Below, one piece after another: positions 1 through 64,000 of a DNA stretch of 64,000 bases. The translations under genes were made by a program, and so were the position numbers. The DNA lies in the NCBI RefSeq assembly GCF_900316895.1, contig NZ_ONER01000001.1, positions 35,500 through 99,499 of the forward strand, in the 5' to 3' direction. Numbering within the stretch: position 1 is the first letter of the stretch; every line of letters begins with the position of its first letter. The DNA is from an uncultured Methanobrevibacter sp. GTDB lineage: Archaea; Methanobacteriota; Methanobacteria; Methanobacteriales; Methanobacteriaceae. The notes under the pieces were generated by a model, which had not been told where the DNA came from, made no database searches, and was given only the letters and a program-made list of their open reading frames with translations.

Positions 1-1816
1 TTATCAGATATAATTCTGCAATATCGTCATAATGACTAACATCAACAGCAAAATGTTTATAGTCATCAACATCAGAATCGGTTATTAAATAGTGATTTCT
101 AACCAGAACGATATATTCATCGCTAATGGCTTTTTCTAGCTTTTCCAAATCAAGTTTGAGCTTGAATTTGACCTTGCCTATGTCATAGGAATCGTCATCC
201 CTCCATGTTGGAGCATATAAAATAACCTTCTTATCATCAGGCAGGTTCAATCTTTCTTTGATTTGGTTTATTTTGCTTTCATCAGCGTTAAACAGGATAT
301 CATTTCTCGGATAACCGGTTTCCAGTATTTCGCCACCATATGCAAATGCCCGTCTGAAGATTTCAGTTGAAAATCTGTTGGGGGAGATGAAATAATCCCA
401 GGCTGACGAATCATGAATATAACTTTCTTTTGTTCGGGGATTTTGAATATAAATATTTCCCATATCAAAACCAAGTTTCTTAAGAGGTGTCCCGTGCCAT
501 GTTGAAAGTAAAACTTGCTGCGGTCTTTTTACCAGCCTGCCCGCCTGCCGGGTGTTTACAACCCAATATTTTGATGTTGCCATCAGCTTGTGATATTTCA
601 GGGAAAACCTCTTTGTGGTTATGGGATTTCCGGGAATTTCAGTTTTTTTATCATTGATTACCCAGACATACTCGAATTCATCGCCATAATGTTTATAGAG
701 ATATTCATAGATATATTTGGGGCTGTCCGAATAAAAGTCTCCGCTGAAGCTTTCAAACATGATTCGCTTATTGTTTATTGGTCGCTTGTTGTAAATGTTA
801 TGATAAAGAGTGTGATAAATGTTTTGAGGATGTTTGATGAAATTCAAAAGCCTGTTGCAGGTTACCCTGATTTTTGAAAGTTTTATGGTCTTTTGCTTAT
901 TTTTTGATTTCAATGCATTTAACTCAAAGCTTTGAATAGGATTCCCCTTAAAGTCATCGGCAATCTCCATGAATGCATCCAAAGCTTCAATCGGTTGCAT
1001 GTGATTTGTTTTTGAAAAGGTGTAATAATAATATTTAAACATTTTTTGAGCCATCAACTCCTTAAGAAGGTCAGATTTGATGGCATTTTTGGCATTCTTA
1101 TACTCCTCAATTGATTTGAAGATATAATCATCAGCGATTTCCTGATTCAATGACGGCAAGTTTATAAAATCATCACTGATTCTTTTGGCATATACCGCAT
1201 TTTCAACACCTATAACAGAATGGATATTGCCTAACAATTCCACCATGAATGGATAATCGGCGAAATATTTTTTTGATTCGTCAAATTTCAAATCTCCAAT
1301 TACATCATGTTTGATCAAAGCATGAAGAACGGACAAAACCTCAAGATTATCATTTTCACCAACGATAAGGTGCATTGAAAATTCCTCATCGGAATATTTA
1401 TTTTTCATGATTTTGGCATTATTTACACTAAACTCTTCGGAAAACCTGTTTCTAATATAATATGTTTCTATTCTTTGACCGTTTATAAAATCGGCATCGG
1501 TTTTTTTAGCACAGTCTACGAGTTTTGAAAGGCCATCCTGATAAATGTAATCGTCACTGTCAATAAAATAGACATATTCTCCGCTAGCCATTTCTAATGA
1601 TTCGTTTCGTGCTTTTCCAACACCTATCTCATCAGCATATGTTTTCACTATAATATTGTCAAATTCACTGATTAAATCATCAATATTTTCAACTGCCCCA
1701 TTAACAATCAGTATTATCTCAAAATCATTTAGATTTTGCTCCCTGATACTTTCAAGACAGTCTTTAAGGTATCTTTTACCTTTTTTAAATGGAATAATTA
1801 TACTTAGAAAGGTCAT
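1..1816 (-). CDS. Bifunctional GT2 glycosyltransferase / TagF-like CDP-glycerol glycerophosphotransferase, C-terminus cut by window edge
   Basis: Absent from the supplied ORF track because there is no stop inside the window. Hand translation from ATG (1816-1814) gives MTFLSIIIPFKKGKRYLKDCLESIREQNLNDFEIILIVNG...YFIDSDD (GT2 signature). It continues ...LSTWHGTPLKKLG...LYAPTWRDD...DVSHYDDIAELYLI and runs off position 1. I met no in-frame stop over about 605 codons. Confidence 0.8.
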   Translation of the reverse strand, partial: MTFLSIIIPFKKGKRYLKDCLESIREQNLNDFEIILIVNGAVENIDDLISEFDNIIVKTYADEIGVGKARNESLEMASGEYVYFIDSDDYIYQDGLSKLVDCAKKTDADFINGQRIETYYIRNRFSEEFSVNNAKIMKNKYSDEEFSMHLIVGENDNLEVLSVLHALIKHDVIGDLKFDESKKYFADYPFMVELLGNIHSVIGVENAVYAKRISDDFINLPSLNQEIADDYIFKSIEEYKNAKNAIKSDLLKELMAQKMFKYYYYTFSKTNHMQPIEALDAFMEIADDFKGNPIQSFELNALKSKNKQKTIKLSKIRVTCNRLLNFIKHPQNIYHTLYHNIYNKRPINNKRIMFESFSGDFYSDSPKYIYEYLYKHYGDEFEYVWVINDKKTEIPGNPITTKRFSLKYHKLMATSKYWVVNTRQAGRLVKRPQQVLLSTWHGTPLKKLGFDMGNIYIQNPRTKESYIHDSSAWDYFISPNRFSTEIFRRAFAYGGEILETGYPRNDILFNADESKINQIKERLNLPDDKKVILYAPTWRDDDSYDIGKVKFKLKLDLEKLEKAISDEYIVLVRNHYLITDSDVDDYKHFAVDVSHYDDIAELYLI

Positions 1817-1829
1817 ATTTCACACAAGT

Positions 1830-3365
1830 CTATTTCTTTTTAATGATATTAAACATTTGAGATATTTCATCACTGCCGTCTGTCAAATCAATGAACTCAT
1901 CAAAATGAACATCCGGAAACTGCTTTTCAAACGATCTTTTAAGAATCGCTTTTGAGTTTCTCTTCTCAAAAAGAGCCGGCGTTAAATCAAATCTGAATGG
2001 AAGGATTTCAATACTTTCAGGAATAAGTTTAAAAATTCTTTCATGATTATTTGAAATATAGTCATCCCACTGCTTATACGTTAAAAATGAGTCATACCCA
2101 TCTACATCAAGATGATTCAACTTATCAATTAATGAATCATTCAGGTTTCCTGCATAAATCAGCAACCTTTTATTATCACCTAAAACCTGTTTGACAATGG
2201 AAGCATTATCGTTATTAATAATTGTCCGTAGCATCTTTTCAGCAGCATCAGGATTGTCATATTGACAGAACTTATCAATGAATTCGCCGTCATCATAATC
2301 CTTATCAGAATTCAATTCCCTAACCAGCTCATCAACATCGGTGACTTTTGGAAACGGCAAATCCTCAAGCGGAAAGTAAAATCCGCGATAGGATTCATAA
2401 TCGGCTTCATCATAGCTGAACAGTATGATTTTCCTTTTCGTATTTGCAAAGTCAAAAAACACACTGGAATAGTCAGTTACCAAAACATCCGCCATATTCA
2501 AAACATCATAGACTTCATAATCTTCGGGAAATGCCCTGATATGATCAAATTTTGAAAAGTCAATTTGTGAAGCATTTAAAACATGCAATTTAGCAAACAG
2601 GATCTGATTCTCATTTAATCTTGCATCAATCTCACTCAGATATTTTTCAACTTCATCCCTTTGGCCTTCGTCATTTCTATCCATCAGTATGCCTCGAAAT
2701 GTTGGCATATAAACAAATATGTCATAATCGTTTAAATCCAGTTCTGATTTCAGTTGGGATTTTGTGAAAAAAACAGAATTTCGAGGATATCCCTCAAGCA
2801 ATATTTTGCCAGGATAGATCTTTTCAATCATATATGCATTAAGCATCTTATCCATCATATAGTCATTTGGATAAAGCAAATAATCACTGGACAAAAGAGG
2901 ATGCTGCACATTTCCAATACGGTGCTGCTCAGCAACATTGTCCCTGCCCATAACCTTAAGGGGAGTGCCGTGCCAGGTATTTACAAAAATCTGGCCCTGT
3001 CTTTTAACGTATTTCGGCCTTATTCCTGAATCAGTGAAAATATATTTGGCTTTTTCCAGGGTCTTGGTTGCCACCGCCTCTTTGGTAATGATTTTGTCTA
3101 TTTTCAAATTGTAATTTTTCTGCAAAGCCCTTATTTTATCTACAACCTGAGGCTTTGCATGAACATGAACCTTAAAATCACCATATTTTCCTGTTGATAA
3201 CTCCTCAACAATTCTGAATATGTTTCCGGTGAAATCCAATCCGTCACGGGATTCCAAATAAATCAGGTCATTATCCAAATCACTATTGTAATATGTGTTA
3301 TAAATCATTGAATTTACAGCACAATCCTTGAAATTAAGCAATTTAGATTTGAAACCCATTTTCAT
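1830..3365 (-). CDS. TagF-like CDP-glycerol glycerophosphotransferase (paralog of the N-terminal 520 aa of 26803..29193)
   Basis: Motifs NTWHGTPLKVMG, VYMPTFRG and VTDYSSVFFDFA. Long colinear similarity to the 796-aa ORF. The track ORF starts at TTG 3386; the first ATG (MKMGFKSK) is at 3365. Confidence 0.85.
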   Translation of the reverse strand: MKMGFKSKLLNFKDCAVNSMIYNTYYNSDLDNDLIYLESRDGLDFTGNIFRIVEELSTGKYGDFKVHVHAKPQVVDKIRALQKNYNLKIDKIITKEAVATKTLEKAKYIFTDSGIRPKYVKRQGQIFVNTWHGTPLKVMGRDNVAEQHRIGNVQHPLLSSDYLLYPNDYMMDKMLNAYMIEKIYPGKILLEGYPRNSVFFTKSQLKSELDLNDYDIFVYMPTFRGILMDRNDEGQRDEVEKYLSEIDARLNENQILFAKLHVLNASQIDFSKFDHIRAFPEDYEVYDVLNMADVLVTDYSSVFFDFANTKRKIILFSYDEADYESYRGFYFPLEDLPFPKVTDVDELVRELNSDKDYDDGEFIDKFCQYDNPDAAEKMLRTIINNDNASIVKQVLGDNKRLLIYAGNLNDSLIDKLNHLDVDGYDSFLTYKQWDDYISNNHERIFKLIPESIEILPFRFDLTPALFEKRNSKAILKRSFEKQFPDVHFDEFIDLTDGSDEISQMFNIIKKK

Positions 3366-3510
3366 CACAAAAAAAATTATTATCAATAATAGTCATTTTA
3401 ATCCTAATTTATGAAACTGTCCATATCCTTTACAGATAATGATTTAGAAAGCGAGATTAATAAAACTTTGTGTTATTTTAAAGATAGTTAAGCAATATTA
3501 AGTTAAAATT

Positions 3511-3541
3511 AAAAAAAATAGATGGAAAATATTATTCCATC
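3511..3541 (-). terminator. Hairpin plus oligo-T terminator after adhesin-like gene
   Basis: Minus strand reads GATGGAA-TAATATT-TTCCATC followed by TATTTTTTTT, 16 nt after the stop at 3557. Confidence 0.5.
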
Positions 3542-3556
3542 AAGACATTATACAAT

Positions 3557-5509
3557 CTATTTAACCTTCACATAAATCTTGTTGTTAATGTTATAATTGC
3601 TATTGCTTAATGTAACAATGATTTTATGCTTTGCCCTGGTTAATTTGGAGGTTTTAATACTCAAAACACCTTTGGAGTTTGTTTTGATTTTGTATACCTT
3701 ATATTTTTTGCCAGTGTATACCTTTACGGTGAATTTTGTTTTCTTGATGAGTTTCTTTGATGCCTTGTTTTTGATTGTCAATTTGATTTTTGAAGGCTTT
3801 TTAACATTCTTTGAATATGTTATTTTGGCCTTGTCCTTTATTTTGGTCCATGATTTGACAAAGGAAACTCCTTCACCCACTGAAACGGTGATTTTGGATT
3901 TGTTTATATTGACCTTGAATGGCACAATAAATGAAACATATCCTTTGGAATCCGCTTTTACCCACTTGGAAGTGTAGGATTTCGGTCCGGTGATCTTGAT
4001 TTTTACTTTTTGATTTACGGGCATCTTCCAAAGTGACGTAAGCTTAACCTTTATTCTGACGCTAGCTGAAGTGTAGGTGTATTGATAAACCTTGGCATTG
4101 AATCCTCCGTAAACCTTTGAAGCAGTGCCTGCAGTATTTTTTGAATATGTAAGCCCGGATATCTTGAATGATTCACTGGTTGAATATATCGCTCCACCTT
4201 TTGATATTGCATCATTCTGTACAAATGAAGCTGTAGAGATTGAATTTGCCTCACTTATCAGGTACAGACCTCCACCATTGTTTGCAGAGTTTTGAGTGAA
4301 TTTGCAGTTTGATATTGTAACCGGGTCATTTTGTGAAAAGATTGCACCACCGTTTTTCAAGGCGCAGTTTGAATTAAACTTACAGTTACTTATTTTAACT
4401 TCACCGAAATCAGCATATATTGCTCCACCATGCTTGCCGGCATAGTTCTGATTAAAATTACAGTTTGAAATATTTACTCGTCCATGATTTGAATATATCG
4501 CTCCACCATAGTTATTGGCACTGTTTGAAGTGAAATCACAGTTAAGAATGTCAACATTTGAAATATATTTGGTGTTGAATACCTTTATTTTTATTGCAGC
4601 GCCTGAAGTACCGTAATTTTCAATGAATTTACAGTTCTTGACTGTGGATGATATGCATGCATCCAATTCCAGCACTCCGCCTGAATGTGTATTTATATTG
4701 TATTGGAAAGTGGAATTCTCTATTTCACTGTATCCAAGCTCGTCGGTATAAATTATTCCACAGTTGTATACAGTATTATATTCAAAAAGGCAATCCTTAA
4801 CAAGCAATTTGGATAGCTTGTATTTTACATCATTATAACTGACAACAAGAATTGTTGACAGGTATGCATTGTTGTTTCTAAATGTTGACCTGTACAATTC
4901 AAGATTGGATCCGATACGGGTAATGATTGCGCTGCCCATACCTGCCTTGAATTGAGCCCATTCCAACTCACTTTCACGAATTGCTGTATTGTTTTCAAAA
5001 AGACAGTCATAAATTTTGACATCAGTTTCACTTTGAGCGTCTAATGCTCCACCGTCGGAATTGTAAGCTATGTTGTCCTGGAAAATACAATTTATAAGAG
5101 TCAGATTGGAATTGACCTCCAAAAAGATTCCTGCTCCGCTACTGTTGGAATATGCATTTCTAAATATGAGGTTTTTCAATACCACATTACAATATGATTC
5201 TATATAAAATCCTCTTGCAATATATGAACCGTCAACATATGAATAGTTTTCACGACCTGAAATGGTGATGTTTTTTGATATTATAACACCATCTGTCAGT
5301 TCCTTGTCTGCTGTATCATTAAATTTATAATCATCAGTCAGATTTAAAGTGCCCTCATTTTCTGTTTCATTGATTTGGTCATTTAAATCCGTGTATGTTT
5401 TTGTCTCATTTGAGTTTGCATCATGATTATCTTCAGCATGAACAGAAGCCATGCCTATAAATATAAATAAAATAACACAGATTAACAATGTTTTTTTACT
5501 TAAATTCAT
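3557..5509 (-). CDS. Adhesin-like protein: signal peptide, parallel beta-helix (GGAI/FxxN repeats), Lys-rich Ig-like C-terminal region
   Basis: N-terminal hydrophobic segment ends in ASVHA. Repeated ~23-aa units (GGAIYSNHGRVNISNCNFNQN, HGGAIYADFGEVKISNCKFNSN, NGGAIFSQNDPVTISNCKFTQN). The C-terminus is extremely Lys-rich. ATG at 5509 is preceded by GAGGGA; the track start at 5524 is TTG. Confidence 0.85.
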   Translation of the reverse strand: MNLSKKTLLICVILFIFIGMASVHAEDNHDANSNETKTYTDLNDQINETENEGTLNLTDDYKFNDTADKELTDGVIISKNITISGRENYSYVDGSYIARGFYIESYCNVVLKNLIFRNAYSNSSGAGIFLEVNSNLTLINCIFQDNIAYNSDGGALDAQSETDVKIYDCLFENNTAIRESELEWAQFKAGMGSAIITRIGSNLELYRSTFRNNNAYLSTILVVSYNDVKYKLSKLLVKDCLFEYNTVYNCGIIYTDELGYSEIENSTFQYNINTHSGGVLELDACISSTVKNCKFIENYGTSGAAIKIKVFNTKYISNVDILNCDFTSNSANNYGGAIYSNHGRVNISNCNFNQNYAGKHGGAIYADFGEVKISNCKFNSNCALKNGGAIFSQNDPVTISNCKFTQNSANNGGGLYLISEANSISTASFVQNDAISKGGAIYSTSESFKISGLTYSKNTAGTASKVYGGFNAKVYQYTYTSASVRIKVKLTSLWKMPVNQKVKIKITGPKSYTSKWVKADSKGYVSFIVPFKVNINKSKITVSVGEGVSFVKSWTKIKDKAKITYSKNVKKPSKIKLTIKNKASKKLIKKTKFTVKVYTGKKYKVYKIKTNSKGVLSIKTSKLTRAKHKIIVTLSNSNYNINNKIYVKVK

Positions 5510-5690
5510 TAAATAATCCCTCAATTTTTATATTTATACCGGATATGTCAAAAAATAATGATTTTATCCGGAAATATGTTTTTTAAAAAAATATGTTTAT
5601 TTTAGTATATAAAGTTAATTCCTTTTTTATAACAGCTTTTTGAAAATTTTCGGTGCTTTTTTGAAAAAAAATGTAAAATAAAATTTAATT

Positions 5691-6779
5691 TTATTTAGCA
5701 CCGATGATACCATTGACATATGGTACCCTGTTCAGTATCGCCAGAATTGCCATCGAACCGAAAAGACCTATACAAATTGACACAACAATTAATAAACCAT
5801 ATGGCATACTTGCTTTCGGCAAGACATAGCCTGACATAAAGATTAATGGATAATGAACAAGATAGATTCCATAACTGTATTTTGCCAGGCTTGAAAGCAA
5901 CTTTCTGAATGCATTAAATTTAACTTTCAAATTGAATTTTGAGAAATTCTTGAATATGATGAATAATGAAATTGCAATCAATGTATTGAATATTGAATAT
6001 CTGTTGAAACATGAAATATTGGTTGGGTCTGATCTCAGATATCCGATATATGTGGATATTGCTGAGACAATAATCAGAACAACTAACGCGAGGTAAGGGT
6101 TGTTTAAAAACTTCCTTTCAGTGTATCTCAGATAATATCCGCAGACAACCAAACCTATAGGGCTTACGAAATAGGTAAGCTTGATAGGGAACTCCATATT
6201 TAGAGTGAAACTGAATACACAGGTTATCAACCAGAATACAAGGAAATATTCAGCTTCCTTTAAGTCTGAATGCAGCAGCCATCTGTTGAAAATAGGCATA
6301 ATCAGATAAGTTCCCAGAATCATCCAGAAGAACCAGTTTGCATTAAAACCATAGACTTCACCCATGAATGCGCCTTTTGCAAAATTTAAAAGGTAACCTA
6401 TATCGAATGCGTCCACAACATGACTGATGCCCACAAATGAAAGTATTATGAATATTATAATGAAAATTATATTCCAAAATGCAAATGGATAAACAATCCG
6501 AGGAATCCTTTTTGACAGGAATGGCTTGATTTCCCACTCACGACCCAGTGACAGTGCACCGGACAGCATTAAAAAGAGCAAAACACCAACCCTAACCGGG
6601 TTATAGATTATCTGTGATACGATCCAACTCAGTGTGGGACCTACATATGCATTATAAATCAGATATTTGTTTATTGTAACTGTATGAACCATCACTACAC
6701 ATATAATGGCCAATGCCCTTAGGGCATCAAAATAGAATATTCTCTTTCTCTTTTTTTTAGTGGTGCCAGTTTCCGCCAT
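5691..6779 (-). CDS. Acyltransferase family 3 integral membrane O-acyltransferase
   Basis: About 10 hydrophobic segments. The N-terminal motif RIFYFDALRALAIICVVMVH is typical of the AT3 family. ATG at 6779 (MAETG) is preceded by AAGAGGA; an upstream ATG at 6809 is an alternative start. Confidence 0.8.
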   Translation of the reverse strand: MAETGTTKKKRKRIFYFDALRALAIICVVMVHTVTINKYLIYNAYVGPTLSWIVSQIIYNPVRVGVLLFLMLSGALSLGREWEIKPFLSKRIPRIVYPFAFWNIIFIIIFIILSFVGISHVVDAFDIGYLLNFAKGAFMGEVYGFNANWFFWMILGTYLIMPIFNRWLLHSDLKEAEYFLVFWLITCVFSFTLNMEFPIKLTYFVSPIGLVVCGYYLRYTERKFLNNPYLALVVLIIVSAISTYIGYLRSDPTNISCFNRYSIFNTLIAISLFIIFKNFSKFNLKVKFNAFRKLLSSLAKYSYGIYLVHYPLIFMSGYVLPKASMPYGLLIVVSICIGLFGSMAILAILNRVPYVNGIIGAK

Positions 6780-6949
6780 ATTAATCCTCTTATAATCTAT
6801 TTTATACATTGATTACATATAAACTTATTGATAGAATAAACAACAATATAGACAAAATTATATAAATTTAAAACAAAAATCATGACCAATTTATACATTT
6901 ATGGCAACCACCATAATTTATGATGTACCCTGACTCACTGAATTGAATT

Positions 6950-9112
6950 CTACACCAGCCTAACATGACACATTTTATTGATATTGAAATTTTTATTCCT
7001 CAGCATGACCTTCACATTATTTTTTCCATTGTTAAGCTTTTTGGAACTGATTTTTAAAATACCCTTGGAACTGGTTTTTACATTAAATGTTTTATAATTA
7101 ATTTTTACATTTAAACGAGTGTTTTTAATAGGTTTTTTGGAAATCTTATTCAGTATTTTTATTTCAAGTTTTGAATGTTTTTTGACCGTCTTTGGAGCAT
7201 TAATCCTTGCGGATGCCTTTTTGATTGTGATTTCTGATTTTGCCTTTTTGGATAGCTTAACGTTTTTATCACCAGCAGATATTTCAATGACATGCTTTCC
7301 GACACCTAACTTTGATGTATCGAATTTGATAAGGCCATTCTTATCGCTTTTTACATTATATACCTTAGATTTTCTGCCAGTGAACACTTTTAATTTGAAA
7401 TTTATGCCAGAAACAGCCTTGCCTGTTTTGGAATTTTTTGCAGTTGCCTTAAATAGCTTTGAAGATTCATATTGTGTGGTTATTCTTTTGGCAAACAATT
7501 TGACCGGCGCCTTTACAACCTTTACCTTGATCATATTATAACTGCAGATTCCGCAATCCATCCAAACTTTCAAATCATAGGTGCCGGGTTTAAGGTTTTT
7601 AGGCACTTTAAAACTGAATTCCTTATCCAAAGGTGCATTAATCCACTTGGTGGCATATTTTTGGGGACCTGAGAACTGAATTTTAATTTTCTGCGGATTG
7701 GATAGTTTCCAAGGGGAAGTCACTTTGATTTGCAGGTTGACATCATTGTAATAGCTGCCTGCCTGGGTTATATGAACATAGAAGTCCCCATAAACCTCAC
7801 TGCCCTTGTCTGCACTGTTTGATATGAATCTGTTGTTCAGTGAATACACTCCAGCATTATTGTCATAAATTGCACCACCATTTTTAGATGCCCTGTTTTG
7901 ATAGAAAACTCCTTCTTTTAAAGATATTTGATTTTTGATGATGTATAAAGCTCCACCGGTAACCGCATGATTGTTGTAAAAATTCAAATTTGAAAAATCG
8001 GACGAACCGAGATAGAGAAACATTGCCCCTCCATTTTTGCCGGCACGATTATTGTAAAAGGTGGAATTTGCAATGGCCAGTTTTACATTGTTTGCATAAA
8101 TTGCACCACCATTGACAGAAGCATAATTATTTAAAAAACTGCAATCAATAATATCCACTGTACTTTGATAATCTGCAAAGGGAACAATATTCAGCGCCCC
8201 TCCCTTTACAACATGATTTTCCTCAAAAGAGCAATTCCTTATCAGAGTGTAGGCGGTTGATTCCAAAGTGATGGTTCCGCCCATATAGGTCACATGATTG
8301 TTTTTGAAAACACAATCGGATATTTCCCCTTTTCCCCGCTCATCAATATAGATTGCAGTGTGGCTTGGAGAGGTATTGTTTTCAAACAGACAATTTTTTG
8401 CCAAGAAGGTGGATTGTCTAAAGTTATCCCCTTCATCAAAACTGATTACAAGGATTATTGAAACGTGACCATAATTGTTTTTGAATGTTGAATCATAGAT
8501 TTCAAGGTTTGAATCCATACTGACCAGAAATGCGCCGCCCATTCCAACCTTGAACTTGACCCATTCGAGATCGCTTACGCGAATGCTTGTGTTGTTGTCG
8601 AAAATGCAGTTGTAGACATGAGTATTTGTGGAGCCTTCACAGTTGACAGCACCACCATTGGCATTATACACGTAATTTCCCTTAAAGATGCAGTTCTTTA
8701 AAGTAAGATTGGAATTGTTGCATAAGTATATTGCTCCACCATTATTTTTACTAAAACAGTTTTTAAAGGTGGTGTTCTCGATTAAAACATTACAGTTTTC
8801 TTCAATATATAATCCTCTAGCCTGATGGCTGCCATCGATGATATGGCCATTTCCATTGATATTGATATCTTGGGATATTTCAATTCCCTCAATATAATCA
8901 GAATCGCTTTGGTTGTCGAATTGATAATCCTTAGTTAAATTTACTGACTGCTGATGATTTGATATGTCATCTGACAAGTCTGAATAGGAAGTTACATTTT
9001 CGGCATGAATTGAAGTCATGCTCAAAAATACAAATAGAACAACAAAAATAAACAAAATTTTTTTACTTGAAATTATGTCTTTTGATTTTTTAATCGTCCT
9101 ATCTTCTGCCAT
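6950..9112 (-). CDS. Adhesin-like protein (signal peptide, GGAI/FxxN beta-helix, basic Ig-like C-terminal repeats)
   Basis: Same architecture and N-terminal YSDLSDDI...INGNGHIIDG region as the other two ALPs. Repeats NGGAIYANNVKLAIANSTFYNN and NGGAMFLYLGSSDFSNLNFYNN. K-rich C-terminal ~250 aa. Confidence 0.85.
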   Translation of the reverse strand: MAEDRTIKKSKDIISSKKILFIFVVLFVFLSMTSIHAENVTSYSDLSDDISNHQQSVNLTKDYQFDNQSDSDYIEGIEISQDININGNGHIIDGSHQARGLYIEENCNVLIENTTFKNCFSKNNGGAIYLCNNSNLTLKNCIFKGNYVYNANGGAVNCEGSTNTHVYNCIFDNNTSIRVSDLEWVKFKVGMGGAFLVSMDSNLEIYDSTFKNNYGHVSIILVISFDEGDNFRQSTFLAKNCLFENNTSPSHTAIYIDERGKGEISDCVFKNNHVTYMGGTITLESTAYTLIRNCSFEENHVVKGGALNIVPFADYQSTVDIIDCSFLNNYASVNGGAIYANNVKLAIANSTFYNNRAGKNGGAMFLYLGSSDFSNLNFYNNHAVTGGALYIIKNQISLKEGVFYQNRASKNGGAIYDNNAGVYSLNNRFISNSADKGSEVYGDFYVHITQAGSYYNDVNLQIKVTSPWKLSNPQKIKIQFSGPQKYATKWINAPLDKEFSFKVPKNLKPGTYDLKVWMDCGICSYNMIKVKVVKAPVKLFAKRITTQYESSKLFKATAKNSKTGKAVSGINFKLKVFTGRKSKVYNVKSDKNGLIKFDTSKLGVGKHVIEISAGDKNVKLSKKAKSEITIKKASARINAPKTVKKHSKLEIKILNKISKKPIKNTRLNVKINYKTFNVKTSSKGILKISSKKLNNGKNNVKVMLRNKNFNINKMCHVRLV

Positions 9113-9187
9113 ATAAACAACCTATATTCTAGATTAAATTATATAAAACTTTACAGAATTATCCTAAAAATGAAATGATATAAAACA

Positions 9188-10507
9188 TTAAATATCATTT
9201 AAACTAAGTTTTCTTTGTTCTCTTCTGCCATATCTTTCATAATGAAGTAAAGGATTCATTCCATGCTCTTTAACATCGGGATTACAAATATGATACTCAT
9301 CAGTACTGAAATTAGGACCTGGATTAAACCCTTTAGTATAACCTACATGCAGATAATGGTAAACTGGATCATCATAACCATTTAAATCATCATAAGTGTC
9401 CAAATACCAATCTTTATCAAAATATGGTGAATCTGAAATTAAATCATAATCTTTTTGATGTTGTTCATCAGTTAAACACATTCTTCTTTTTTCTTTTCTG
9501 CCAAACAACTCATAATGGACTAAAGGATTTTCCAAAACCCTTTTAACATCATTATTGCACTCAAAGTATTCATGTGTACTGAATTTCATACTTGGATTAT
9601 ACCTTTTTTTATATCCAATGTGCAGATAATGATTGACAGGATCTTTATCCTCATCTAAAATATCATAGGTACTCTCGTACCACTCCTTATCAAAATAAGA
9701 AGAGTTCAAAATCAAATCATAATCTCGTTTATTTTTTTCTTCAATTGAAAATATTCTATTTTCTTTTCTTCCATATTGCTCATAATGAATCAAAGGATTC
9801 AAACCTTTCAACTGAACATCCCTATTACAGGTATAATAATCTTCAGTGTTGAAATTAGGGCCAGGACTAAATCCCCTTTCATAACCAATTAACAAGAAAT
9901 GAACAACAGAATCCGTATTTTTTTCTAAGTTGTAAGTATCTCTATACCATTGATCATCAAATAAATCTGAATTTAAAACTTTAAAATAGTCATTCCATTT
10001 AGGAAAAATATTGTTAAAATTAGTTTCTTTTAAAAAATAATAAAATTTATTTGCTCTTCGTCTATATAACTCATTTAAGATAAATTTAATTTGATTATAA
10101 ATTGACATTTCTATGATTGTGAAAACACCTTCATACTGCTTTAATTCATTTTTATTCTCTTTGAATGTGAAAATATAATCAAAATTTTCTAGATAAATCC
10201 ATTTATCTATGTTGTCTTTAACAATCGCAATTTTAACTATAGACCAATCATGCTTTAATATTTCAGGGTTAAAATCATAATCATCACAAATAATAATTTG
10301 TTTGGAAAAACTACTGCTTTTCTTAAAAGAAAGTCTGAATTTGAATTTCTTAATAAAAATCTGAATAAACTCAGTTGTAAAATCTTCAACATCTTCATAG
10401 TCTTTTAATTCCTGAAAATCAACAAAATTATGTCCCAATAAATCATTATCTTTTGTAAAATATGAAATATTGAATGATTTATAAATATTTTTATAATCAT
10501 ATTCCAT
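9188..10507 (-). CDS. Hypothetical protein with three tandem ~90-aa FDxxWY...HYLxxGY...NPLxHYExxGRxExR repeats
   Basis: Long ORF with an ATG start. The internal triplicated module is clearly visible in the translation. Confidence 0.7.
   Translation of the reverse strand: MEYDYKNIYKSFNISYFTKDNDLLGHNFVDFQELKDYEDVEDFTTEFIQIFIKKFKFRLSFKKSSSFSKQIIICDDYDFNPEILKHDWSIVKIAIVKDNIDKWIYLENFDYIFTFKENKNELKQYEGVFTIIEMSIYNQIKFILNELYRRRANKFYYFLKETNFNNIFPKWNDYFKVLNSDLFDDQWYRDTYNLEKNTDSVVHFLLIGYERGFSPGPNFNTEDYYTCNRDVQLKGLNPLIHYEQYGRKENRIFSIEEKNKRDYDLILNSSYFDKEWYESTYDILDEDKDPVNHYLHIGYKKRYNPSMKFSTHEYFECNNDVKRVLENPLVHYELFGRKEKRRMCLTDEQHQKDYDLISDSPYFDKDWYLDTYDDLNGYDDPVYHYLHVGYTKGFNPGPNFSTDEYHICNPDVKEHGMNPLLHYERYGRREQRKLSLNDI
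9191..9958 (-). repeat. Three in-frame tandem coding repeats (~270 nt each) inside 9188..10507
   Basis: Repeat starts FDDQWYRDTY, FDKEWYESTY and FDKDWYLDTY. Each ends in NPL[IVL]HYE[QLR][YF]GR[KR]E. Repeat boundaries are approximate. Confidence 0.7.
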
Positions 10508-10860
10508 TACATCATAAGTAAATAAATAATGTTTAGTATTTTTTTCTTTTAAGTATTTTTTTAAAGCTGAATCTCCCGCAACTAAACTAAATAAATTATT
10601 TTTAATTGATATAAAATCACCAGCATTGTTAATTAAATAAATTTAATTTAAACTTTACATAATTATATAATCATCATAATATTTAAATTTAAAAACGATA
10701 TCATCCTAATTTACAGAATATTTCTACTTAAAAAATTGATAATTTTTCTTCTAAAAGTTAATCAATCAAAATAACATTTAATACTATTGTTTCATCATAT
10801 TCTCACTTATCTTCAATATAATGAATTAACTGATTAAGGACATTAAAATTAAATCACTAT

Positions 10861-12681
10861 TCAGTATATTCTTTCATAGAAATGATACTTGCCCTTATGG
10901 TACACCTCTTCATAATTAACATTATCCAATGTTTTTACTTCCGTAATTATATAATCATGATCATCCGGATTAAATTCGGTTACATCATCTCCCCACTTTA
11001 AGATATCTTTATTCAAATACCATTCAAAAATCCTCAATTCCCTGTATCCCATAAAACTTTTAGATTGATAATCATTATCATATTCTTTAATAAAATCACA
11101 AAAATCAATCCGATCCAAACCATCTTCATTAATTTCAACAGTATTTGTAAAATTGAATACCATAACCAAACACAGGATAATTAAAATGATTGGAATTACT
11201 TTAGATAATTTAATTCTTAAATCTGATTTTGAATTTCTTAAATAATTAAAATTGTTTGACTTAAATTTTTCTTTTAAACTATTTTCATCATCAAAACCTG
11301 TGTTTATAAATTCTAATATATAATCAAGAGCCAAAATTACAAAATAAATAAAAGCAGGAAATGCCGGCAGCAAATATCTAACACATTTAATATTAACATA
11401 AGATACAACAACAAGATAAAATGAAAACAAAGCAAAGCTAATTAAAGCTAATGAAAAATTATCTTGATTGATTGGTAAATCTCTACATAAAGACATTAAT
11501 ATAACGCATGCCAACCATAATGCAAATAACGTAATCATATAATTTTTTTTAAATCCAACTATTGCTACAATCAATAAAATCATTATTGAACAAGATAATA
11601 CTATAAAAGAGAAGTTATCCCGATATTTAATATGTTTAAAATTTTCTTTGAAGAAATCATAATTTTTAATATAATTTATACATTTTAAAAATATTCCTCC
11701 AAACAATATCCCCATTATTAAATAAGCAAATGGTGTTGCATCATTAAATATTTCAGTGAAATTTTCATCAAAAGAAATCCAATTGCAAGATAGTAATTTA
11801 AAGAAATTTTTAATATAAAATAACTTATCATTAATTTTATTTACATCAACGGCACTAGAATACCCCTTAATTGATCCACTTGCCATTGAAAAATATGAAA
11901 TTTCAGGATAAAAACCTAATAACAATTTGAAAATAACTAAAAATATTATTACTACAAGAATTATTGAAATAAAAATCCATTTAAATTCATTACTTTTAAA
12001 AAATGATAAAATTTTCATTTTAAAAAAAGTTCTATCATAGAAAAGAGATTCACATAAATTGACTAAATCATGATTTTTTAAAATATATAATACAATTATA
12101 CTTAAAATATAAGCCGTTGCAAATCTTGTGAAAAAAGACATGCAAAACATTATAGCAACCAATAAATAATATTTATAATTTTTATCAACTGCCGCTACTG
12201 TAAAAATTAGCGTCCATAATATCATAGAAACCGCAGGAACATCAAGCATTCCATTTGCAAAATAGTACAATGATAAAGACAGACTACTGTATAGAATTGC
12301 CCCTAAAAAACTGAGTAAATTTGAAAACCTTATTTTTAAAAATGTGTACATACCAAAAATTCCAAAAATTCCAAAAATTCCAGTTACAACGAAAATAGAG
12401 TTAATATTTACAAAACCTAATCTAAAAAGTAAAGCAGTGAAAAATATAATCACCGGTGAATTTTGAATCCAAAATCCTCCAAGAATATGATTTGAATTTA
12501 ATCCTGCAAGTTCAATTGATCCAGCTAAATATGCATAAATATCCGGATTGAATGCCCCTCTAGTTTGATGAAATTGAATCATGAAAAACATGAGCAAAAT
12601 ACTAAAAAAAGATAGTAAAATTAAATATTTCTTATCACTATGATTGATATTAATATCATTGCATAATCTATTTAAACTCAA
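10861..12681 (-). CDS. Polytopic membrane protein, probable GT-C-fold (ArnT/PMT-like) glycosyltransferase
   Basis: At least 12 hydrophobic segments in the first ~520 aa and a soluble C-terminal ~90 aa. Sits in an operon with glycosyltransferases. Only a TTG start (12681, preceded by GGAAGTGA) precedes the first TM segment. Family assignment is by architecture only. Confidence 0.55.
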   Translation of the reverse strand: MSLNRLCNDININHSDKKYLILLSFFSILLMFFMIQFHQTRGAFNPDIYAYLAGSIELAGLNSNHILGGFWIQNSPVIIFFTALLFRLGFVNINSIFVVTGIFGIFGIFGMYTFLKIRFSNLLSFLGAILYSSLSLSLYYFANGMLDVPAVSMILWTLIFTVAAVDKNYKYYLLVAIMFCMSFFTRFATAYILSIIVLYILKNHDLVNLCESLFYDRTFFKMKILSFFKSNEFKWIFISIILVVIIFLVIFKLLLGFYPEISYFSMASGSIKGYSSAVDVNKINDKLFYIKNFFKLLSCNWISFDENFTEIFNDATPFAYLIMGILFGGIFLKCINYIKNYDFFKENFKHIKYRDNFSFIVLSCSIMILLIVAIVGFKKNYMITLFALWLACVILMSLCRDLPINQDNFSLALISFALFSFYLVVVSYVNIKCVRYLLPAFPAFIYFVILALDYILEFINTGFDDENSLKEKFKSNNFNYLRNSKSDLRIKLSKVIPIILIILCLVMVFNFTNTVEINEDGLDRIDFCDFIKEYDNDYQSKSFMGYRELRIFEWYLNKDILKWGDDVTEFNPDDHDYIITEVKTLDNVNYEEVYHKGKYHFYERIY

Positions 12682-12732
12682 TTAATCACTTCCGGTATAT
12701 TATTGTTTATTCATGACCATTTAAATATCTTA

Positions 12733-14397
12733 TTAAAAATCAGAGGGATTATAAACATTTATTCCAGAAACATGATATATTTTAAGATTTAAAATCATAC
12801 GAAGGTACTCGGAAATGAAAAACATGAATTCATCACCTTGTTTAAAGTTAAATGCATTGAAATTAATTTTTTCATAAATATCTCTTCTTAAATATGAACA
12901 AGAAAATGGAGAATGCATTAATTCTAAAATTTCCCCATTAAAAAATATTGGCATTTGGAAAATATTATCATAAGGAGCAATATCTAACCAATAGTCATCA
13001 TGTGCATGAGGCGCATATTTTTTAATCAAAGGAGAATCTTTAATTAATTGATTAGAAACAATTAATCCACAATTTGGCAAATCATATGCATATTTTTGCA
13101 TTAATTCAATCGATCCAGCTGTTAAAATTGAATTTTGATTTAAAATTAAAATATCTGAATTTGGATTAGAAGCTTGAATTCCATTAATTAGTGCATCTGA
13201 AAATCCTAAATTATTTTTTTCAGTTATTATTGTCGCATTTTTCTTAAATTTTTCAATTGATATATTTAGATTATTATTTGAAATAATAATTTTAATATTT
13301 TCTAAATTCAGTGATAAAATTGAATTTATACATTCCTCTAAATTAATATCATTATCATAAATCGGGATAATTATATCAACATCTTTATTTAATTTATTTT
13401 GCTCATCTGAAAAATTTTGATGATTATTTTCATAAACCTTTTCCCTATTAGCAGGAGTTGTTTCTAATTTACGATTATCAGCCACTTTTAAATAGTACTT
13501 TGATAATAAAAATGGAATTGAGTATATTTTATAATATTTATTTATTTTCAATATCAAATCCCAATCTTCACCTATCGCCAAATCTTCATCAAAACCAGAG
13601 ACTTTTTCAAGCACTTCTTTTTTGTGAACAAAACAATTAATATCAATGTAATTTTGATTAAAGAGTAATGATTTATTCAAATGTCCAAATAACACCTGAG
13701 ATAACTTTGAATCATAAAAATTATATCTTTTTTGAGCTGAATAAATTGCACCCGCATCTGGAAACTCAATAAAAGCACCAACTGAGGCTTTAAGATAATC
13801 TTTATCAAAAAGATTGTCAGAATCTAAATAAGCAATGTAATCTCCATTAACTTCATTTAATGCAATATTTCTAGCCCCTGATGCATCTTTGTTCTCAGCA
13901 TTATATAATATATTGACTTTTTCGTGAGAAATCTTCTTTAACAATTCTGTAGTTCCATCAGTACTTGCATCATCAACTATGATTAACTCAAAATTTTCAT
14001 ATGATTGAGATAAAACAGAATTTATAGCATTCATTACTACCTCTTTTCGATTAAATACTGGCATTATAACTGAAATTAAAGGTTTATTAATTAATTTATC
14101 AACTTTTGAACATAAATAATCCCCAATTAATTCCATAAATTTAAAGCAATACATTTGATTATCTGTAAAAGGAGCATTTATAAATGGGGCATAATATGAA
14201 CTGATTAAAAAACTATTAAAATCAAAATTTGATTCATGATTTTTAATTTCATTATCCTTAATGATTTTTTTAAGTTCTGAAATTTCATTATTTAAATTTT
14301 TTTGATTTTTAATTAAATTTTCATATTCATTTTTATAAAAATTATACTTATCACTTCTATTTAGAATTTTTTCCTTATACTTTTTAGAAAATTTCAT
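12733..14397 (-). CDS. Two-domain GT2 glycosyltransferase with N-terminal coiled coil
   Basis: ISVIMPVFNRKEVVMNAINSVLSQSYENFELIIVDDASTDGT...YLDSDN, then a second GT-A-like region VDIIIPIYDND...NNLGFSDALINGI. The N-terminal ~60 aa is heptad-like. Confidence 0.8.
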   Translation of the reverse strand: MKFSKKYKEKILNRSDKYNFYKNEYENLIKNQKNLNNEISELKKIIKDNEIKNHESNFDFNSFLISSYYAPFINAPFTDNQMYCFKFMELIGDYLCSKVDKLINKPLISVIMPVFNRKEVVMNAINSVLSQSYENFELIIVDDASTDGTTELLKKISHEKVNILYNAENKDASGARNIALNEVNGDYIAYLDSDNLFDKDYLKASVGAFIEFPDAGAIYSAQKRYNFYDSKLSQVLFGHLNKSLLFNQNYIDINCFVHKKEVLEKVSGFDEDLAIGEDWDLILKINKYYKIYSIPFLLSKYYLKVADNRKLETTPANREKVYENNHQNFSDEQNKLNKDVDIIIPIYDNDINLEECINSILSLNLENIKIIISNNNLNISIEKFKKNATIITEKNNLGFSDALINGIQASNPNSDILILNQNSILTAGSIELMQKYAYDLPNCGLIVSNQLIKDSPLIKKYAPHAHDDYWLDIAPYDNIFQMPIFFNGEILELMHSPFSCSYLRRDIYEKINFNAFNFKQGDEFMFFISEYLRMILNLKIYHVSGINVYNPSDF

Positions 14398-14412
14398 ATT
14401 AAAACTCCATGA

Positions 14413-15546
14413 TTAAATTAAATTTTTTAACTCTGACAATATCTCATCCACCCGATTATCAAAAGTATGATTTTTAAGAACAATTTTTTTTCCTTTTTCT
14501 GCTATTTTAATTCTTTCTTCATCATGATTTAGATAATATTCCAATTTACTATTTAAATAGTCAACACCTTCATAAGTTACAACACTACCTTCAAATAATG
14601 TTTCGGCAGATGGAATTTTATCAGATATTACAAAAGTTCCGCATGCAAGTGCATCAAAAAGTCTATTTGACGGAAAATCCAATTCCCTCATAGTTTCCCA
14701 GTGATCATTTAATAGTATTTTACAAGATGAATAATATTTATGCAATTCTTCATTAGGAATAAAATATCCTTTTACATATCTCTCATCAATGAATTCCGGC
14801 CAACCTCTACCATAAACTGCTACATCAAAATCAGTGCCCATAATATCTTTTATAATTTCTCTATAAACACCTCTTGTTGAGCCTACAAATAAAATATCCT
14901 CAGTTAGAGAATCATCATACTCAGGATAAAAAATATCCGGATCAGTGCATTGCAATAAAGGCTTTATAATAGTATTGACATTTTTACTTAAGTTTTCAGC
15001 ATATTTAATTGAAGAAATGAAACAAATATCATATTTTTCATATTCTTCTTTTGTAACCTTTTCAGGGTCATAAATATTCCACATAATGTTAATTGAATCA
15101 TAACTTGGGTCCCATTCATATTTTCCCCTTAAAAAGAAATTAATATCCACATCAACACTTGTATCATACCAATTTTCTCGTTCATGAATCAAAACATTAA
15201 AACCCTTTTTTTCAAATGATTTTTTTAAAGCAACAGCAAAAAAATAATCTCCCCAATGATGATGGCCAACAGGATTAGGAGTTTTAATTGCTATTGTTAA
15301 ATCAGAATATTCTTCATCGATAAGTTTTTTCATGATAATTGGCTTTGAAAATTTTCCTAATCTTTTCTGCAACTTAATAATTTCATCATAAGAGCTTGAT
15401 AAATTCTTATTTAAGATAGTATTTTCATTTTTAAGTTTCTTTATCTCTTTAATACTTTTTTTGTATTTCTTTCCAATTTTTTCATAATTATTTTTATAAT
15501 AGTTATAACTGTTACTTTTATCCAATAATTTATCTACAAACTTCAT
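14413..15546 (-). CDS. CgeB-like (group-1-type) glycosyltransferase with N-terminal coiled coil
   Basis: The C-terminal region ILLNDHWETMRELDFPSNRLFDALACGTFVISD...HTFDNRV resembles the CgeB/YkvP-type GT domain, judged from memory of that family. Confidence 0.6.
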   Translation of the reverse strand: MKFVDKLLDKSNSYNYYKNNYEKIGKKYKKSIKEIKKLKNENTILNKNLSSSYDEIIKLQKRLGKFSKPIIMKKLIDEEYSDLTIAIKTPNPVGHHHWGDYFFAVALKKSFEKKGFNVLIHERENWYDTSVDVDINFFLRGKYEWDPSYDSINIMWNIYDPEKVTKEEYEKYDICFISSIKYAENLSKNVNTIIKPLLQCTDPDIFYPEYDDSLTEDILFVGSTRGVYREIIKDIMGTDFDVAVYGRGWPEFIDERYVKGYFIPNEELHKYYSSCKILLNDHWETMRELDFPSNRLFDALACGTFVISDKIPSAETLFEGSVVTYEGVDYLNSKLEYYLNHDEERIKIAEKGKKIVLKNHTFDNRVDEILSELKNLI

Positions 15547-15555
15547 AATACTACC

Positions 15556-17388
15556 TTAATAATTATTTAATTCAATTAAAATTTCTGGAAATTGATTTAA
15601 AACATTTTGAAATTGAATATCATTTTTTCCACTTTTATTTATCTCCCATAATGTAGTTTCATCTAAGATACCTAATTCACGTGCTATATTTACATAACAT
15701 AATAAATGCATTGGCTTTTCAATTGCATAAATTTTTGTTTTATTTAAAATAGCCATTGCCCAAAACCAAATATCATCTCCAGAAGGACATAATTTCAAAA
15801 ATAATTCTTCATCAAATATGTTATCATTTAAGGAATTAGGAACAAATAATGTTCCTCCAGCACCTGTTGGAAGATTCAAATAAGATGGATCCTGTTCACT
15901 ATAATTTAATTTCCAATTTAGATAACTATCAATTTTATTATTATTAATTTGTATTTTTCTTGATCTTGCAGATATTATGGAATTAGGATGCTTTTTATGT
16001 GCATCCCACATATTTTTTAACCAGTCTTTTGGGTAAAATATATCATCATCTGCAGTTACAATTATATCATTAGGATACTCTTTAAGAGCAGGAATTAATT
16101 TTTTATAAGATTTAATATCTTCACACCATTTTATTGTTAAACCATTTTTTTTAAGTTCCAATACCTCTTTTGGAATATCATTTTCCTTATTTGGAAACTG
16201 TTCTTCAGCTAACCACAAAACCAATATATTTGGTTTCAAACTTTGAGTTAATAATGAGTATAAACAGTAATGTAAATCATACATTCGTTCAGGAAATGAA
16301 GTTAATGATACAATTAATAACCTAGAATCATTGTTTTTATCAATACCCATTTCATCAAAATTATTAATTTTAGGTAATATCTTCTTTTTATTAATATAGT
16401 TTAATTCTGAATTTTGAGTTTGATTAAACTTTTCAAATGTCTCATATTTTTCAAAATTAATAACATGTATATAAAATTTATGCAATCTAAAACTCAAATT
16501 TTTAAGTACATCATAATTTAGTCTCAAATTAAGAAAATATGACCTCATCATTTCATAATATTCCTTTTTTAATTCAATTGACGATTTTTTAAGATTTTCA
16601 TAAGATTGTAATAAAGCAAATTCTAGAAAATTTAACTTAAATTCCTTTTGAGAATGATTTTCATTTAATAGTTGTTTTACAATATCAATTATATTAAATA
16701 TTTCTAATCTACTATTATTTTTAGTTTGAACTGAATTTTCATTTAATTTATTATAGTTATATAAAATTTCCGGCAAATAAGAAACATATTTAGCAAATAA
16801 CATTGTTTTAATATGAAATGGGATATCTTCAAACATTCTAATAGAATTTGGAAATTGAATATTATGTTTTTTTAAAAAAGAAGTTTTATACAATTTAGAC
16901 CAAACAACAAACATATTATTCATAACTAATTGTTTATTATAATTATAATCAAAAACAAAATCATCATAATTCACATTTTTATCAATAGGTAAATAGATTC
17001 TTTTATGAAACTGATTATTTGTCCTATGTTCAATTGCATTAAATAATACTACTTCAGAACCATTAAAAATAGCATTATTGTAAACTTTTTCCAAACAATC
17101 AAGTTCAATCCAATCATCAGCATCCACAAATGTTAAATAATCACCTTGAGCTAATTCAATACCATTATTTCTACTTTGTGAAGGCCCTAAATTTTCTTGT
17201 GAAACAACAATAATCCGTTTATCATTGTTAGAATATTGATTGAGAATTTCTAATGAAGAATCAGAGGATCCATCATCAATACAAATTATTTCTATATCCT
17301 CAAATGTCTGATTAATGATGCTGTCCAAACATTTTTCCAAATATTTCTCAACATTATAAACTGGAATGATAACAGAAATTTTTACCAT
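15556..17388 (-). CDS. GT2 glycosyltransferase fused to a second GT-A-like domain
   Basis: N-terminus: MVKISVIIPVYNVEKYLEKCLDSIINQTFEDIEIICIDDGSSD...FVDADD. C-terminal half: SLTSFPERMYDLHYCLYSLLTQS...VTADDDIFYP...GDDIWFW (DxD-type motif). RBS GGAGA. Confidence 0.8.
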   Translation of the reverse strand: MVKISVIIPVYNVEKYLEKCLDSIINQTFEDIEIICIDDGSSDSSLEILNQYSNNDKRIIVVSQENLGPSQSRNNGIELAQGDYLTFVDADDWIELDCLEKVYNNAIFNGSEVVLFNAIEHRTNNQFHKRIYLPIDKNVNYDDFVFDYNYNKQLVMNNMFVVWSKLYKTSFLKKHNIQFPNSIRMFEDIPFHIKTMLFAKYVSYLPEILYNYNKLNENSVQTKNNSRLEIFNIIDIVKQLLNENHSQKEFKLNFLEFALLQSYENLKKSSIELKKEYYEMMRSYFLNLRLNYDVLKNLSFRLHKFYIHVINFEKYETFEKFNQTQNSELNYINKKKILPKINNFDEMGIDKNNDSRLLIVSLTSFPERMYDLHYCLYSLLTQSLKPNILVLWLAEEQFPNKENDIPKEVLELKKNGLTIKWCEDIKSYKKLIPALKEYPNDIIVTADDDIFYPKDWLKNMWDAHKKHPNSIISARSRKIQINNNKIDSYLNWKLNYSEQDPSYLNLPTGAGGTLFVPNSLNDNIFDEELFLKLCPSGDDIWFWAMAILNKTKIYAIEKPMHLLCYVNIARELGILDETTLWEINKSGKNDIQFQNVLNQFPEILIELNNY

Positions 17389-17405
17389 TTAAATCTCCTA
17401 AAATA

Positions 17406-17729
17406 CTATTTTCTGAAAATTCTAAAAAGTTTTCTTAAAGGACTAGTGATTTTCCAACTAGTAGATGATTTTAGTTCTTTATTTTCATTTTTAACTTTTT
17501 TTAAATCTTTTTTTAGAGATTTAAGTTCCTTATTTTTCTTTTTAATATCTCTTTTAAGAGAATTTATTTTTTTATTTTTTTCATTAATCTGGCTCTCTAA
17601 AACAAATAAATATTCCTTAGTATTATTTGAAACAAATTTTAATTCATCTAATTGAACTTCCAAATCCTCAATGATTTTTTCATTTTCTAAAAGTTTATCA
17701 TGAACATTACAATCATCGTCTAAAGTCAT
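17406..17729 (-). CDS. Stand-alone coiled-coil protein ending in SWKITSPLRK motif
   Basis: 107 aa, heptad-rich and Lys/Glu-rich. GGAGA RBS 7 nt upstream of ATG. The C-terminus SSTSWKITSPLRKLFRIFRK matches the tails of three larger enzymes in the window. Confidence 0.6.
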   Translation of the reverse strand: MTLDDDCNVHDKLLENEKIIEDLEVQLDELKFVSNNTKEYLFVLESQINEKNKKINSLKRDIKKKNKELKSLKKDLKKVKNENKELKSSTSWKITSPLRKLFRIFRK

Positions 17730-17804
17730 TTAAATTCTCCTTAAAACTAATAAATAATATATTTTTAATAGTATTAATATTTATTATATTTCAAAAACAT
17801 TGAT

Positions 17805-19346
17805 TTAATAGTATTTTGCGATTAAAGAAAATATCATTGAAACAATAAAAACTAATATCAAAACAAAAATGTAATGATCATATTCATTTTTTTCAATTTT
17901 ATTAAGATTTAAAGAAAATACAATAGGCAATAGAGCAAATAATGGTAAGAAATATCTGGTATGTACTCCAGTAATAGTTAAACTACCTGCAGGTGACCAT
18001 GATAATAATTGCACAATATATGTTCCGAAATATATCACAATAAAAGTTAGTAATGCTCCGAATCTGAATTTTGAATTAATTTTTTCACCAATTGGATAAG
18101 TGAAACAAATTACAAGCAATGATACCAATATAAACAATGATATCAATTCAGAAGCATTATAAACTCCGCCTTCAATGGTATATGCATAAAAACTAAAAAA
18201 TCCATTGAAAATATAACTAAAGCTATATAAAATATTTATAAATACATTAAAAATATTTAATGGATCAGATAATAAAAAATTCATTTGATTAGCTATACTC
18301 ACATTATTTTGAGTAATATATGTTGCCCTCCATGAATGAACTAATGCAGGAGTTGCATAAGACTTACTCCACAACACTCCAATCAATCCAACTGTAATTA
18401 AACCAATTAAACAATAGATATAATAATTTTTTTGCTTAAAATTATTCTTTGGCAAAAAGAACAATAATAAAATTAAAGCTAGATAAGGCAACTTACATAA
18501 CCCGGTAAGCAAAGATAAAATGGAAATAATAAAAATTTCTTTTATTCCAAACTCATTTTTATACATGTATATAAAATAAGAAATTGTCAAAATACCTAAT
18601 CCTGCAACTACAGAATCTATACTTACTGAAAATGCCTGAAACAAACAAACCGGCAAACATGCAATAAAAAACAAAGGCATTTTAAATAAAGGTGCTTTTT
18701 TGATTGCATAAGCAACTATTGTTGAATATAATAAGCTATTAAAAATTCTTGCAAGCCACAACATCCAAATTACATTTAAATCCAATAATTTAGCGATGAA
18801 AATCCCCAATCCTGAGAATAGATATCCAAAAAATGGGTTTTGTTCAAAGGCCGAAGAAACTTCAACTAGAGTATTATTAATCTTACCGGTATCTCCATTA
18901 ACTTCAAAAACAGTTTTATCTATAGAGTGAACGAAAAAACCTGGGATACTATCAATTGTTTTAAATGAACCATTGACATATTCCGGAAATAAAATTCCTC
19001 TTGAAGTCAATTCAGCACGTGTAAAATGTTCCCCTTCATCTGAAACCGAATCGATTGGAATAACAAATGAAGTTATTAATCCAAACAGCAACAAGACAAT
19101 AAAAACAGTTTTATATAGTTCTTTATCATTGTTATGTCCCTGATAATAACTTATCAAAATAATGCCCAATATTGAGAGAAAAATTAAAGCAAAAAATTCC
19201 ATTTTAGGATGATTATAATTTTTGACAGTCATCAAAGATAATGAACATAACATTACTAAAACTAAAAATAAAATCCAATATTTCTTGGATTTAAAGAAAT
19301 TATCTTTAAAAGAACTTAATTTAAATTTTAACATTTTATTTTTCAT
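17805..19346 (-). CDS. Polytopic membrane protein, DUF2142-like putative GT-C glycosyltransferase
   Basis: At least 12 TM segments. The first extracytoplasmic loop carries SVSDEGEHFTRAE, which resembles the DUF2142 D-E-x-x-H motif as I recall it. ATG at 19346 is preceded by GAAGGT; the track start at 19358 is TTG. Confidence 0.55.
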   Translation of the reverse strand: MKNKMLKFKLSSFKDNFFKSKKYWILFLVLVMLCSLSLMTVKNYNHPKMEFFALIFLSILGIILISYYQGHNNDKELYKTVFIVLLLFGLITSFVIPIDSVSDEGEHFTRAELTSRGILFPEYVNGSFKTIDSIPGFFVHSIDKTVFEVNGDTGKINNTLVEVSSAFEQNPFFGYLFSGLGIFIAKLLDLNVIWMLWLARIFNSLLYSTIVAYAIKKAPLFKMPLFFIACLPVCLFQAFSVSIDSVVAGLGILTISYFIYMYKNEFGIKEIFIISILSLLTGLCKLPYLALILLLFFLPKNNFKQKNYYIYCLIGLITVGLIGVLWSKSYATPALVHSWRATYITQNNVSIANQMNFLLSDPLNIFNVFINILYSFSYIFNGFFSFYAYTIEGGVYNASELISLFILVSLLVICFTYPIGEKINSKFRFGALLTFIVIYFGTYIVQLLSWSPAGSLTITGVHTRYFLPLFALLPIVFSLNLNKIEKNEYDHYIFVLILVFIVSMIFSLIAKYY

Positions 19347-19803
19347 AACAACCTTCAAAATTATTAATATTCAAGAACCTTGAATTCATAACATTTTGTA
19401 TATCTTCATAAACTATCTCAACTTATATTGAATTTACATTCATACAGGAACTGCATAACATTTGGATATTGCCTTATAATCAAATTCAAAATACTGATGA
19501 GATTAAAACCTATTGAATGTATATATTCTTTATTGAATATAAATTTTTAGTTTTAAGAATTAATTATAAGTAAAACTAAAAGAATTGAACAATATAACTA
19601 ATTAACAGAAAAAATACTGCATTAAAATTAATGAGGAAAATAAAATTAATTGATTTTAACAGGATCGATATTCATTTTAATAGACATTTGTTAATTCGGA
19701 AAAAATCTGTCTATTAAATCTAGTAATAATCCTATTTTTCTCAAAACTGTTTTTATTAAAGATAAGTCATATATTTTCATGTGGTTTAAAGTACAATTAA
19801 AAT

Positions 19804-21888
19804 TTAAATATTCTTTTTAAATTTCCTTAAAGGTTCTGTTAATTTCCAACTTTTAGAATTGAGAAGTGATTTATTCTCTTTTTTAAGCTTTTTATTTTGT
19901 TTTTTAAGTTTTTTATTATTCTTTTCTAATTTCTTATTTTTCTTTTTGAGTTTTTCATTATCCTTCGTCAGCTTGACTATATCCTTATTTAGTTTATTGC
20001 TTGTTTCCTCATAGAGTATTTTAAGATATTCAAATTTAAATTCCAAATAATCATCAATATTTAATACTAAATCAAATTTAACATTATTTTTTGGAACAAA
20101 TTTCTCATCAATTCTTGAAAATCTTTCTTTAGCCAATGCAAAATACTCCTGTGAGTCTGCAATAATTATATAATACAATACATGATAAATAACAAATCGA
20201 TAAAAATCTGATTCCAATTCTTCAAACATTCCTTCATTTTTAAGAATTTCTTCAACAATATCGATGATTTTAAATATGCCAATACTGTTAGAAGACGTAT
20301 GATTTACGGAATTTAGATTATCTAACCTATAATGATACAAGAATTCATTTACAAATGATATTTTTTGTGCCCGTATCATAGATTTTACATGAAACGGCAC
20401 ATCATCAAAAGCAATACCTACATCAAAACGAAAATCCTCATAGTTATCTAAAAATTCTTTTTTATACAGTTTAGACCAAGGCGCATATCCTATATCAAAA
20501 ACTATCTCTTTTACATCATGATAATTAAAAGAATACCTTTTGAAATTTTTATTTTTCAAAAGTTTATCAAGATTGAAATATGTACGTGAATTTGTAATCT
20601 TGTTATTTTCAATAACATTGGCTTTAAATATTACAATATCCGAATCATTGTATATTGCATTTTTATAAGTTTTTTCAAAGGCATCTAATTCAATTTGATC
20701 ATCTGGGTCAAATAAATAAATATAATCACCTTTTGCTTCATCTAAAGCCCGATTCCTTGCAGATCCACAACCGCCATTTTCCTTATTAATTACTTTTACA
20801 CGTGAATCCCTTTTGGAAAAATCATTTAAAATTTCTAGGGAATTATCTGTAGACCCGTCATTAACGCAAATTAGTTCAAAATCACTGAAAGTCTGATTTA
20901 ACAGGCTATCAATTGAATTTTCGAGAAATTCAGATACATTATAAACAGGAATCAAAACAGATATTCGAGGGTTATTTCTATCATTAAAATCAACAAGCTT
21001 TTTCATTTCTTCATTTTTCTCATGATAAAAATAGAAATTTTCTTCAAAATTTCTTAAAACATCAGGCTGGTCTTTAAAAATTTCCCTTGTAGCGTCTAAG
21101 ATATCCTTTCCGCCTTCAACGCCCATCATCCTAATAAAATCCACCATTTCATATCTGAATTGATGTCTAATTTTATCAAATTTCGAATCGGATAAATAAT
21201 CAAATACCATTTTATAGTGCATCATATGGTCAAAGCGTTTTTTACGGGTATTGCACTGATTTGCGCCACTTACATAATAATATGCATAAAAATCAATAGG
21301 CACTGTATAAATTTCATTAATTTTAGATAAGATTTCAGCTAAAAAAACTGGGTCCTGTCCCCTTAACAAATCCGGAAAAGTTATCTGCTCATTTACAATG
21401 AGTTCCCTTTTAAAAATATTTTTATAAAAAGACCAGGGAATCCCATATTCTTCAGGTTTTATCTTTTTAAATTCAGTATAATAATCCAAATGAACAAATG
21501 GAGAAAATTCATCCTTGTCATTAATTAATTTTATATTACCTGAAACCATATCCGCATTATTTTTAATAGCTACATTATACAATTCCTCTAATGCAGCATT
21601 ATCAACAAAAATATCATCCGCATCTAAAAAACCTATATAATCCCCTGTAGCTTCACTCATCCCGTAATTTCTTGCTTTACCTGATCCTTGATTTTCCTGT
21701 GATAATACTTTGATAAATTCATGTTCTTTGGCGAATTCATTTAAAATTTCTAATGAATCATCAGTTGACCCATCATTTACACATATAAGTTCAATATCTT
21801 TTAGTGTTTGATTGATTACAGTGTTAATAGATTTATCTAAACGGTCTGCATCATTAAAAACCGGCATAATAATTGAAACTTTAGTCAT
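19804..21888 (-). CDS. Double GT2 glycosyltransferase with C-terminal Lys-rich coiled coil and SWKLTEPLRK tail
   Basis: Domain 1: VSIIMPVFNDADRLDKSINTVINQTLKDIELICVNDGSTDDS...FLDADD. Domain 2: ISVLIPVYNVSEFLENSIDSLLNQTFSDFELICVNDGSTDNS...LFDPDD. The tail is a KLKKKNKKLEKNNKKLKKQNKKLKKENK heptad array. Confidence 0.85.
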   Translation of the reverse strand: MTKVSIIMPVFNDADRLDKSINTVINQTLKDIELICVNDGSTDDSLEILNEFAKEHEFIKVLSQENQGSGKARNYGMSEATGDYIGFLDADDIFVDNAALEELYNVAIKNNADMVSGNIKLINDKDEFSPFVHLDYYTEFKKIKPEEYGIPWSFYKNIFKRELIVNEQITFPDLLRGQDPVFLAEILSKINEIYTVPIDFYAYYYVSGANQCNTRKKRFDHMMHYKMVFDYLSDSKFDKIRHQFRYEMVDFIRMMGVEGGKDILDATREIFKDQPDVLRNFEENFYFYHEKNEEMKKLVDFNDRNNPRISVLIPVYNVSEFLENSIDSLLNQTFSDFELICVNDGSTDNSLEILNDFSKRDSRVKVINKENGGCGSARNRALDEAKGDYIYLFDPDDQIELDAFEKTYKNAIYNDSDIVIFKANVIENNKITNSRTYFNLDKLLKNKNFKRYSFNYHDVKEIVFDIGYAPWSKLYKKEFLDNYEDFRFDVGIAFDDVPFHVKSMIRAQKISFVNEFLYHYRLDNLNSVNHTSSNSIGIFKIIDIVEEILKNEGMFEELESDFYRFVIYHVLYYIIIADSQEYFALAKERFSRIDEKFVPKNNVKFDLVLNIDDYLEFKFEYLKILYEETSNKLNKDIVKLTKDNEKLKKKNKKLEKNNKKLKKQNKKLKKENKSLLNSKSWKLTEPLRKFKKNI
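19875..19958 (-). repeat. Four imperfect 21-nt tandem units encoding the NKKLKKx heptad array
   Basis: Plus-strand units are ttctcttttttaagcttttta, ttttgttttttaagtttttta, ttattcttttctaatttctta and tttttctttttgagtttttca. Confidence 0.6.
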
Positions 21889-21976
21889 TAATTCTCATCC
21901 AAAATTTTTTTTAAAAATATAAACATATATTTACTTTTTATTAAATATATATATTTAGTATTAAAAAGGTTAAATT

Positions 21977-23017
21977 ATGAATAATAATAAACGAATCGAG
22001 TATATTAGTTTAGCAAGTGTTTTATCTGCAATAGCAGTTGTTTATCTTCATGCAAATAGCTGTTTTTGGCAGTTCTCAACCGCAAGATATTGGATTACAG
22101 CAAATTTTATTGAATCAACATTTTATTTCGCAGTACCTATCTTTTTTATGATTTCAGGTGCAATGCTTATTGATTACAATAAACGTTACAGTTTAAAAGA
22201 ATATTTCTCTAAAAGAATAACAAAAACTTTAATTCCATTTATTATTTGGAGTTTAATTGGTTTGTTAATTCAAGTTTATTATATGCATACAATAAAAATA
22301 AGCTCAATTGATTTGACTTATATTATTAATGGATTGCTTAATGGTAGCTTAGTGCAGGTTTATTGGTTCTTTATTCCGTTATTCTGCATATATTTATCAA
22401 TTCCAGTATTTGCCGCTATCCCTGATGATAAAAAAAAGGACATTCTCACCTATGTTTGCAGTTTAACATTTATTCTAAATATACTAATTCCGTTTTTAAT
22501 TTCAGTATTCAATTTAAAAATAAACTATACTATTTCCATTGCTGTGGGAGGAGGAAGTTTATTCTTTGCATTAACCGGATATTTATTACATAAATACGAA
22601 ATATCAAAAAAATATAGAATAATTTTATACATACTGGCAATTATGGGATTTTTAATGCATTTTTTAGGCACATATTATTTATCCACATCTGCTGGAGAAG
22701 TTATTAAAACATATAAAGGATTTACAAATATTCCTTCAGTTTTATATTCACTAGGAATTTTTGTTTTCATAAAATACGACATTATCAAGTTAATGAAATT
22801 TAACATTATTAAAAAAATTGTTGGATTTTTAGATTTTTATACCTTCGGAATATACTTAATTCACTGGTACTTACTACAATTTCTAATTAGAACCTTTAAT
22901 ATTAACAATACCTCAATTATTTATAGGCTCTTTGCACCACTAATAGTTCTTGTGCTTTCAGTGATAATTATTTATTTAATTCGCAAAATTCCAATTATTA
23001 AAAAAATAGTGCCGTGA
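21977..23017 (+). CDS. Acyltransferase family 3 integral membrane protein
   Basis: The only plus-strand gene in the first 57 kb. About 10 TM segments. N-terminal EYISLASVLSAIAVVYLH and overall AT3-like topology. RBS AGGT 8 nt upstream. Confidence 0.75.
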   Translation: MNNNKRIEYISLASVLSAIAVVYLHANSCFWQFSTARYWITANFIESTFYFAVPIFFMISGAMLIDYNKRYSLKEYFSKRITKTLIPFIIWSLIGLLIQVYYMHTIKISSIDLTYIINGLLNGSLVQVYWFFIPLFCIYLSIPVFAAIPDDKKKDILTYVCSLTFILNILIPFLISVFNLKINYTISIAVGGGSLFFALTGYLLHKYEISKKYRIILYILAIMGFLMHFLGTYYLSTSAGEVIKTYKGFTNIPSVLYSLGIFVFIKYDIIKLMKFNIIKKIVGFLDFYTFGIYLIHWYLLQFLIRTFNINNTSIIYRLFAPLIVLVLSVIIIYLIRKIPIIKKIVP

Positions 23018-23088
23018 GGATTAAAACGATAAGAAAAAACTGATTGATCATTATATGCCGATTTCAATTGTATAATTAATCATGCGTA

Positions 23089-24411
23089 TTAACAACCAAT
23101 CTGGAACAATTCGAATCCTTTTTCCAGTATTTTTTTATCGTAAATATTCCTTCCATCAAATATAACCTTTTCATTTAACTTTTCTGAAAGTAAATCAAAG
23201 TCGGGATTTCTGAATTCCTTCCATTCTGTTATCAAAATCAATCCGTCACATTCTTCAGTAGCCAAATATCTACTTTTTACAAACTCAATTGAACCCAGAT
23301 ATTTTTCATCAATTGTTCTTTTGAACTCTTCGATTGCTTCAGGATCATATGCCTTAATTTTTGCACCTTTGTCAATAAGTGATGTAATTACTGTAAGTGA
23401 TGTAGCTTCACGAACATCATCAGTGCCTGGTTTGAAGGAAAGTCCCCAAATTCCAAAAGTTCGTCCATTTAAATCATTGCCGAACCTGTCGACTACCTTG
23501 TTTACAAGAACCATCTTTTGATTTGCATTGACCTTTTCCACATTGGACAATATCATCGGTTCATAGCCTGCACTTTGGGCAGTATTTATCAATGCCTGGA
23601 CATCCTTAGGAAAACAGCTTCCCCCATAACCGCATCCGGCATATATGAAATCATAGCCTATACGCTTATCCGAACCTATTCCCAAACGCACCTGCTGAAC
23701 GTCAGCACCTGTCACTTCACAGATGTTAGCTATCTCATTCATGAAAGATATTTTGGTTGCAAGCATGGCATTTGCAACATACTTTGTCATTTCAGAGGAT
23801 TTTATGTCCATCAAAACGAATCTGTCATGATTAAGAACAAATGATGAGTACAAATCCTTTAATGTATCAAATACATCTTCACTTTCAGCACCAATGACAA
23901 TGCGATCAGGATGCATGCAATCCTCAATTGCCCTTCCCTCTTTTAGAAATTCAGGATTTGATGCAATGTCGATTTTAACAGAAGAGCCGTTATCTTTTAA
24001 AATGCCTTCAATATGATTTTTTACTTTAAAACATGTTCCCACAGGAACTGTGGATTTTATAACAACAAGTGAATCATGAGAAATGTTTTGGGCGATATCC
24101 GATGCTGCTGAGAAAATATAATCCAGATTTGCACTGCCATCCTCAGCCATTGGAGTTCCAACGGCAATGAAAATAATATCCGTATCGTCTAAGGCTTCTT
24201 TAAGTTTTGTTGTAAAAAACAAATCTCCTTTTTCTTGACCGTTTTTTACCATAGTACCTAAATGTGGTTCGAAAATGGGCAAAATCCCTTTTTTTAAATT
24301 TCCAATTTTTTCTTCATCGATATCTACACAATATACCTTATTACCCATTTTTGAAAAACATGCTCCAGTTACAAGCCCAACATAGCCAGTTCCTATAACA
24401 GTAATGTTCAT
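23089..24411 (-). CDS. ugd: UDP-glucose 6-dehydrogenase
   Basis: MNITVIGTGYVGLVTGACF Rossmann motif. Catalytic-Cys motif GYGGSCFPKDVQAL. Overall length about 440 aa. ATG at 24411 is preceded by GGGTGG; the track start at 24423 is TTG. Confidence 0.9.
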   Translation of the reverse strand: MNITVIGTGYVGLVTGACFSKMGNKVYCVDIDEEKIGNLKKGILPIFEPHLGTMVKNGQEKGDLFFTTKLKEALDDTDIIFIAVGTPMAEDGSANLDYIFSAASDIAQNISHDSLVVIKSTVPVGTCFKVKNHIEGILKDNGSSVKIDIASNPEFLKEGRAIEDCMHPDRIVIGAESEDVFDTLKDLYSSFVLNHDRFVLMDIKSSEMTKYVANAMLATKISFMNEIANICEVTGADVQQVRLGIGSDKRIGYDFIYAGCGYGGSCFPKDVQALINTAQSAGYEPMILSNVEKVNANQKMVLVNKVVDRFGNDLNGRTFGIWGLSFKPGTDDVREATSLTVITSLIDKGAKIKAYDPEAIEEFKRTIDEKYLGSIEFVKSRYLATEECDGLILITEWKEFRNPDFDLLSEKLNEKVIFDGRNIYDKKILEKGFELFQIGC

Positions 24412-24441
24412 AATACCACCCAATGTTAATATAAATTTAAA

Positions 24442-25437
24442 TTATTTAATAATCTCATAAAATTCATTAAGACAATCGTTATTGAATTGTTTGTAATCAA
24501 TATCTAATGTATTTACTCCCTCATTCATAAAATCTTGCAATCCTTCTAAAATATTTTCATAAGAATTTCCAATTTTATACCCATTAAACCTGTCGATTAT
24601 ATCCATATCCCCTTCAGCAATACTCATTATCGGAATACCTAACATTTCTGATTCATAAATATATTTTCGATAAAATCTATAATCCGGAGGCAAAACAAAT
24701 AAATCGCAACATTTTAAAATTGGCAGAGGATTTGATAATTGTTTTATTAGAGTTACATTTTCCCAATTTTTCAACTTTGAGGTTAAATTTTGAATCTTAT
24801 TAAACCATCCGAAGTCGCCAACTATAATCAATTGAACATCATCATAATCATCACATAATTTATCAAATGCATTTAATAGATTTTCGGACCATTCTTTATT
24901 GTATATTGATTTATTTATTGAAATAATTTTCTTTCCAGGCCTGTTTAACACTCCCCTAATATAAGAAGAATCATGAGTATAAACCCTTGAATCTTTATCC
25001 AGTTTCAACATTTTACCAGATTCATATTCAATATTATCAAAATTAATTAGATTATGTGCAATTTTAATATTGTCTAAATCATTAAGTTCCTTTATAGGCT
25101 TAATCAGTTCCGAAGAAATCGCAACAACATTATCATAATTGCCATAGGCTTCTTTTAAAATATTGTTGTTAAATTTATTGTTTTCTATTTCTTTAATAGG
25201 ATCATTGTGAACCCATAAACTAGATTTTGCATCATTATTGCACAACATCAAAATTTCATTTTTAAAATAGCCATCATAATTTAAAACATAGTCAAATGAA
25301 AGATTATAAAATTGGCGTTTAAATTCCCTTTTAAAAAATTCGCGGATAGAATTATTGCACTCCTCCTCTGAATTCAGGAATTTATGATACTTGATTTTTT
25401 CAATATATGTAGGTTCATTTTTATTCACCATAGGCAT
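24442..25437 (-). CDS. GT4/group-1 glycosyltransferase domain protein (detached C-terminal half of a TagF-GT4 fusion)
   Basis: Colinear with residues ~480-796 of the 26803..29193 product (FKREFKRQFYNLSFDYVLNYDGY vs FKREIKRLYPGISFDKVINFDGY; LSNPLPILKCCDLFVLP vs ISNPMPILKRCDLYISS). In the same frame as the upstream ORF, separated from it by one TGA. Confidence 0.7.
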   Translation of the reverse strand: MPMVNKNEPTYIEKIKYHKFLNSEEECNNSIREFFKREFKRQFYNLSFDYVLNYDGYFKNEILMLCNNDAKSSLWVHNDPIKEIENNKFNNNILKEAYGNYDNVVAISSELIKPIKELNDLDNIKIAHNLINFDNIEYESGKMLKLDKDSRVYTHDSSYIRGVLNRPGKKIISINKSIYNKEWSENLLNAFDKLCDDYDDVQLIIVGDFGWFNKIQNLTSKLKNWENVTLIKQLSNPLPILKCCDLFVLPPDYRFYRKYIYESEMLGIPIMSIAEGDMDIIDRFNGYKIGNSYENILEGLQDFMNEGVNTLDIDYKQFNNDCLNEFYEIIK

Positions 25438-25470
25438 TATCTGAATACCCTTAGGAAGAGAGTTTAAAAT

Positions 25471-26784
25471 TCATTCAGGATCCTTTTTAAATTTTTTTGA
25501 CCATTGATGAAAAGTTAAAATGAAATTGTATCTGCTTACATCAACTTGTGACAATAATTGCCTTAATGAAAGTGTAATTTCATTATCAGATAAGTTTCCT
25601 ATGAAAATTAAGACATTTGGTTTATTGTTCTTTTTGATTTCCTCATGACAGCAATTTTTATCTAAAAATATATGTTGACAAATATTTTTTGCGGAATCTG
25701 CACTATCATATGGAACATAATCATTTAACAATTCAGAATAATCCTCAAAATCAGAATTCAATTCAGAAATGAGCTCATCAATATTTTCCACATTTACAAA
25801 CGGCAAATCTAAATCCTCAAGATAAGTGGAATAATCATTATCAAAACTGTTGAATAAAATAATTTTTCGTTTAGAATTGATAAAATCAAGTAAGACGCTT
25901 GAAAAATCTGTAATGAATGCTTCAGCTAAACTGATTATGTCATAATCAGTATATTCTGATGGAAATGGTTTTATATGTTTCAATTTAGAAAAATCTATAA
26001 CCTTTTTATTGTACCCATCCACTTTAAAGAATAAAACTTGATTATCATTTAATTTTTTATCAATCTCTTCTAAATTCCTTTTAACATTTTTTACAAATTT
26101 TTTATGCACAGAACGATTTAAATAATGAGGCATATATACAAAAATCTGATTATCTTCAATGTTTAACTTGGATTTCAAATTAGAATTATCCTTAAAAAAT
26201 GAAATGTTTCTGGGACTGCCTTCCTTTATAATTTTCCCATCGTAAATCTCTTCAATTAATAATGATTTCATTATTTTATCATATGAATAGTCATTCGAAA
26301 ACAAAATATAATCAGACAATAAAAATAGACGCTGCAAAGACCCTATTTTTGAAGCCTTTTTGATATCATCAATTCCCCATTTAATTAAGGGATTCTCATG
26401 ATAAACATTAATAATTACTTGTCCATCACGTTTAGCATATCTAAACCTAATATTTCTATCTGTTATGATATATTTAGCATATTCACAAACATATGTGGCT
26501 TTAATATCATTAGTGATAATTTTATCAATTTTTAAATTATAGTTTTCTTGAAGTTTTTCAAGATAATCAATGTTGCCTTTTTTAACATAAACATAAATTT
26601 TAAAATTTTTATATTGGTCTTTTGATAATTCTTCCATTATTCTAAATATATTACTTGATATGTACTCGCCATTCATTGAATCGATGAAAATTAGATTATT
26701 ATCTATTTTTTTATGATAATAAGGGTAATAAACATAAGAATTTAGATAATTTTTCTTATACTTTTTTATTTTTTTAAATTTCAT
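25471..26784 (-). CDS. TagF-like glycerophosphotransferase (N-terminal half of a split TagF-GT4 gene)
   Basis: Colinear with the N-terminal ~440 aa of the 796-aa paralog (FIDSMNGEY...NYLNKIDKIIT...FITDFSSVLLDF). The WHGTP motif is degenerate here (VYHENPL). ATG at 26784 is preceded by GGAGA. Confidence 0.7.
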   Translation of the reverse strand: MKFKKIKKYKKNYLNSYVYYPYYHKKIDNNLIFIDSMNGEYISSNIFRIMEELSKDQYKNFKIYVYVKKGNIDYLEKLQENYNLKIDKIITNDIKATYVCEYAKYIITDRNIRFRYAKRDGQVIINVYHENPLIKWGIDDIKKASKIGSLQRLFLLSDYILFSNDYSYDKIMKSLLIEEIYDGKIIKEGSPRNISFFKDNSNLKSKLNIEDNQIFVYMPHYLNRSVHKKFVKNVKRNLEEIDKKLNDNQVLFFKVDGYNKKVIDFSKLKHIKPFPSEYTDYDIISLAEAFITDFSSVLLDFINSKRKIILFNSFDNDYSTYLEDLDLPFVNVENIDELISELNSDFEDYSELLNDYVPYDSADSAKNICQHIFLDKNCCHEEIKKNNKPNVLIFIGNLSDNEITLSLRQLLSQVDVSRYNFILTFHQWSKKFKKDPE

Positions 26785-26802
26785 ATGTATCTCCATAAAA
26801 AA

Positions 26803-29193
26803 TTAATTTAATATATCCTTGAATTCCTGAATAGCATTTTGATTATATAATTCATAATCAACATCCAAGGTTTTAACATTACCTTCCATAAATTCATAAA
26901 AACCTTGCAATATTCCTTCTTCAGAGTCATCTACCATAAATCCGTCGAATTTTCTTATCCATTGGACGCCTGTGACATCTGTAGAAATTACAGGCACATT
27001 TAATATATCAGCTTCCATAATCACCATTGACCAGCCCTCATAAAGTGAAGATGAAATATATAAATCACATCTTTTTAAAATAGGCATAGGATTTGAAATA
27101 GATTTAATAATAGTTACATTCTTCCAACAGGGCAAATCTTTTCTTAATTGTAAAAAATCCTCATATTCAAAGCCTCTGCTTCCTATAAGTATTAATTGAG
27201 TATCCGGATAATCTTTATAAAATTTATTAAAAGCCATTATCAAACGTTTAAAACCTTTTTCCGGCGTGAAACGGCCAATGCTAATGAATTTTTTACCTGA
27301 ACTGTTTAAAACATCATCCAATCCGCCGATATTATAGGTATCAATAATAGTTGTTCTATCTAAAGTTATATCTTTTTTTGATTTCTCGATGATTCCATGA
27401 TAATTCGCTATATTATGAACAACACTTACATCAATTTTATTATTAGCAATTTGCTGTATAGATTTAATTAAATCGGTTGAAACCGCAACAACATTATTAT
27501 ATTCATTATATGCTTCCCTTAAAACATATAATCTTTGATTATCTCTTGTTTTTGATTCTTGAATCATGTCACTATGAACCCAAATGTAACTCTCACAATC
27601 CATATTTTTGTATAATAAGATTACATTTTCACCATAACCATCAAAATTGATAACCTTATCAAATGAAATTCCTGGATACAATCGTTTTATCTCCCGTTTG
27701 AACATTTTATCTAATATCTTAGGATATTCAACTTCCATATCTAATCTATTATTTTCCATATAGTCATCATAAGCTTTTTGCTCATTATCTGTCAAGTTAA
27801 TTGGAGATCTGATTGGTAAAAACTTAACTTCCTTGGAAAACACGCTCAATGCTTCTTCATGATTATTAACAATATTCTTATCCCACTGCCTATACGCAAT
27901 ATAAATATTATAATTAGAAAAATCAATATTTGACAATAAACTTGTCAAGGAAGAGGTTACTCCATTTTTAAATAATGCTCCCGCAAATATTAAAATATTA
28001 GGTTTATCATTTTCAATTACTCTTTCCTTACAAACCGGTTTTCCATTAAAAATATGATTACATATATTCATCACAGCATCAGGATTATCATATTGGCAGA
28101 ATTTATTTATAAACTCCGAATCATCGTAGTTTTTACCCGAATTTAATTCATTTATTAAATCATCAATGGTTTGGACCTTGGGGAAAGGTAAATCTGAAAT
28201 AGGAATATATGTACCTCTGTAAGAGAGATAATCCTTTTCATCATAATTAAATAAGATTATTTTACGTTTTGAATTTGCAAAATCAAAAAATACGCTTGAA
28301 TAATCTGTGATTAAAACATCAGCCATATTCAAAACATCATAAATTTCATAACCTTCAGGAAATTGACAAATATTTTTGAATTTTGAAAAATCGATTTGAG
28401 ATTCGTCATATATATGAAGTTTTGCAAATAAAATCTGATTATTATTGAGTTTAGAATCTAATTCAAGCAGATAATCTTCAAGTATCCTTCCATAAGTCTC
28501 ATCATAAGCATCATTTAAAACTCCGCGAAAAGTAGGCATATAAACAAATATTTCCTTATCCTGCAAACCTAACTTTGATTTAAGCCAAGCTTCCTTAAAA
28601 AAAACACTGTTTCTTGGATATCCTTCCAGCAGTATTTTTCCACCATATAACTTGTCAATCATATATGATTTAAGCATTTTTTCCATCATATAATCATTAG
28701 GATACAACAAATAATCAGTAGATAAAAAAGGATGTTGAATATGTCCGATTTTGTGCTGTTCGGCTACATTATCAAATCCCATAAGTTTTAAAGGTGTTCC
28801 GTGCCAGGTATTAACAAATATCTGATCATCACGTTTCACATATTTATACCTAATTCCGGAATCAGTAAAAATATATTTAGCCTTTTCCATTATTTTAGTA
28901 GCTTCATCTTCTGAAGTTATAATCTTATCAATTTTTAAATTATAATTTTTCTTTAAAGCATTAATTTTTTTAACAATTTCAGGTTTAGCATGAACATATA
29001 TCTTGAAATTGCCATAATTTCCTGTTGATAACTCTTCTACGATTTTAAAAATATTACCTGTGAAATCATGACCTTCCCTAGATTCCAAATAAACCAGATT
29101 TTCATCAATTTTCTTGTAATAATTTGAATAAATTGACGAATTGGAAATACTATTAAAATTTTTCTTTTCCTTTTTATTTTGGTTAAAAAACAT
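26803..29193 (-). CDS. TagF-like glycerophosphotransferase fused to a C-terminal GT4 (group 1) glycosyltransferase
   Basis: NTWHGTPLKLMG, VYMPTFRG, ITDYSSVFFDFA, then a GT-B C-terminal region FISIGRFTPEKGFKRLI...SSLYEGWSMVIMEADILNVPVIST (E-x7-E-like). Confidence 0.85.
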   Translation of the reverse strand: MFFNQNKKEKKNFNSISNSSIYSNYYKKIDENLVYLESREGHDFTGNIFKIVEELSTGNYGNFKIYVHAKPEIVKKINALKKNYNLKIDKIITSEDEATKIMEKAKYIFTDSGIRYKYVKRDDQIFVNTWHGTPLKLMGFDNVAEQHKIGHIQHPFLSTDYLLYPNDYMMEKMLKSYMIDKLYGGKILLEGYPRNSVFFKEAWLKSKLGLQDKEIFVYMPTFRGVLNDAYDETYGRILEDYLLELDSKLNNNQILFAKLHIYDESQIDFSKFKNICQFPEGYEIYDVLNMADVLITDYSSVFFDFANSKRKIILFNYDEKDYLSYRGTYIPISDLPFPKVQTIDDLINELNSGKNYDDSEFINKFCQYDNPDAVMNICNHIFNGKPVCKERVIENDKPNILIFAGALFKNGVTSSLTSLLSNIDFSNYNIYIAYRQWDKNIVNNHEEALSVFSKEVKFLPIRSPINLTDNEQKAYDDYMENNRLDMEVEYPKILDKMFKREIKRLYPGISFDKVINFDGYGENVILLYKNMDCESYIWVHSDMIQESKTRDNQRLYVLREAYNEYNNVVAVSTDLIKSIQQIANNKIDVSVVHNIANYHGIIEKSKKDITLDRTTIIDTYNIGGLDDVLNSSGKKFISIGRFTPEKGFKRLIMAFNKFYKDYPDTQLILIGSRGFEYEDFLQLRKDLPCWKNVTIIKSISNPMPILKRCDLYISSSLYEGWSMVIMEADILNVPVISTDVTGVQWIRKFDGFMVDDSEEGILQGFYEFMEGNVKTLDVDYELYNQNAIQEFKDILN

Positions 29194-29505
29194 GAAAATA
29201 CCTGTTTAACTATAATTTAAATATTTAAAAGTAAGGTAATATTACTTAATAATAATCAATGAAATATTATCCTACTTTATTTTACTCATTTGATGTAAAT
29301 TAATAATATATTAGTAAATTTTAATATATATCTATTATCTAATAAAGAGTAATTAACCATACCAAAATAATTTATTAAGTTTTTCAAAAAATAATTTAAT
29401 CTTAATCAATATTATAATCCTAAATTAATTAATTTTGATTTTTCAGACCAATACGATTATTGGTTTTATGGCTACTCTGATATTGGCAATCGCTTTCAGA
29501 TTCTA

Positions 29506-32500
29506 TTAATCCCTAATCAATCTTGAAAATATTTTATCTGATATGTTGAATCGTGATTTTGAACCCTTATTTTTAAGCATTACCTCATTGAATATTTTTT
29601 CAGAAGAATCGCCTGATTCATATTGGTTGAATTTTTGGCGGAATTTTTGCCTGATTGCCTTGTTTTCCTTTTCAATCTCATCAATATTGACAATAGCCTG
29701 CTCCAATTCCCTTGAGGAATATACCAATGGCCCCGGCCTGTTTTCTATAATGTCAATATAAAATCCTCTGAGCTTTTCGCGATATTCCTTCAAATCATAA
29801 GTGAATAATATTATTGGCCTATCCAAATTAGCATAATCAAACATTACTGAAGAGTAATCGGTAACCAGAATATCAGACACCAGATAGAGCTCCTCAATGG
29901 AATCATATCTTGACAGATCATATACAAAATCATCATTTACGGGTGCTGTCCAATCCTTAAATGACAGGTGATGCAGTCTTAAAATCAGCACATACTCATC
30001 TGACAGGGATTTCTTCAATGACTTTAAATCCAGCATCAATTCAAATTTGTTTTTTTCTCTCCATGTCGGAGCATATAAAATTATTTTTTTATCCAAAGGC
30101 AATCCTATTTTTGATTTTAATTCATTGATGTCATTCTCGTTATTTTTGGCATAAAGCATATCAGTTCTTGGATAGCCGTAATCCAAAAACTTTTTATTGA
30201 ATCCGAAACATCTTGAGGACACATCAGATACATAATCGCTTTGAACAGTCAAGTAATCCCATCTGCCGCATTTTTTAATGAAGTCCTCTTCCTGTTTTTT
30301 TGTTTTAAAGTCGCCCGGAACATCGATTCCCAGCGTTTTTAATGGGGTTCCATGCATTGTCTGAATTTCAACCTGACCTTCCCTTTTAACATAATGGTCT
30401 GCAAAGTTAACATTGTTGACAAAGAATTTTGAAGTTGCCAGATAATAGAAATATTTTAAAGAATCTCTCCTTACTCTGATACCGTTTCCATTAATCGGAA
30501 TATGCTCATCCTTCAATGACCATATGCATTCATATTCAGGATAGTTTTCATCAATATATTCGTAAAGGTATCTTGGATTGCAGGAATACTTTGTTCCCCA
30601 CATTGACTCGAATATTATGCGCTTATTGTTAATCGGCAATCGTCTGAAGAATGAATATTCCTTTTGAGCAATTTTTTGTCTTTTTTCTTTTGTGTCTTCA
30701 CGTGAAGACCATTTTCTAACTGATTTAAGCCTTAAAGTCCAAAAGCTACTACGATATACTGAATAATCAAATGAATTATCCGAAAATGTGTTGTTGAACG
30801 ATTCAAAGATGTGCAGAGGTGTTGAAAATGATACTCCCTCAAAGTTGTATTCAACCAGAATGTCAAAAAATCCATGATAGAGATTCCTTGTGATGTTTTC
30901 ATCGCCAATATTTATCTCAAACATCAATTCATTATCATCCAACAGTTTTCCGTCATCAATATAATATATGGAATGATTTTTATTATCCTTAAAGAAAAGC
31001 TTTGCTGAAATCAACCTGTCTCCAGCCACATTTGTGGAATGCAATCTGGTTTTGAATGTGACTGTGTTTGCATTCTCGGAAATCTCCACTATCTCGGTCA
31101 GGTCCTCATATTTTCTAATATCATAATGATAATCACCCAAAGTGTTTACAATACATGACCCAAAATCAGAGTTGAAAAGCAGGAACCTTTTCCACTTATG
31201 AACCAAAGGCTCTCCATTCTCATATCGGATTTGGCACTCTTTAAACAGAAGTTTATCTATTTCAACAGAATAAACCTGACTTTTCTCATCATAAGTGAAA
31301 GGCACCTTGTACTCCCTATTAAATTGGCTTTCATCATAACATGCAAGCACATCCCCATAGTATTCAGGAGTATGGATGCATAATTTATTGTCTTCAGCAG
31401 TTATCTCTTCATAACGATGCCTGACAGGTGAGATATCAATAATCAAACATTTATTTAACTCGAATTTTGTGCAGAAATAATTATCTCCACGCATAATGGC
31501 TTTCAAATCACTTCTGTTTCTGACATTCTGCTTTGAAAATCCTATGAAGATATTGTGCACAATATCATTTCTCTTTAAAGTCAGCAAAATCCTATTTTCA
31601 CCAACCAAACTTTCATCATCCCTTATTTCAGAATAAGGAATATTGATCTTGAAACCTGAACTATTGTAGGATAAATTGTTAAATGGAATATTGAATGCAG
31701 ACATGTCATCTACTGTGATATTTTCAAAAGCAAGAGGCATCCTTTTATGGCTAGTGTCATTGACTAGCTGAAATGACATTTCCTGGTCATTGAAATCTTC
31801 AACACTTAACCCTGGAATGAAAGCGAAACCCTTAATCTCCAATCCTTTCTTTTTAAAGGACACGTCCAAAAGACTATCAACAGGTTTCATTTCTTTTATG
31901 TAGTTGTCAACAGCCAAATATCCTGTATCGGAAATTTTCTTATCGCAATCCACAACCATATGGGAATCCTTCAGATATACATTAGATGACTCCAATTCCT
32001 CAAACTCAAAATTTAACAGCTCAATGAATCGTGAATAATCATTATTCATTAGATATTCATATTTTAATTTTGTAATTTCATCCAAATAGACCAAATTGGT
32101 CAAATCCATATTATTTTCAATGAAATCCTGGAGGATAGCTATTATTTCGCCGGAGTCCTCTTTAGAAACAGATATTAATTTATCAATAAAAATCATTAAG
32201 TCTACTTTAAGCCATTTCAAGTCCTTTGCTAAAATTAGCTTCTCATCGGAAACATTTTCATCGAAAAATTCGTCCACCAATCCCATTACATGAAGCCTGT
32301 CATTTAAATTTTTGATATCTGAAGCAGTTTGGGTGATTGACTTTGATATTCCTCCCCTGACTCTCCATAAATAACAGTTTTCATAGACTACTGAAACGTT
32401 ATTGGCCAGATAATGCATAGGTATGGTTATTGGAATGTCCTCATAAAGAATTCCTTCAGGAAACTTGAAATCATGCTTTAACCAGAATTCACGTTTAATC

Positions 32501-33015
32501 AACTTATTCCACGCTGTTGTGTCATAGAAAAGCTCATGGCTTTCTGTAATGTGGGTCACTTCCTTTGTTCCGGAAAATGCGATTTCATGAATAAATGATC
32601 CCCATGTCACTCTGGAATTAAATCTCCAAACATTACCGATAGTCATATCACTATCGTTCTTAACAGCCAGATTATACATTCGTTCATAAGCTTTTGGAGG
32701 AACCCTGTCATCGGAATCAAGGAATATTATATAGTCTCCCTGAGCAAATTCACAGCCGTAATTTCTTGCATGGCCCAATCCCTGATTTTCCTCATAGACA
32801 TACTCGATATTTTCATATTTGTCTGCATATTCCTTAGCAATGACTGCACTGTCATCTGTTGAACCGTCATCCACCAGGATTATCTGGAGATTTCTCTTGT
32901 AACCATCACTTAACTCCATATTGTTTATGGTCTGACCTACAACTGAATCCAGACATTCCTCTAAAAATTCCTGAACATTATAGACAGGTATTATAACACT
33001 AACTCTAGTTTTCAA
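29506..33015 (-). CDS. Large GT2 / central unknown domain / TagF-like glycerophosphotransferase fusion (1169 aa)
   Basis: N-terminus: VSVIIPVYNVQEFLEECLDSVVGQT...VDDGSTDDS...FLDSDD. C-terminus: QTMHGTPLKTLG, LYAPTWRE, VTDYSSVMFDYA. There is no ATG near the N-terminus, so a TTG start at 33015 (AGGT upstream) is required. Confidence 0.85.
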   Translation of the reverse strand: MKTRVSVIIPVYNVQEFLEECLDSVVGQTINNMELSDGYKRNLQIILVDDGSTDDSAVIAKEYADKYENIEYVYEENQGLGHARNYGCEFAQGDYIIFLDSDDRVPPKAYERMYNLAVKNDSDMTIGNVWRFNSRVTWGSFIHEIAFSGTKEVTHITESHELFYDTTAWNKLIKREFWLKHDFKFPEGILYEDIPITIPMHYLANNVSVVYENCYLWRVRGGISKSITQTASDIKNLNDRLHVMGLVDEFFDENVSDEKLILAKDLKWLKVDLMIFIDKLISVSKEDSGEIIAILQDFIENNMDLTNLVYLDEITKLKYEYLMNNDYSRFIELLNFEFEELESSNVYLKDSHMVVDCDKKISDTGYLAVDNYIKEMKPVDSLLDVSFKKKGLEIKGFAFIPGLSVEDFNDQEMSFQLVNDTSHKRMPLAFENITVDDMSAFNIPFNNLSYNSSGFKINIPYSEIRDDESLVGENRILLTLKRNDIVHNIFIGFSKQNVRNRSDLKAIMRGDNYFCTKFELNKCLIIDISPVRHRYEEITAEDNKLCIHTPEYYGDVLACYDESQFNREYKVPFTYDEKSQVYSVEIDKLLFKECQIRYENGEPLVHKWKRFLLFNSDFGSCIVNTLGDYHYDIRKYEDLTEIVEISENANTVTFKTRLHSTNVAGDRLISAKLFFKDNKNHSIYYIDDGKLLDDNELMFEINIGDENITRNLYHGFFDILVEYNFEGVSFSTPLHIFESFNNTFSDNSFDYSVYRSSFWTLRLKSVRKWSSREDTKEKRQKIAQKEYSFFRRLPINNKRIIFESMWGTKYSCNPRYLYEYIDENYPEYECIWSLKDEHIPINGNGIRVRRDSLKYFYYLATSKFFVNNVNFADHYVKREGQVEIQTMHGTPLKTLGIDVPGDFKTKKQEEDFIKKCGRWDYLTVQSDYVSDVSSRCFGFNKKFLDYGYPRTDMLYAKNNENDINELKSKIGLPLDKKIILYAPTWREKNKFELMLDLKSLKKSLSDEYVLILRLHHLSFKDWTAPVNDDFVYDLSRYDSIEELYLVSDILVTDYSSVMFDYANLDRPIILFTYDLKEYREKLRGFYIDIIENRPGPLVYSSRELEQAIVNIDEIEKENKAIRQKFRQKFNQYESGDSSEKIFNEVMLKNKGSKSRFNISDKIFSRLIRD

Positions 33016-33131
33016 AATTATGACCTAAATAAAACTTTTCTATATCTATTTTTAAATCTAATGATATTTATATCAAACCTTAAATGATTCAACAAACATA
33101 TTTTTTAATTCAATGAAAATCTTGATTATTT

Positions 33132-33166
33132 AAAAAGGAAAATGTGTACTGCACAATCGAGTACAC
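33132..33166 (-). terminator. Hairpin plus T-rich terminator after acyltransferase gene
   Basis: Minus strand reads GTGTACT-CGATTGTGC-AGTACAC followed by ATTTTCCTTTTT, 10 nt after the stop at 33176. Confidence 0.45.
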
Positions 33167-33175
33167 AATAACAAT

Positions 33176-34258
33176 TTAATGATATCCTGACCATTTGCCC
33201 AAGTAGGGAATCTTATCAATTATAATGACAATCAGCCAGCTTAAAATGCAAACAGCAATAATTGTTGTAATCCATAAAAAGATTGCAGATGGCTTGGATA
33301 ATACTACACCAGTTAAAAGAATTCCTAAAATCAATTTAAAGGTGTTATTCATCAAATACATACCATAACTAGCTTTACTTACTGATGTGATAAATTTATT
33401 TACAATATTATTCTCTAAAAATTGTCTTATTTTTGAATATAAACCTGCAGTACTCTTATGAACATATTTTATCATTACAAATAATGAACCTGCCTGTAAT
33501 AGTTGCACAAATGCCAAATCGAGTGAAGATTTAATAATTTTTGTTTTAGTTGCTTGATAATTATGGAATAGATTATATGGCAGGTCCAGTTGCCCTCCTA
33601 TTTTTAAAAATGAAGTGATAATGAAAATTGCCAAAGCAATTGTGATGATTTTATTTACTGAAATGTCAAATTCCTTTACAGACAAATAATACCCCACCAC
33701 TACAAATGATATTGGCCCTATAAAAAAGCTTAAATCAATTGAATGAACCAAATGCAAATAAAGCATTATTTGATAAAATAAAGAACCACCCAATATTACT
33801 AAAACAAAATATTCCAATTCCTTCATGGTTGAATTTTGTATTACCTTATTTAATATAGGTATAAAGAAGTATACGCCAACAATTAACCAGAAATACCAAT
33901 TATATGAAAATGGCAAACTGAATATTTGATTTAAGTAACTTGGATCATAATAAACGCCAATTATATAAAAAACGATTCTATGGATAACTAAAAACAAAAT
34001 GAATGGGTAAATTATCCTGGTGAATCTTCTTTTAAAAAAATCCCCCAATTCAATATCCCGATTTAAAAGAAGCGCACCTGTCATCATTAAAAATACAGGA
34101 ACTGCAAAACGTGTGATTTCAGACAAACTATAAAACTTATCCCCGATTAAACCAGCATCGTGAAAAACCTGGGAAACATGCAGTATAATAATTCCCAAAA
34201 TAGCTAGAAATCTTAATGTATCATAATATTTTATTCGCTCATGTGTGTGAATAGCCAT
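33176..34258 (-). CDS. Acyltransferase family 3 integral membrane protein
   Basis: KYYDTLRFLAILGIIILHV N-terminal motif and about 10 TM segments. ATG at 34258 is preceded by GGAGA. Confidence 0.8.
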   Translation of the reverse strand: MAIHTHERIKYYDTLRFLAILGIIILHVSQVFHDAGLIGDKFYSLSEITRFAVPVFLMMTGALLLNRDIELGDFFKRRFTRIIYPFILFLVIHRIVFYIIGVYYDPSYLNQIFSLPFSYNWYFWLIVGVYFFIPILNKVIQNSTMKELEYFVLVILGGSLFYQIMLYLHLVHSIDLSFFIGPISFVVVGYYLSVKEFDISVNKIITIALAIFIITSFLKIGGQLDLPYNLFHNYQATKTKIIKSSLDLAFVQLLQAGSLFVMIKYVHKSTAGLYSKIRQFLENNIVNKFITSVSKASYGMYLMNNTFKLILGILLTGVVLSKPSAIFLWITTIIAVCILSWLIVIIIDKIPYLGKWSGYH

Positions 34259-34985
34259 AATCAATCTCCATATTTAAAACAATCCGCCTTTTAATTTAAT
34301 AATAAAATGTACGAATATTAAGGTTTAGTTTAAGAAAATACTAAATTTCCTTCTGTCAACCATCATGAACTTTCGAATTTTTGTAGCAGATATTAGAATC
34401 AATATGGAAATACTGATATTGGTCTTAAAATACTATTTTGAATCCTAGTCAAATTGTGATTTCTCAAGTTTTATCAGATTTTTGTTAATTGAATAATTAT
34501 AATGGCAGGTTCACATCATTTGCAATCAATGAAATAAAATCATTTAAGAAAATCTCATTAATTCAATGAAAAATATTTAGTTATTGTATAAAATATGTTA
34601 TAATCTTGAAAATTTATACAAAAATGTTTATAAATCAGAATTAATAGGACAATCATTAAAATTTATAACCTAATATCTTTCCATTATTGTTTGCAAACAT
34701 GTTAAACCAAGACAAAATTATATTACATATTATTTAAATCGACATATTTAAACTTTTTGATAAAATGAATTAATTGCTTAATATCGATTTATAAATTGTT
34801 ATTAATTAAATTAAATCATTTAATTAATTATAATTAATTAATATGTTTTAAGAATTGTTTATTCATTAAAATAATTGGAAATTTGAAATAATTTAATAAT
34901 GACATATATATAATAATGCTTAATTATTACATTTAATAGAAAAAGATAAATTTATTATATGAATGTTCATTTATATAAATCAATT

Positions 34986-35029
34986 AAAAAAAAAGAAAAT
35001 AGCGTACTCAAACTAAAATGTCTGAGTAC
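34986..35029 (-). terminator. Hairpin overlapping the stop codon plus T9 tract
   Basis: Minus strand reads GTACTCA-GACATTTTAGTT-TGAGTAC, then GCTATTTTCTTTTTTTTT. Confidence 0.5.
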
Positions 35030-35690
35030 CTGCTTCCGGAGACAGACTTACACTTCTAGTGTCCAATAATTTGCTTCCGGAGCCGTCATATAAATTAATT
35101 TCAGCAAAGTCCGGGAAATACTTATATGCATCCGCACTGGAAACTTCAAGATGTCCACTGGAATCAACTGTAACTGGGACCATGTTTCCATGGTTTAAAG
35201 TTGATCCGTCACGGGAGTAGAAAATTTGCAGTGTTACCTTTTCACCGGCATGTTCAGGTCCTACATATATTGAAGCATATGTCTTGTCTTCCAATTCCCC
35301 TCCGGTCGAAAAGCTTCCTCCCAAAATCGACATTGAAGTGGTTTTCGGTTTAGCCGGTGACGCCTGAGAAGCTTGAGAAGCCTGGGAGCTGGAAGTTTCT
35401 TCAGTTTGAGCCGGTTCAGCATTAGAAGCATTTTGAACCTGCTGTTGAGGCTGTGAATCATTGGTATGATTTGAATTGAATCCGTAAAGGTAAACAAAAG
35501 CCCCTGCAAGAACAACTACCACAATTGCCAGTGCAACGATAATGTATTTTGTCGTATTATCGCTACCGGATTTATTGCTCATTGAGTTAATCATACTTTC
35601 ATGACTAACTGTCTTTTTCAAAGGACTGCCACATTTTTTACAAAATTTTGCGGTATCGCTATTTTCACTATCACACTTGGGACAACGCAT
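35013..35690 (-). CDS. Zinc-ribbon membrane-anchored protein with low-complexity Ser/Gln/Ala linker
   Basis: MRCPKCDSENSDTAKFCKKCGSPL (CxxC...CxxC), one TM segment (IIVALAIVVVVLAGAFVYLYGF) and an SSSQASQASQASPAKP linker. Strong RBS GAGGTGA. Confidence 0.75.
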   Translation of the reverse strand: MRCPKCDSENSDTAKFCKKCGSPLKKTVSHESMINSMSNKSGSDNTTKYIIVALAIVVVVLAGAFVYLYGFNSNHTNDSQPQQQVQNASNAEPAQTEETSSSQASQASQASPAKPKTTSMSILGGSFSTGGELEDKTYASIYVGPEHAGEKVTLQIFYSRDGSTLNHGNMVPVTVDSSGHLEVSSADAYKYFPDFAEINLYDGSGSKLLDTRSVSLSPEAGTQTF

Positions 35691-35800
35691 TATTTTTTCA
35701 CCTCATAATCCTCTTAGATAATAATAATTTGTATACAACATTAAATAAAATTATCCATAGCAATAATGATTTAGGGCAAATGACAAAGCATTACTTCCCC

Positions 35801-36229
35801 TTATTTCAATTTTGTTCCATAAAACATTATTCTTCGAGCAATAAAATTCCAAAACAATACAATAATGGCTGCAATTATCTTAGAAATCAAATAATATAAT
35901 CCCAATACATCAGTAAACAGATATAATAAAATCTCTGTAAAAACCAAACCGATTGTACTGATAAGTATGAATAAATTAAATTCAATCAAGCGATTGTCAA
36001 TGTTTTCCTGATTGAATACCCATTTGGTGCTCATTATATAATTGACAAGTACGGAGATAATGAAGGACAAAACACCTGAAACCAAATAGTAAATTCCGCA
36101 AATGTCACTGAAGAAATACAGGAAAAAGAAATCTACAACGAATGCAGTTCCTCCTACAAAGATATATCTGAAAAACTGCAGGAAAACGTTATCTGTCTTT
36201 TCAACGAATAATTTGTCAATCAAGTTCAT
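35801..36229 (-). CDS. GtrA-family small membrane protein
   Basis: 142 aa with 4 TM segments. FFRYIFVGGTAFVVDFFFLYFF is typical of GtrA-like proteins. ATGA overlap with the upstream GT2 gene. Confidence 0.8.
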   Translation of the reverse strand: MNLIDKLFVEKTDNVFLQFFRYIFVGGTAFVVDFFFLYFFSDICGIYYLVSGVLSFIISVLVNYIMSTKWVFNQENIDNRLIEFNLFILISTIGLVFTEILLYLFTDVLGLYYLISKIIAAIIVLFWNFIARRIMFYGTKLK

Positions 36230-37158
36230 TCATCCTTTCTTTTCAATTCATTTAATATAATCAGATGATGTTCGAAGTTGTCTGCATGCTGTCTTTTCAA
36301 TACATGCAAGATCACACCTACGAAAAATGTCATGGCAGCAACCATAACCACCATTGCAATCATGATTAACGTAGGTATTTTCAAAACAAGGCCTGTGCTG
36401 AAGTATTTAATCAGTATCGGTACAAAGTGAATTCCTGCAATGACCAGTAAAATCAATGATGCAATTGAAAAGAAAAACAATGGTCTTTGATTACGGATCA
36501 ATGAAAAAATCATCCTTATAACCTTGAAACCATCCTGATAGGTATTCAGTTTTGATTCACTTCCTTCAATACGGTCCTTGTATTCAATTGGTATTTCAAC
36601 TATTTTAAAATTTTTAGTTAACGCAAAAACACTCATTTCAGTTTCAATTTCAAATTCCTTAGAAGAAATCGGGAATGATTTTACAAACTCATAGCTGAAT
36701 CCTCTCATTCCGGTCATGATATCCTTCAAGTCACTATTAAAAAAGGTATTGATAAATCTACGGACCATTTTATTTCCGGTATTATGGAATGGTCTGTCAT
36801 TTTCCTCAAAATAAGTTGAAGATAACCTGTCTCCTATTACCATGTCCGCTTTTTTATCCAGAACCAATTTTTCAAATTCCAAAGCTGCTTCAGCAGGATA
36901 GGTATCATCACCGTCAACCATAATGTAACAATCGGCATCAATGTCTCTAAACATTGCCCTTACCACATTTCCTTTTCCCTGCTTATACTCATATTTGACA
37001 ATAGCCCCTGCATTGCGGGCAATTTCATCTGTGCCGTCAGTGGAATTGTTATCATATACATAAATATCCGCATGAGGCATTACTTTTTTAAAATCCAAAA
37101 CAACCTTTTCGATTGTTGCCGATTCATTATAACATGGAACCAATATTGCTGTTTTCAT
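36226..37158 (-). CDS. GT2 polyprenyl(dolichyl)-phosphate glycosyltransferase (GtrB/DPM1/ArnC-like)
   Basis: AILVPCYNESATIEKVV...YDNNSTDGTDEIA...MVDGDDTY catalytic domain followed by two C-terminal TM helices. This is the GtrB-type architecture. Confidence 0.8.
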   Translation of the reverse strand: MKTAILVPCYNESATIEKVVLDFKKVMPHADIYVYDNNSTDGTDEIARNAGAIVKYEYKQGKGNVVRAMFRDIDADCYIMVDGDDTYPAEAALEFEKLVLDKKADMVIGDRLSSTYFEENDRPFHNTGNKMVRRFINTFFNSDLKDIMTGMRGFSYEFVKSFPISSKEFEIETEMSVFALTKNFKIVEIPIEYKDRIEGSESKLNTYQDGFKVIRMIFSLIRNQRPLFFFSIASLILLVIAGIHFVPILIKYFSTGLVLKIPTLIMIAMVVMVAAMTFFVGVILHVLKRQHADNFEHHLIILNELKRKDE

Positions 37159-37203
37159 ATCATCAACCAATAATACTATCTATAATTAAATTTAAGAAAA
37201 AAA

Positions 37204-37215
37204 TATTATATAAAC
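37204..37215 (-). promoter_or_regulatory. Candidate archaeal TATA box for the GT2-GtrA operon
   Basis: Minus strand reads TTTATATAATA about 48 nt upstream of the ATG at 37158. No experimental support. Confidence 0.3.
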
Positions 37216-37491
37216 ATTTGTTAATGTTGAAAAGTACCCTAAAAAAATATCTTTCGAAAAATCTAACAGAAATATCCAAAATTTTGATGAAATTTTTTTA
37301 AAAAATGTAAAAATTTAATTACGTTATCTACATGTCAACATCGTTCATTGTTAAAAATTCCTTATCGAATTAAATTATTGAAGAAATAATCAAGTAAAAT
37401 AACATTCCAATATAAAACGATGATTTAATGTGTAGTCAAATTAATTATTTGATAGCTTTGAAAATATGAAAAAATAGATGATTAAAATTAA

Positions 37492-38175
37492 TTAATCATA
37501 AAATTTGCCTAAGAAATCTTTCATTCTCTGATTGTCAGATGAGAAAACCTCATCAGGTGTGCCTTCCTCTACAATAACTCCGCCATCCATAAAAATAATT
37601 GTATCGGCGACGTTACGGGCAAAGGCCATTTCGTGAGTTACAATAACCATTGTCATATGCTCAGCGGCAAGCTCTTTAATAACTGTCAAGATTTCACCAG
37701 TAAGTTCCGGATCAAGCGCTGAAGTTGGTTCATCAAAGAACAGAATATCAGGATTCATTGCGAGAGCACGGGCAATTGACACACGTTGCTGTTGACCACC
37801 AGACAACTCACAAGGGTAAGCATCTTCCTTGTCTTCCAAACCCATTTTTCTAAGCAAATCTCTTGCGTGGGCAAAAACTTCTGTTTTGTCCCTTTTTTGA
37901 ACACGCATAGGTGCATTGGTAATGTTCTTCATCACAGAGTGATGTGGGAACAGGTTAAAGTTTTGGAACACCAGTCCAAAAGTTCCTTCAAAATTAATTT
38001 CTCCACTGTCTTCGGTTTCCAAATCGGTAATGCATCTAAGCAGGGTGGACTTTCCAGAACCGGATGGTCCGATAATAGCTAAAACTTCACCTTTTTCAAC
38101 ACTTAGAGATATATCCTTCAAGACCACATTATCATCAAAACTTTTCTTAAGATTTTTAACTTCAAGTAAACTCAT
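37492..38175 (-). CDS. Polar amino acid ABC transporter ATP-binding protein
   Basis: Walker [10 protein letters not shown], signature [15 protein letters not shown], Walker [14 protein letters not shown]-loop VTHEM. Confidence 0.9.
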
Positions 38176-38183
38176 TTTACCAC

Positions 38184-38834
38184 CTATTCATAATAGTCTA
38201 ATCTGTGTTCCAAGTGTTCCATTGCAAATGCCACTATTATATTAAATACATAATAGAATATACCCGCTACAAGCAATGCTGCAATTGAAGCATCAGCGGC
38301 TGCAATCTGTTTAGCTACAGTAAACATTTCTGGAATTGCAATTACAAAGGATAGTGAAGTATCTTTTACAAGTGTTATAACTTCATTAGTTACAGAAGGA
38401 AGAATTATCTTAAATACTTGAGGCAGAATGATTATAAAGAATGTTTCAAATTTTGAATAACCGAGTACTTGAGCAGCCTCATATTGTCCGCTGTTGATAG
38501 ATTCAATTCCTCCCCTATAAATTTCAGCAAAGTAAGCCGCATAATTCATAGTGAATGCGATAATGACCGCAATGAATCTGTAATCAGGCGATAGGCTCAT
38601 ACCTAATACATAGTATGGTGCAAAAAATACTACGATTAACTGTAACATTAACGGTGTACCTCTCATGATTGAGATATAAATTTTCATTAACCACCTTACA
38701 GGTGAAAACTTACTCATTCTTCCTCCGGCAATCAGTAAACCTAAAGGAAGAGAGAATAAGAGAGTAAGTAAAAATATCTCAATAGAGGTAACCATACCTC
38801 CAAGCAATTGTGAAATTACATTACTCAATATCAT
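38184..38834 (-). CDS. Polar amino acid ABC transporter permease
   Basis: About 5 TM segments. EAA loop [23 protein letters not shown]. Confidence 0.85.
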
Positions 38835-38865
38835 TTAAGAATTCTCCCTCTAAAACCAATTCAAT

Positions 38866-39696
38866 TTATTTTTGTATTAAAGCATCTTGGGAAATACCGT
38901 ATTTTTCAGCGATTTTTAAAACAGTACCATCTTTAAACATTTCATCTAAAGTTGATTGTACTTGATCTTTTAAATCAGTGTTTCCTTTTTTGAATCCGAC
39001 ACCATATTTCTCAGTGGTTATGTCTTGGTCCAATATTGAGAAAGCATCAGATTGGTTTTTGTTTTTGATGTCATATTCAGCAACACCAATATCCATAGCT
39101 ACAGCATCACATGCGCCGGATTCTAAATCCATAAATGCAGTGTTATAGTCAGCTACTTCGGTTAATGTTCCGAATTTGTCTGCAATAGTCTTGTTGTCAC
39201 CTTGAAGTGCTGCTAATGCAGATGAATCTTTTTGTGTTTCTACAGTTTTTCCTGATAAATCATCAATTGATGAAATGCCTGCGTCAGATTTGACAACGAA
39301 TACCTGTTTGTTGTCGAAGTATGGGTCAGACCATAAGTAGTCGTTTTCCCTTCCGTCAATGGTGAATCCGTTCCAAATACAGTCGATAGAACCAGAGTCT
39401 AATTCCGCATCCTTAGCATCCCAATCGATTGGTTGTGCTTTAAATGTCCAATTGTTTCTTTCACAAACTTCTTTTGCTAAATCTAAGTCGAAACCAGTAT
39501 AGTTTCCACTGTCGTCCTTAAATCCGTAAGGTGGGAATTCTGCATCGAATCCTACGATGAAAGTGCTTTCATCATTAGCGGTAGAATTTCCGGCGTCATT
39601 TCCTCCTAAAAAGTCAAATAAACCAGCGCTTGCAGTACCCATAACTAAGAAAGCTACTAATACTAAAGCAAATATAATACCTATCTTTTTATTCAT
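38866..39696 (-). CDS. Amino acid ABC transporter substrate-binding protein (family 3)
   Basis: Signal/anchor peptide. GFDAEFPPYGF...GFDLDLAKEV...DCIWNGFTI motifs typical of polar-amino-acid binding proteins. Confidence 0.85.
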   Translation of the reverse strand: MNKKIGIIFALVLVAFLVMGTASAGLFDFLGGNDAGNSTANDESTFIVGFDAEFPPYGFKDDSGNYTGFDLDLAKEVCERNNWTFKAQPIDWDAKDAELDSGSIDCIWNGFTIDGRENDYLWSDPYFDNKQVFVVKSDAGISSIDDLSGKTVETQKDSSALAALQGDNKTIADKFGTLTEVADYNTAFMDLESGACDAVAMDIGVAEYDIKNKNQSDAFSILDQDITTEKYGVGFKKGNTDLKDQVQSTLDEMFKDGTVLKIAEKYGISQDALIQK

Positions 39697-39710
39697 TTTA
39701 AAACACCAAA

Positions 39711-39747
39711 ATAGTTATAACTATACAGTAGAAATTTTTATCTACTG
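39711..39747. promoter_or_regulatory. Two adjacent palindromes in the leader/promoter of the ABC importer operon
   Basis: Perfect 14-bp palindrome atagttataactat (39711-39724) and a 7-bp-stem inverted repeat cagtaga-N8-tctactg (39726-39747), 15-50 nt upstream of the SBP start codon. Confidence 0.25.
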
Positions 39748-39836
39748 ATGTTATATTTATTTAATTAAATATATTAATGTAATTGTTAATTGTTCAAACA
39801 AAATTAATAATTTAATACCGAAAACTAGAAGAAAGA

Positions 39837-41213
39837 CTACTTTTTATTTCTAATGTCCCTTAATGGTTTTGTCAATTTCCAAGAGTTTGATGACAATATA
39901 TCCTCATTAAGTTCTTTTAATGCCTCATTTTCAGCTTTTAATTTGGAATTTTTCTTAAACTCGAAATCATATAATTGGTTGAGAGCCGTCAGTCTCTGTG
40001 CAAAATAATCCTCATTAACGGAGCAGTTTTCATCCTTAAAGCCATGATCCTCAAGAATATTAATCAATTGAGTCCTGCAAGAGTTAAAATCTCTAATATC
40101 TGATTTGTATTTTACATCAAACTTGGACAATGCACTTCCATTTTCATAAAAGGCCCAAATATCCCTTGAAGAGCCCAGATAGTCTGAAATCTTTGAAGGC
40201 AAATATGGATTATATGGCCAAACACCATCAGTTACCACATCATTGACCATCAATACATCAAATTTGGTTGTGGCATTTAAAAATTCAAAATAATCCAAAG
40301 GTTTTTTAACAATGAAACTGTCACGTGAAGATAAAGTGGAAATCAGTTTCTTCATTAAGGACACATCCTTAATGAACAGATAAATCCTGATTTTGTCCTT
40401 AAATTTATGATTTAAAGATTCAATTGAATAAAATAAGCTTTCAAAATGTCTTTGGCCATAATAATCACGACCAAAATAAGCCATATTAATATAATTTTCA
40501 TTCAAATCCAGTTCAGCGGATTGGACATGATAATATTTCTCATCCAAAGTCGGATGCCTTTCAATCACGCTTTTTTTAAGGGCAAATTCTTGAACATCTT
40601 CTGGAAATTGATTAAGCATTGCATTCCTTTGATTTTCATTAGTGAAAACCAATTTGTCTGCAAATAAATATGTAAGATACTCTGCAAGGAAAAAAACAGA
40701 AGATCTATTTTCAATCAATGGAAATTCACAATTGTTTTTCTCGTTAAGCCCAATAATATGTCCATTAACCTCATCCACATAGTCTGGATTGTCAATGAAG
40801 AATTTCTTATTATTTCTGATTTTATTTGAAATGTTTAAAATTAAAGGGTCTGAAAACTCCGCAGTCCAAAAAACATCAGGATTTGAAAACTTATATTCTA
40901 GAGCTATGAAATGATTGTTTGCAATCCATGATCTTGAATAAATCTTTGCATAATCCTTTTCTATTAGATTCATGGAGTCTTCAAGTGATTTGAAAACACA
41001 TTCTGGAGTATCCAGTTCACAGCCAATGTCCAAAAAAATTCTGTCATTGATATATTGATTAAAAATACCCAAATCTTCAACAGGCAATTCCAATTTAGCC
41101 TGAAAAACATCAACCGGTTTTTTATTATTTAATATTCTTTTAAAAACATTTATTCCAGATACATAATCAGAAGGTGGAAATAATAAAGAAATAACTAACT
41201 CATCACTATCCAT
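39837..41213 (-). CDS. Hypothetical protein (possible GT-B-like enzyme) with C-terminal coiled coil and SWKLTKPLR tail
   Basis: 458-aa ORF with an ATG start. The C-terminus is KLKAENEALKELNEDILSSNSWKLTKPLRDIRNKK. I do not recognise the N-terminal domain. Confidence 0.55.
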   Translation of the reverse strand: MDSDELVISLLFPPSDYVSGINVFKRILNNKKPVDVFQAKLELPVEDLGIFNQYINDRIFLDIGCELDTPECVFKSLEDSMNLIEKDYAKIYSRSWIANNHFIALEYKFSNPDVFWTAEFSDPLILNISNKIRNNKKFFIDNPDYVDEVNGHIIGLNEKNNCEFPLIENRSSVFFLAEYLTYLFADKLVFTNENQRNAMLNQFPEDVQEFALKKSVIERHPTLDEKYYHVQSAELDLNENYINMAYFGRDYYGQRHFESLFYSIESLNHKFKDKIRIYLFIKDVSLMKKLISTLSSRDSFIVKKPLDYFEFLNATTKFDVLMVNDVVTDGVWPYNPYLPSKISDYLGSSRDIWAFYENGSALSKFDVKYKSDIRDFNSCRTQLINILEDHGFKDENCSVNEDYFAQRLTALNQLYDFEFKKNSKLKAENEALKELNEDILSSNSWKLTKPLRDIRNKK

Positions 41214-41257
41214 AATTTTAATTTATTTAATAAGATTAATAAAATTTTAGAAAAAAT

Positions 41258-42355
41258 TCAAACCTTCCTCTTAAGGCTGTCAAGAATCTTTCTGAAAGTA
41301 CTCTTAGGAGCCTGATTTTTTTTGGTTGATGGTTCGCTTTTTGATTTCTGATTTTTTTTACTCATTTTTAAGTCAAAATCATTTACAGATGATTCAAATT
41401 CATGATAGTCATCGGAATTTATGGCCCTTTCAAAAATCAAAAGACTCCTCTCGGAGCATATTTCAAGAGTTCCATTTTCCTCCAGCTCTTCCTTATAATT
41501 AGCAAAACTAGCTTTCATCTTATTGAAATAGTTCTCTTTATACTCCTCGCTAAGCAATTTGAATCTGTGAAACAAATCAAAGCATTGCCTGTCAAATATA
41601 AGACAGCTAAATTCATCATATTTGCCTATGCCTTTTATAAATTCGATTATCTTGTCGTATATCACTATGCAATCGGAAAATTTTGAATAATAGGAATTGG
41701 TAATTGAATCAGGGCGTATTCTTCTGTAATAAAAATAATCATCATAGAAATAAGCCCGGTTGGCCTTGAGAATAACCTTGATGAAAAACAAATTGTCCTC
41801 AAATATTAGGCCTTCAGGAAATGAAATATCTGCTATCAATTCCCTCTTAAAGAGTTTTGATGTTGCGGTGACTGAAATATCAAAAATACGCGGTTTTATC
41901 TGAACCCAGTTGAAAACCTCATCTTTAACCATGTCCTTTAAAAATTTCATGTCAAAATATTCGCTGCGGGATTCCTTTCTGGTTTTGTTATTGAAATTTA
42001 TTATTTTAAAAAAGACCAAATCCAAATTGTTCTCAATGGCCTGATTGTAAAGCTTTTCAAGGGTATCTGATTTCAAATAGTCATCGGAATCCAAAAACAG
42101 AACATATTCCCCTTGAGCAACATTTAAACCGGCATTTCTGCTTGCTGCAAGACCACTGTTTTTCTGAGAAAAAACCTGTACTCTATTGTCCTTTTTCTCA
42201 TAATCCTTCAATATTTCTAAAGAAGCATCCGTTGAGCCATCATCAATACATATAAGTTCAAAATCTGCCAATGATTGATTCAATACGCTATCTATACATT
42301 CATTCAAGTAATCCTGAGTATTATAAACCGGAACAATAACTGAAACTTTTATCAA
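41258..42355 (-). CDS. GT2 glycosyltransferase
   Basis: IKVSVIVPVYNTQDYLNECIDSVLNQSLADFELICIDDGSTDAS...FLDSDD. TTG start (no ATG available). Basic C-terminal tail. Confidence 0.85.
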   Translation of the reverse strand: MIKVSVIVPVYNTQDYLNECIDSVLNQSLADFELICIDDGSTDASLEILKDYEKKDNRVQVFSQKNSGLAASRNAGLNVAQGEYVLFLDSDDYLKSDTLEKLYNQAIENNLDLVFFKIINFNNKTRKESRSEYFDMKFLKDMVKDEVFNWVQIKPRIFDISVTATSKLFKRELIADISFPEGLIFEDNLFFIKVILKANRAYFYDDYFYYRRIRPDSITNSYYSKFSDCIVIYDKIIEFIKGIGKYDEFSCLIFDRQCFDLFHRFKLLSEEYKENYFNKMKASFANYKEELEENGTLEICSERSLLIFERAINSDDYHEFESSVNDFDLKMSKKNQKSKSEPSTKKNQAPKSTFRKILDSLKRKV

Positions 42356-42423
42356 AATTCAAACAACCCTGAAACTCTTTAATTAATATTATGTTTTTGG
42401 AATTAAAAAAATTATTGAATTTT

Positions 42424-42456
42424 AAAAAAAAATAAAAAAAGTTGATTAACCAACTT
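42424..42456 (-). terminator. Hairpin plus long oligo-T terminator after adhesin-like gene
   Basis: Minus strand reads AAGTTG-GTTAAT-CAACTT (overlaps the stop codon) followed by TTTTTTATTTTTTTTT. Confidence 0.55.
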
Positions 42457-44350
42457 ATTTAATTCTGACATAAAACTTGCTGTTTACATTATACTTGCTA
42501 TTATTTAAGATAACATTAATCTTATGGAGTCCTTTAGATAGATTTTTGGTCTTTATTTTAAAGATGCCTTTTGAATTGGATTTTAGGACAAATGTCTTGT
42601 ACTTTTTGCCTGTAAAAACTTTAACTTTGAATTTTGTCTTTTTGATAAGCTTTTTGGTTGCCTTGTTTTTTGCTGTAACGGCTATTTTTGAACCTTTTTT
42701 AACTTTCTTGTCATATTTGAACTTGGCTGAATCCTTGATTTTGGTTATTGACTGAACAAATCCCACACCATTTTTCATGGAAATCTTAATGTATTTTTTA
42801 GCTATTTTGACCTTTGAAGGAACAGTTATAGTTAATTGGCCTTTAGAATTTGTTTTCAGCCATTTGCTGGTATACTTATTCTTGCTGCTGATTTTGATTT
42901 TGATTTTCTGTGCCAGGGACACCTTCCAAGGGGAAGTAATTTTAATCTTTATTTTTAGATTCTTTGCATCCTTTGTGGAGTATGTGATTTTGACTAAAAA
43001 TGCTCCATAAACATTTACACCAGCAGGAGCTGTATTTTTAGAATATTTACATCCTACAGAGCAAATGTCAGTATTTTTAGAGTATATAGCTCCACCTTTT
43101 TCGTTTGCAATATTTCTGGCAAATCCTGAGTTGACAACTGAACTGTGGTCGCTGTTGATATAGATTGCACCACCATTATTAGCTGAATTGTCACCAAAAC
43201 TTGAATCGGAAACTTTTATGGAACCATATTTTGAATATATGGCACCTCCATAAGTTGCAGCATCATTAAAATAGAATTTGCAGTTGGAAATCTCTGTCAC
43301 TCCATATCTTGAAGCTATTGCTCCGCCATAACTGGAAGCCTTGTTTCTCATGAAAACGCAATCCTTCACTATGGCATTTGACAGATAGTTGTCATCAAAA
43401 ACCTTTATATTGATTGCTCCACCGGTGACTGCCGAATTATCTTCGAATCTGCAATTTTCAACCAGAGAATATTCTGCAGTATCAATCTCTAAAACTCCAC
43501 CTGAATGGGTAATATGGTTATTTCTGAAAACGGAATTTAGAAATTCGCCCCTACCCAGTTCATCCAAATAAATCACTCCACGATTTGTAGAGGTATTATT
43601 CTCAAATAGGGTGTTATTAACCATTATTGTACTTAAGTTGACTGTGACATCATCATAAGTGACCAGCAGGATTGTAGCAAGAAATGCTTTATTCTTTAAA
43701 AATTTAGAGTCGGATATTCTTAGATTGGAACCTATACGGACACAGATTGCACTGCCCATTCCGCACTTATAGCTATCCCAGGCCAGATTACTGACACGGG
43801 TACTTGTGTTATTGGCAAATGTACAATTATAGATTTCAACATTTGTTCCAACCCGAGCATTTAATGCCCCACCGTCTGAATTGTAAACACGATTATTGTC
43901 AAAAATACAATCATAAAGTGTAAGATTTGAGGTTTTATTTAAAAACACTGCACCTCCACTATTTTCGCTATAACCGTTTTTAAAAGTAATATTTTTCAAA
44001 ATCACACTACAATTTGAACCAATGAACAGGCATCGGGAAACCCCTCCTCCATCTATGTATGCATTGTTCTTCCCAATTATGGTAATGTTTCGGGATATTG
44101 AAACACCATCAATTAATGATTCATCAGAAGCTGAATTATATTCAAAGCTTTCATTTAAAACTAATGTGGAACCCTCTTCTGTATCATTTACTAGAATTTG
44201 TAAATCTGAATATGTTTTTACAGTGGAATTACCTGCATCAGCAGTGATATTGGCATTATCAATATCCATTGCCTGAATTGAGCCAACACTCAACAATATT
44301 AAAAGCAATAGCGCCAATACCAGAAAGCTTTTTTTCATAAAATTAATCAA
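42455..44350 (-). CDS. Adhesin-like protein (signal peptide, GGAI/FxxN beta-helix, Lys-rich C-terminus)
   Basis: Closest paralog of 3557..5509, with the same order of motifs and the C-terminal KKLIKKTKFKVKVFTGKKYK. TTG at 44350 has AGGTG 5 nt upstream; the ATG at 44338 is an alternative start. Confidence 0.85.
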   Translation of the reverse strand: MINFMKKSFLVLALLLLILLSVGSIQAMDIDNANITADAGNSTVKTYSDLQILVNDTEEGSTLVLNESFEYNSASDESLIDGVSISRNITIIGKNNAYIDGGGVSRCLFIGSNCSVILKNITFKNGYSENSGGAVFLNKTSNLTLYDCIFDNNRVYNSDGGALNARVGTNVEIYNCTFANNTSTRVSNLAWDSYKCGMGSAICVRIGSNLRISDSKFLKNKAFLATILLVTYDDVTVNLSTIMVNNTLFENNTSTNRGVIYLDELGRGEFLNSVFRNNHITHSGGVLEIDTAEYSLVENCRFEDNSAVTGGAINIKVFDDNYLSNAIVKDCVFMRNKASSYGGAIASRYGVTEISNCKFYFNDAATYGGAIYSKYGSIKVSDSSFGDNSANNGGAIYINSDHSSVVNSGFARNIANEKGGAIYSKNTDICSVGCKYSKNTAPAGVNVYGAFLVKITYSTKDAKNLKIKIKITSPWKVSLAQKIKIKISSKNKYTSKWLKTNSKGQLTITVPSKVKIAKKYIKISMKNGVGFVQSITKIKDSAKFKYDKKVKKGSKIAVTAKNKATKKLIKKTKFKVKVFTGKKYKTFVLKSNSKGIFKIKTKNLSKGLHKINVILNNSKYNVNSKFYVRIK

Positions 44351-44520
44351 ATTAACACCTTAATTCATACAATTAAATTTATTATAACCTTTATGTATCT
44401 CCTCATATAAAAGTTATTTGGAAAAAATAAGCGTTAAAAAATCCCATTTGTCATTTTTTCCATATTTTTTCGACAATTCTTTTGATGCCTGCCGTTCAAT
44501 GATTACAAAAAATTAGTGGA

Positions 44521-45837
44521 TTATTTTAAAAATGATTTATACTGCTTTTTAACAAAATTCTTAATCCTTTTTTTAGAAGATACCTTATTGCGATTCATAA
44601 TATAGTTTATAACATTATCGGCGGATTTTCCGTCATGAATTGAGCAAAACTGATTATAAAACTCTTCATAAAATGGAGCGTCACGAACATCCAAGTTTTC
44701 ATAAAGCTCCTCTTCGCTTTTACAGAGTATGCCACAGTTGACTTTTCTGATATCAAAATAAACCCCTTTTATGAAAGTTTCATATTTTTCCAAATCGGGG
44801 ACAAAATAAATTACAGGCTTTTTGCTGCAATACCAGTCAAAAACAATGGAAGAATAGTCTGTGACTAAAATATCCGCAGCACACATCAGCTCAATTGCAT
44901 CATCCCAATCGCTGACATCAATGACGTTTTCACCCATATCGTCTAAAGATTCATTTATTACGCTCATATGATGAGTTCTAATCAATAGAACAGAATCATC
45001 AGGGGCATTATCCAAAAATTTAACCGGATCCAACATCAAATCAAATATGAATTTTGAATGGCTTAAGGCATTGTCCCTGTTGTTTCTCCATGTAGGAGCA
45101 TACAAATAAACTAAAGTATCAGGAGCAATGTTCAATTTATTTCGGATTTCATTTCTTTTAGACTCATATCTTTCATTATCATAAAAGATATCGTTGGCGG
45201 GATAGCCTGATTCAAGAATTTTACCGGTATATCTGAAACAGGACTTGAATCTTTCAGTGGAGTAGTGATTTGGACTCAACAGCACGCTCCAACCGGTAGA
45301 CTTTACATAAAAGTGAGGTGCGGTCTTACCTTTTTTGAAATATTCCAAATCCACATCCCAATGCATCTTTTTATAAGGTGTCCCATGCCAGGTCTGCAAA
45401 TAAAAGGTTTCATCCCTTAAATACCAAATGGGAAAGAGAGTATTGTTTATTACAACAGAAGCCTTGGCAAGATACCTGTAATATTCATCAGACCCCCTGT
45501 CTACAACAATGGGATTTCCAGGAATAATGCTTTTATCACCGTCATATGACCAAATATAAGTGTAATCAGGATAGAGTTCCAGCATTCTCTCATAGATATA
45601 TCTTGGATTTCCAGTATATTGTCTTGCCAGATTACTTTCAAAAAAGAAGGTTTTTTCATCGGTTTTGTATTCCTTACAGGCTTGCTTATATACTTTAGGA
45701 ACACCATACCTTCTATATTTGGCGACTTCATTGAATAATTCTGGATGATCTAAAAATAATTCATTTTCCAAATCCTTTTTAGTTTTATCGCCCAAATATC
45801 TGGAAAAATTCTTCTGTAAATCCTTATATTTACTCAT
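44521..45837 (-). CDS. TagF-like CDP-glycerol glycerophosphotransferase
   Basis: QTWHGTPYKKMH, LYAPTWRN, VTDYSSIVFDWY. RBS GGTG before the ATG at 45837. Confidence 0.85.
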   Translation of the reverse strand: MSKYKDLQKNFSRYLGDKTKKDLENELFLDHPELFNEVAKYRRYGVPKVYKQACKEYKTDEKTFFFESNLARQYTGNPRYIYERMLELYPDYTYIWSYDGDKSIIPGNPIVVDRGSDEYYRYLAKASVVINNTLFPIWYLRDETFYLQTWHGTPYKKMHWDVDLEYFKKGKTAPHFYVKSTGWSVLLSPNHYSTERFKSCFRYTGKILESGYPANDIFYDNERYESKRNEIRNKLNIAPDTLVYLYAPTWRNNRDNALSHSKFIFDLMLDPVKFLDNAPDDSVLLIRTHHMSVINESLDDMGENVIDVSDWDDAIELMCAADILVTDYSSIVFDWYCSKKPVIYFVPDLEKYETFIKGVYFDIRKVNCGILCKSEEELYENLDVRDAPFYEEFYNQFCSIHDGKSADNVINYIMNRNKVSSKKRIKNFVKKQYKSFLK

Positions 45838-45851
45838 ATTCACACCAATAA

Positions 45852-47159
45852 TTACTTATGAATCTTTTTATAGACTTTTCGAATAAATTTATCAACTTTA
45901 GATTTGAATGGAACTTTAGATTTTTCAATGCAATAATCAATTACCCTATCTGCAGAATAACCATCATGAAATTCACAGAACTCCTTATAGAAATCCTCAT
46001 AAAATGGAGCATCACGTACATCCAGGTTTTCATACAGCTCCTCTTCACTTTTACAGATTACGCCACAATTCACCTCAGTGATATCAAAATAAACTCCCCT
46101 AATTTTATTTTCATATCTTTCCAAATCGGGAACAAAATAAATTACAGGCTTTTTGCTGCAATACCAATCGAAAACAATGGATGAATAATCAGTAATCAAA
46201 ATATCTGCAGCACACATCAGCTCAATTGCATCATCCCAGTCACTAACGTCAATAGCTCTGCCTTCCAGATTACCTAATGCATCAGATGATGCGCTCATAT
46301 GATGGCTCCTAATCAATAAAATGGAATCTTCAGGAGCATTATCCAAAAATTTGACCGGATCAAGCATCAAATCAAATTTAAACATTGAATGACCAATATG
46401 GCCCCCATCTCTCCATGTAGGCGCATATAAATAAACCAGCGCATCTTGGGAAATATTCAATTTTTTACGGATTTCCATTCTTTTAGATTCATATTTCTTA
46501 TCGTTATAAAAAATATCATTTGCAGGATAGCCATATTCCAAAATCTTTCCCTTATACTTAAAACATGACCGAAATTTTAGAGTGGAATAATGATTCGGAC
46601 TTAATAATGCATTCCAACCGGTAGATTTTGCATAAAAGTGAGGAGATGAACGCTTATGAGGATTTGTATTATTCTCCCTATCCCAATGCATCTGCTTATA
46701 AGGTGTTCCATGCCAAGTTTGAAAATAAAATGTTTCCGGCCTGTGGTACCAATTAGGAAATGTTGTATTATTGATTATGACTGCTGCCTGAGCCAAATAT
46801 TTATAAAATTCATTTGAACCCCTTTTAACGACAATCGGATTTCCGGGAATAATGCTTTTATCTCCATTATATGACCAAACATAAGTGTAATCAGGATATA
46901 GCTCCAGCATTCTTTCATAAATGTATCTAGGATTACCGGTATACTGTTTTGCCAAATTACTCTCAAACAGGAATAGCTTTTCATTTACGGGAAACTTATT
47001 GCAGGCATTCCTATATCTCTTTGGCATTCCAAAATTCCTATATTTGGCGATTTCATTGAATAATTCAGGGTTAGAGTAAAATACTTCATTTTCCAATTCT
47101 TCTTTGGATTTATCTGCAAAATATTCTGATATCTCTTCTATTAAATCATTGTATCCCAT
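45852..47159 (-). CDS. TagF-like CDP-glycerol glycerophosphotransferase (tandem paralog)
   Basis: QTWHGTPYKQMH, LYAPTWRD, ITDYSSIVFDWY. Long stretches are near-identical to the downstream paralog at the nucleotide level. Confidence 0.85.
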   Translation of the reverse strand: MGYNDLIEEISEYFADKSKEELENEVFYSNPELFNEIAKYRNFGMPKRYRNACNKFPVNEKLFLFESNLAKQYTGNPRYIYERMLELYPDYTYVWSYNGDKSIIPGNPIVVKRGSNEFYKYLAQAAVIINNTTFPNWYHRPETFYFQTWHGTPYKQMHWDRENNTNPHKRSSPHFYAKSTGWNALLSPNHYSTLKFRSCFKYKGKILEYGYPANDIFYNDKKYESKRMEIRKKLNISQDALVYLYAPTWRDGGHIGHSMFKFDLMLDPVKFLDNAPEDSILLIRSHHMSASSDALGNLEGRAIDVSDWDDAIELMCAADILITDYSSIVFDWYCSKKPVIYFVPDLERYENKIRGVYFDITEVNCGVICKSEEELYENLDVRDAPFYEDFYKEFCEFHDGYSADRVIDYCIEKSKVPFKSKVDKFIRKVYKKIHK

Positions 47160-47174
47160 CCTAACACCGCCAAA

Positions 47175-48380
47175 TTAAATCTTTTTAGAAATCCTTTCAT
47201 AAATGTTTTTAGTCTTATATGAAAACCATCCCTGAGTGGTCTTGATTAATTTAATTTCATCTTTTAACTTCTTATTATCCTTTTTCAGACTGCCATTGAT
47301 ACTGATTTGCTCATTAACCTGTTTTCTTAAATTTCTATTTTTTGCGTTTAATTCCTTGATCTTATCCTTATAAGAACGCTCAGAACTAACCAATCTGATT
47401 AATGAGTCAAAATCCTCATTTAAAAACAGGTCATATTTCAGTTTATCGATATCCTCCAGATTAGTAAAGGATTCTTCTGGAAGAGTTTCGGCAAAAGGCC
47501 TTACATCATTGTCCATTATCTCAATATATTCCTTTTCGCACCTATCAAATTCATTAATATACTGCAATATATCAATTTCAACAAGTTTTTTATAGAATGT
47601 ATCCAATAAAGAAGAGTTTTTCTCCGAAGAGTTGAAAACATCCAATATTCTTTTTGAAATGGTGATTCTGTCCTTTAAATTTTTCAACTTGAAAACATTC
47701 TGTGTAACTGAATAATTTTCACTGGTTCTGACTCTCCAATAATAGTTAACATCAGGTAAAATTCCCAAACATTTGCTTGCACAAAAAAGCTCCATTGAAA
47801 ACAAAAGGTCTTCATATAACATATTTTCTAAAAATTTAAAACCTGAATCGTCGATTAAATCCTTTCTTATGAATTTTGACATACTAGTATCATAAATTAA
47901 AGTCTTATGCTCAAAAATATTGGTTTTTGAATAGGTTTTGTCATATCCTGCCTTGGAATGTAATACACAAGTCCATTCAACACCTTCATCATTGAAGCGA
48001 ATGGCATTGAAAACCACCAAGTCATGGTCATAATCTTTTGCAAATTTATAAAGTTTTTCATATGCATCTTCCTGAATTTTATCATCTGAATCCAGAAAAG
48101 TCACATATTCTCCGTTAGCTATATCTAAACCTTTATTTCTTGAAATTGATTGTCCTTGATTAGACTCATTTTCTATCAATATAATCCTATCATCCTTTTT
48201 AGAATACTCCTTTAAAATTTTAAGACAATCATCACTGGAGTTATCTTCAATGCAGATTATTTCAATGTCTTCAAGTGTCTGACTGATTATTGAATCCAAA
48301 CATTCTTCAAGATATTCTTCCGTATTATAAACCGGAACTATTACACTAACCAAAGGATTTTCAACACTCATATTAATCAT
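47175..48380 (-). CDS. GT2 glycosyltransferase with C-terminal coiled coil
   Basis: VSVIVPVYNTEEYLEECLDSIISQTLEDIEIICIEDNSSD...FLDSDD. C-terminus is KELNAKNRNLRKQVNEQ...KKLKDEIKLIKTTQGWFSYKTKNIYERISKKI. ATGA overlap with the upstream gene. Confidence 0.85.
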   Translation of the reverse strand: MINMSVENPLVSVIVPVYNTEEYLEECLDSIISQTLEDIEIICIEDNSSDDCLKILKEYSKKDDRIILIENESNQGQSISRNKGLDIANGEYVTFLDSDDKIQEDAYEKLYKFAKDYDHDLVVFNAIRFNDEGVEWTCVLHSKAGYDKTYSKTNIFEHKTLIYDTSMSKFIRKDLIDDSGFKFLENMLYEDLLFSMELFCASKCLGILPDVNYYWRVRTSENYSVTQNVFKLKNLKDRITISKRILDVFNSSEKNSSLLDTFYKKLVEIDILQYINEFDRCEKEYIEIMDNDVRPFAETLPEESFTNLEDIDKLKYDLFLNEDFDSLIRLVSSERSYKDKIKELNAKNRNLRKQVNEQISINGSLKKDNKKLKDEIKLIKTTQGWFSYKTKNIYERISKKI

Positions 48381-50230
48381 TTTAAGATTATCGCTATACT
48401 TCCATCATTATCTTCAAATATTCTAATCTTTTTACCATTATATTCGACAGTCCTCTCTTCAAAGTCAACAAATGCATCTTTCTTTAATTTAAACTTGTTT
48501 TTATGAATTTCAATGTTGAGATTGTATTTGGTATTCTCTTCAATAGAATATTTCCAAATCAATTCCAGTTCATTCTGCAATCTGATTTTAGGACTTTCAT
48601 CCTTTTTAGAGAAATAAACATTATCATATTTATAGTTTAAAGCAACTTTATAAATAGCTGCACCGTCAGTATGAGGAATTAAAGTCATTGATTGGCCATC
48701 CGCCCTGTAATCAAAGAAATTCCTGCAGTATCCCTTTGTAATTGAAAAGTTGCCTAATGATGTGAAATAGAATAGTAAATCTTTATTTTTATTCAAGTCG
48801 ACTATTTCATTATTTTCCTTATTAAAAAATCTTTCCTTGAATCTGAATATTTCATAATCATCATCATAAACCACTTTTAAATGAACGTCATAATTGTTGA
48901 TGTTTGTTATCTCATCAACATTTACCTTTCCTGAATATATGTGATCATCAACCTCATCCAATCCAAATTCAAAAATATTATTCGCCCTTAAAGAATCCCT
49001 CTTTGTCAATCCCATGAATGCGACTTTAACTTCATTGATTTTTAAATTCCGAGGCAATTTAATATTATTGAAGTAGATATATTTGGAATCCGCTGAAATG
49101 TCATCAATATCTATAAAATTATCTTCTGCTTTACCAATTTCAAACACTTCGTCAGGAATGTTATAATCAGGATTGTCGAAGTACTTAACATTCCAATATA
49201 GTTTTCCATCACGATAAACGGTTGAACGCTCATCCAAATCAAAGTTTAGGAAATCTTCCAAATCCTTGTCCATATCGTTCAATATGAAATAAAAGAACAG
49301 GTTATATCTTATTTCCAGATTATTATCATAAATGTCATCAATATCTGATAAAATGGCCTTAATTTCACTTAAATAAGCCTTTTTAAAGTTTTCATCTTTT
49401 AAAATACCTTTTATAGGGTAAAAGAATCTTTCAAGATATGTCTTTATCACATAACTGAAATACTGTTCCTTTCCAGCTTCCTTAAAGTAATCCTTAGCAT
49501 AATAATATGTAGAAAGCCTATCCTTCATGTTAGGTATGTCAAGTAAACTTTTACTGATTGATGTGTCACTGTTTCCTTCAATAATGTCCTCTTGGGCACG
49601 TCTACGCCAATAATAAACGACATCAGGGATAATGCTGATCTTGTCTGCAAAGGAATATGCCCTATAAACCAGCGGAACATCAGCATAAATCTTTCCGGGA
49701 ATCATGTAAATATCATGTTTTTCAACAAATTCCCTTCTGTAAATCTTGTTCCAATAAAAAACATCATAGTAAATCTCTTTGAATTCGTCGACAGTGAATG
49801 TCCTCTCTTCATCCCAGATATTATTTTTATAGGTGATTTCTCTTTGATACCTGCTCACATATTTGACAGGTTTTCCAGCAACAATGTCAGAATCAGTCTC
49901 CTTTGCTTTTTTGTATAACTTTTCATAGGCGTCTTCAACAACGATATCATCAGAATCAATAATTGCTACATATTCCCCTTTTGCAATTTTAAGACCATTG
50001 TTTCCTGCAACAGCCCCACCCTGATTTTTTTGGTCAATGATTGTTATATTATCATATTTTCTGGCATACTGCTTCAATATATTCAAACTGTTATCTGTAC
50101 TTTCATCATTGACACAAATGATTTCCATATCGTCCAATGTCTGATTAAGAAGTGAATCCAAACAGTCTTCCAAATAATATTCAGTATTATAAACTAAAAC
50201 AACAACAGATAATTTATATTCATTTGTCAT
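48377..50230 (-). CDS. GT2 glycosyltransferase with ~350-aa C-terminal extension of unknown function
   Basis: LSVVVLVYNTEYYLEDCLDSLLNQTLDDMEIICVNDESTDNS...IIDSDD. First ATG at 50230; upstream TTG/GTG alternatives run to 50248. Confidence 0.8.
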   Translation of the reverse strand: MTNEYKLSVVVLVYNTEYYLEDCLDSLLNQTLDDMEIICVNDESTDNSLNILKQYARKYDNITIIDQKNQGGAVAGNNGLKIAKGEYVAIIDSDDIVVEDAYEKLYKKAKETDSDIVAGKPVKYVSRYQREITYKNNIWDEERTFTVDEFKEIYYDVFYWNKIYRREFVEKHDIYMIPGKIYADVPLVYRAYSFADKISIIPDVVYYWRRRAQEDIIEGNSDTSISKSLLDIPNMKDRLSTYYYAKDYFKEAGKEQYFSYVIKTYLERFFYPIKGILKDENFKKAYLSEIKAILSDIDDIYDNNLEIRYNLFFYFILNDMDKDLEDFLNFDLDERSTVYRDGKLYWNVKYFDNPDYNIPDEVFEIGKAEDNFIDIDDISADSKYIYFNNIKLPRNLKINEVKVAFMGLTKRDSLRANNIFEFGLDEVDDHIYSGKVNVDEITNINNYDVHLKVVYDDDYEIFRFKERFFNKENNEIVDLNKNKDLLFYFTSLGNFSITKGYCRNFFDYRADGQSMTLIPHTDGAAIYKVALNYKYDNVYFSKKDESPKIRLQNELELIWKYSIEENTKYNLNIEIHKNKFKLKKDAFVDFEERTVEYNGKKIRIFEDNDGSIAIILK

Positions 50231-50235
50231 AAATC

Positions 50236-51552
50236 TCACATTCTCCAATCAATTAATGATTCAATAGCATCCAAATCAAATACAGGCAATTTTAGTTTAT
50301 TTGAAATAACCATCCTTTCGGAAAATGAATCGTCGATAAATATTGCAGATACATCGTTATCCATGTATTTATATTTGTCATCTTCTTTTGATAATGTAAT
50401 TATCTCATCAAATAGATTAATATCTATTTTTAACTCTTTTAATGTCTCTTTAATATCTTTAATGTGTTTTGTAATTAAAATTATCTCCTTTCTTTCATTT
50501 ACACACTGATACAGGAACATCATGAGAAAGGTGTTGATTTTTCCTTTAACAAAAACAGTATCATCAAAATCAATGTACACCCTGTCGTAATCAATTTCAT
50601 AATTAAATCTATTGGTTAATGCCCTGTCAATGGTTAACCTGTTTTCATTGGTCAATACCTTAACATCAATTCCCAAATGAGCATATAATGTTAAAAGAGG
50701 AAAGTTGATACCTGTATTTCTGTGCAATGCCATTGTTCCGGCAATTCTTGGTGCGATTTCCAATAATTTATACTGATTATTCTTATCCTTTTTAAGCTGG
50801 AAGAACCATGCCCCATCAAAAGTTAATTTTGAATTGATTATTTCTGCAATCTCTTTAATAGATTCTTCAGTTTGAACAGTTATTGCATTTACGCTAATTC
50901 CATCTTTTACGCGAATCCTTTGCCTTTTTTCACAGTACAATAATTTACCTTTGGCAGAAAAACAATCAATTGTGTATTCTTCATTAGGAAGGTATTCAAC
51001 TGCAATCAATCCCGGATTTTCCGTGAAATGATGTTTCAAATCATCGACATTATTGGCAATGGCAACTCCCTTGGCTCCCTGACCTACATCAGGCTTTAAA
51101 AAAATTGGGAATTCCCCATCAGTCTGCTTTCTGACATGATCCAAATCATCGAAACTGTCTTTGGAAATGTCATACAATTTAGGAATGAAATCAAATTCCC
51201 TGAAAAATTTATATGTTTTGCTTTTGGATCTGCAAACGTCACATGTTTTGCTATTTGAAACAACAACATGGGCCTTCAAATCATCCTTGAGTTCTGAAAG
51301 CTTCAATACGACATCATCATGTGCAGGATATATCAAATCAATACCATTCTTTTCAATAGCTTCATTCAGGAAGTCCAACAAGCCGTCATCATCAATGAAT
51401 GGAATGTCTGGGATATAATTTTCATATACAAACTTGCCGTGGTCGTCTACACTGGAGCCGCCGTACAGCTTAAAATCCTTACTGTATTTTAAAGCATTGT
51501 GAATTTCTAAACCAATCTCAGAACCGCAGGGAAACACTAAAACATTTTTCAT
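50236..51552 (-). CDS. ATP-grasp ligase domain fused to a HAD-like phosphatase domain
   Basis: The N-terminal ~310 aa has an ATP-grasp-like layout (FLKPDVGQGAKGV...AVEYLPNEEYTIDCF...LLEIAPRIAGT, cf. the E-I-N-P-R motif). The C-terminus carries HAD motifs YIDFDDTVF (DxDxT), ILITKH and IFIDDSFSE. Confidence 0.65.
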   Translation of the reverse strand: MKNVLVFPCGSEIGLEIHNALKYSKDFKLYGGSSVDDHGKFVYENYIPDIPFIDDDGLLDFLNEAIEKNGIDLIYPAHDDVVLKLSELKDDLKAHVVVSNSKTCDVCRSKSKTYKFFREFDFIPKLYDISKDSFDDLDHVRKQTDGEFPIFLKPDVGQGAKGVAIANNVDDLKHHFTENPGLIAVEYLPNEEYTIDCFSAKGKLLYCEKRQRIRVKDGISVNAITVQTEESIKEIAEIINSKLTFDGAWFFQLKKDKNNQYKLLEIAPRIAGTMALHRNTGINFPLLTLYAHLGIDVKVLTNENRLTIDRALTNRFNYEIDYDRVYIDFDDTVFVKGKINTFLMMFLYQCVNERKEIILITKHIKDIKETLKELKIDINLFDEIITLSKEDDKYKYMDNDVSAIFIDDSFSERMVISNKLKLPVFDLDAIESLIDWRM

Positions 51553-51564
51553 ACTATCAACAAA

Positions 51565-52548
51565 TCATTCAAAATTATCATTAATCTCTTCAAACTTAAT
51601 AATCTCATTTTCAAAGATTTCAACAATACCAGGATATTTTCTGAGCCTTCCCATTCTTTGATGGAATGTCAGGACCTTAGGTATATTCCAATAATTACCG
51701 TAATAAGTTTTTAAATAATAATCCTTATCATTTGGACCTGGGAACTCATATTTACCAAATTGAACACGTTTAAATGGCTGCATCTTATCGGTTTCAAAAA
51801 CTTTGAGTTTTAAAATCCTTTTTGGTCCTTGAGGACCTTCTACACCATTCAGCATGTGATTGGTCCTATCCCATGTCAGATCCATGTTCTCATGATATCT
51901 TTCAACTGTGGCATCATAATCGCCAATTTCCACAATATCATGATAGAATTTCAATCTCGCATCCTCATACTTCTGACCGATATCCTCACCATTATATTGC
52001 TTCATATAGTCATATGGGAAAACATCAAGTGCGGTCAAATCAACTCCTCCGCCACTTAATGTATTGTAATAGAATAACTGTAAAAATGAAGTTGCACCTT
52101 CAACAAAGGCGTTTCTTTGCCTGAAATTGATTTTTATATTATCCTTAAGGCCATTTCTTTCAAGCTCTTCGGGAAGAACATCAACCAATTTGTTATAATC
52201 CTCCCTCATCATTCCGGAGTCCATATCATCATCCCATGGAATGAAACCGTCATGCCTGATAGCTCCTAAAAATGTACCTCCCTCAATCATCCACTCCAAA
52301 TCATACTTCATGCATACGTTATCCATGAATCTCAACAATTCCAAGGACAAGTCCCTGAAACTTTGAAGCAAAGGACTTGGAGTCAACTCATAATCAAGAA
52401 AGATTGTATTAAACAGTCTATTATTGGAGTCATTGGCTTTTTCAAGTCTCTCAACTTTTTTAGTTAAAACATCAACCTGATTTTTATAATATTTAAGTGA
52501 ACCGCTATTGTTTATTAATTTCTTTGCAAATTTTTGTTTTAAACCCAT
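51565..52548 (-). CDS. licD: LicD-family phosphotransferase (phosphocholine / polyol-phosphate transferase family)
   Basis: EGGTFLGAIRHDGFIPWDDDMDSGM is the LicD signature (DxD). N-terminal coiled-coil leader. Confidence 0.8.
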   Translation of the reverse strand: MGLKQKFAKKLINNSGSLKYYKNQVDVLTKKVERLEKANDSNNRLFNTIFLDYELTPSPLLQSFRDLSLELLRFMDNVCMKYDLEWMIEGGTFLGAIRHDGFIPWDDDMDSGMMREDYNKLVDVLPEELERNGLKDNIKINFRQRNAFVEGATSFLQLFYYNTLSGGGVDLTALDVFPYDYMKQYNGEDIGQKYEDARLKFYHDIVEIGDYDATVERYHENMDLTWDRTNHMLNGVEGPQGPKRILKLKVFETDKMQPFKRVQFGKYEFPGPNDKDYYLKTYYGNYWNIPKVLTFHQRMGRLRKYPGIVEIFENEIIKFEEINDNFE

Positions 52549-52557
52549 CGAAACACC

Positions 52558-54579
52558 CTAATTGAATATTTTCTTAATAATTTTTTCTGAAGAATCACCA
52601 TCACATAAGCTGCAAAATCTTTGATAAAACTCGTCATACTTGTCAGCAAAGTCATTTGAGATTTCATCAATATTTTTAATAGTGTCAATTAATTGATCAT
52701 TATCTTTTATAAGTGGACCTGGAAGTTCCTTTTCCATATTCAAATATAATCCTCTAACATTTTCAATATAATGATTTAAGTCAGGCACGAAAAATAGAAT
52801 TGGCCTTCTTGAATGTGCGTAATCAAAGAATACAGAGGAATAATCAGTAATTAAAATATCTGACAGGATATACAGCTCTTGAACATCATCATAACTTGAC
52901 AAGTCAATAGCGAAATCCTTCATTTTCTCATCAATGTGAAGATTTTCAGATACCAAATGATGCATCTTTAAAATGATTACATATTCATCGGAAAATTCCT
53001 CATATAACCTTTCCAAATCAATCTCTAAATTGAAGTAATGTTGCCAGGAGTCATTTTTCTCATCATCTTTCCATGTTGGGGCATACAATATAATTTTTTT
53101 ATTCTCATCAATATTGAGTTTGGATTTCAAATCTTTGACAAATTCATCATTATCCTTAAAGAAAATGTCATTTATAGGATATCCTAACTCCAAAACTTCC
53201 TTATTGTATTTAAACGCCCTTTTAAAAATTTTTGTAGAATAAGTGTTTGAAGACAATAAATAATCCCAGTTTCTGGACTCATTGAAGAAATTCTGTCTGC
53301 CCTGAACTTCGGGCCCAGGAATGGTAATGTCAAAACCCAATTTCTTAAGTGGAGTACCGTGCCAGGTCTGTAAATAAACATTGCCCGGCCTTTTTGTGTG
53401 AATTGGAAATATGATATTATTTACCCAATATTTTGACAATGCGAGGTATTTGTAGTAGTCTCCAGGCTGGAATCTATCAACAATTATAGGATTTCCAGGA
53501 ATTATATCTTTATTTTCACCTGAATATGCCCAGACAAAAGTATATTTTTTATCCAAACCCATTTCAAGCATTTTTTCATAAATATATTTTGGATTACCGC
53601 TATATGCATTCCCAAAAAAGCTTTCAAAGAAAATCATATTCTCATCTATTCTGTTTTTGGAAGCCTCTTCATAGATTGTTCTTCCGCATGCAATTGTATA
53701 TGATCTCCACCAAGCCGCCTCGGTTGTAATCCATAATGCCAGTGAATGTTTATTTTCAGTAGCGTAATAAGAATAGACATTGCCGTCAACATCAAGTTTA
53801 ATCAGGAATCTGTCTTCATCATTTTCAAAGTATTTGAATGTTGATAAAACAATTAAAGACTGATAATATATATCATCATCATAAAGTCTCAGATAAAAAT
53901 CCATTCTTAAATCAAGGATTGATTTATCTGAACTATTTATTTTGTCGATTATTCCTTCAAAAGTATATTTTTTATTATTTGATTCATCAGGGCTGAATTT
54001 CATGTCGAAAATGTTACTTTGACTGTCCAGCCTATGATTTGCCATGATCGTAACCCTGTCAATATTCTCAATATCATCATTTAATACTTCAAAATCCCCT
54101 TTAATCAGGATATTATTATCATCAATGCTCTCCAAATGGGTAATATTATAATCAAAATCTATATCATCAATTTTTATTGACAGGTTCCCGAAATTTGTTT
54201 TATATGAATTTAATACCAGATGCTTTTCTCTGGATATGGCCTTAAAGAATTGGTTTGAAGGAATGAACTTTACCCTCTTTTTATAGAACAAATCATTTGA
54301 TTTGAATTTAAAATAAAAATCCAATGCTCCGCTTTGAGTCATTTCCACCAGTTCAGAAATTTCAAACACGGCAGTTGAAGATTTTACTTTACGCAACAAT
54401 CTTTTACCACTTGACCTGTGTTTAATTTCAATGAATGAATTTGGCATGACCCTTTTGGTTGTTTTGACTATTATATTTCCATCCTGTAAAGACAACTCAA
54501 CGGTAGGCACTGAATAATAGCTGAAATACTTATTTAAGAGTTTTTTAGCAATTTTTTTACCCTTACTTTTGATACTCAT
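52558..54579 (-). CDS. TagF-like glycerophosphotransferase with ~290-aa N-terminal extension
   Basis: QTWHGTPLKKLG, LYAPTWKDD, ITDYSSVFFDYA. RBS GGTG. Confidence 0.85.
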   Translation of the reverse strand: MSIKSKGKKIAKKLLNKYFSYYSVPTVELSLQDGNIIVKTTKRVMPNSFIEIKHRSSGKRLLRKVKSSTAVFEISELVEMTQSGALDFYFKFKSNDLFYKKRVKFIPSNQFFKAISREKHLVLNSYKTNFGNLSIKIDDIDFDYNITHLESIDDNNILIKGDFEVLNDDIENIDRVTIMANHRLDSQSNIFDMKFSPDESNNKKYTFEGIIDKINSSDKSILDLRMDFYLRLYDDDIYYQSLIVLSTFKYFENDEDRFLIKLDVDGNVYSYYATENKHSLALWITTEAAWWRSYTIACGRTIYEEASKNRIDENMIFFESFFGNAYSGNPKYIYEKMLEMGLDKKYTFVWAYSGENKDIIPGNPIIVDRFQPGDYYKYLALSKYWVNNIIFPIHTKRPGNVYLQTWHGTPLKKLGFDITIPGPEVQGRQNFFNESRNWDYLLSSNTYSTKIFKRAFKYNKEVLELGYPINDIFFKDNDEFVKDLKSKLNIDENKKIILYAPTWKDDEKNDSWQHYFNLEIDLERLYEEFSDEYVIILKMHHLVSENLHIDEKMKDFAIDLSSYDDVQELYILSDILITDYSSVFFDYAHSRRPILFFVPDLNHYIENVRGLYLNMEKELPGPLIKDNDQLIDTIKNIDEISNDFADKYDEFYQRFCSLCDGDSSEKIIKKIFN

Positions 54580-54595
54580 GAATAAAACACCACAA

Positions 54596-55714
54596 TCATT
54601 TCAATTCGATTTCAATGATTTTACAAATTTTTTCAACATCCTCAACAGTCAAATCCAAATATAAAGGTAATGAAAGGATTGTATCACTGACATTTTTGGC
54701 AATTGGCGTATTTTTTTCAAAATCGTATGCTGGAAATTCATTGCATGGAGGATAGAAATATCTTTTAGCGTAAACATTATATTCAGGCAATTTATTAAAT
54801 AAATGATCCTTTTCATCAAATGTATTCAATTTAATTGTGAAATATGCATAATTATATTCGACATTGTCTTTAGGTCTTAAAACTTTAACCCTGCCCTGGT
54901 CTTCAAGATTTGACAGGCATTCCAAATATTTCTCATAAATTATCTTTCTTTTGGCAATTGCGCTTTCAACATATTCCAAGTTGATTAAACCCATTGCTGC
55001 TTCAAACTCATTCATTTTGGCATTTACGCCTAAAAATTGCACTTCCTCATTATCGGGAGTGATTCCGAAGTTTTTAATTGACCTAAATTTATAAGTTAAA
55101 TCATTATCATCATACATCAATGCTCCGCCTTCAATAGTATTGAACACCTTTGTTGCATGGAAACTAAACATGCTGATATCACCATAGGAACCGATAGGAT
55201 TACCGTCTATCTTAACATTAAAGGCATGGGCAGCATCATAGATTACTTTCAAATCATTCCTTTTAGCAATTTTTTCAATTTTATCAACATCACAAGGATT
55301 TCCGAATACGTGGACAGGAATGATTGCGGAAGTCTTATCAGTAATCAAATCTTCAATATTGTCAGGGTCAAGATTATAATATTCCTCATCCACATCTGCA
55401 TAAACGGGGGTTAAACCATTGTTAATAATTGCTTGAGTGGTTGAAGCGAAGGTGAATGGAGTTGTAATGACTTCTCCGGTTAAGCCCAATGCTTTTATAG
55501 CCACTTCCAATGAGGCATGACCATTTACAAAAAATTCAATATTTTTTACATCAAGGAAATCTTTAAGTTTTTCCTGGAATTCACGTTCTAACGGCCCATA
55601 ATTAGTTATCCAATTATTGTCCCAAATCTCTTTTAGTCTTTTTTCGTATTCTTCGATTGGAGGCAATAACGGTCTTGTAACAAGTATTGGCTCTTTAAAT
55701 TTTAAATCCTTCAT
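54596..55714 (-). CDS. DegT/DnrJ/EryC1/StrS-family PLP-dependent sugar aminotransferase
   Basis: GHASLEVAIKALGL, DAAHAF, and SFHATKVFNTIEGGAL (PLP lysine). RBS AGAGGA. First gene of a tightly packed 8-gene operon. Confidence 0.85.
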   Translation of the reverse strand: MKDLKFKEPILVTRPLLPPIEEYEKRLKEIWDNNWITNYGPLEREFQEKLKDFLDVKNIEFFVNGHASLEVAIKALGLTGEVITTPFTFASTTQAIINNGLTPVYADVDEEYYNLDPDNIEDLITDKTSAIIPVHVFGNPCDVDKIEKIAKRNDLKVIYDAAHAFNVKIDGNPIGSYGDISMFSFHATKVFNTIEGGALMYDDNDLTYKFRSIKNFGITPDNEEVQFLGVNAKMNEFEAAMGLINLEYVESAIAKRKIIYEKYLECLSNLEDQGRVKVLRPKDNVEYNYAYFTIKLNTFDEKDHLFNKLPEYNVYAKRYFYPPCNEFPAYDFEKNTPIAKNVSDTILSLPLYLDLTVEDVEKICKIIEIELK

Positions 55715-55856
55715 AATATCCTCTGTGATAAAATTGATAAAATAATTTATTATTCTATAGTTTATTTGTTTTTTATATTATTAATACTTAAAGAAAAAAA
55801 GCCCTTTTAAATCATTTAAAATTTGTAAAAATTAGATTTTAACTTAATTTATCATG

Positions 55857-55864
55857 AAAAAAAA
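55857..55864 (-). terminator. Oligo-T (T8) tract just after the stop of 55870..56268
   Basis: Minus strand reads TAA-TTCTA-TTTTTTTT. Archaeal RNA polymerase terminates at oligo-T. It separates the small protein gene from the glycan operon. Confidence 0.4.
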
Positions 55865-55869
55865 TAGAA

Positions 55870-56268
55870 TTAGTAATCGTAATTTGAATATCCATCATCG
55901 ATTACTAATGCATCTACGCCATGATAAGGTTTATTGAATAAAGTTCCGTTATAATTTGTATGAATTGTATAATTCCCGTTTTCAAATGTGGACAGCACAA
56001 CTGATCCTTCACCAGAATCATCAGTAACCACATCATAGTAATTTGCCCAACCAGATTCATCCAAAATTTTAATTTGAACTGACTCTCCAGGATAAACGTT
56101 CCTATATTCATCAGTCAGAACTATCTGAACCGCATCTCCATTTTTAAGAGTGGAATTACTGGTCACATCCACTTTGGTATTGTGAGAATTGGCCTGGACA
56201 AATAGAAATCCACCAATGAGAATTATTAAAATTATAACAACCACAGTTATGATAGTTTTTGAGTTCAT
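55870..56268 (-). CDS. Small N-terminally anchored extracellular protein (Ig-like fold suspected)
   Basis: TM segment IITVVVIILIILIGGFLFV followed by a beta-rich ~100-aa domain. RBS GGTGG. Confidence 0.6.
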   Translation of the reverse strand: MNSKTIITVVVIILIILIGGFLFVQANSHNTKVDVTSNSTLKNGDAVQIVLTDEYRNVYPGESVQIKILDESGWANYYDVVTDDSGEGSVVLSTFENGNYTIHTNYNGTLFNKPYHGVDALVIDDGYSNYDY

Positions 56269-56275
56269 ATTCCAC

Positions 56276-56701
56276 CTAATTATTGTGAACTAACAATACA
56301 TCAATGTCAGAGTTTTTAAGTACCTTTTCGGCTACACTTCCAAGGACTAATCTGTGAAGTCCGCTTTTACCGGATGCAGAGATTATAATCAAGTCGACAT
56401 CCTCTTCATCTGCAACTTCTTTGATTTTTTCAGCAGGAAAACCTGTTACAACCATTTTTGTAACATTTATATCATCACTGAATTTAGCAGCCATATTATC
56501 TACAAATCTTTTAGCATCCTTTTTGAGTTTTTCATTTGCTTTTTTAACCTTTCTTCTAGGTTGAAAAGCGCTAGATGTTAATATACCCGCAACAGATAAA
56601 ATAATTACTTCACCATCTTCAGCAAGTAAATTATTAACTCTTTCAACTTCTTGATCTGCATAGGTTGAACCATCAGTAGGTAATAATATTTTCTTATACA
56701 T
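56276..56701 (-). CDS. Universal stress protein (UspA family)
   Basis: KKILLPTDGS...DLIIISASGKSGLHRLVLGSVAEKVLKNSDIDVLLV. Confidence 0.85.
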   Translation of the reverse strand: MYKKILLPTDGSTYADQEVERVNNLLAEDGEVIILSVAGILTSSAFQPRRKVKKANEKLKKDAKRFVDNMAAKFSDDINVTKMVVTGFPAEKIKEVADEEDVDLIIISASGKSGLHRLVLGSVAEKVLKNSDIDVLLVHNN

Positions 56702-56829
56702 TTGCTTGCACCTTTATTATGTAAATATAATTTTGTACTTCATAGTTAATAATAGTTAGTGAAAATGAACATTAATATAGAGAACTGAATTCCTAGAAAA
56801 TAATTTGAAAAAATATATTAAAAAAAAGA

Positions 56830-57369
56830 TTATAAAAGAGCTTTTATAGCTTCTTTTACATCATTTAAATCTTCTGTTGGCTCGAATCTGCGCACAACAT
56901 TACCTTCACGGTCAACTAAAAACTTGGTAAAATTCCATTTGATATCATTGTTGTCCTTGTAATGTCTATCCATCATTTTAACAACCAGTTTAAGTTTTCC
57001 CGCACCTTTACCAGTTAAGCCAACAAATGGCTGTTCATTTTTAAGATATTCAAATAATGGAGATGCATCTTCACCATTGACATCGATTTTTTCAAAGATT
57101 GTATATGGCACCAGCCATTTTGAGCGACAGACCTCAGTGATTTCTTCAGTTGTTCCCGGTGCCTGGTTTCCAAACTGGTTGCATGGGAAATCCAAAATTT
57201 CAAAGCCTTGTTCGTTGAATTCAGCGTATATTTCGTTTAATTCTGTGTATTGTGGTGTAAAACCACATTTTGTTGCTGAGTTTACTATTAAAAGTACTTT
57301 GTCTTTGTATTGGGATAGTGAAACAGTATTGCCGTCACCATCTTTAACTTCAAAATCATATACTGACAT
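56830..57369 (-). CDS. Glutathione peroxidase-family thiol peroxidase
   Basis: NSATKCGFTPQY (peroxidatic Cys), FPCNQFGNQAPG, WNFTKFLVDREG. Strong RBS GGAGG. Confidence 0.9.
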   Translation of the reverse strand: MSVYDFEVKDGDGNTVSLSQYKDKVLLIVNSATKCGFTPQYTELNEIYAEFNEQGFEILDFPCNQFGNQAPGTTEEITEVCRSKWLVPYTIFEKIDVNGEDASPLFEYLKNEQPFVGLTGKGAGKLKLVVKMMDRHYKDNNDIKWNFTKFLVDREGNVVRRFEPTEDLNDVKEAIKALL

Positions 57370-57459
57370 AAAATGCCTCCTTTTAAATTAATTTAATATT
57401 AAGTATATTTAAAGCTATTGTAAAAAAAGTATAAATTATTCAAAAATAAATTTTTATAT

Positions 57460-58551
57460 ATGACAAGACAAGAAAAAATCATTAAAACCAGTGTAATTGG
57501 CATTATAGTCAATCTCATTCTTGTTGCATTCAAGGCATTTGTTGGAATAGTTACAAATTCCATCGCAATTACTTTGGATGCGGTCAATAACTTAACCGAT
57601 GCCCTTTCCTCCATCATCACCATAATTGGAGCAAAGCTTGCAAACAGACCCCCTGACAAAAATCATCCATATGGTTATGGGCGTATAGAATACTTTTCAT
57701 CCGTAATTATTGCAGCTATCGTTTTATGGGCAGGTATCACTGCATTTATGGAATCCTGGCCAAAGATCTTTACTCCGGATGTTACAAATTACACAACAGT
57801 ATCACTTGTGATTATTGCAGTTGCAATAGTTGTGAAACTTGCATTGGGCAGATATGTAAAGAGTGTTGGTGAAGACATCAATTCACAAGCTCTTGTGGCT
57901 TCCGGAAGCGATGCTCTTTTTGATTCCATATTATCTCTGTCAACATTGGTTGCGGCTTTAATCTCAATATTTTTCCACATTTCACTTGAGGGAATTTTAG
58001 GTGTAATCATATCAATCGTGATTATCAAAGCAAGTATCGACATGATAAGGGAAACACTTGACAGCATGATTGGCGCAAGGGTGGATTCTGAATTGTCAAG
58101 AAAAATTAAAGACTCAATATGTGAATTGCCTGAAGTCTATGGAGCCTATGATTTGAGTTTGCACAATTATGGGCCGGAAGACATGCAGGGATCTGTTCAT
58201 GTTGAAGTCGATGACAGCCTGACTGCATTGGAAATCCACAATTTGACCCGTAAAATTTCAATTAAAATCTATGAGGAATTCTCAATCATACTGACAGTTG
58301 GAATATATGCAAGAAACAATAAATTTAATGATATTCGCAATGATTTATATGAAATCGCTTCAAAATACGAAGAAATCATTGAAATACATGGTTTTATAGT
58401 TTATGAGACTCAAAAACTCATAACCTTTGACATGATTGTTGATTTCGATGCTGATAGGGAAAAGGTTAAAAACAAAATTCTAGAAGAAATTAAACAAAAA
58501 CATCCTCAGTTTACATATCAGGTTATTGACGATTATGATGTGAGTGATTAA
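57460..58551 (+). CDS. Cation diffusion facilitator (CDF) family metal efflux transporter
   Basis: Six TM segments. LDAVNNLTDALSS and SDALFDSILS metal-site-like motifs. C-terminal cytoplasmic domain of about 100 aa. Confidence 0.8.
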   Translation: MTRQEKIIKTSVIGIIVNLILVAFKAFVGIVTNSIAITLDAVNNLTDALSSIITIIGAKLANRPPDKNHPYGYGRIEYFSSVIIAAIVLWAGITAFMESWPKIFTPDVTNYTTVSLVIIAVAIVVKLALGRYVKSVGEDINSQALVASGSDALFDSILSLSTLVAALISIFFHISLEGILGVIISIVIIKASIDMIRETLDSMIGARVDSELSRKIKDSICELPEVYGAYDLSLHNYGPEDMQGSVHVEVDDSLTALEIHNLTRKISIKIYEEFSIILTVGIYARNNKFNDIRNDLYEIASKYEEIIEIHGFIVYETQKLITFDMIVDFDADREKVKNKILEEIKQKHPQFTYQVIDDYDVSD

Positions 58552-58593
58552 TATATACTAGTTTGGACAAATATATCTGTAAGGTGATAAACA

Positions 58594-58971
58594 ATGGAAA
58601 AAAATAATATCATTTTAATTGCTATAGGAATTCTAGTAATTGCACTTTTAGCAATTGGAGCATACATGGTCACCACCAACAGTCAAGATTCAGTGAACAA
58701 TGTTACTGTTGAAAACAATACCACAAATACAACCGTTAATGACACAAATGTCATTATGATTGATAAGGATGGTAAAGATTCAAACAACACTGTTGTTGGA
58801 GATAATTCACCAAGAAACGACAATAATACCAACAATACGACTGCAAGAGTATATAACCCTCAAACCGATTCATACGTAACCGTAATCGGAGAAGGTTATG
58901 ACGTTGAAGTTGACAGATGGTATACCTACGATACAGATGGTGTAAGATACTACAATACAAGAATTAAATAA
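58594..58971 (+). CDS. Small membrane-anchored Asn/Thr-rich protein
   Basis: RBS AGGTGA. TM segment IILIAIGILVIALLAIGAYMV, then a dense run of N-x-T sequons. Confidence 0.6.
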   Translation: MEKNNIILIAIGILVIALLAIGAYMVTTNSQDSVNNVTVENNTTNTTVNDTNVIMIDKDGKDSNNTVVGDNSPRNDNNTNNTTARVYNPQTDSYVTVIGEGYDVEVDRWYTYDTDGVRYYNTRIK

Positions 58972-58990
58972 TTTTAATTCTTTCTTTTTT

Positions 58991-59284
58991 TTATTTTATG
59001 AACACAGAATTTGTCAGATTATCCCTATATGTTGTTTCATCCCTCAGAGATTCTATATGATGAATCACATTCAGTTTCAAATCCTCTAATTTTATGCGAA
59101 TTTCCAAATCATTGAAATCTACCTGAAACTGAAACAGATATTTGACTTCCATGTCATAGTCATATATTACCCAATTAGGCCCGTTAATGTCTAAAAGCTG
59201 AATGGACCACCTGTCCATGATTCCGGTGATTTGTGAGGTCACATCATCAACATCAAAGTTTTCATCAAGAAAAATTTCCTTCAT
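58991..59284 (-). CDS. Small acidic hypothetical protein (97 aa)
   Basis: ATGA overlap with the upstream 97-aa gene. No recognisable motif. Confidence 0.5.
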   Translation of the reverse strand: MKEIFLDENFDVDDVTSQITGIMDRWSIQLLDINGPNWVIYDYDMEVKYLFQFQVDFNDLEIRIKLEDLKLNVIHHIESLRDETTYRDNLTNSVFIK

Positions 59285-59574
59285 TGGTAGAGATCCTCTG
59301 ATTCATTTTGAGGAGCAAAATTAAGCTCGATTTCCTCACGGTTGAAAATTCCGAATGTGGTAATCTCACTTTTGCGGATGGTCAATGCCTGGCCGACGCT
59401 ATTATCCTCAATTGATATCAAGCTGACATTCAGCCATTCGTCGTCCTCGGACAAGTAAGAGCAAGGCTCGAATAATTGGAATTTGGTTATAATTGTTAAA
59501 AGAAGGTCGTTAATGTCTGCACTGTTACCTGTATGTTCCTGATTTAGGTTTAAAATTTTGTCCTTTACATTCAT
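59281..59574 (-). CDS. Small acidic hypothetical protein (97 aa)
   Basis: Lies 53 nt downstream of the zinc-ribbon/HExxH gene on the same strand. No recognisable motif. Confidence 0.5.
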   Translation of the reverse strand: MNVKDKILNLNQEHTGNSADINDLLLTIITKFQLFEPCSYLSEDDEWLNVSLISIEDNSVGQALTIRKSEITTFGIFNREEIELNFAPQNESEDLYQ

Positions 59575-59627
59575 GAATTTAGTTTAGTCGTTAAAATATA
59601 AGTCCTTTTCTAAGAGATTGAAATATC

Positions 59628-60866
59628 TCATAGAATGGAAAGCAACTTGTCGATGTTTGAAGCGGCAACTTCACAGCCATCATTCAAAATCAGCCAAATG
59701 GCCTTAATAAAACCTTCATCATTAAGAATTTGGCAGTTTTCCATTTCCAAAGCCCTGTAATTTGGCCTTTCCATAACATCTTTTAAAAATTGTTCCTTTA
59801 TCTCCTCACGCATTTGCCTGTCAATAAGGGATTCGAGTATCTCCTTGATGGATAGGGCAAATGTGTTTCCAATCGATTTGGTGATTTCAATTTCTTCTGC
59901 AGTCATTTCCCCATCCATACTTTGCTCAATTTGGGTAAATGAAGAGTAATCCTGAAAACCGAAAATGGTAAATCTTCCCTCGACATTGTGGGCGGCATAT
60001 TCATCAATCAATTGGGTGAAATGAGCATAGGACAATATGAAGGTAAGCAATGACTCGGTTAATGAATTTCGAGTTGCATCCAATAATTTGCAAAGGATAT
60101 GAATCAGTATTTCCTGAATTAAAAAATGGGACAGCTCATGAATCAATGTAGTGATTTGAAGGGAATCAGTTTGCCTGTCATCAATGGATATGACATCTGA
60201 TTCAAAATAGCCCAACTGACTTCCGGATGATTTATAATCAACTTTTACAAAGGATTTTGCAAACAGTATTATCTTTTCGAGGATGTCCAACTCATCAAAG
60301 TCGATTTCATTTTCCTTAACCAGCTTATTGAAATTCAAAAATGCCTGGGATTTGATATCATGCAGAATAATCTGATAATCATCTATTGTAAAGTCAAATT
60401 CATTAATTTTTAAGAGATTTCCTTTATTTAGCAAATCCTCAAAGGACTCATAACTGTTTTGTCCATTAAAAATGAATTTAGGCTCTGATTTGATATCACA
60501 AACGTCTACTTTATCAGAAATCTTTTTAAGATGAACAAGACAGTCAGGGCAGACAACTTCTTCCTTCGGATATTCACGACCGCATTCGGGGCAATATTTT
60601 TTGGGTTCAGAAAACGGAATAACCTTCAATACAGATTTTGTTTCCTTCCTCAACTCACCGGGACGAGACTCCATAGGCACTTTATCATCATCAATGTCCA
60701 TGTCCATGGAGGACTCCAGTATGGCATCCTCATCGAATGAAATTTCCCGACAATAACATTTAACCATATCAATAGGTTTAAACTCCCTTAAAACCTCTTT
60801 TATCAAATCCAATTTTTCTGTATCATACTGACTATACCTTGACAAATCATTAATATTTCCAGTCAT
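59628..60866 (-). CDS. Zinc-ribbon protein with HExxH motif (putative metallopeptidase-like)
   Basis: CPECGREYPKEEVVCPDCL zinc ribbon near residue 95. TLIHELSHFLIQE (HExxH) near residue 245, with DEYAAH downstream. ATG at 60866; the track start at 60878 is GTG. Confidence 0.6.
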   Translation of the reverse strand: MTGNINDLSRYSQYDTEKLDLIKEVLREFKPIDMVKCYCREISFDEDAILESSMDMDIDDDKVPMESRPGELRKETKSVLKVIPFSEPKKYCPECGREYPKEEVVCPDCLVHLKKISDKVDVCDIKSEPKFIFNGQNSYESFEDLLNKGNLLKINEFDFTIDDYQIILHDIKSQAFLNFNKLVKENEIDFDELDILEKIILFAKSFVKVDYKSSGSQLGYFESDVISIDDRQTDSLQITTLIHELSHFLIQEILIHILCKLLDATRNSLTESLLTFILSYAHFTQLIDEYAAHNVEGRFTIFGFQDYSSFTQIEQSMDGEMTAEEIEITKSIGNTFALSIKEILESLIDRQMREEIKEQFLKDVMERPNYRALEMENCQILNDEGFIKAIWLILNDGCEVAASNIDKLLSIL

Positions 60867-60977
60867 GAAAATCCCCACAAGTTAATAATATTTTTAACTT
60901 AACACCTTAAAAATTTTTCACAATACATCCTAAATTAGAAAAGTTTAATTTATAATAAAACACATATAATTAAATTA

Positions 60978-61691
60978 ATGAAAACAATAGCTATTGGTGT
61001 TGGTGAAAACGAAAATATTATTCAAGCTTGTCATATTTTCAAAGAAAAACACCCAAAAACGGATATAAGACTAATATATAGTGATGATGACTTGATAAAA
61101 GCTGTCTTAGACAACAATATTGCGGCAGTAGTTCGTGGATCACTTCCTGCTTCCAATATTATGCAATATCTCAAACAGCATTACCCAAACTTATCAAGAG
61201 CAACATATGTTAATGGAAATGGACATGAATTTCTATTGTCTCCCGTTGGAATTGATGAGGGTAATACTGTCGATGAAAAATATGAAATTGTACTGAATTG
61301 TATTGATTTTCTTAAAAAAGTAGGTAAAAAACCTAAAATTGCAGTTTTGGCTGAAGGAAGAGAAGATGACTTTGGAAGAGGCAGCGAAGTATCAAATTCA
61401 ATAATCGACAGCAAAAAACTAACAAAAATGATACAGGAAAATACATCAGAAGATGTTGAGAATTATTTTATTCTTATAGAAAAAGCCATAAACAGCAAAT
61501 CCAACATTATCATTGCTCCTAATGGACGAGTGGGAAACATAATTTTCAGGACACTTGTTCTTCTAAATTCATGGCCAAGCCACGGTGCTGTAACATTCGG
61601 CATCGATAGGATTTACATTGACACAAGTAGAGATCAAAGCATTGATGGTTATGTCCGTAGTTTAATTTTAGCTGATGAATTATCAAAATAA
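60978..61691 (+). CDS. PTA/PlsX-fold protein, possibly MtxX / methanogen marker protein 4-like
   Basis: The N-terminal MKTIAIGVGENENIIQA and the size (~237 aa) resemble the methanogen MtxX-type family as I recall it. No decisive motif. Confidence 0.35.
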   Translation: MKTIAIGVGENENIIQACHIFKEKHPKTDIRLIYSDDDLIKAVLDNNIAAVVRGSLPASNIMQYLKQHYPNLSRATYVNGNGHEFLLSPVGIDEGNTVDEKYEIVLNCIDFLKKVGKKPKIAVLAEGREDDFGRGSEVSNSIIDSKKLTKMIQENTSEDVENYFILIEKAINSKSNIIIAPNGRVGNIIFRTLVLLNSWPSHGAVTFGIDRIYIDTSRDQSIDGYVRSLILADELSK

Positions 61692-62465
61692 GTGATGAAC
61701 ATGGCAGAAAACATACTTTATAGATTATATGAATGGTACATTACTCGTAATTTAAAACCGGAAAAGATGCCAAAACATGTTGCTATAATTATGGATGGAA
61801 ACAGGAGATACTCCAAACTTCAGGGAAACATAGATGTTGTCAAAGGTCACGAAATAGGTGTGGACACATTGGAAAAAGTTCTTGACTGGAGTATTGAGCT
61901 TGGAATTGAAATTATTACCGTTTATGCCTTTTCAACAGAAAACTTCAACAGGCCACAGCATGAAGTCGAAGGACTGATGAATCTCTTTGTAACAAACTTC
62001 AAGAGATTAGTGGACCATGAAAAAATACATAGAAATGAAGTTAGAGTAAAAGTGGTCGGCAGAACCGAGCTAATACCGGAAAGCGTTCGTGAAGCAATCA
62101 AGGAAGCTGAAGATGCAACTGCAAAATACGAAAAAAGATTATTTAACATAGCTATTGGATATGATGGACGTTTGGAAATCATAGATTCTTTCAAAAAGAT
62201 TATTGAGCAGGTGCAATCCGGCGAAATCACTGTTGATGATGTTGATGAGGATCTTGTAAGCAAAAACCTTTATACCGAAGGACTGGCTGACCCTAACTTA
62301 ATTATCCGTACCAGCGGTGAAGAGCGCTTAAGCGGATTTTTACTTTGGCAATCTTCCTACTCAGAACTCTATTTCTGTGAAACATTATGGCCAGAGCTCA
62401 GGAAAGTTGATTTTATAAGAGCAATCAGGTCATATCAAGAGCGTGAACGAAGATTTGGAGTTTAG
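61692..62465 (+). CDS. uppS: cis-prenyltransferase (undecaprenyl diphosphate synthase family)
   Basis: [49 protein letters not shown] at 61692, with ATGs at 61695 and 61701 as alternative starts. Confidence 0.9.
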
Positions 62466-62468
62466 ACA

Positions 62469-63230
62469 ATGATTGATACCCATTGCCACATTGATTTTAA
62501 AGACTTTGATGATGACCGTGAGGACGTCATTAAAAGAGCCAAAGACAAACTTGACCATGTAATCGTTTCAGGATACAGCAATGACAGCAATATGGATGTT
62601 TTGCAACTTTCCAAAGATTACAAAGGTTTCATATACCCTACTTTCGGTTTTCATCCGGTAAGCTCACAAAACGCCACAGAAGAAGACATTAAAAAAGCAC
62701 ATGAAAATATTTCCAAATACCTTGATGACATCGTAGCAATCGGCGAAGTCGGAATGGATTACTTTTACGTTACAGACAAGGCAATGCGTGAAAGGCAGCA
62801 GGAAATATTCAAAGGATTTCTGGAACTTGCAAACGAGTACAAGGTCCCAATAGTTATGCATGTCAGGGATTGTGAAAAAAAAGCCGTAAATATCATTCCA
62901 GAATATGAAGACATCCCTTATTTCGTTTTTCATTGTTATGGAGGAAGCCTCAAGACCGCCAAAAAGATCATGAACATGGACAATTGCGCAATGAGCTTTT
63001 CCACAATGCTGTGCTATTCCAAACACCATCAGGACCTGATTGAAAAGATAGATCTTGACTATGTCCTGACTGAAACTGACAGCCCCTATCTGGCAATGAC
63101 AAAAGAAGAGAGAAATGAACCTGCAAATGTCGTCAATGCAGTTCATAAAATTGCCGAGATAAAGGATATGGATGTTGAGACCGTTGATGAGATTACCACC
63201 AACAATGCTCTAAAAATTTTTAAAATCTAG
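62469..63230 (+). CDS. tatD: TatD-family metal-dependent hydrolase
   Basis: MIDTHCHIDF, GEVGMDYF, VMHVRD, FHCYGGS, LTETDSPYL. RBS GGAG. Confidence 0.9.
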   Translation: MIDTHCHIDFKDFDDDREDVIKRAKDKLDHVIVSGYSNDSNMDVLQLSKDYKGFIYPTFGFHPVSSQNATEEDIKKAHENISKYLDDIVAIGEVGMDYFYVTDKAMRERQQEIFKGFLELANEYKVPIVMHVRDCEKKAVNIIPEYEDIPYFVFHCYGGSLKTAKKIMNMDNCAMSFSTMLCYSKHHQDLIEKIDLDYVLTETDSPYLAMTKEERNEPANVVNAVHKIAEIKDMDVETVDEITTNNALKIFKI

Positions 63231-63595
63231 AAATGAAGTGTGAAATTCAGATTAATCAGCACATCCTTATTTTCTTTAACTGCTTCTATTTCCAATTCAA
63301 ATTCATCCAAATCATTTTTAACAAGATTTATCAAATGATAATCCAAAAAAGAATCGTTTAAATAAACAATGAATTGATTCCTGTCTATTTTCACTGACCT
63401 TCGGCAGAACAGTTTGAAGGCATAGAGATAATACTCCAGTCTGAATATCAAGTCTTCCTTATCCCCATTGCCGTTGATGAAGTACTCCTTCAAATCATTT
63501 TGCAGTATTTTTCCCTCATCGCCAACATCGGCCTTGAATGTTTCCATTTCAATTAAATCATCCATCAGTTGTTGCTTTTCTTCCTCATTATACAT
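63227..63595 (-). CDS. Small acidic hypothetical protein (122 aa)
   Basis: The start codon directly abuts the stop of the upstream 108-aa gene. Convergent 4-nt overlap with tatD. Confidence 0.5.
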   Translation of the reverse strand: MYNEEEKQQLMDDLIEMETFKADVGDEGKILQNDLKEYFINGNGDKEDLIFRLEYYLYAFKLFCRRSVKIDRNQFIVYLNDSFLDYHLINLVKNDLDEFELEIEAVKENKDVLINLNFTLHF

Positions 63596-63922
63596 TCAAT
63601 CACTTAATTTGAAGTTCAATTTTAAAAGATTATATGAATTCGGCAAAAATGTAATGGTAAACTTATCGAATGCATCATCCAAATCGCGCAATAAATCAAA
63701 TTCCAAATCATCCGGAATGATATGGAGAACAAATGAATCCTCATTAATTTCAACTTCCAACTCTTCAAACAAGGGAACATTCAGCTCTGAAATGAATACA
63801 TATTTGTAGACAATCAGTTCATAGTCATTTACTTCCTTTTCGGACTTGATTATATCAGCCAATTCATCCTGCAGTTTGGATGCGATTGCATTAAAAGTCA
63901 TGCTAAAACCTCTTGAATACAT
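63596..63922 (-). CDS. Small acidic hypothetical protein (108 aa)
   Basis: The start codon (63922-63920) directly abuts the TAA stop (63925-63923) of a further upstream gene. Confidence 0.5.
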   Translation of the reverse strand: MYSRGFSMTFNAIASKLQDELADIIKSEKEVNDYELIVYKYVFISELNVPLFEELEVEINEDSFVLHIIPDDLEFDLLRDLDDAFDKFTITFLPNSYNLLKLNFKLSD

Positions 63923-64000
63923 TTAACTTATGTGATTTGTCATGATATTTGTTCGGGTCCTGCAGGCTGTCAAATGTGCTGTTCGGCATGAATTGGCTGC
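63923..64000 (-). CDS. 3-prime end of an unidentified gene entering from beyond the window
   Basis: Hand translation of the minus strand gives ...AANSCRTAHLTACRTRTNIMTNHIS-stop, in an open frame to the window edge. This fragment is noticeably more GC-rich than its surroundings. Confidence 0.35.
   Translation of the reverse strand, partial: AANSCRTAHLTACRTRTNIMTNHIS

Follow-up and report, generated by a model that had tools for sequence, protein, structure and literature searches.

A probable surface-glycopolymer biosynthesis island with eight TagF-like domains in an uncultured rumen Methanobrevibacter

Results

The window, as we call the 64,000-nucleotide stretch of DNA analyzed here, comes from an uncultured rumen Methanobrevibacter and carries what is probably an island for the biosynthesis of a surface glycopolymer. 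Of its eight TagF-family polyol-phosphate transferase domains, seven are apparently active and the remaining one belongs to a degenerate gene interrupted by a nonsense codon; one more apparently active transferase is encoded just outside. The island runs from window position 55714 leftward past position 1 by ~5.5 kb, ~61 kb in total. Its gene content varies among species and strains, and it is flanked by conserved anchor genes, with methanogen housekeeping genes on the right. An earlier note on this DNA had placed it in an archaeal methanogen context with nearly all genes on one strand; the organism is indeed a Methanobrevibacter, and the minus strand holds 35 of the 36 genes in 1–55714. The profile searches it proposed recovered the families in their places (Table 1), and its counts of one LicD, three AT3 and about eleven GT2 domains were reproduced with Pfam and with a custom HMM, which gave 11 GT2 cores.

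Table 1. Features of the island and its right-hand side
Feature	Coordinates	Strand	Evidence
GT2 + TagF-like fusion (domain A)	1..1816	-	PF00535 + PF04464, 258 bits
Stand-alone TagF-like, Cps3D-CgoT clade (domain B), 511 aa	1830..3365 (ORF 1830-3386)	-	PF04464, 204 bits
Adhesin-like surface protein (beta-helix + PMP repeats), interspersed in island	3557..5524	-	PF13229, PF02415
AT3 membrane acyltransferase	5691..6809	-	PF01757, 105 bits
Adhesin-like surface protein	6950..9112	-	PF13229, PF02415
Soluble 439-aa protein, three ~90-aa repeats	9188..10507	-	
GT-C type membrane glycosyltransferase (PMT_2/ArnT-like), ~12 TM segments	10861..12681	-	PF13231, hydropathy
GT2, two GT2 cores	12733..14397	-	PF00535; custom HMM, 2 domains
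GT-B-like glycosyltransferase (Glyco_trans_1_2)	14413..15546	-	PF13524, 102 bits
GT2 glycosyltransferase, 610 aa	15556..17388	-	PF00535, 161 bits
DUF2142 polytopic membrane protein, ~12 TM segments	17805..19358	-	PF09913
Double-GT2 glycosyltransferase, 694 aa	19804..21888	-	PF00535, two domains
AT3 acyltransferase, sole plus-strand island gene	21977..23017	+	PF01757
UDP-glucose 6-dehydrogenase (TuaD/AglM-like)	23089..24423	-	PF03721/PF00984/PF03720
Degenerate TagF+GT4 paralogue (holds domain C)	24442..26796	-	PF04464, 114 bits in 25471-26796
Bifunctional TagF-like Gro3P transferase + GT4 (domain D), Cps3D-like	26803..29193	-	PF04464, 197 bits + GT4
GT2 + 640-aa middle region + TagF-like (domain E), 1169 aa	29506..33015	-	PF00535; PF04464, 375 bits
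AT3 acyltransferase	33176..34264	-	PF01757
GtrA-like small membrane protein	35801..36229	-	PF04138 (Pfam annotation of identical gene)
GtrB/AglJ-like polyprenyl-phosphate hexose synthase, GT2 + C-terminal TM helices	36226..37170	-	PF00535
Orphan GT-B-fold protein, long C-terminal helix	39837..41213	-	AF2 pLDDT 85
GT2 glycosyltransferase	41258..42355	-	PF00535, 141 bits
Adhesin-like surface protein	42455..44350	-	PF02415, PF13229
Stand-alone TagF-like phosphotransferase (domain F)	44521..45837 (ORF 44521-45843)	-	PF04464, 275 bits
Stand-alone TagF-like phosphotransferase (domain G)	45852..47159	-	PF04464, 297 bits
GT2 with coiled-coil C terminus	47175..48380	-	PF00535; weak coiled-coil family matches C-terminally
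GT2 + 440-aa C-terminal region	48377..50248	-	PF00535
ATP-grasp ligase	50236..51552	-	PF15632, PF02655
LicD-family phosphotransferase	51565..52548	-	PF04991, 96 bits
TagF-like phosphotransferase (domain H), 300-aa N-terminal domain	52558..54579	-	PF04464, 373 bits
DegT/DesI/PseC-like sugar aminotransferase, right island end	54596..55714	-	PF01041, 317 bits
cis-Prenyltransferase (UppS-like), outside island	61692..62465	+	PF01255, 268 bits

TagF-like domains and their catalytic histidines

The eight domains that had been read as TagF-like all match PF04464 (Glyphos_transf) at 114–375 bits, far above the cut-off of 22.1 bits, and a ninth TagF gene, which the earlier note had missed, lies just left of position 1. 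The gene of domain A runs off the end of the window; in L007 it is complete, at 707 aa. The family also includes TagF of S. epidermidis and B. subtilis (3L7I–3L7M), a CDP-glycerol:poly(glycerophosphate) glycerophosphotransferase. Six window domains align with TagF residues 349–712 at 34–48% identity and keep His-444, His-584, PTWR, and TDYSS. When the gene outside the window is included, alignment to S. epidermidis TagF places an equivalent of His-444 in 9 of 9 domains and of His-584 in 8 of 9, both being kept in seven of the eight window domains (A, B, F, and H among them). The earlier note had named these histidines as a test, and since they are kept the TagF reading is not refuted. In contrast to bacterial TagF, the proteins belong to a pseudomurein-containing archaeon, GT2 or GT4 domains are joined to several of the copies (three TagF-family transferases besides 26803–29193 are GT2 fusions), and the window has no tagO/A/B/D/G/H operon context. 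The TagF-like proteins are predicted from homology to use CDP-glycerol as donor.

The motifs had been described as WHGTP and YAPT[WF]R in all domains except that of 25471–26796. The exception holds, with VYHENP, YMPHYL, and TDFSS in that ORF and the VYHENP histidine aligned with the catalytic His-444, but the motifs are not universal elsewhere: 29506–33015 has TMHGTP, 52558–54579 has YAPTWK, and both 1830–3365 and 26803–29193 have YMPTFR. Domain E matches TagF 3L7I at 5e-82, and domain G at 1e-64 with His-444 and His-584 aligned. The GT2 part of 29506–33015 matches GalT1 (5HEA) as well as 5TZE and 6H1J, which we take to be the wall-teichoic-acid glycosyltransferases TarS and TarP; its 640-aa middle region has no match in Pfam or the PDB. 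The same is true of the N-terminal domain of 52558–54579, for which a single-sequence AF2 model reached a pLDDT of 44. Domain B has no GT4 domain and shares 68% identity with that of TagF type in 26803–29193; its identity to the TagF+GT4 proteins of the congener YE315 is 54–55% over ~520 aa.

A TGA at 25471–25473 splits the degenerate paralogue into ORFs of 441 and 331 aa, so that 25471–26796 is the front half of one gene and 24442–25437 the rest, a split that the earlier note had not recognized. In contig L042, which is 99.8% identical, the gene is intact as a single 784-aa ORF, and the sole nucleotide difference is at window position 25472 (TCA there, TGA here). Domain C has Asp at the His-584 equivalent and PHYL in place of PTWR, so that only the His-444 equivalent is kept. 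The GT4 part lacks the EX7E and R/K motifs.

A two-domain protein related to Cps3D

The gene at 26803–29193 shares with Cps3D/Cps7D of Actinobacillus pleuropneumoniae (8QOY) both CgoT, a Gro3P transferase, and CgaT, a GT4 galactosyltransferase. It aligns end-to-end with both catalytic domains in one phmmer stretch (chain residues 372–1138, E 1.7e-66) and keeps CgoT H479, CgaT R982 and K987, and the EX7E motif. In the MAFFT alignment an [RK]-x-H motif preserves the H609 equivalent, whereas the phmmer register puts the histidine one residue on. Cps3D alternates Gro3P and galactose transfer to make a poly(galactosyl-glycerol-phosphate) capsule (PMC11666461). Since the window protein matches CgoT and CgaT and keeps their catalytic residues, an alternating poly(glycosyl-glycerol-phosphate) product is predicted. 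Unlike Cps3D, it has neither the N-terminal helical bundle nor the TPR domain, the latter being required by Cps3D for processive synthesis (PMC11666461), and the window lacks a group-2 capsule context (KpsMT or lipid-Kdo primer, CpsA/CpsC transition transferases). The exact sequence occurs in 3 collection blocks, compared with 113–170 for other genes; because it is on so few contigs, this sub-cluster may be specific to certain strains.

Predicted sugar, substituent, and extracytoplasmic enzymes

The dehydrogenase at 23089–24423 scores 463 bits with the NCBIfam TuaD model, passes the NDP-sugar dehydrogenase subfamily model, and would supply UDP-glucuronate. The ATP-grasp ligase, whose NCBIfam CPS-like ATP-grasp matches are under cut-off, possibly adds an amino-acid substituent. 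The aminotransferase at the right end reaches 303 bits with the DesI model, also under cut-off. The orphan protein at 39837–41213 has no Pfam match; its 636 homologues are, where named, from Methanobrevibacter only, and the best Foldseek matches of its model are the GT4 enzymes MshA, BshA, and PimB (E ~1e-8). The C-terminal region of 48377–50248 has no family match, and the repeat protein at 9188–10507 matches no Pfam or NCBIfam family.

A GtrB/GtrA pair together with two probable GT-C enzymes, none of them picked out in the earlier note, points to decoration outside the membrane. The GtrA-like gene, a putative flippase for polyprenyl-phosphate-sugar, overlaps the GtrB-like gene, which scores 206 bits with NCBIfam AglJ and 93 bits with the Dol-P-hexose transferase model, both under the equivalog cut-offs. 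The set resembles the three-component systems for extracytoplasmic glycosylation, GtrA/GtrB/GtrC and the CsbB/GtcA/YfhO of Gram-positive teichoic acids, in combining a polyprenyl-P-hexose synthase GT2, a GtrA-family gene, and GT-C-like proteins. It differs in that the GT-C candidates lie 17–25 kb from GtrB/GtrA, with adjacency seen only in congeners (a DUF2142 homologue directly adjoins GtrA/GtrB in L012 and L018), and in that the DUF2142 protein, which has no PDB sequence match, is only a candidate GT-C-like partner. The AT3 protein at 5691–6809 probably O-acylates the exported glycan. Beyond the island, the UppS-like enzyme would make the polyprenyl carrier; undecaprenyl carriers occur in pseudomurein methanogens (PMC10117817).

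Precursor supply, priming, and export

The earlier note had seen no cytidylyltransferase, priming transferase, or exporter in the window, and a Pfam scan of the ORFs agrees. PF01467, PF12804, IspD, PF00953, PF02397, PF01061, and Wzx families are absent from the scanned ORFs and the small-gene Pfam annotation of the window; a sub-threshold PF00483 match (19.6 bits against a cut-off of 21.2 bits) falls within the GT2 domain of 48377–50248. A tblastn search of the window with congener GpsA and nucleotidyltransferase gave no match, and neither these nor an ABC-2 exporter or priming transferase was found in ~81 kb of the window's scaffold. Attachment to the wall is unsupported because no LCP-type ligase is present in the window.

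GpsA and a LicC-like nucleotidyltransferase adjoin TagF genes in YE315 and in a MAG. In the other congener arrangement they belong to a core locus, and a Wzm/TarG- and TagH/Wzt-like ABC-2 pair lies 2.7 kb away. The cytidylyltransferase of the genus falls outside the TagD family. These functions had been proposed to be either encoded elsewhere or handled non-canonically, and the former is better supported because congeners carry GpsA, the LicC-like enzyme, and a Wzm/TagG-Wzt/TagH-like exporter at other loci. The syntenic YE315 locus (CP010834, ~1.112–1.134 Mb) has the same flanks as the window (CDF, GSHPx, Usp, and amino-acid ABC genes, 65–83% identity) and shares GtrB/GtrA (81–86% identity), DUF2142, AT3, and TagF+GT4 genes. 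Unlike the window, it holds GpsA and the nucleotidyltransferase inside the locus, and its transferase set is different and far smaller.

Discussion

Such genes are already known from Methanobrevibacter: the genome paper on M. ruminantium M1 lists 'teichoic acid biosynthesis' genes (mru1078/1079, mru2181/2182, mru2191, and others) and infers an unidentified wall glycopolymer (Leahy et al. 2010, PMC2812497), and the earlier note was thus right that such genes had been noted in genome papers on the genus. Polyol-phosphate ABC transporters, TarI/TarJ-like genes, and a polyprenyl glycosylphosphotransferase were also annotated in M1 (PMC2812497). The window shares genus and families with M1, including GT2/TagF fusions, and has more TagF paralogues (eight, or nine with the gene just outside). 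In M1, the locus tags of the TarI/TarJ-like genes and of a polyol-phosphate ABC transporter are close in number to those of TagF genes, and one TagF gene has a nucleotidyltransferase as its neighbor in the numbering; the window has none of these. No paper chemically showing a polyol-phosphate polymer in any archaeon was found in the searchable literature, in line with what had been stated before.

The TagF-like enzymes might instead decorate capsular heteropolysaccharide, pseudomurein, or adhesin-like-protein glycans with single units or short runs of glycerol phosphate or phospho-sugar, and make no long polyol-phosphate backbone. This we consider unlikely. In its favor, plain glycosyltransferases (11 GT2 cores, several GT-B, two GT-C) far exceed those of a classical tag/tar operon, adhesin-like protein genes are interspersed in the island, and the two proteins compared with NCBIfam (1830–3365 and 45852–47159) score below the TarF, TarB, and TarL equivalog cut-offs, TarF and TarL being polymerases; M. 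ruminantium walls hold galactose, rhamnose, glucose, and mannose, and a capsule is described (PMC2812497). However, 26803–29193 matches a proven alternating polymerase in its complete two-domain layout and in its catalytic residues, nine TagF paralogues exceed what decoration needs, and wall phosphate reported at teichoic-acid levels fits a phosphodiester backbone (PMC2812497). There is a small chance that the donor is not CDP-sn-glycerol-3-phosphate but CDP-ribitol or sn-1 CDP-glycerol, giving a polymer of ribitol phosphate or of other stereochemistry. The TagF family includes the ribitol-phosphate transferases TarL and Bcs3, relatives of LicD use CDP-ribitol or CDP-choline, and archaeal lipids are built on sn-glycerol-1-phosphate. 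An IspD-like cytidylyltransferase and an alcohol dehydrogenase (TarI/TarJ-like) are moreover listed under teichoic acid synthesis in M1 (PMC2812497). Against this, the nucleotidyltransferase is paired in all three congener contexts with a bacterial-type GpsA, the maker of sn-glycerol-3-phosphate, CDP-glycerol is the substrate of both of the best structural relatives (TagF and Cps3D CgoT), and TarL scores are far below TarF scores.

A reading of the genes as inactive leftovers of transfer from gut bacteria, without a product, is strongly disfavored and scarcely credible. A Coriobacteriales MAG holds a close non-archaeal relative (55% identity), Firmicutes appear as best matches in the M1 table (PMC2812497), GC drops to 0.23–0.27 in parts of the island, and one paralogue is degenerate with a nonsense codon. 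Yet purifying selection on the island genes is strong: compared with a 94%-identical congener, TagF, LicD, GT2, and ATP-grasp genes have a dN/dS of 0.02–0.05 (domain F, 0.035 against L009; domain G, 0.032; LicD, 0.023), within the range of the housekeeping ABC importer genes. Eight of the nine domains retain the catalytic residues, several species share the DegT-to-unk458 module in synteny, Methanobrevibacter homologue clusters number in the hundreds, and M1 transcribes a homologue of TagF.

In the favored reading, a surface-glycopolymer island, enzymes at the cytoplasmic face would assemble one or several teichoic-acid-like poly(glycosyl-glycerol-phosphate) chains from CDP-glycerol and UDP-sugars on a polyprenyl-phosphate-linked primer. 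CDP-glycerol would come from the bacterial-type G3P dehydrogenase GpsA and a LicC-like nucleotidyltransferase encoded elsewhere, as in congeners. LicD, the aminotransferase, the ATP-grasp ligase, and UDP-glucose dehydrogenase may provide phospho-substituents, amino sugars, and uronic acids. The chains would be exported by a Wzm/TagG-Wzt/TagH-like ABC-2 transporter, also encoded elsewhere; outside the membrane, GtrB/GtrA and GT-C enzymes would glycosylate the polymer, and the three AT3 proteins would acylate it. The product is more likely a Cps3D-type poly(glycosyl-glycerol-phosphate) than a plain poly(glycerol phosphate).

Composition and Extent of the Island

The window contains 41 open reading frames of at least 150 aa. 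Within 1-55714 there are 36 genes, of which 35 lie on the minus strand. Pfam scans of every large ORF in the window recovered all of the families named in the earlier note, and their positions are collected in the table. The curated Pfam cut-off for Glyphos_transf, the family of the TagF-like domains, is 22.1 bits. GT2 domains occur in nine proteins, and an HMM made from the window's own GT2 cores counts eleven such domains. Three adhesin-like proteins with beta-helix/PMP repeats are present in the island as well. The GC content is 0.23-0.27 at 8-20 kb and about 0.27 at 24-28 kb, compared with 0.33-0.35 in the flanks. Rfam and tRNA scans of the window returned nothing.

Table. Features of the island and its right flank (strand given where reported)
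Feature	Position	Strand	Remarks
TagF-like domain A	1-1816		PF04464 (Glyphos_transf), 114-375 bits over A to H
TagF-like domain B	1830-3386		PF04464
TagF-like domain C	25471-26796		PF04464
TagF-like domain D	26803-29193		PF04464
TagF-like domain E	29506-33015		PF04464
TagF-like domain F	44521-45843		PF04464
TagF-like domain G	45852-47159		PF04464
TagF-like domain H	52558-54579		PF04464
Acyl_transf_3 (AT3)	5691-6809		Pfam
Acyl_transf_3 (AT3)	21977-23017	+	Pfam
Acyl_transf_3 (AT3)	33176-34264		Pfam
Soluble protein	9188-10507	-	439 aa, no family match; three tandem repeats of ~90 aa, motif D..WY..TY...HYL..GY..G.NP...F...EY...NPL.HYE..GR
PMT_2 GT-C enzyme	10861-12681
DUF2142 polytopic membrane protein	17805-19358
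UDP-glucose 6-dehydrogenase	23089-24423
AT-rich stretch	34265-35012		748 bp, AT-rich; no ORF of at least 50 aa, no Rfam or tRNA match
GtrA family	35801-36229		142 aa; overlaps 36226-37170
GtrB-like (AglJ/Dol-P-hexose-transferase-like GT2)	36226-37170		two C-terminal TM helices
Amino-acid ABC importer	37492-39696		SBP_bac_3/BPD_transp_1
Orphan	39837-41213	-	458 aa
ATP-grasp ligase	50236-51552
LicD (PF04991)	51565-52548		95.8 bits, cut-off 22.6 bits
DegT-type aminotransferase	54596-55714
Small ORF pair	58991-59574		97 + 97 aa, adjacent; no family match
Zinc ribbon protein	59628-60878	-	416 aa; HELSH (HExxH-type) motif, weak Peptidase_M78 and DUF6782 matches
cis-Prenyltransferase	61692-62465		6 kb right of the island
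Small ORF pair	63227-63922		122 + 108 aa, adjacent; no family match

The gene cut at the left end of the window encodes a 707-aa GT2+TagF protein in full. Beyond it to the left lie a gene for a 720-aa GT2+TagF protein with a ninth TagF domain (Z), an adhesin-like gene and a GT2 gene, followed by unrelated genes. This gene order indicates that the island runs from 55714 to about 5.5 kb past position 1, about 61 kb in total.

The window's proteins have residue-for-residue matches on scaffold_20 (125.9 kb) of the ENA assembly ERZ1049744 as well as on many rumen metagenome contigs. Among species-representative genomes, the closest matches to 45852-47159 come from four uncultured or MAG Methanobrevibacter genomes (66-94% identity), followed by one from a Coriobacteriales MAG (55%). 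For two other island genes every named homologue is from Methanobrevibacter, and the right flank contains methanogen-type housekeeping genes such as DUF1890, DUF1894 and HypA/HypB. These observations confirm the proposed archaeal methanogen context and identify the host as a rumen Methanobrevibacter.

Catalytic Residues of the TagF-like Domains

The nine TagF-like domains (A to H and Z) were aligned by MAFFT to residues 349-712 of Staphylococcus epidermidis TagF, taken from the 3L7I alignment, with the catalytic base marked by the H444N mutant entry 3L7J. According to the earlier note, loss of the catalytic histidines would speak against a teichoic-acid-type assignment. The equivalent of His-444, the catalytic base, is present in all nine domains, and in 25471-26796 it is the histidine of VYHENP. 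The equivalent of the second essential residue, His-584, which lies in an [RK]-x-H motif, is retained in eight of the nine. The exception is 25471-26796, where an aspartate occupies this position and PHYL replaces PTWR/PTFR.

Domains A, Z, E, F, G, and H form a clade with 34-48% identity to TagF. Domains B, C, and D share 43-68% identity among themselves but just 20-27% with TagF. When compared with NCBIfam, 1830-3365 and 45852-47159 fall below the TarF, TarB, and TarL equivalog cut-offs; their best equivalog score is 232 bits for TarF, against a cut-off of 550 bits. Judged by these scores, both are members of the family for which an orthologue assignment to TarF, TarB, or TarL is not possible. 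The TagF-like proteins are predicted to transfer glycerol-phosphate or ribitol-phosphate with a CDP-polyol as donor. In 29506-33015, the GT2 portion shows similarity to GalT1 (5HEA) as well as to 5TZE and 6H1J, the wall-teichoic-acid glycosyltransferases TarS and TarP.

A Cps3D-like Two-domain Enzyme

The product of 26803-29193 has 796 residues, and phmmer aligns residues 19-794 in one stretch to residues 372-1138 of the 8QOY chain with an E value of 1.7e-66. This entry is Cps3D, the TagF-like capsule polymerase of Actinobacillus pleuropneumoniae, in which a Gro3P transferase (CgoT) and a GT4 galactosyltransferase (CgaT) jointly convert CDP-glycerol and UDP-Gal into a poly(galactosyl-glycerol-phosphate) capsule (PMC11666461). 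As in Cps3D, a CgoT domain is followed by a GT-B CgaT domain in a single polypeptide. The residues reported as essential for Cps3D (PMC11666461) are kept in 26803-29193, namely CgoT His-479, CgaT Arg-982 and Lys-987, and Glu-1059/Glu-1067 of the EX7E motif. The equivalent of Cps3D His-609 is kept in the [RK]-x-H register given by MAFFT, whereas the phmmer register places the query histidine one residue on. In contrast to Cps3D, 26803-29193 begins at the CgoT domain, and the TPR domain required for dimerisation and processivity is absent.

TagF+GT4 proteins of about 790 aa abound in Methanobrevibacter, with at least 120 sequence clusters at 52% identity or more, which NCBI names "CDP-glycerol glycerophosphotransferase family protein". 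The exact 26803-29193 protein was found in only 3 blocks of the assembly collection, whereas those of 1830-3365, 45852-47159, and the TatD gene occur in 113-170. The middle sub-cluster may therefore be confined to certain strains or be more polymorphic.

For the gene that follows the Cps3D-like one, a contig (L042) with 99.8% identity to the window over 19.4 kb allowed a comparison. There it is a single 784-aa TagF+GT4 ORF, from which the window departs at 1 of 2355 nucleotides. At codon 442, L042 has TCA (Ser) and the window TGA (coordinate 25472, stop at 25471-25473). With this apparent TGA, two ORFs result, 25471-26796 (441 aa) and 24442-25437 (331 aa). The split paralogue is 44% identical to 26803-29193 but, unlike it, does not keep the Cps3D catalytic residues. 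Both the His-584 equivalent and the PTWR motif are lost from the TagF half, and the GT4 half has NKSIYNK where the active enzyme has GRFTPEK, as well as an arginine at the first glutamate of EX7E. With these substitutions in both halves, 24442-26796 is best read as a degenerate duplicate, presumably decaying or non-catalytic.

Putative Extracytoplasmic Layer and an Orphan GT-B Family

The PMT_2 and DUF2142 genes are in the island but distant from the overlapping GtrB and GtrA genes. A DUF2142 homologue is situated directly beside GtrA/GtrB in the related loci of MAG RUG13973 and of strain YE315. A comparison of DUF2142 with PDB sequences gave no informative match. Three-component systems glycosylate O-antigens and teichoic acids after export. 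The GtrB/GtrA pair together with PMT_2 and DUF2142 resembles such a system, with DUF2142 as a candidate GT-C enzyme, and the three AT3 proteins would fit extracytoplasmic O-acylation. Besides the cis-prenyltransferase in the right flank, undecaprenyl carriers have been reported in pseudomurein methanogens (PMC10117817).

The 458-aa orphan 39837-41213 has no match in Pfam or NCBIfam. It has 636 homologues, the named ones all from Methanobrevibacter and some of them fused to GT2. An AlphaFold model from 31 sequences (pLDDT 85) reveals a GT-B fold with a long C-terminal helix, and the top structural matches are GT4 enzymes (E about 1e-8, TM-score about 0.45-0.5). The orphan was considered as a priming enzyme and rejected, as the GT-B fold is generic and there is no sign of priming or nucleotidyl transfer. 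The model points to one more transferase as its most likely role, rather than to the missing precursor or export function.

Functions Absent from the Window and Their Location in Congeners

The earlier note described the island as lacking genes for precursor supply, initiation, and export. This was borne out in the window, where Pfam scans, searches of unannotated domains, small-gene Pfam calls, and tblastn were all negative. No cytidylyltransferase, including TagD or TarI/TarJ for CDP-polyol supply, was detected by Pfam on the large ORFs, precomputed Pfam on the small genes, or tblastn with congener proteins. PF00953 and PF02397, which would mark a priming transferase of the TagO/WecA/AglH or Bac_transf type, are absent from the window and from flanks of about 17 kb. 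The window contains no ABC-2 (TagGH-type) or Wzx exporter, its sole ABC system being the amino-acid importer, and Pfam scans of its ORFs found no LCP domain. The further flank of about 17 kb on the same scaffold contains no cytidylyltransferase, priming enzyme, or exporter.

A cytidylyltransferase or exporter might have been hidden in unannotated regions, but these gave no relevant match with Pfam at E values up to 1 or in a PDB sequence search. The regions were the N-terminal 310 aa of 52558-54579, the middle 646 aa of 29506-33015, the linker of 26803-29193, the C-terminal parts of 48377-50248, 47175-48380, and 1830-3386, and the whole of 9188-10507 and 39837-41213. A single-sequence AlphaFold model of the N-terminal domain of 52558-54579 was unusable (pLDDT 44). 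Candidates from outside the window were also rejected. A 212-aa gene of MAG RUG13973 without a window homologue, considered as LicC, proved to be a methyltransferase; a 790-aa TagF in a related locus (L013), considered as a TagD fusion, has no TagD domain; and two candidate GpsA clusters for a GpsA/nucleotidyltransferase tied to ERZ1049744 were both in other assemblies.

The complete genome of YE315 contains a syntenic locus that shares the flanking CDF, GSHPx, Usp, and ABC-importer genes with the window at 65-83% identity. Unlike the window, which has no GpsA, this locus opens with a bacterial-type NAD(P)H GpsA (275 bits, NCBIfam subfamily cut-off 257). The second gene encodes an NTP_transferase of 255 aa; among proteins of solved structure it is closest to the cytidylyltransferases LicC (1JYK, 6e-14) and IPCT. 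Directly after this pair come two TagF+GT4 genes, GtrB, GtrA, DUF2142, AT3, and two more TagF genes. In a second MAG, the GpsA and nucleotidyltransferase pair lies between TagF genes. In other rumen Methanobrevibacter contigs it is found at a housekeeping locus, in the order radical-SAM gene, GpsA, nucleotidyltransferase, GatB, CBS, PRA-PH. About 2.7 kb downstream at this core locus are an ABC-2 permease and an ATPase, with best matches to the O-antigen exporter Wzm (6M96, 4e-18), TarG (6JBH, 3e-11), and NCBIfam TagH (220 bits) and Wzt (211 bits).

GpsA and the LicC/IPCT-like nucleotidyltransferase are always paired (5761-7510 in the YE315 locus, L018; 13813-15651 and 6001-7749 in the related loci L019 and L022). 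At least 120 clusters of GpsA homologues exist at 71-78% identity, and those that carry a name all belong to Methanobrevibacter. Methanobrevibacter is an archaeon with sn-glycerol-1-phosphate lipids, and GpsA is an sn-glycerol-3-phosphate dehydrogenase. The pair is the probable CDP-glycerol source in the genus.

The "TagD" of M. ruminantium M1, mru1718, was not accepted as proof of CDP-glycerol supply because in methanogens a TagD homologue may turn out to be RibL, an FAD synthetase. The published M1 gene list (Leahy et al. 2010, PMC2812497) contains two "polysaccharide/polyol phosphate ABC transporter" pairs and a polyprenyl glycosylphosphotransferase. It also includes a TarI/TarJ-like combination of an IspD-like cytidylyltransferase and an alcohol dehydrogenase, as well as a nucleotidyltransferase whose number adjoins that of a TagF gene. 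The congener loci and this list indicate that the genus has a conventional ABC-transporter-dependent toolkit. By analogy, we infer that the organism of the window encodes such a toolkit outside this island.

Selection, Synteny, and Transcription

Values of dN/dS were calculated against a 94%-identical congener locus (L009). Three TagF genes have 0.026, 0.032, and 0.035, LicD has 0.023, one GT2 has 0.029, and the ATP-grasp ligase has 0.049, compared with 0.04-0.07 in the ABC importer genes nearby. The orphan 39837-41213 has 0.12, above its neighbours. On the dN/dS values, inert transferred genes are rejected as an explanation. In M. ruminantium M1, transcription of a TagF homologue has been reported (PMC5816558).

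The module from DegT to GtrA has the order DegT, TagF (673 aa), LicD, ATP-grasp, GT2, GT2, TagF, TagF or GT2-TagF, GT2, the 458-aa orphan, ABC importer, GtrB, GtrA. Its synteny extends to three other species, and in a fourth it is rearranged. The amino-acid ABC importer, GtrB/GtrA, Usp, GSHPx, and CDF are conserved anchors at 65-98% identity (35801-39696 and 55870-58551; loci L009-L013 and L018). Between and around them, glycan genes are swapped among species, as in bacterial O-antigen and capsule loci. In MAG RUG13973 (L012), four LicD paralogues and a methyltransferase are clustered beside a TagF gene (4695-7854, 11529-12551).

Discussion

The family memberships, conserved catalytic residues, Cps3D-like two-domain enzyme, purifying selection, and synteny with variable content are established for this island, and the pathway that it would serve can be proposed as follows. 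In the cytoplasm, CDP-glycerol and UDP-sugars would be used to build one or more poly(glycosyl-glycerol-phosphate) chains, with a polyprenyl-phosphate as primer. Substituents would be supplied by LicD, the aminotransferase, the ATP-grasp ligase, and UDP-glucuronate. An ABC-2 transporter would export the chains, and glycosylation and acylation would take place outside the membrane. The product may be joined to pseudomurein, carry a lipid anchor, or form a loose capsule.

A more ambitious joint reading is that these are true wall teichoic acids of the poly(glycosyl-glycerol-3-phosphate) type, built on bacterial-type sn-G3P in a cell with sn-G1P lipids and covalently linked to pseudomurein by a non-LCP ligase, with several polymers made from one hypervariable island. 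That all of this holds together seems to us rather unlikely. On the same reading, it could be chiefly this island that determines the serotype and the virus receptors of rumen methanogens.

At the level of genes, the observation has been published before and also appears in routine annotation; the locus itself is unusually large. The statement in the earlier note that genome papers on Methanobrevibacter had described such genes proved accurate (Leahy et al. 2010, PMC2812497). That paper lists the teichoic-acid genes of M1 as bacteria-like and relays a report of phosphate at teichoic-acid levels in M. ruminantium walls (PMC2812497). Full-text literature searches found no later chemical or enzymatic characterisation. 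Added here are the interpretation of the TagF+GT4 genes as Cps3D-type, the GpsA and LicC-like pair as the probable CDP-glycerol source of the genus, the core-locus ABC-2 exporter, the GtrA/GtrB/GT-C layer, and the placing of the aberrant eighth domain in a degenerate, nonsense-interrupted paralogue.

Whether teichoic acids are made by any archaeon is a genuine question that can be put to a direct test, with the Cps3D-like polymerase (using CDP-glycerol and UDP-sugars) and the GpsA and LicC-like pair, the likely CDP-glycerol source, as concrete targets. The principal methane producer of ruminants and the human gut is Methanobrevibacter; anti-methanogen vaccines, lytic enzymes, and archaeal viruses are directed at its surface. 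If the loci make teichoic-acid-like polymers, the phosphate-rich walls reported for M. ruminantium would be explained, and a strain-variable antigen would be indicated. Such a polymer would be the first of the polyol-phosphate type in an archaeal wall, and a clear example of an archaeon having acquired bacterial envelope chemistry.

Follow-up and report, generated by a model that had tools for sequence, protein, structure and literature searches.

Three proteins encoded in the cell-wall sugar-polymer locus of a methanogen end in a common coiled-coil stalk and a conserved basic tail. Six-frame translation of the window, a 64-kb stretch of DNA (64,000 nt) from an uncultured Methanobrevibacter sp., yielded three matches to the pattern SW[KR][ILVM]T.P[LIVM]R, all on the minus strand. 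The narrower form S-W-K-[IL]-T-x-P-L-R likewise occurs exactly three times, each copy being preceded by a heptad coil. The first copy (17433-17459) is located in a 107-aa ORF (17406-17729), the second (19825-19851) in a 694-aa double GT2 protein (19804-21888), and the third (39858-39884) in a 458-aa protein (39837-41213); in all three, a stop codon follows 6–8 residues after the motif. In its DNA form, the motif gave three matches against 0.00 expected from 100 dinucleotide-preserving shuffles of the window. The synonymous codons differ among the three copies, which indicates that their similarity is maintained at the protein level and rules out a recent DNA duplication as their source. A motif-only HMM, trained on 108 sequences that all come from other genomes, matched these three ORFs and no others (E 3e-10 to 2e-9); the next-best window ORF reached E = 0.65. 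The earlier note on this DNA had described four such tails. Motif, HMM and coil confirm three of them, whereas the fourth, in a GT2 at 47175-48380, scored E = 27 and falls outside the family.

The stand-alone 107-aa gene (17406..17729, minus strand) is an ATG-start ORF with a Shine-Dalgarno sequence, AAGGAGA, 6 nt upstream of the ATG. In the encoded protein, an N-terminal helix that is conserved, QLDELKF(I/V)SNNTKEYLFVLE, precedes a heptad coil rich in Lys, which leads to the tail SSTSWKITSPLRKLFRIFRK. Its foot (17409..17468, minus strand) reads S-S-T-S-W-K-I-T-S-P-L-R and continues into the cationic amphipathic KLFRIFRK, with a motif HMM score of E = 4e-10; the segment PLRKLFRIFRK has a hydrophobic moment of 1.01 and a net charge of +5. 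AF2 places a helix over residues 4-106. The gene is flanked, as the earlier note had it, by a DUF2142 membrane protein (17805-19358) and a GT2 fusion (15556-17388). The latter, on the minus strand and 17 nt downstream, is a 610-aa dual glycosyltransferase with a Pfam GT2 at its N-terminus and a second domain, without a coil or tail of its own. Its GT2 shares 39% identity with the second GT2 of the 694-aa protein, and with the fused bacterial versions described below it shares generic GT2 similarity alone (25% identity). In loci L126-L130, the same small gene is paired with a GT2 gene for 609-611 aa across a spacer of 16-17 nt; the upstream neighbour differs among these loci, while the downstream GT2 is constant. 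Across loci, it is thus the ~610-aa dual glycosyltransferase, and not the DUF2142 protein, that is conserved next to the small gene.

The dN/dS ratio, the Shine-Dalgarno site and the conserved glycosyltransferase pairing establish the 107-aa ORF as a real gene. It is very improbable that the ORF is a functionless remnant of a longer glycosyltransferase gene that has lost its catalytic part, even though metagenomes contain many ORFs of 38-130 aa ending in the motif. At least one of these, P0017, follows two Pfam-less ORFs as it would in a disrupted gene, and the A-rich coil DNA, with runs of 6-7 A, could favour frameshifts or assembly errors. However, the gene is under purifying selection, with a dN/dS of 0.14 against the L126 orthologue at 85% nucleotide identity, and it possesses a translation start signal of its own. 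The protein also carries its own conserved N-terminal segment, confined to its orthologues; searches with its N-terminal half detected relatives nowhere else. Its length is steady, with homologues in eight clusters of 96-119 aa that differ by heptad-multiple indels, and on divergent contigs the gene invariably occupies the place ahead of the ~610-aa GT2. The exact 107-aa sequence (WP_296782237.1) is present on 145 contigs. Homopolymer phase variation was considered separately and set aside, as the A runs in the coil DNA reach at most 7, which is unremarkable for this genome.

In the 694-aa protein (19804..21888, minus strand), which contains two GT2 stretches, the module comprises residues ~618-694 (nt 19807-20037) and ends in NSKSWKLTEPLRKFKKNI. 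Successive ‘a’ positions of its coil are Asn and the ‘d’ positions Leu, and the module HMM matched it with E = 3e-13. The 458-aa protein (39837..41213, minus strand) combines a GT-B-fold part (residues 1-~400) with a coil at 403-441 and the foot SSNSWKLTKPLRDIRNKK, coil and foot together occupying nt 39840-40007. No Pfam or NCBIfam family matched this protein. Its AF2 model (pLDDT 87.6, pTM 0.82) contains a helix at 403-441, and Foldseek retrieved with it the GT-B glycosyltransferases PglA, BshA, MshA and PimB' at E ~1e-8. A total of 376 Methanobrevibacter-type homologues were identified. The tail of the window protein, PLRDIRNKK, is weakly amphipathic (moment 0.44), and in about one third of the aligned orthologues the motif is exchanged for plain basic-hydrophobic ends such as KSRKRFKIF and SNSKRFRWLK, the behaviour expected of a generic anchor. 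The window module proteins are thus a dual GT2, a GT-B fold and a protein with no enzyme part; recognisable terminators are absent from them. The Pfam GT2 at 47175..48380 (minus strand) likewise combines a coiled coil with a basic tail (moment 0.42, charge +4). With a module HMM E-value of 27 and no match to the motif HMM, it was ruled out as a degenerate member of the motif family, and its tail may be a functional analogue of the foot.

The foot has the consensus (I/L/M)-x-N-S-x-S-W-(K/R)-(I/L/V)-T-x-P-(L/V)-R, which the coil enters in a fixed heptad register. Among 108 unique copies from other genomes, hydrophobic residues occupy positions -6, -9, -13, -16, -20 and -23 from the Trp, and Asn is found at -4 in 63 copies, a position left free by the search pattern. 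Past the Arg in the same 108 copies, position +8 is basic, +9, +12 and +13 are hydrophobic, and +14 and +15 are K/R. The coil follows an a/d pattern (a = I/L/N/V, d = L) that looks dimer-like. The coiled coil that had been claimed ahead of the motif is borne out by this fixed register, by the AF2 helices and by the indels: in a comparison of coil lengths, as the earlier note had advised, orthologues varied by 7 or 14 residues. Furthermore, two module proteins encoded on plasmids have coils built of exact 14-residue tandem units.

The tail has a mean hydrophobic moment of 0.69, against 0.38 in shuffles, and a mean net charge of +5.4, so that an amphipathic region directly after the coil is predicted in silico. 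Where the motif is internal, the 40 residues that follow it carry +6 to +11 in most cases. No transmembrane-like stretch was detected past the motif, internal copies included (Kyte-Doolittle 11-residue maximum below 2). A C-terminal sorting signal of the LPXTG, PEP-CTERM or PGF-CTERM type was rejected, because only 5-13 mostly basic residues follow and a transmembrane segment is lacking; the carriers, moreover, are nucleotide-sugar-type enzymes rather than secreted proteins.

Searches of Pfam-A 2025 and NCBIfam 20.0 with the tail returned sub-threshold matches to generic coiled-coil families alone, and 104 module proteins scanned against family models matched catalytic-domain families alone. 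Among solved structures, no PDB chain carries the motif, and weak structure-database matches to the PVL lectin were discarded as blade repeats unrelated to it. A full-text literature search for the motif strings retrieved no description of the module, and the strings are absent from the supplement of PMC11231755.

Helices typically end in residues such as the Ser or Asn that precede the Trp and the Thr-x-Pro that follows it. The motif might accordingly be a coiled-coil cap or trigger that fixes register, orientation, oligomeric state and helix end (through S-x-S and T-x-P capping) without a direct role at the membrane. The constant heptad register into the motif in 108 copies fits this, as do the helix-end-type residues flanking the Trp and the AF2 model of the 458-aa protein, in which the helix breaks at S442-S444 and a new one starts from W445. 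In the AF2 model of the 107-aa protein, by contrast, the helix runs on without a break, and both monomer tails are modelled at a pLDDT of about 55-62; with such low confidence and conflicting outcomes, the two models say little about the tail. Capping would also leave unexplained why a cationic amphipathic stretch (mean charge +5.4) is conserved past the Arg, why internal copies have a long basic linker and why orthologues replace the tail by basic-hydrophobic ends, and we consider it decidedly unlikely.

The module is not restricted to Archaea. A pattern search of genomes found at least 110 true copies among the 120 matches listed, in many bacterial phyla and in Methanobacteriales; the pattern fixes AAR, TTR and AGR codons and is biased to low-GC genomes and the K...PLR form, and its counts are samples rather than a census. 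In a profile search, the module was present in at least 1,909 protein clusters. The element S-x-S-W-(K/R)-(I/L/V)-T-x-P-(L/V)-R is near-invariant from Proteobacteria to Methanobacteriales. The pattern and HMM searches proposed by the earlier note thus extend the motif across many bacterial phyla, and the bacterial S-W-R-[IL]-T-x-P-L-R endings after coiled coils, mentioned there, exist and are common. About 85% of module copies are C-terminal and about 15% internal. With a strict coil filter, 71 of 86 complete copies lie within 16 residues of the C-terminus, mostly with 5-13 residues after the Arg, and in the profile search 113 of the 119 copies with the strict motif did likewise.

In the internal copies, a methyltransferase, sulfotransferase, pyruvyltransferase, glycosyltransferase or unknown domain is followed by the coil, the motif, 40-90 residues and a polymerase part, the latter consisting of GT2+GT2, RgpF or WbsX/GT1. 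Relatives of the window proteins carry SAM methyltransferases, a sulfotransferase, a pyruvyltransferase, FkbM and GT99 domains. Terminator-type domains (SAM methyltransferase, sulfotransferase, pyruvyltransferase, GT99) are fused to the module in relatives.

The association with ABC exporters differs between the bacterial loci and those of Methanobrevibacter. A module protein adjoins ABC permease and ATPase genes in all six plasmid loci inspected, and of 119 arbitrary 8-kb genome blocks, 19 contain a Wzm-like permease; one Methanobacterium locus also shows exporter linkage. Searches with phmmer and jackhmmer for a Wzm-like permease came up empty both across the 64-kb window and in some 25 further Methanobrevibacter loci, and the sole ABC system in the window (37492-39696) is amino-acid importer-like, judged from its sequences. 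The proposed connection with ABC-transporter-dependent polysaccharide systems consequently holds for the bacterial loci and fails for the window and the ~25 Methanobrevibacter loci, which have no Wzm/Wzt. With no such exporter and no recognisable terminator in the window, chain-length control, that is, a ruler function, is putative for this archaeon.

The closest characterised counterpart is WbdD of the E. coli O9/O9a system (= K. pneumoniae O3), in which a coiled coil acts as a molecular ruler. [quoted passage not shown] In E. coli HS O9 WbdD (708 aa), the sequence SRSWRMTKGYR (residues 592-602) is located at the end of the coil in the heptad register of the module, with hydrophobic residues at -6, -9, -13, -20 and -23 and Asn at -16. 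Directly after it comes YLGLQIHLLRQYGFVQRCKHFIKRVLRFVFSFMRKH, with a net charge of +9. In a search of 322 ORFs, the module HMM aligned to WbdD residues 568-599 at E = 7e-6, and WbdD received no score from the motif-only HMM, for which K...PLR copies had served as training set. The likeness to WbdD-type rulers suggested by the earlier note is supported by this apparent divergent copy of the motif at the coil end of a characterised ruler. [quoted passage not shown]

Several differences between WbdD and the window proteins were observed. The second half of the motif deviates, with K-G-Y-R where the module has x-P-L-R, and WbdD continues for ~105 residues after the motif, against 6-8 residues between the Arg and the end of the window proteins. 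WbdD is a chain-terminating methyltransferase-kinase encoded beside wzm/wzt and wbdA, while the window module proteins have glycosyltransferase domains or no enzyme and are encoded in a stretch without such an exporter. WbdD is also a trimer (PMC3482155), in contrast to the apparently dimer-like a/d pattern of the module coil.

Other known systems resemble the module proteins in architecture. Two module proteins have an N-terminal domain of GT99, the glycosyltransferase family founded by WbbB (K. pneumoniae O12). The internal copies, ~15% of the total, have the single-polypeptide terminator-ruler-polymerase layout described for K. pneumoniae O7 ORF6 (PMC11231755). The 107-aa and 610-aa pair of the window resembles the coil-foot/GT-GT portion of such a polypeptide, distributed over two genes; unlike WbbB/ORF6-type proteins, which were compared here by architecture, the pair has no terminator domain. 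A Woesearchaeota ORF with the order coil-motif-GT2-GT1 (L056) was considered as a fused form of the pair, and its N-masked 5' end deprives it of any value as proof.

Based on these features, we propose that the module forms the membrane-proximal foot of a stalk, itself a parallel coiled coil, by which otherwise soluble enzymes of glycan assembly are tethered to the membrane on its cytoplasmic side, a reading to which we assign about even probability. The 5-13 residues after the motif would form a short, strongly cationic amphipathic helix, and oligomerisation of the coil would join at least two of these weak anchors, giving avidity binding to the anionic membrane surface. Coil length would set how far from the membrane the catalytic domain, at the opposite end, is held, a distance estimated at ~60-125 Å for the 39-85-residue helices found here (~1.5 Å per residue). 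The geometry of such a stalk would be that of the WbdD and WbbB rulers. In the fused bacterial proteins the polymerase domains come after the foot, and would therefore be placed at the membrane. The 107-aa protein would represent an enzyme-free stalk and foot, co-translated with the anchor-less ~610-aa dual glycosyltransferase, which it would most likely recruit or scaffold via its conserved N-terminal helix. An adaptor role for the free-standing copy, as put forward in the earlier note, is plausible.

MinD and FtsA offer an analogy for this tethering, since they too are cytoplasmic proteins whose last residues form a short, cationic amphipathic helix. Like their tails, the module would be expected to bind membranes only with several copies together. 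The targeting sequences of MinD and FtsA are poorly conserved and have no fixed motif or coiled coil ahead of them, whereas the module is near-invariant across phyla and domains. The resemblance therefore concerns the possible working of the module and not family membership.

Generic amphipathic anchors are normally not conserved residue by residue, and archaeal and bacterial lipids differ. The near-invariance of the motif from Proteobacteria to Methanobacteriales thus points to something more specific than lipid binding. One possibility, which we hold only tentatively, is that a conserved partner (for example a polymerase, an adaptor glycosyltransferase or an exporter) docks onto the motif as a short linear site merely presented by the coil, with the 107-aa protein acting as a pure bridging adaptor. 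The very strong conservation of specific residues agrees with docking, as do the bacterial copies beside ABC exporter genes and the conserved pairing of the 107-aa gene with the dual glycosyltransferase. In addition, recruitment of the WbdA polymerase has been attributed to the region that follows the WbdD coil (PMC11231755, PMC3482155). However, the motif is unchanged where a polymerase is already fused downstream, and Methanobrevibacter loci that lack Wzm/Wzt retain it as well. The enzymes fused to it or encoded nearby are also very diverse, with no single partner family prominent, and orthologues of the 458-aa protein dispense with the motif in favour of generic basic-hydrophobic ends.

A broader possibility, which we regard as unlikely, is that the foot is a specific recognition element common to Bacteria and Archaea, going beyond a lipid anchor and defining a pan-prokaryotic class of coiled-coil stalk scaffolds. 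It might recognise, for example, an acceptor linked to polyprenyl-(pyro)phosphate, or an assembly partner of universal occurrence. If so, methanogens would use enzyme-free stalks such as the 107-aa protein as trans-acting rulers or adaptors, and wall polymers of Archaea would be subject to ruler-type length control without a Wzm/Wzt exporter.

Coiled-coil rulers are the accepted chain-length device of ABC-transporter-dependent glycan systems. To our knowledge, a generic coiled-coil prediction has so far been the only means of recognising them. A searchable foot motif in fixed register with the coil provides a specific handle for ruler-type proteins in any genome, and its invariant W, T, P and R are mutation targets that bear on stalk anchoring and polymerase recruitment. 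The window suggests that gut and rumen Methanobrevibacter build their wall glycopolymers with bacterial-type, stalk-anchored enzyme assemblies that include a stand-alone stalk protein. Such assemblies would be relevant to methanogen surface antigens and to vaccine targets for methane mitigation.

The motif also flags the gene in the kfoC position of the O1/O2 locus that is clinically dominant in K. pneumoniae. In K. pneumoniae ATCC 13883, the gene between wbbO and hisI encodes a 438-aa GT2 followed by a coil and then SLSWKVTRPLRLIKALITRKM. At that position of the O1/O2 rfb locus, kfoC is listed without known function (PMC7556023), and the identification of the ATCC 13883 gene as kfoC is based on gene order only. 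This protein has a single GT2, compared with the double GT2 in the window, and its locus includes a Wzm/Wzt exporter that the window lacks. Its GT2-coil-foot architecture is that of the GT2-coil-foot proteins encoded in the window.

In the six-frame translation of the window, the pattern SW[KR][ILVM]T.P[LIVM]R was found exactly three times, always on the minus strand and with a stop codon 6-8 residues after the motif end. The copies close a 107-aa ORF (17406-17729), a 694-aa double GT2 protein (19804-21888) and a 458-aa protein (39837-41213), which are represented by WP_296782237.1, WP_296782268.1 and WP_296782241.1. At the DNA level, the three matches compare with 0.00 expected from 100 shuffles of this low-GC stretch (22-37%), and since synonymous codons differ among the three copies, the motif is conserved at the protein level. 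A motif-only HMM trained solely on other genomes matched the same three ORFs (E 3e-10 to 2e-9) and no further window ORF better than E = 0.65. The earlier note had assigned the tail to four proteins; these three are supported by motif and HMM, while the supposedly degenerate fourth, the GT2 at 47175-48380, combines a coiled coil with a basic tail yet was rejected as a member because it scored E = 27 with the module HMM (coil plus foot), no detectable match. Basic amphipathic-looking tails without the motif, such as KSTFRKILDSLKRKV and FKSKVDKFIRKVYKKIHK, also end a GT2 and TagF-like proteins of the locus (41258-42355, 44521-45843, 45852-47159 and 29506-33015).

The anatomy of the module was derived from a scan of one genome per prokaryotic species with the codon-restricted pattern S/T-x-S-W-K-h-T-x-P-L-R, which returned at least 119 loci. 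Because the codons are fixed in the pattern, the counts describe a codon-biased sample weighted towards low-GC genomes, a bias shared by the motif HMM. Among the 120 matches listed, 110 followed coil-like sequence within long ORFs, and about 10 were due to chance. Positions left free by the pattern were analyzed in the 108 unique copies among the matches listed. Asn occupied position -4 from the motif Trp in 63 of these 108, though unfixed by the pattern, and hydrophobic residues at -6, -9, -13, -16, -20 and -23 traced an a/d heptad (a = I/L/N/V, d = L). Beyond the motif Arg, position +8 was basic, +9, +12 and +13 were hydrophobic, and +14 and +15 were K/R, followed by the stop. The P-L-R segment plus eight residues had a mean hydrophobic moment of 0.69 vs 0.38 in shuffles, and the mean net charge from the motif Lys to the protein end was +5.4. 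Internal copies mostly carried +6 to +11 over the 40 residues after the motif, where no transmembrane-like stretch was found. The two AF2 monomer models, of the 107-aa and 458-aa proteins, disagree on the tail. In Wenzhouxiangella limi, one protein (L091 2946-4391) contains two tandem foot motifs, SYSWRLTRPLRWFLRVF and, about 45 residues on, NSKSWKITKPLRIFS.

The enrichment at C-termini anticipated in the earlier note was observed in two datasets. A strict coil filter retained 86 complete copies among those listed; 71 of them had the motif within 16 residues of the protein end (mostly 5-13 after the Arg), and 14 had it internally with at least 340 residues downstream. Additionally, the archaeal-type module profile, compared with 1.84 billion representatives, matched at least 1,909 clusters at E ≤ 0.001; the strict motif was present in 119 of the best 146 hits, within 16 residues of the C-terminus in 113 of them. 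Archaea contributed 30 of the 108 unique genome copies among the matches listed, most of them from Methanobrevibacter, the others from one Methanobacterium, one Methanobacteriaceae, two Woesearchaeota MAGs and one unclassified archaeal MAG. No description of the motif was found in Pfam-A or NCBIfam models, PDB chains or searchable papers.

Similar endings after coiled coils, which the earlier note had mentioned for bacteria, were present both in the bacterial genomes of the pattern scan and in plasmid proteins. A tblastn search with a 24-residue tail retrieved motif-bearing plasmid proteins whose annotations were rhamnan synthesis F, glycosyltransferase, sulfotransferase, pyruvyltransferase and FkbM methyltransferase. 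All six plasmid loci inspected contained ABC permease and ATPase genes, and four contained rfbBADC genes. The motif was C-terminal in two and internal in four, the latter with the order SAM methyltransferase, sulfotransferase or pyruvyltransferase, long coil, LLN(S/T)NSW(K/R)ITKPLR and polymerase-type domains. Two plasmid-borne, O-antigen-type proteins with an N-terminal sulfotransferase or pyruvyltransferase (L002 7429-12792 and L004 6291-9353) have coils in which a 14-residue (two-heptad) unit is repeated exactly in tandem, 14 times in one and at least 9 times in the other; stalk length could obviously be altered through repeats of this kind. Among the 104 module proteins tallied from the matches listed, the domain upstream of the coil was GT2 in 27, a SAM methyltransferase in about 13, GT1 and ATP-grasp in 4 each, FkbM and TOD1/MUCI70 in 3 each, and GT99 and Pyruvyltransferase in 2 each. 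Downstream of 21 internal motifs were GT2 (9), GT1 (6), RgpF (5) and WbsX (2). Of the 119 arbitrary 8-kb blocks at the module loci listed, 19 contained a Wzm-like permease.

According to the Whitfield laboratory, what marks the terminator proteins of ABC-transporter-dependent assembly is an extended coiled coil. In E. coli HS, the manC-manB-wzm-wzt genes of the O9 cluster are followed by a 708-aa "class I SAM-dependent methyltransferase" (L135 8967-11093, NC_009800.1 2147966-2150092) and wbdA; the 708-aa length equals that given for WbdD. This protein contains NENQQLRQEIEKIHRSRSWRMTKGYRYLGLQIHLLRQYGFVQRCKHFIKRVLRFVFSFMRKH, with SRSWRMTKGYR at residues 592-602. Considering that S-x-S-W-R-M-T begins at 592, that I, I, L, N, L and I at -6, -9, -13, -16, -20 and -23 reproduce the module register, that a basic hydrophobic C-terminal region (+9) follows directly, and that residues 568-599 align with the module HMM (E = 7e-6 among 322 ORFs, the top-scoring ORF of the two HS stretches searched), the prototype ruler WbdD, judged by sequence, probably carries a divergent module copy at the junction of coil and membrane region. 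The motif-only HMM gives it no score, the K-G-Y-R half being deviant. Furthermore, K. pneumoniae ATCC 13883 encodes a 438-aa protein with a GT2, a coil and SLSWKVTRPLR between wbbO and hisI (L116 4636-5952); by gene order we assign it to kfoC, which follows wbbO in the O1/O2 rfb locus and whose function is listed as unknown (PMC7556023).

The data best support a coiled-coil stalk of which the module would form the membrane-proximal foot, and we infer that this foot binds the membrane. The coil would oligomerize, the conserved motif would terminate it, the cationic amphipathic end would rest on the membrane surface, and coil length would fix the distance of the enzyme at the far end. The a/d pattern looks dimeric, in contrast to the WbdD trimer (PMC3482155); we likewise infer oligomeric state, partner binding and any chain-length effect. 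Anchoring is supported by the tail chemistry, the strict C-terminal position, the replacement of the motif by generic basic-hydrophobic tails in orthologues and the location of the probable copy in WbdD. The foot model does not account for the nearly residue-for-residue conservation of the motif between domains of life, which leaves room for a specific docking element or a structural cap. As a stalk and anchor, the module would work as in WbdD and WbbB and is common to proteins of that class. The window has neither a linked ABC exporter nor a recognizable terminator domain, so its proteins are only candidates for the terminator-ruler class. To the known ruler and anchor principle, the result adds a sharply conserved foot motif that had not been listed before, its expansion in archaea and a stand-alone stalk protein; it is useful and testable, yet no new kind of system.

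The 107-aa ORF is a gene, with a dN/dS of 0.14 (against one orthologue at 85% nucleotide identity) and AAGGAGA 6 nt upstream of its ATG. Its homologues form eight clusters (96-119 aa) sharing the tail and the N-terminal segment QLDELKF(I/V)SNNTKEYLFVLE; the coil-length comparison proposed earlier revealed indels of 7 and 14 residues. Relatives of the N-terminal half were found solely among its own orthologues. The AF2 model is a single helix (4-106), confident at 11-80 and uncertain in the tail. On five contigs, four near-identical and one divergent, a homologue precedes a 609-611-aa GT2 fusion by 16-17 nt, and the window shows the same pair, with the 610-aa dual glycosyltransferase at 15556-17388. 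The gene upstream varies (acyltransferase, GT2 or DUF2142); thus, of the described placement between DUF2142 and a GT2 fusion, only the fusion side is constant. Given the conserved pair, the 107-aa protein may be an enzyme-free stalk scaffolding the adjacent anchor-less enzyme. The pair resembles the "coil-foot, GT-GT" part of fused bacterial proteins, with generic similarity only between the 610-aa protein and their GT2-GT2 parts; the GT2 of the 610-aa protein and the second GT2 domain in the 694-aa protein are 39% identical. Metagenomes contain numerous ORFs of 38-130 aa made up of coil and foot alone, most with a Met start (P0009-P0023, P0182-P0327), which may be either genuine mini-proteins or remnants. 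In the two contexts inspected, a 59-aa ORF (L132 4001-4180) stands alone between DUF2193 and SAM synthetase genes, and a 51-aa ORF (L131 4001-4156) comes after two Pfam-less ORFs, resembling a broken gene.

The family of the 458-aa protein comprises 376 homologues and has no Pfam match; all source-named members are from Methanobrevibacter. Its AF2 model (pLDDT 87.6) has a GT-B fold resembling PglA, BshA, MshA and PimB' at 8-12% identity. Coil length among orthologues changes in steps of 7 or 14 residues, and roughly a third of those aligned carry short basic-hydrophobic ends (KSRKRFKIF, SNSKRFRWLK, SKWDKLFNKIKNR) instead of the motif. The 64-kb window also encodes nine TagF-like glycerophosphotransferase domains, many GT2 proteins, DUF2142, PMT_2, LicD, a GtrA and GT2 pair, three acyltransferases and one UDP-glucose dehydrogenase. 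This content agrees with the phosphate-rich glycopolymers, still unidentified, that have been proposed for the wall of M. ruminantium (PMC2812497). No Wzm-like permease was detected, jackhmmer included, in the window or about 25 other Methanobrevibacter module loci; one Methanobacterium module locus has one. Among the glycopolymer genes, three large secreted adhesin-like proteins (3557-5524, 6950-9112 and 42455-44350) share N-terminal signal-like segments and near-identical Lys-rich C-terminal ends.

Other recurrent elements were observed. The mirror image of the foot module is an N-terminal one, in which Met, a short basic helix, (I/L)LN(R/K)SxxYxFYK and a coiled coil precede GT2, Glyco_trans_1_2 or LicD domains; it is present in the window (12733-14397, 14413-15546 and 51565-52548, all minus) and recurs at L049 6421-7470, at L078 6104-7999, where it comes after and in frame with a C-terminal SWKITKPLR motif, and at L130 6086-6625, as a 179-aa stand-alone ORF. 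Finally, a repeat some 90 residues long with NP(L/F)xHY at its end occurs three times in a Pfam-less 439-aa window protein (9188-10507, minus) and is also present in L015 and L126-L129; in the E. coli plasmid protein of L002, it directly follows the foot motif.
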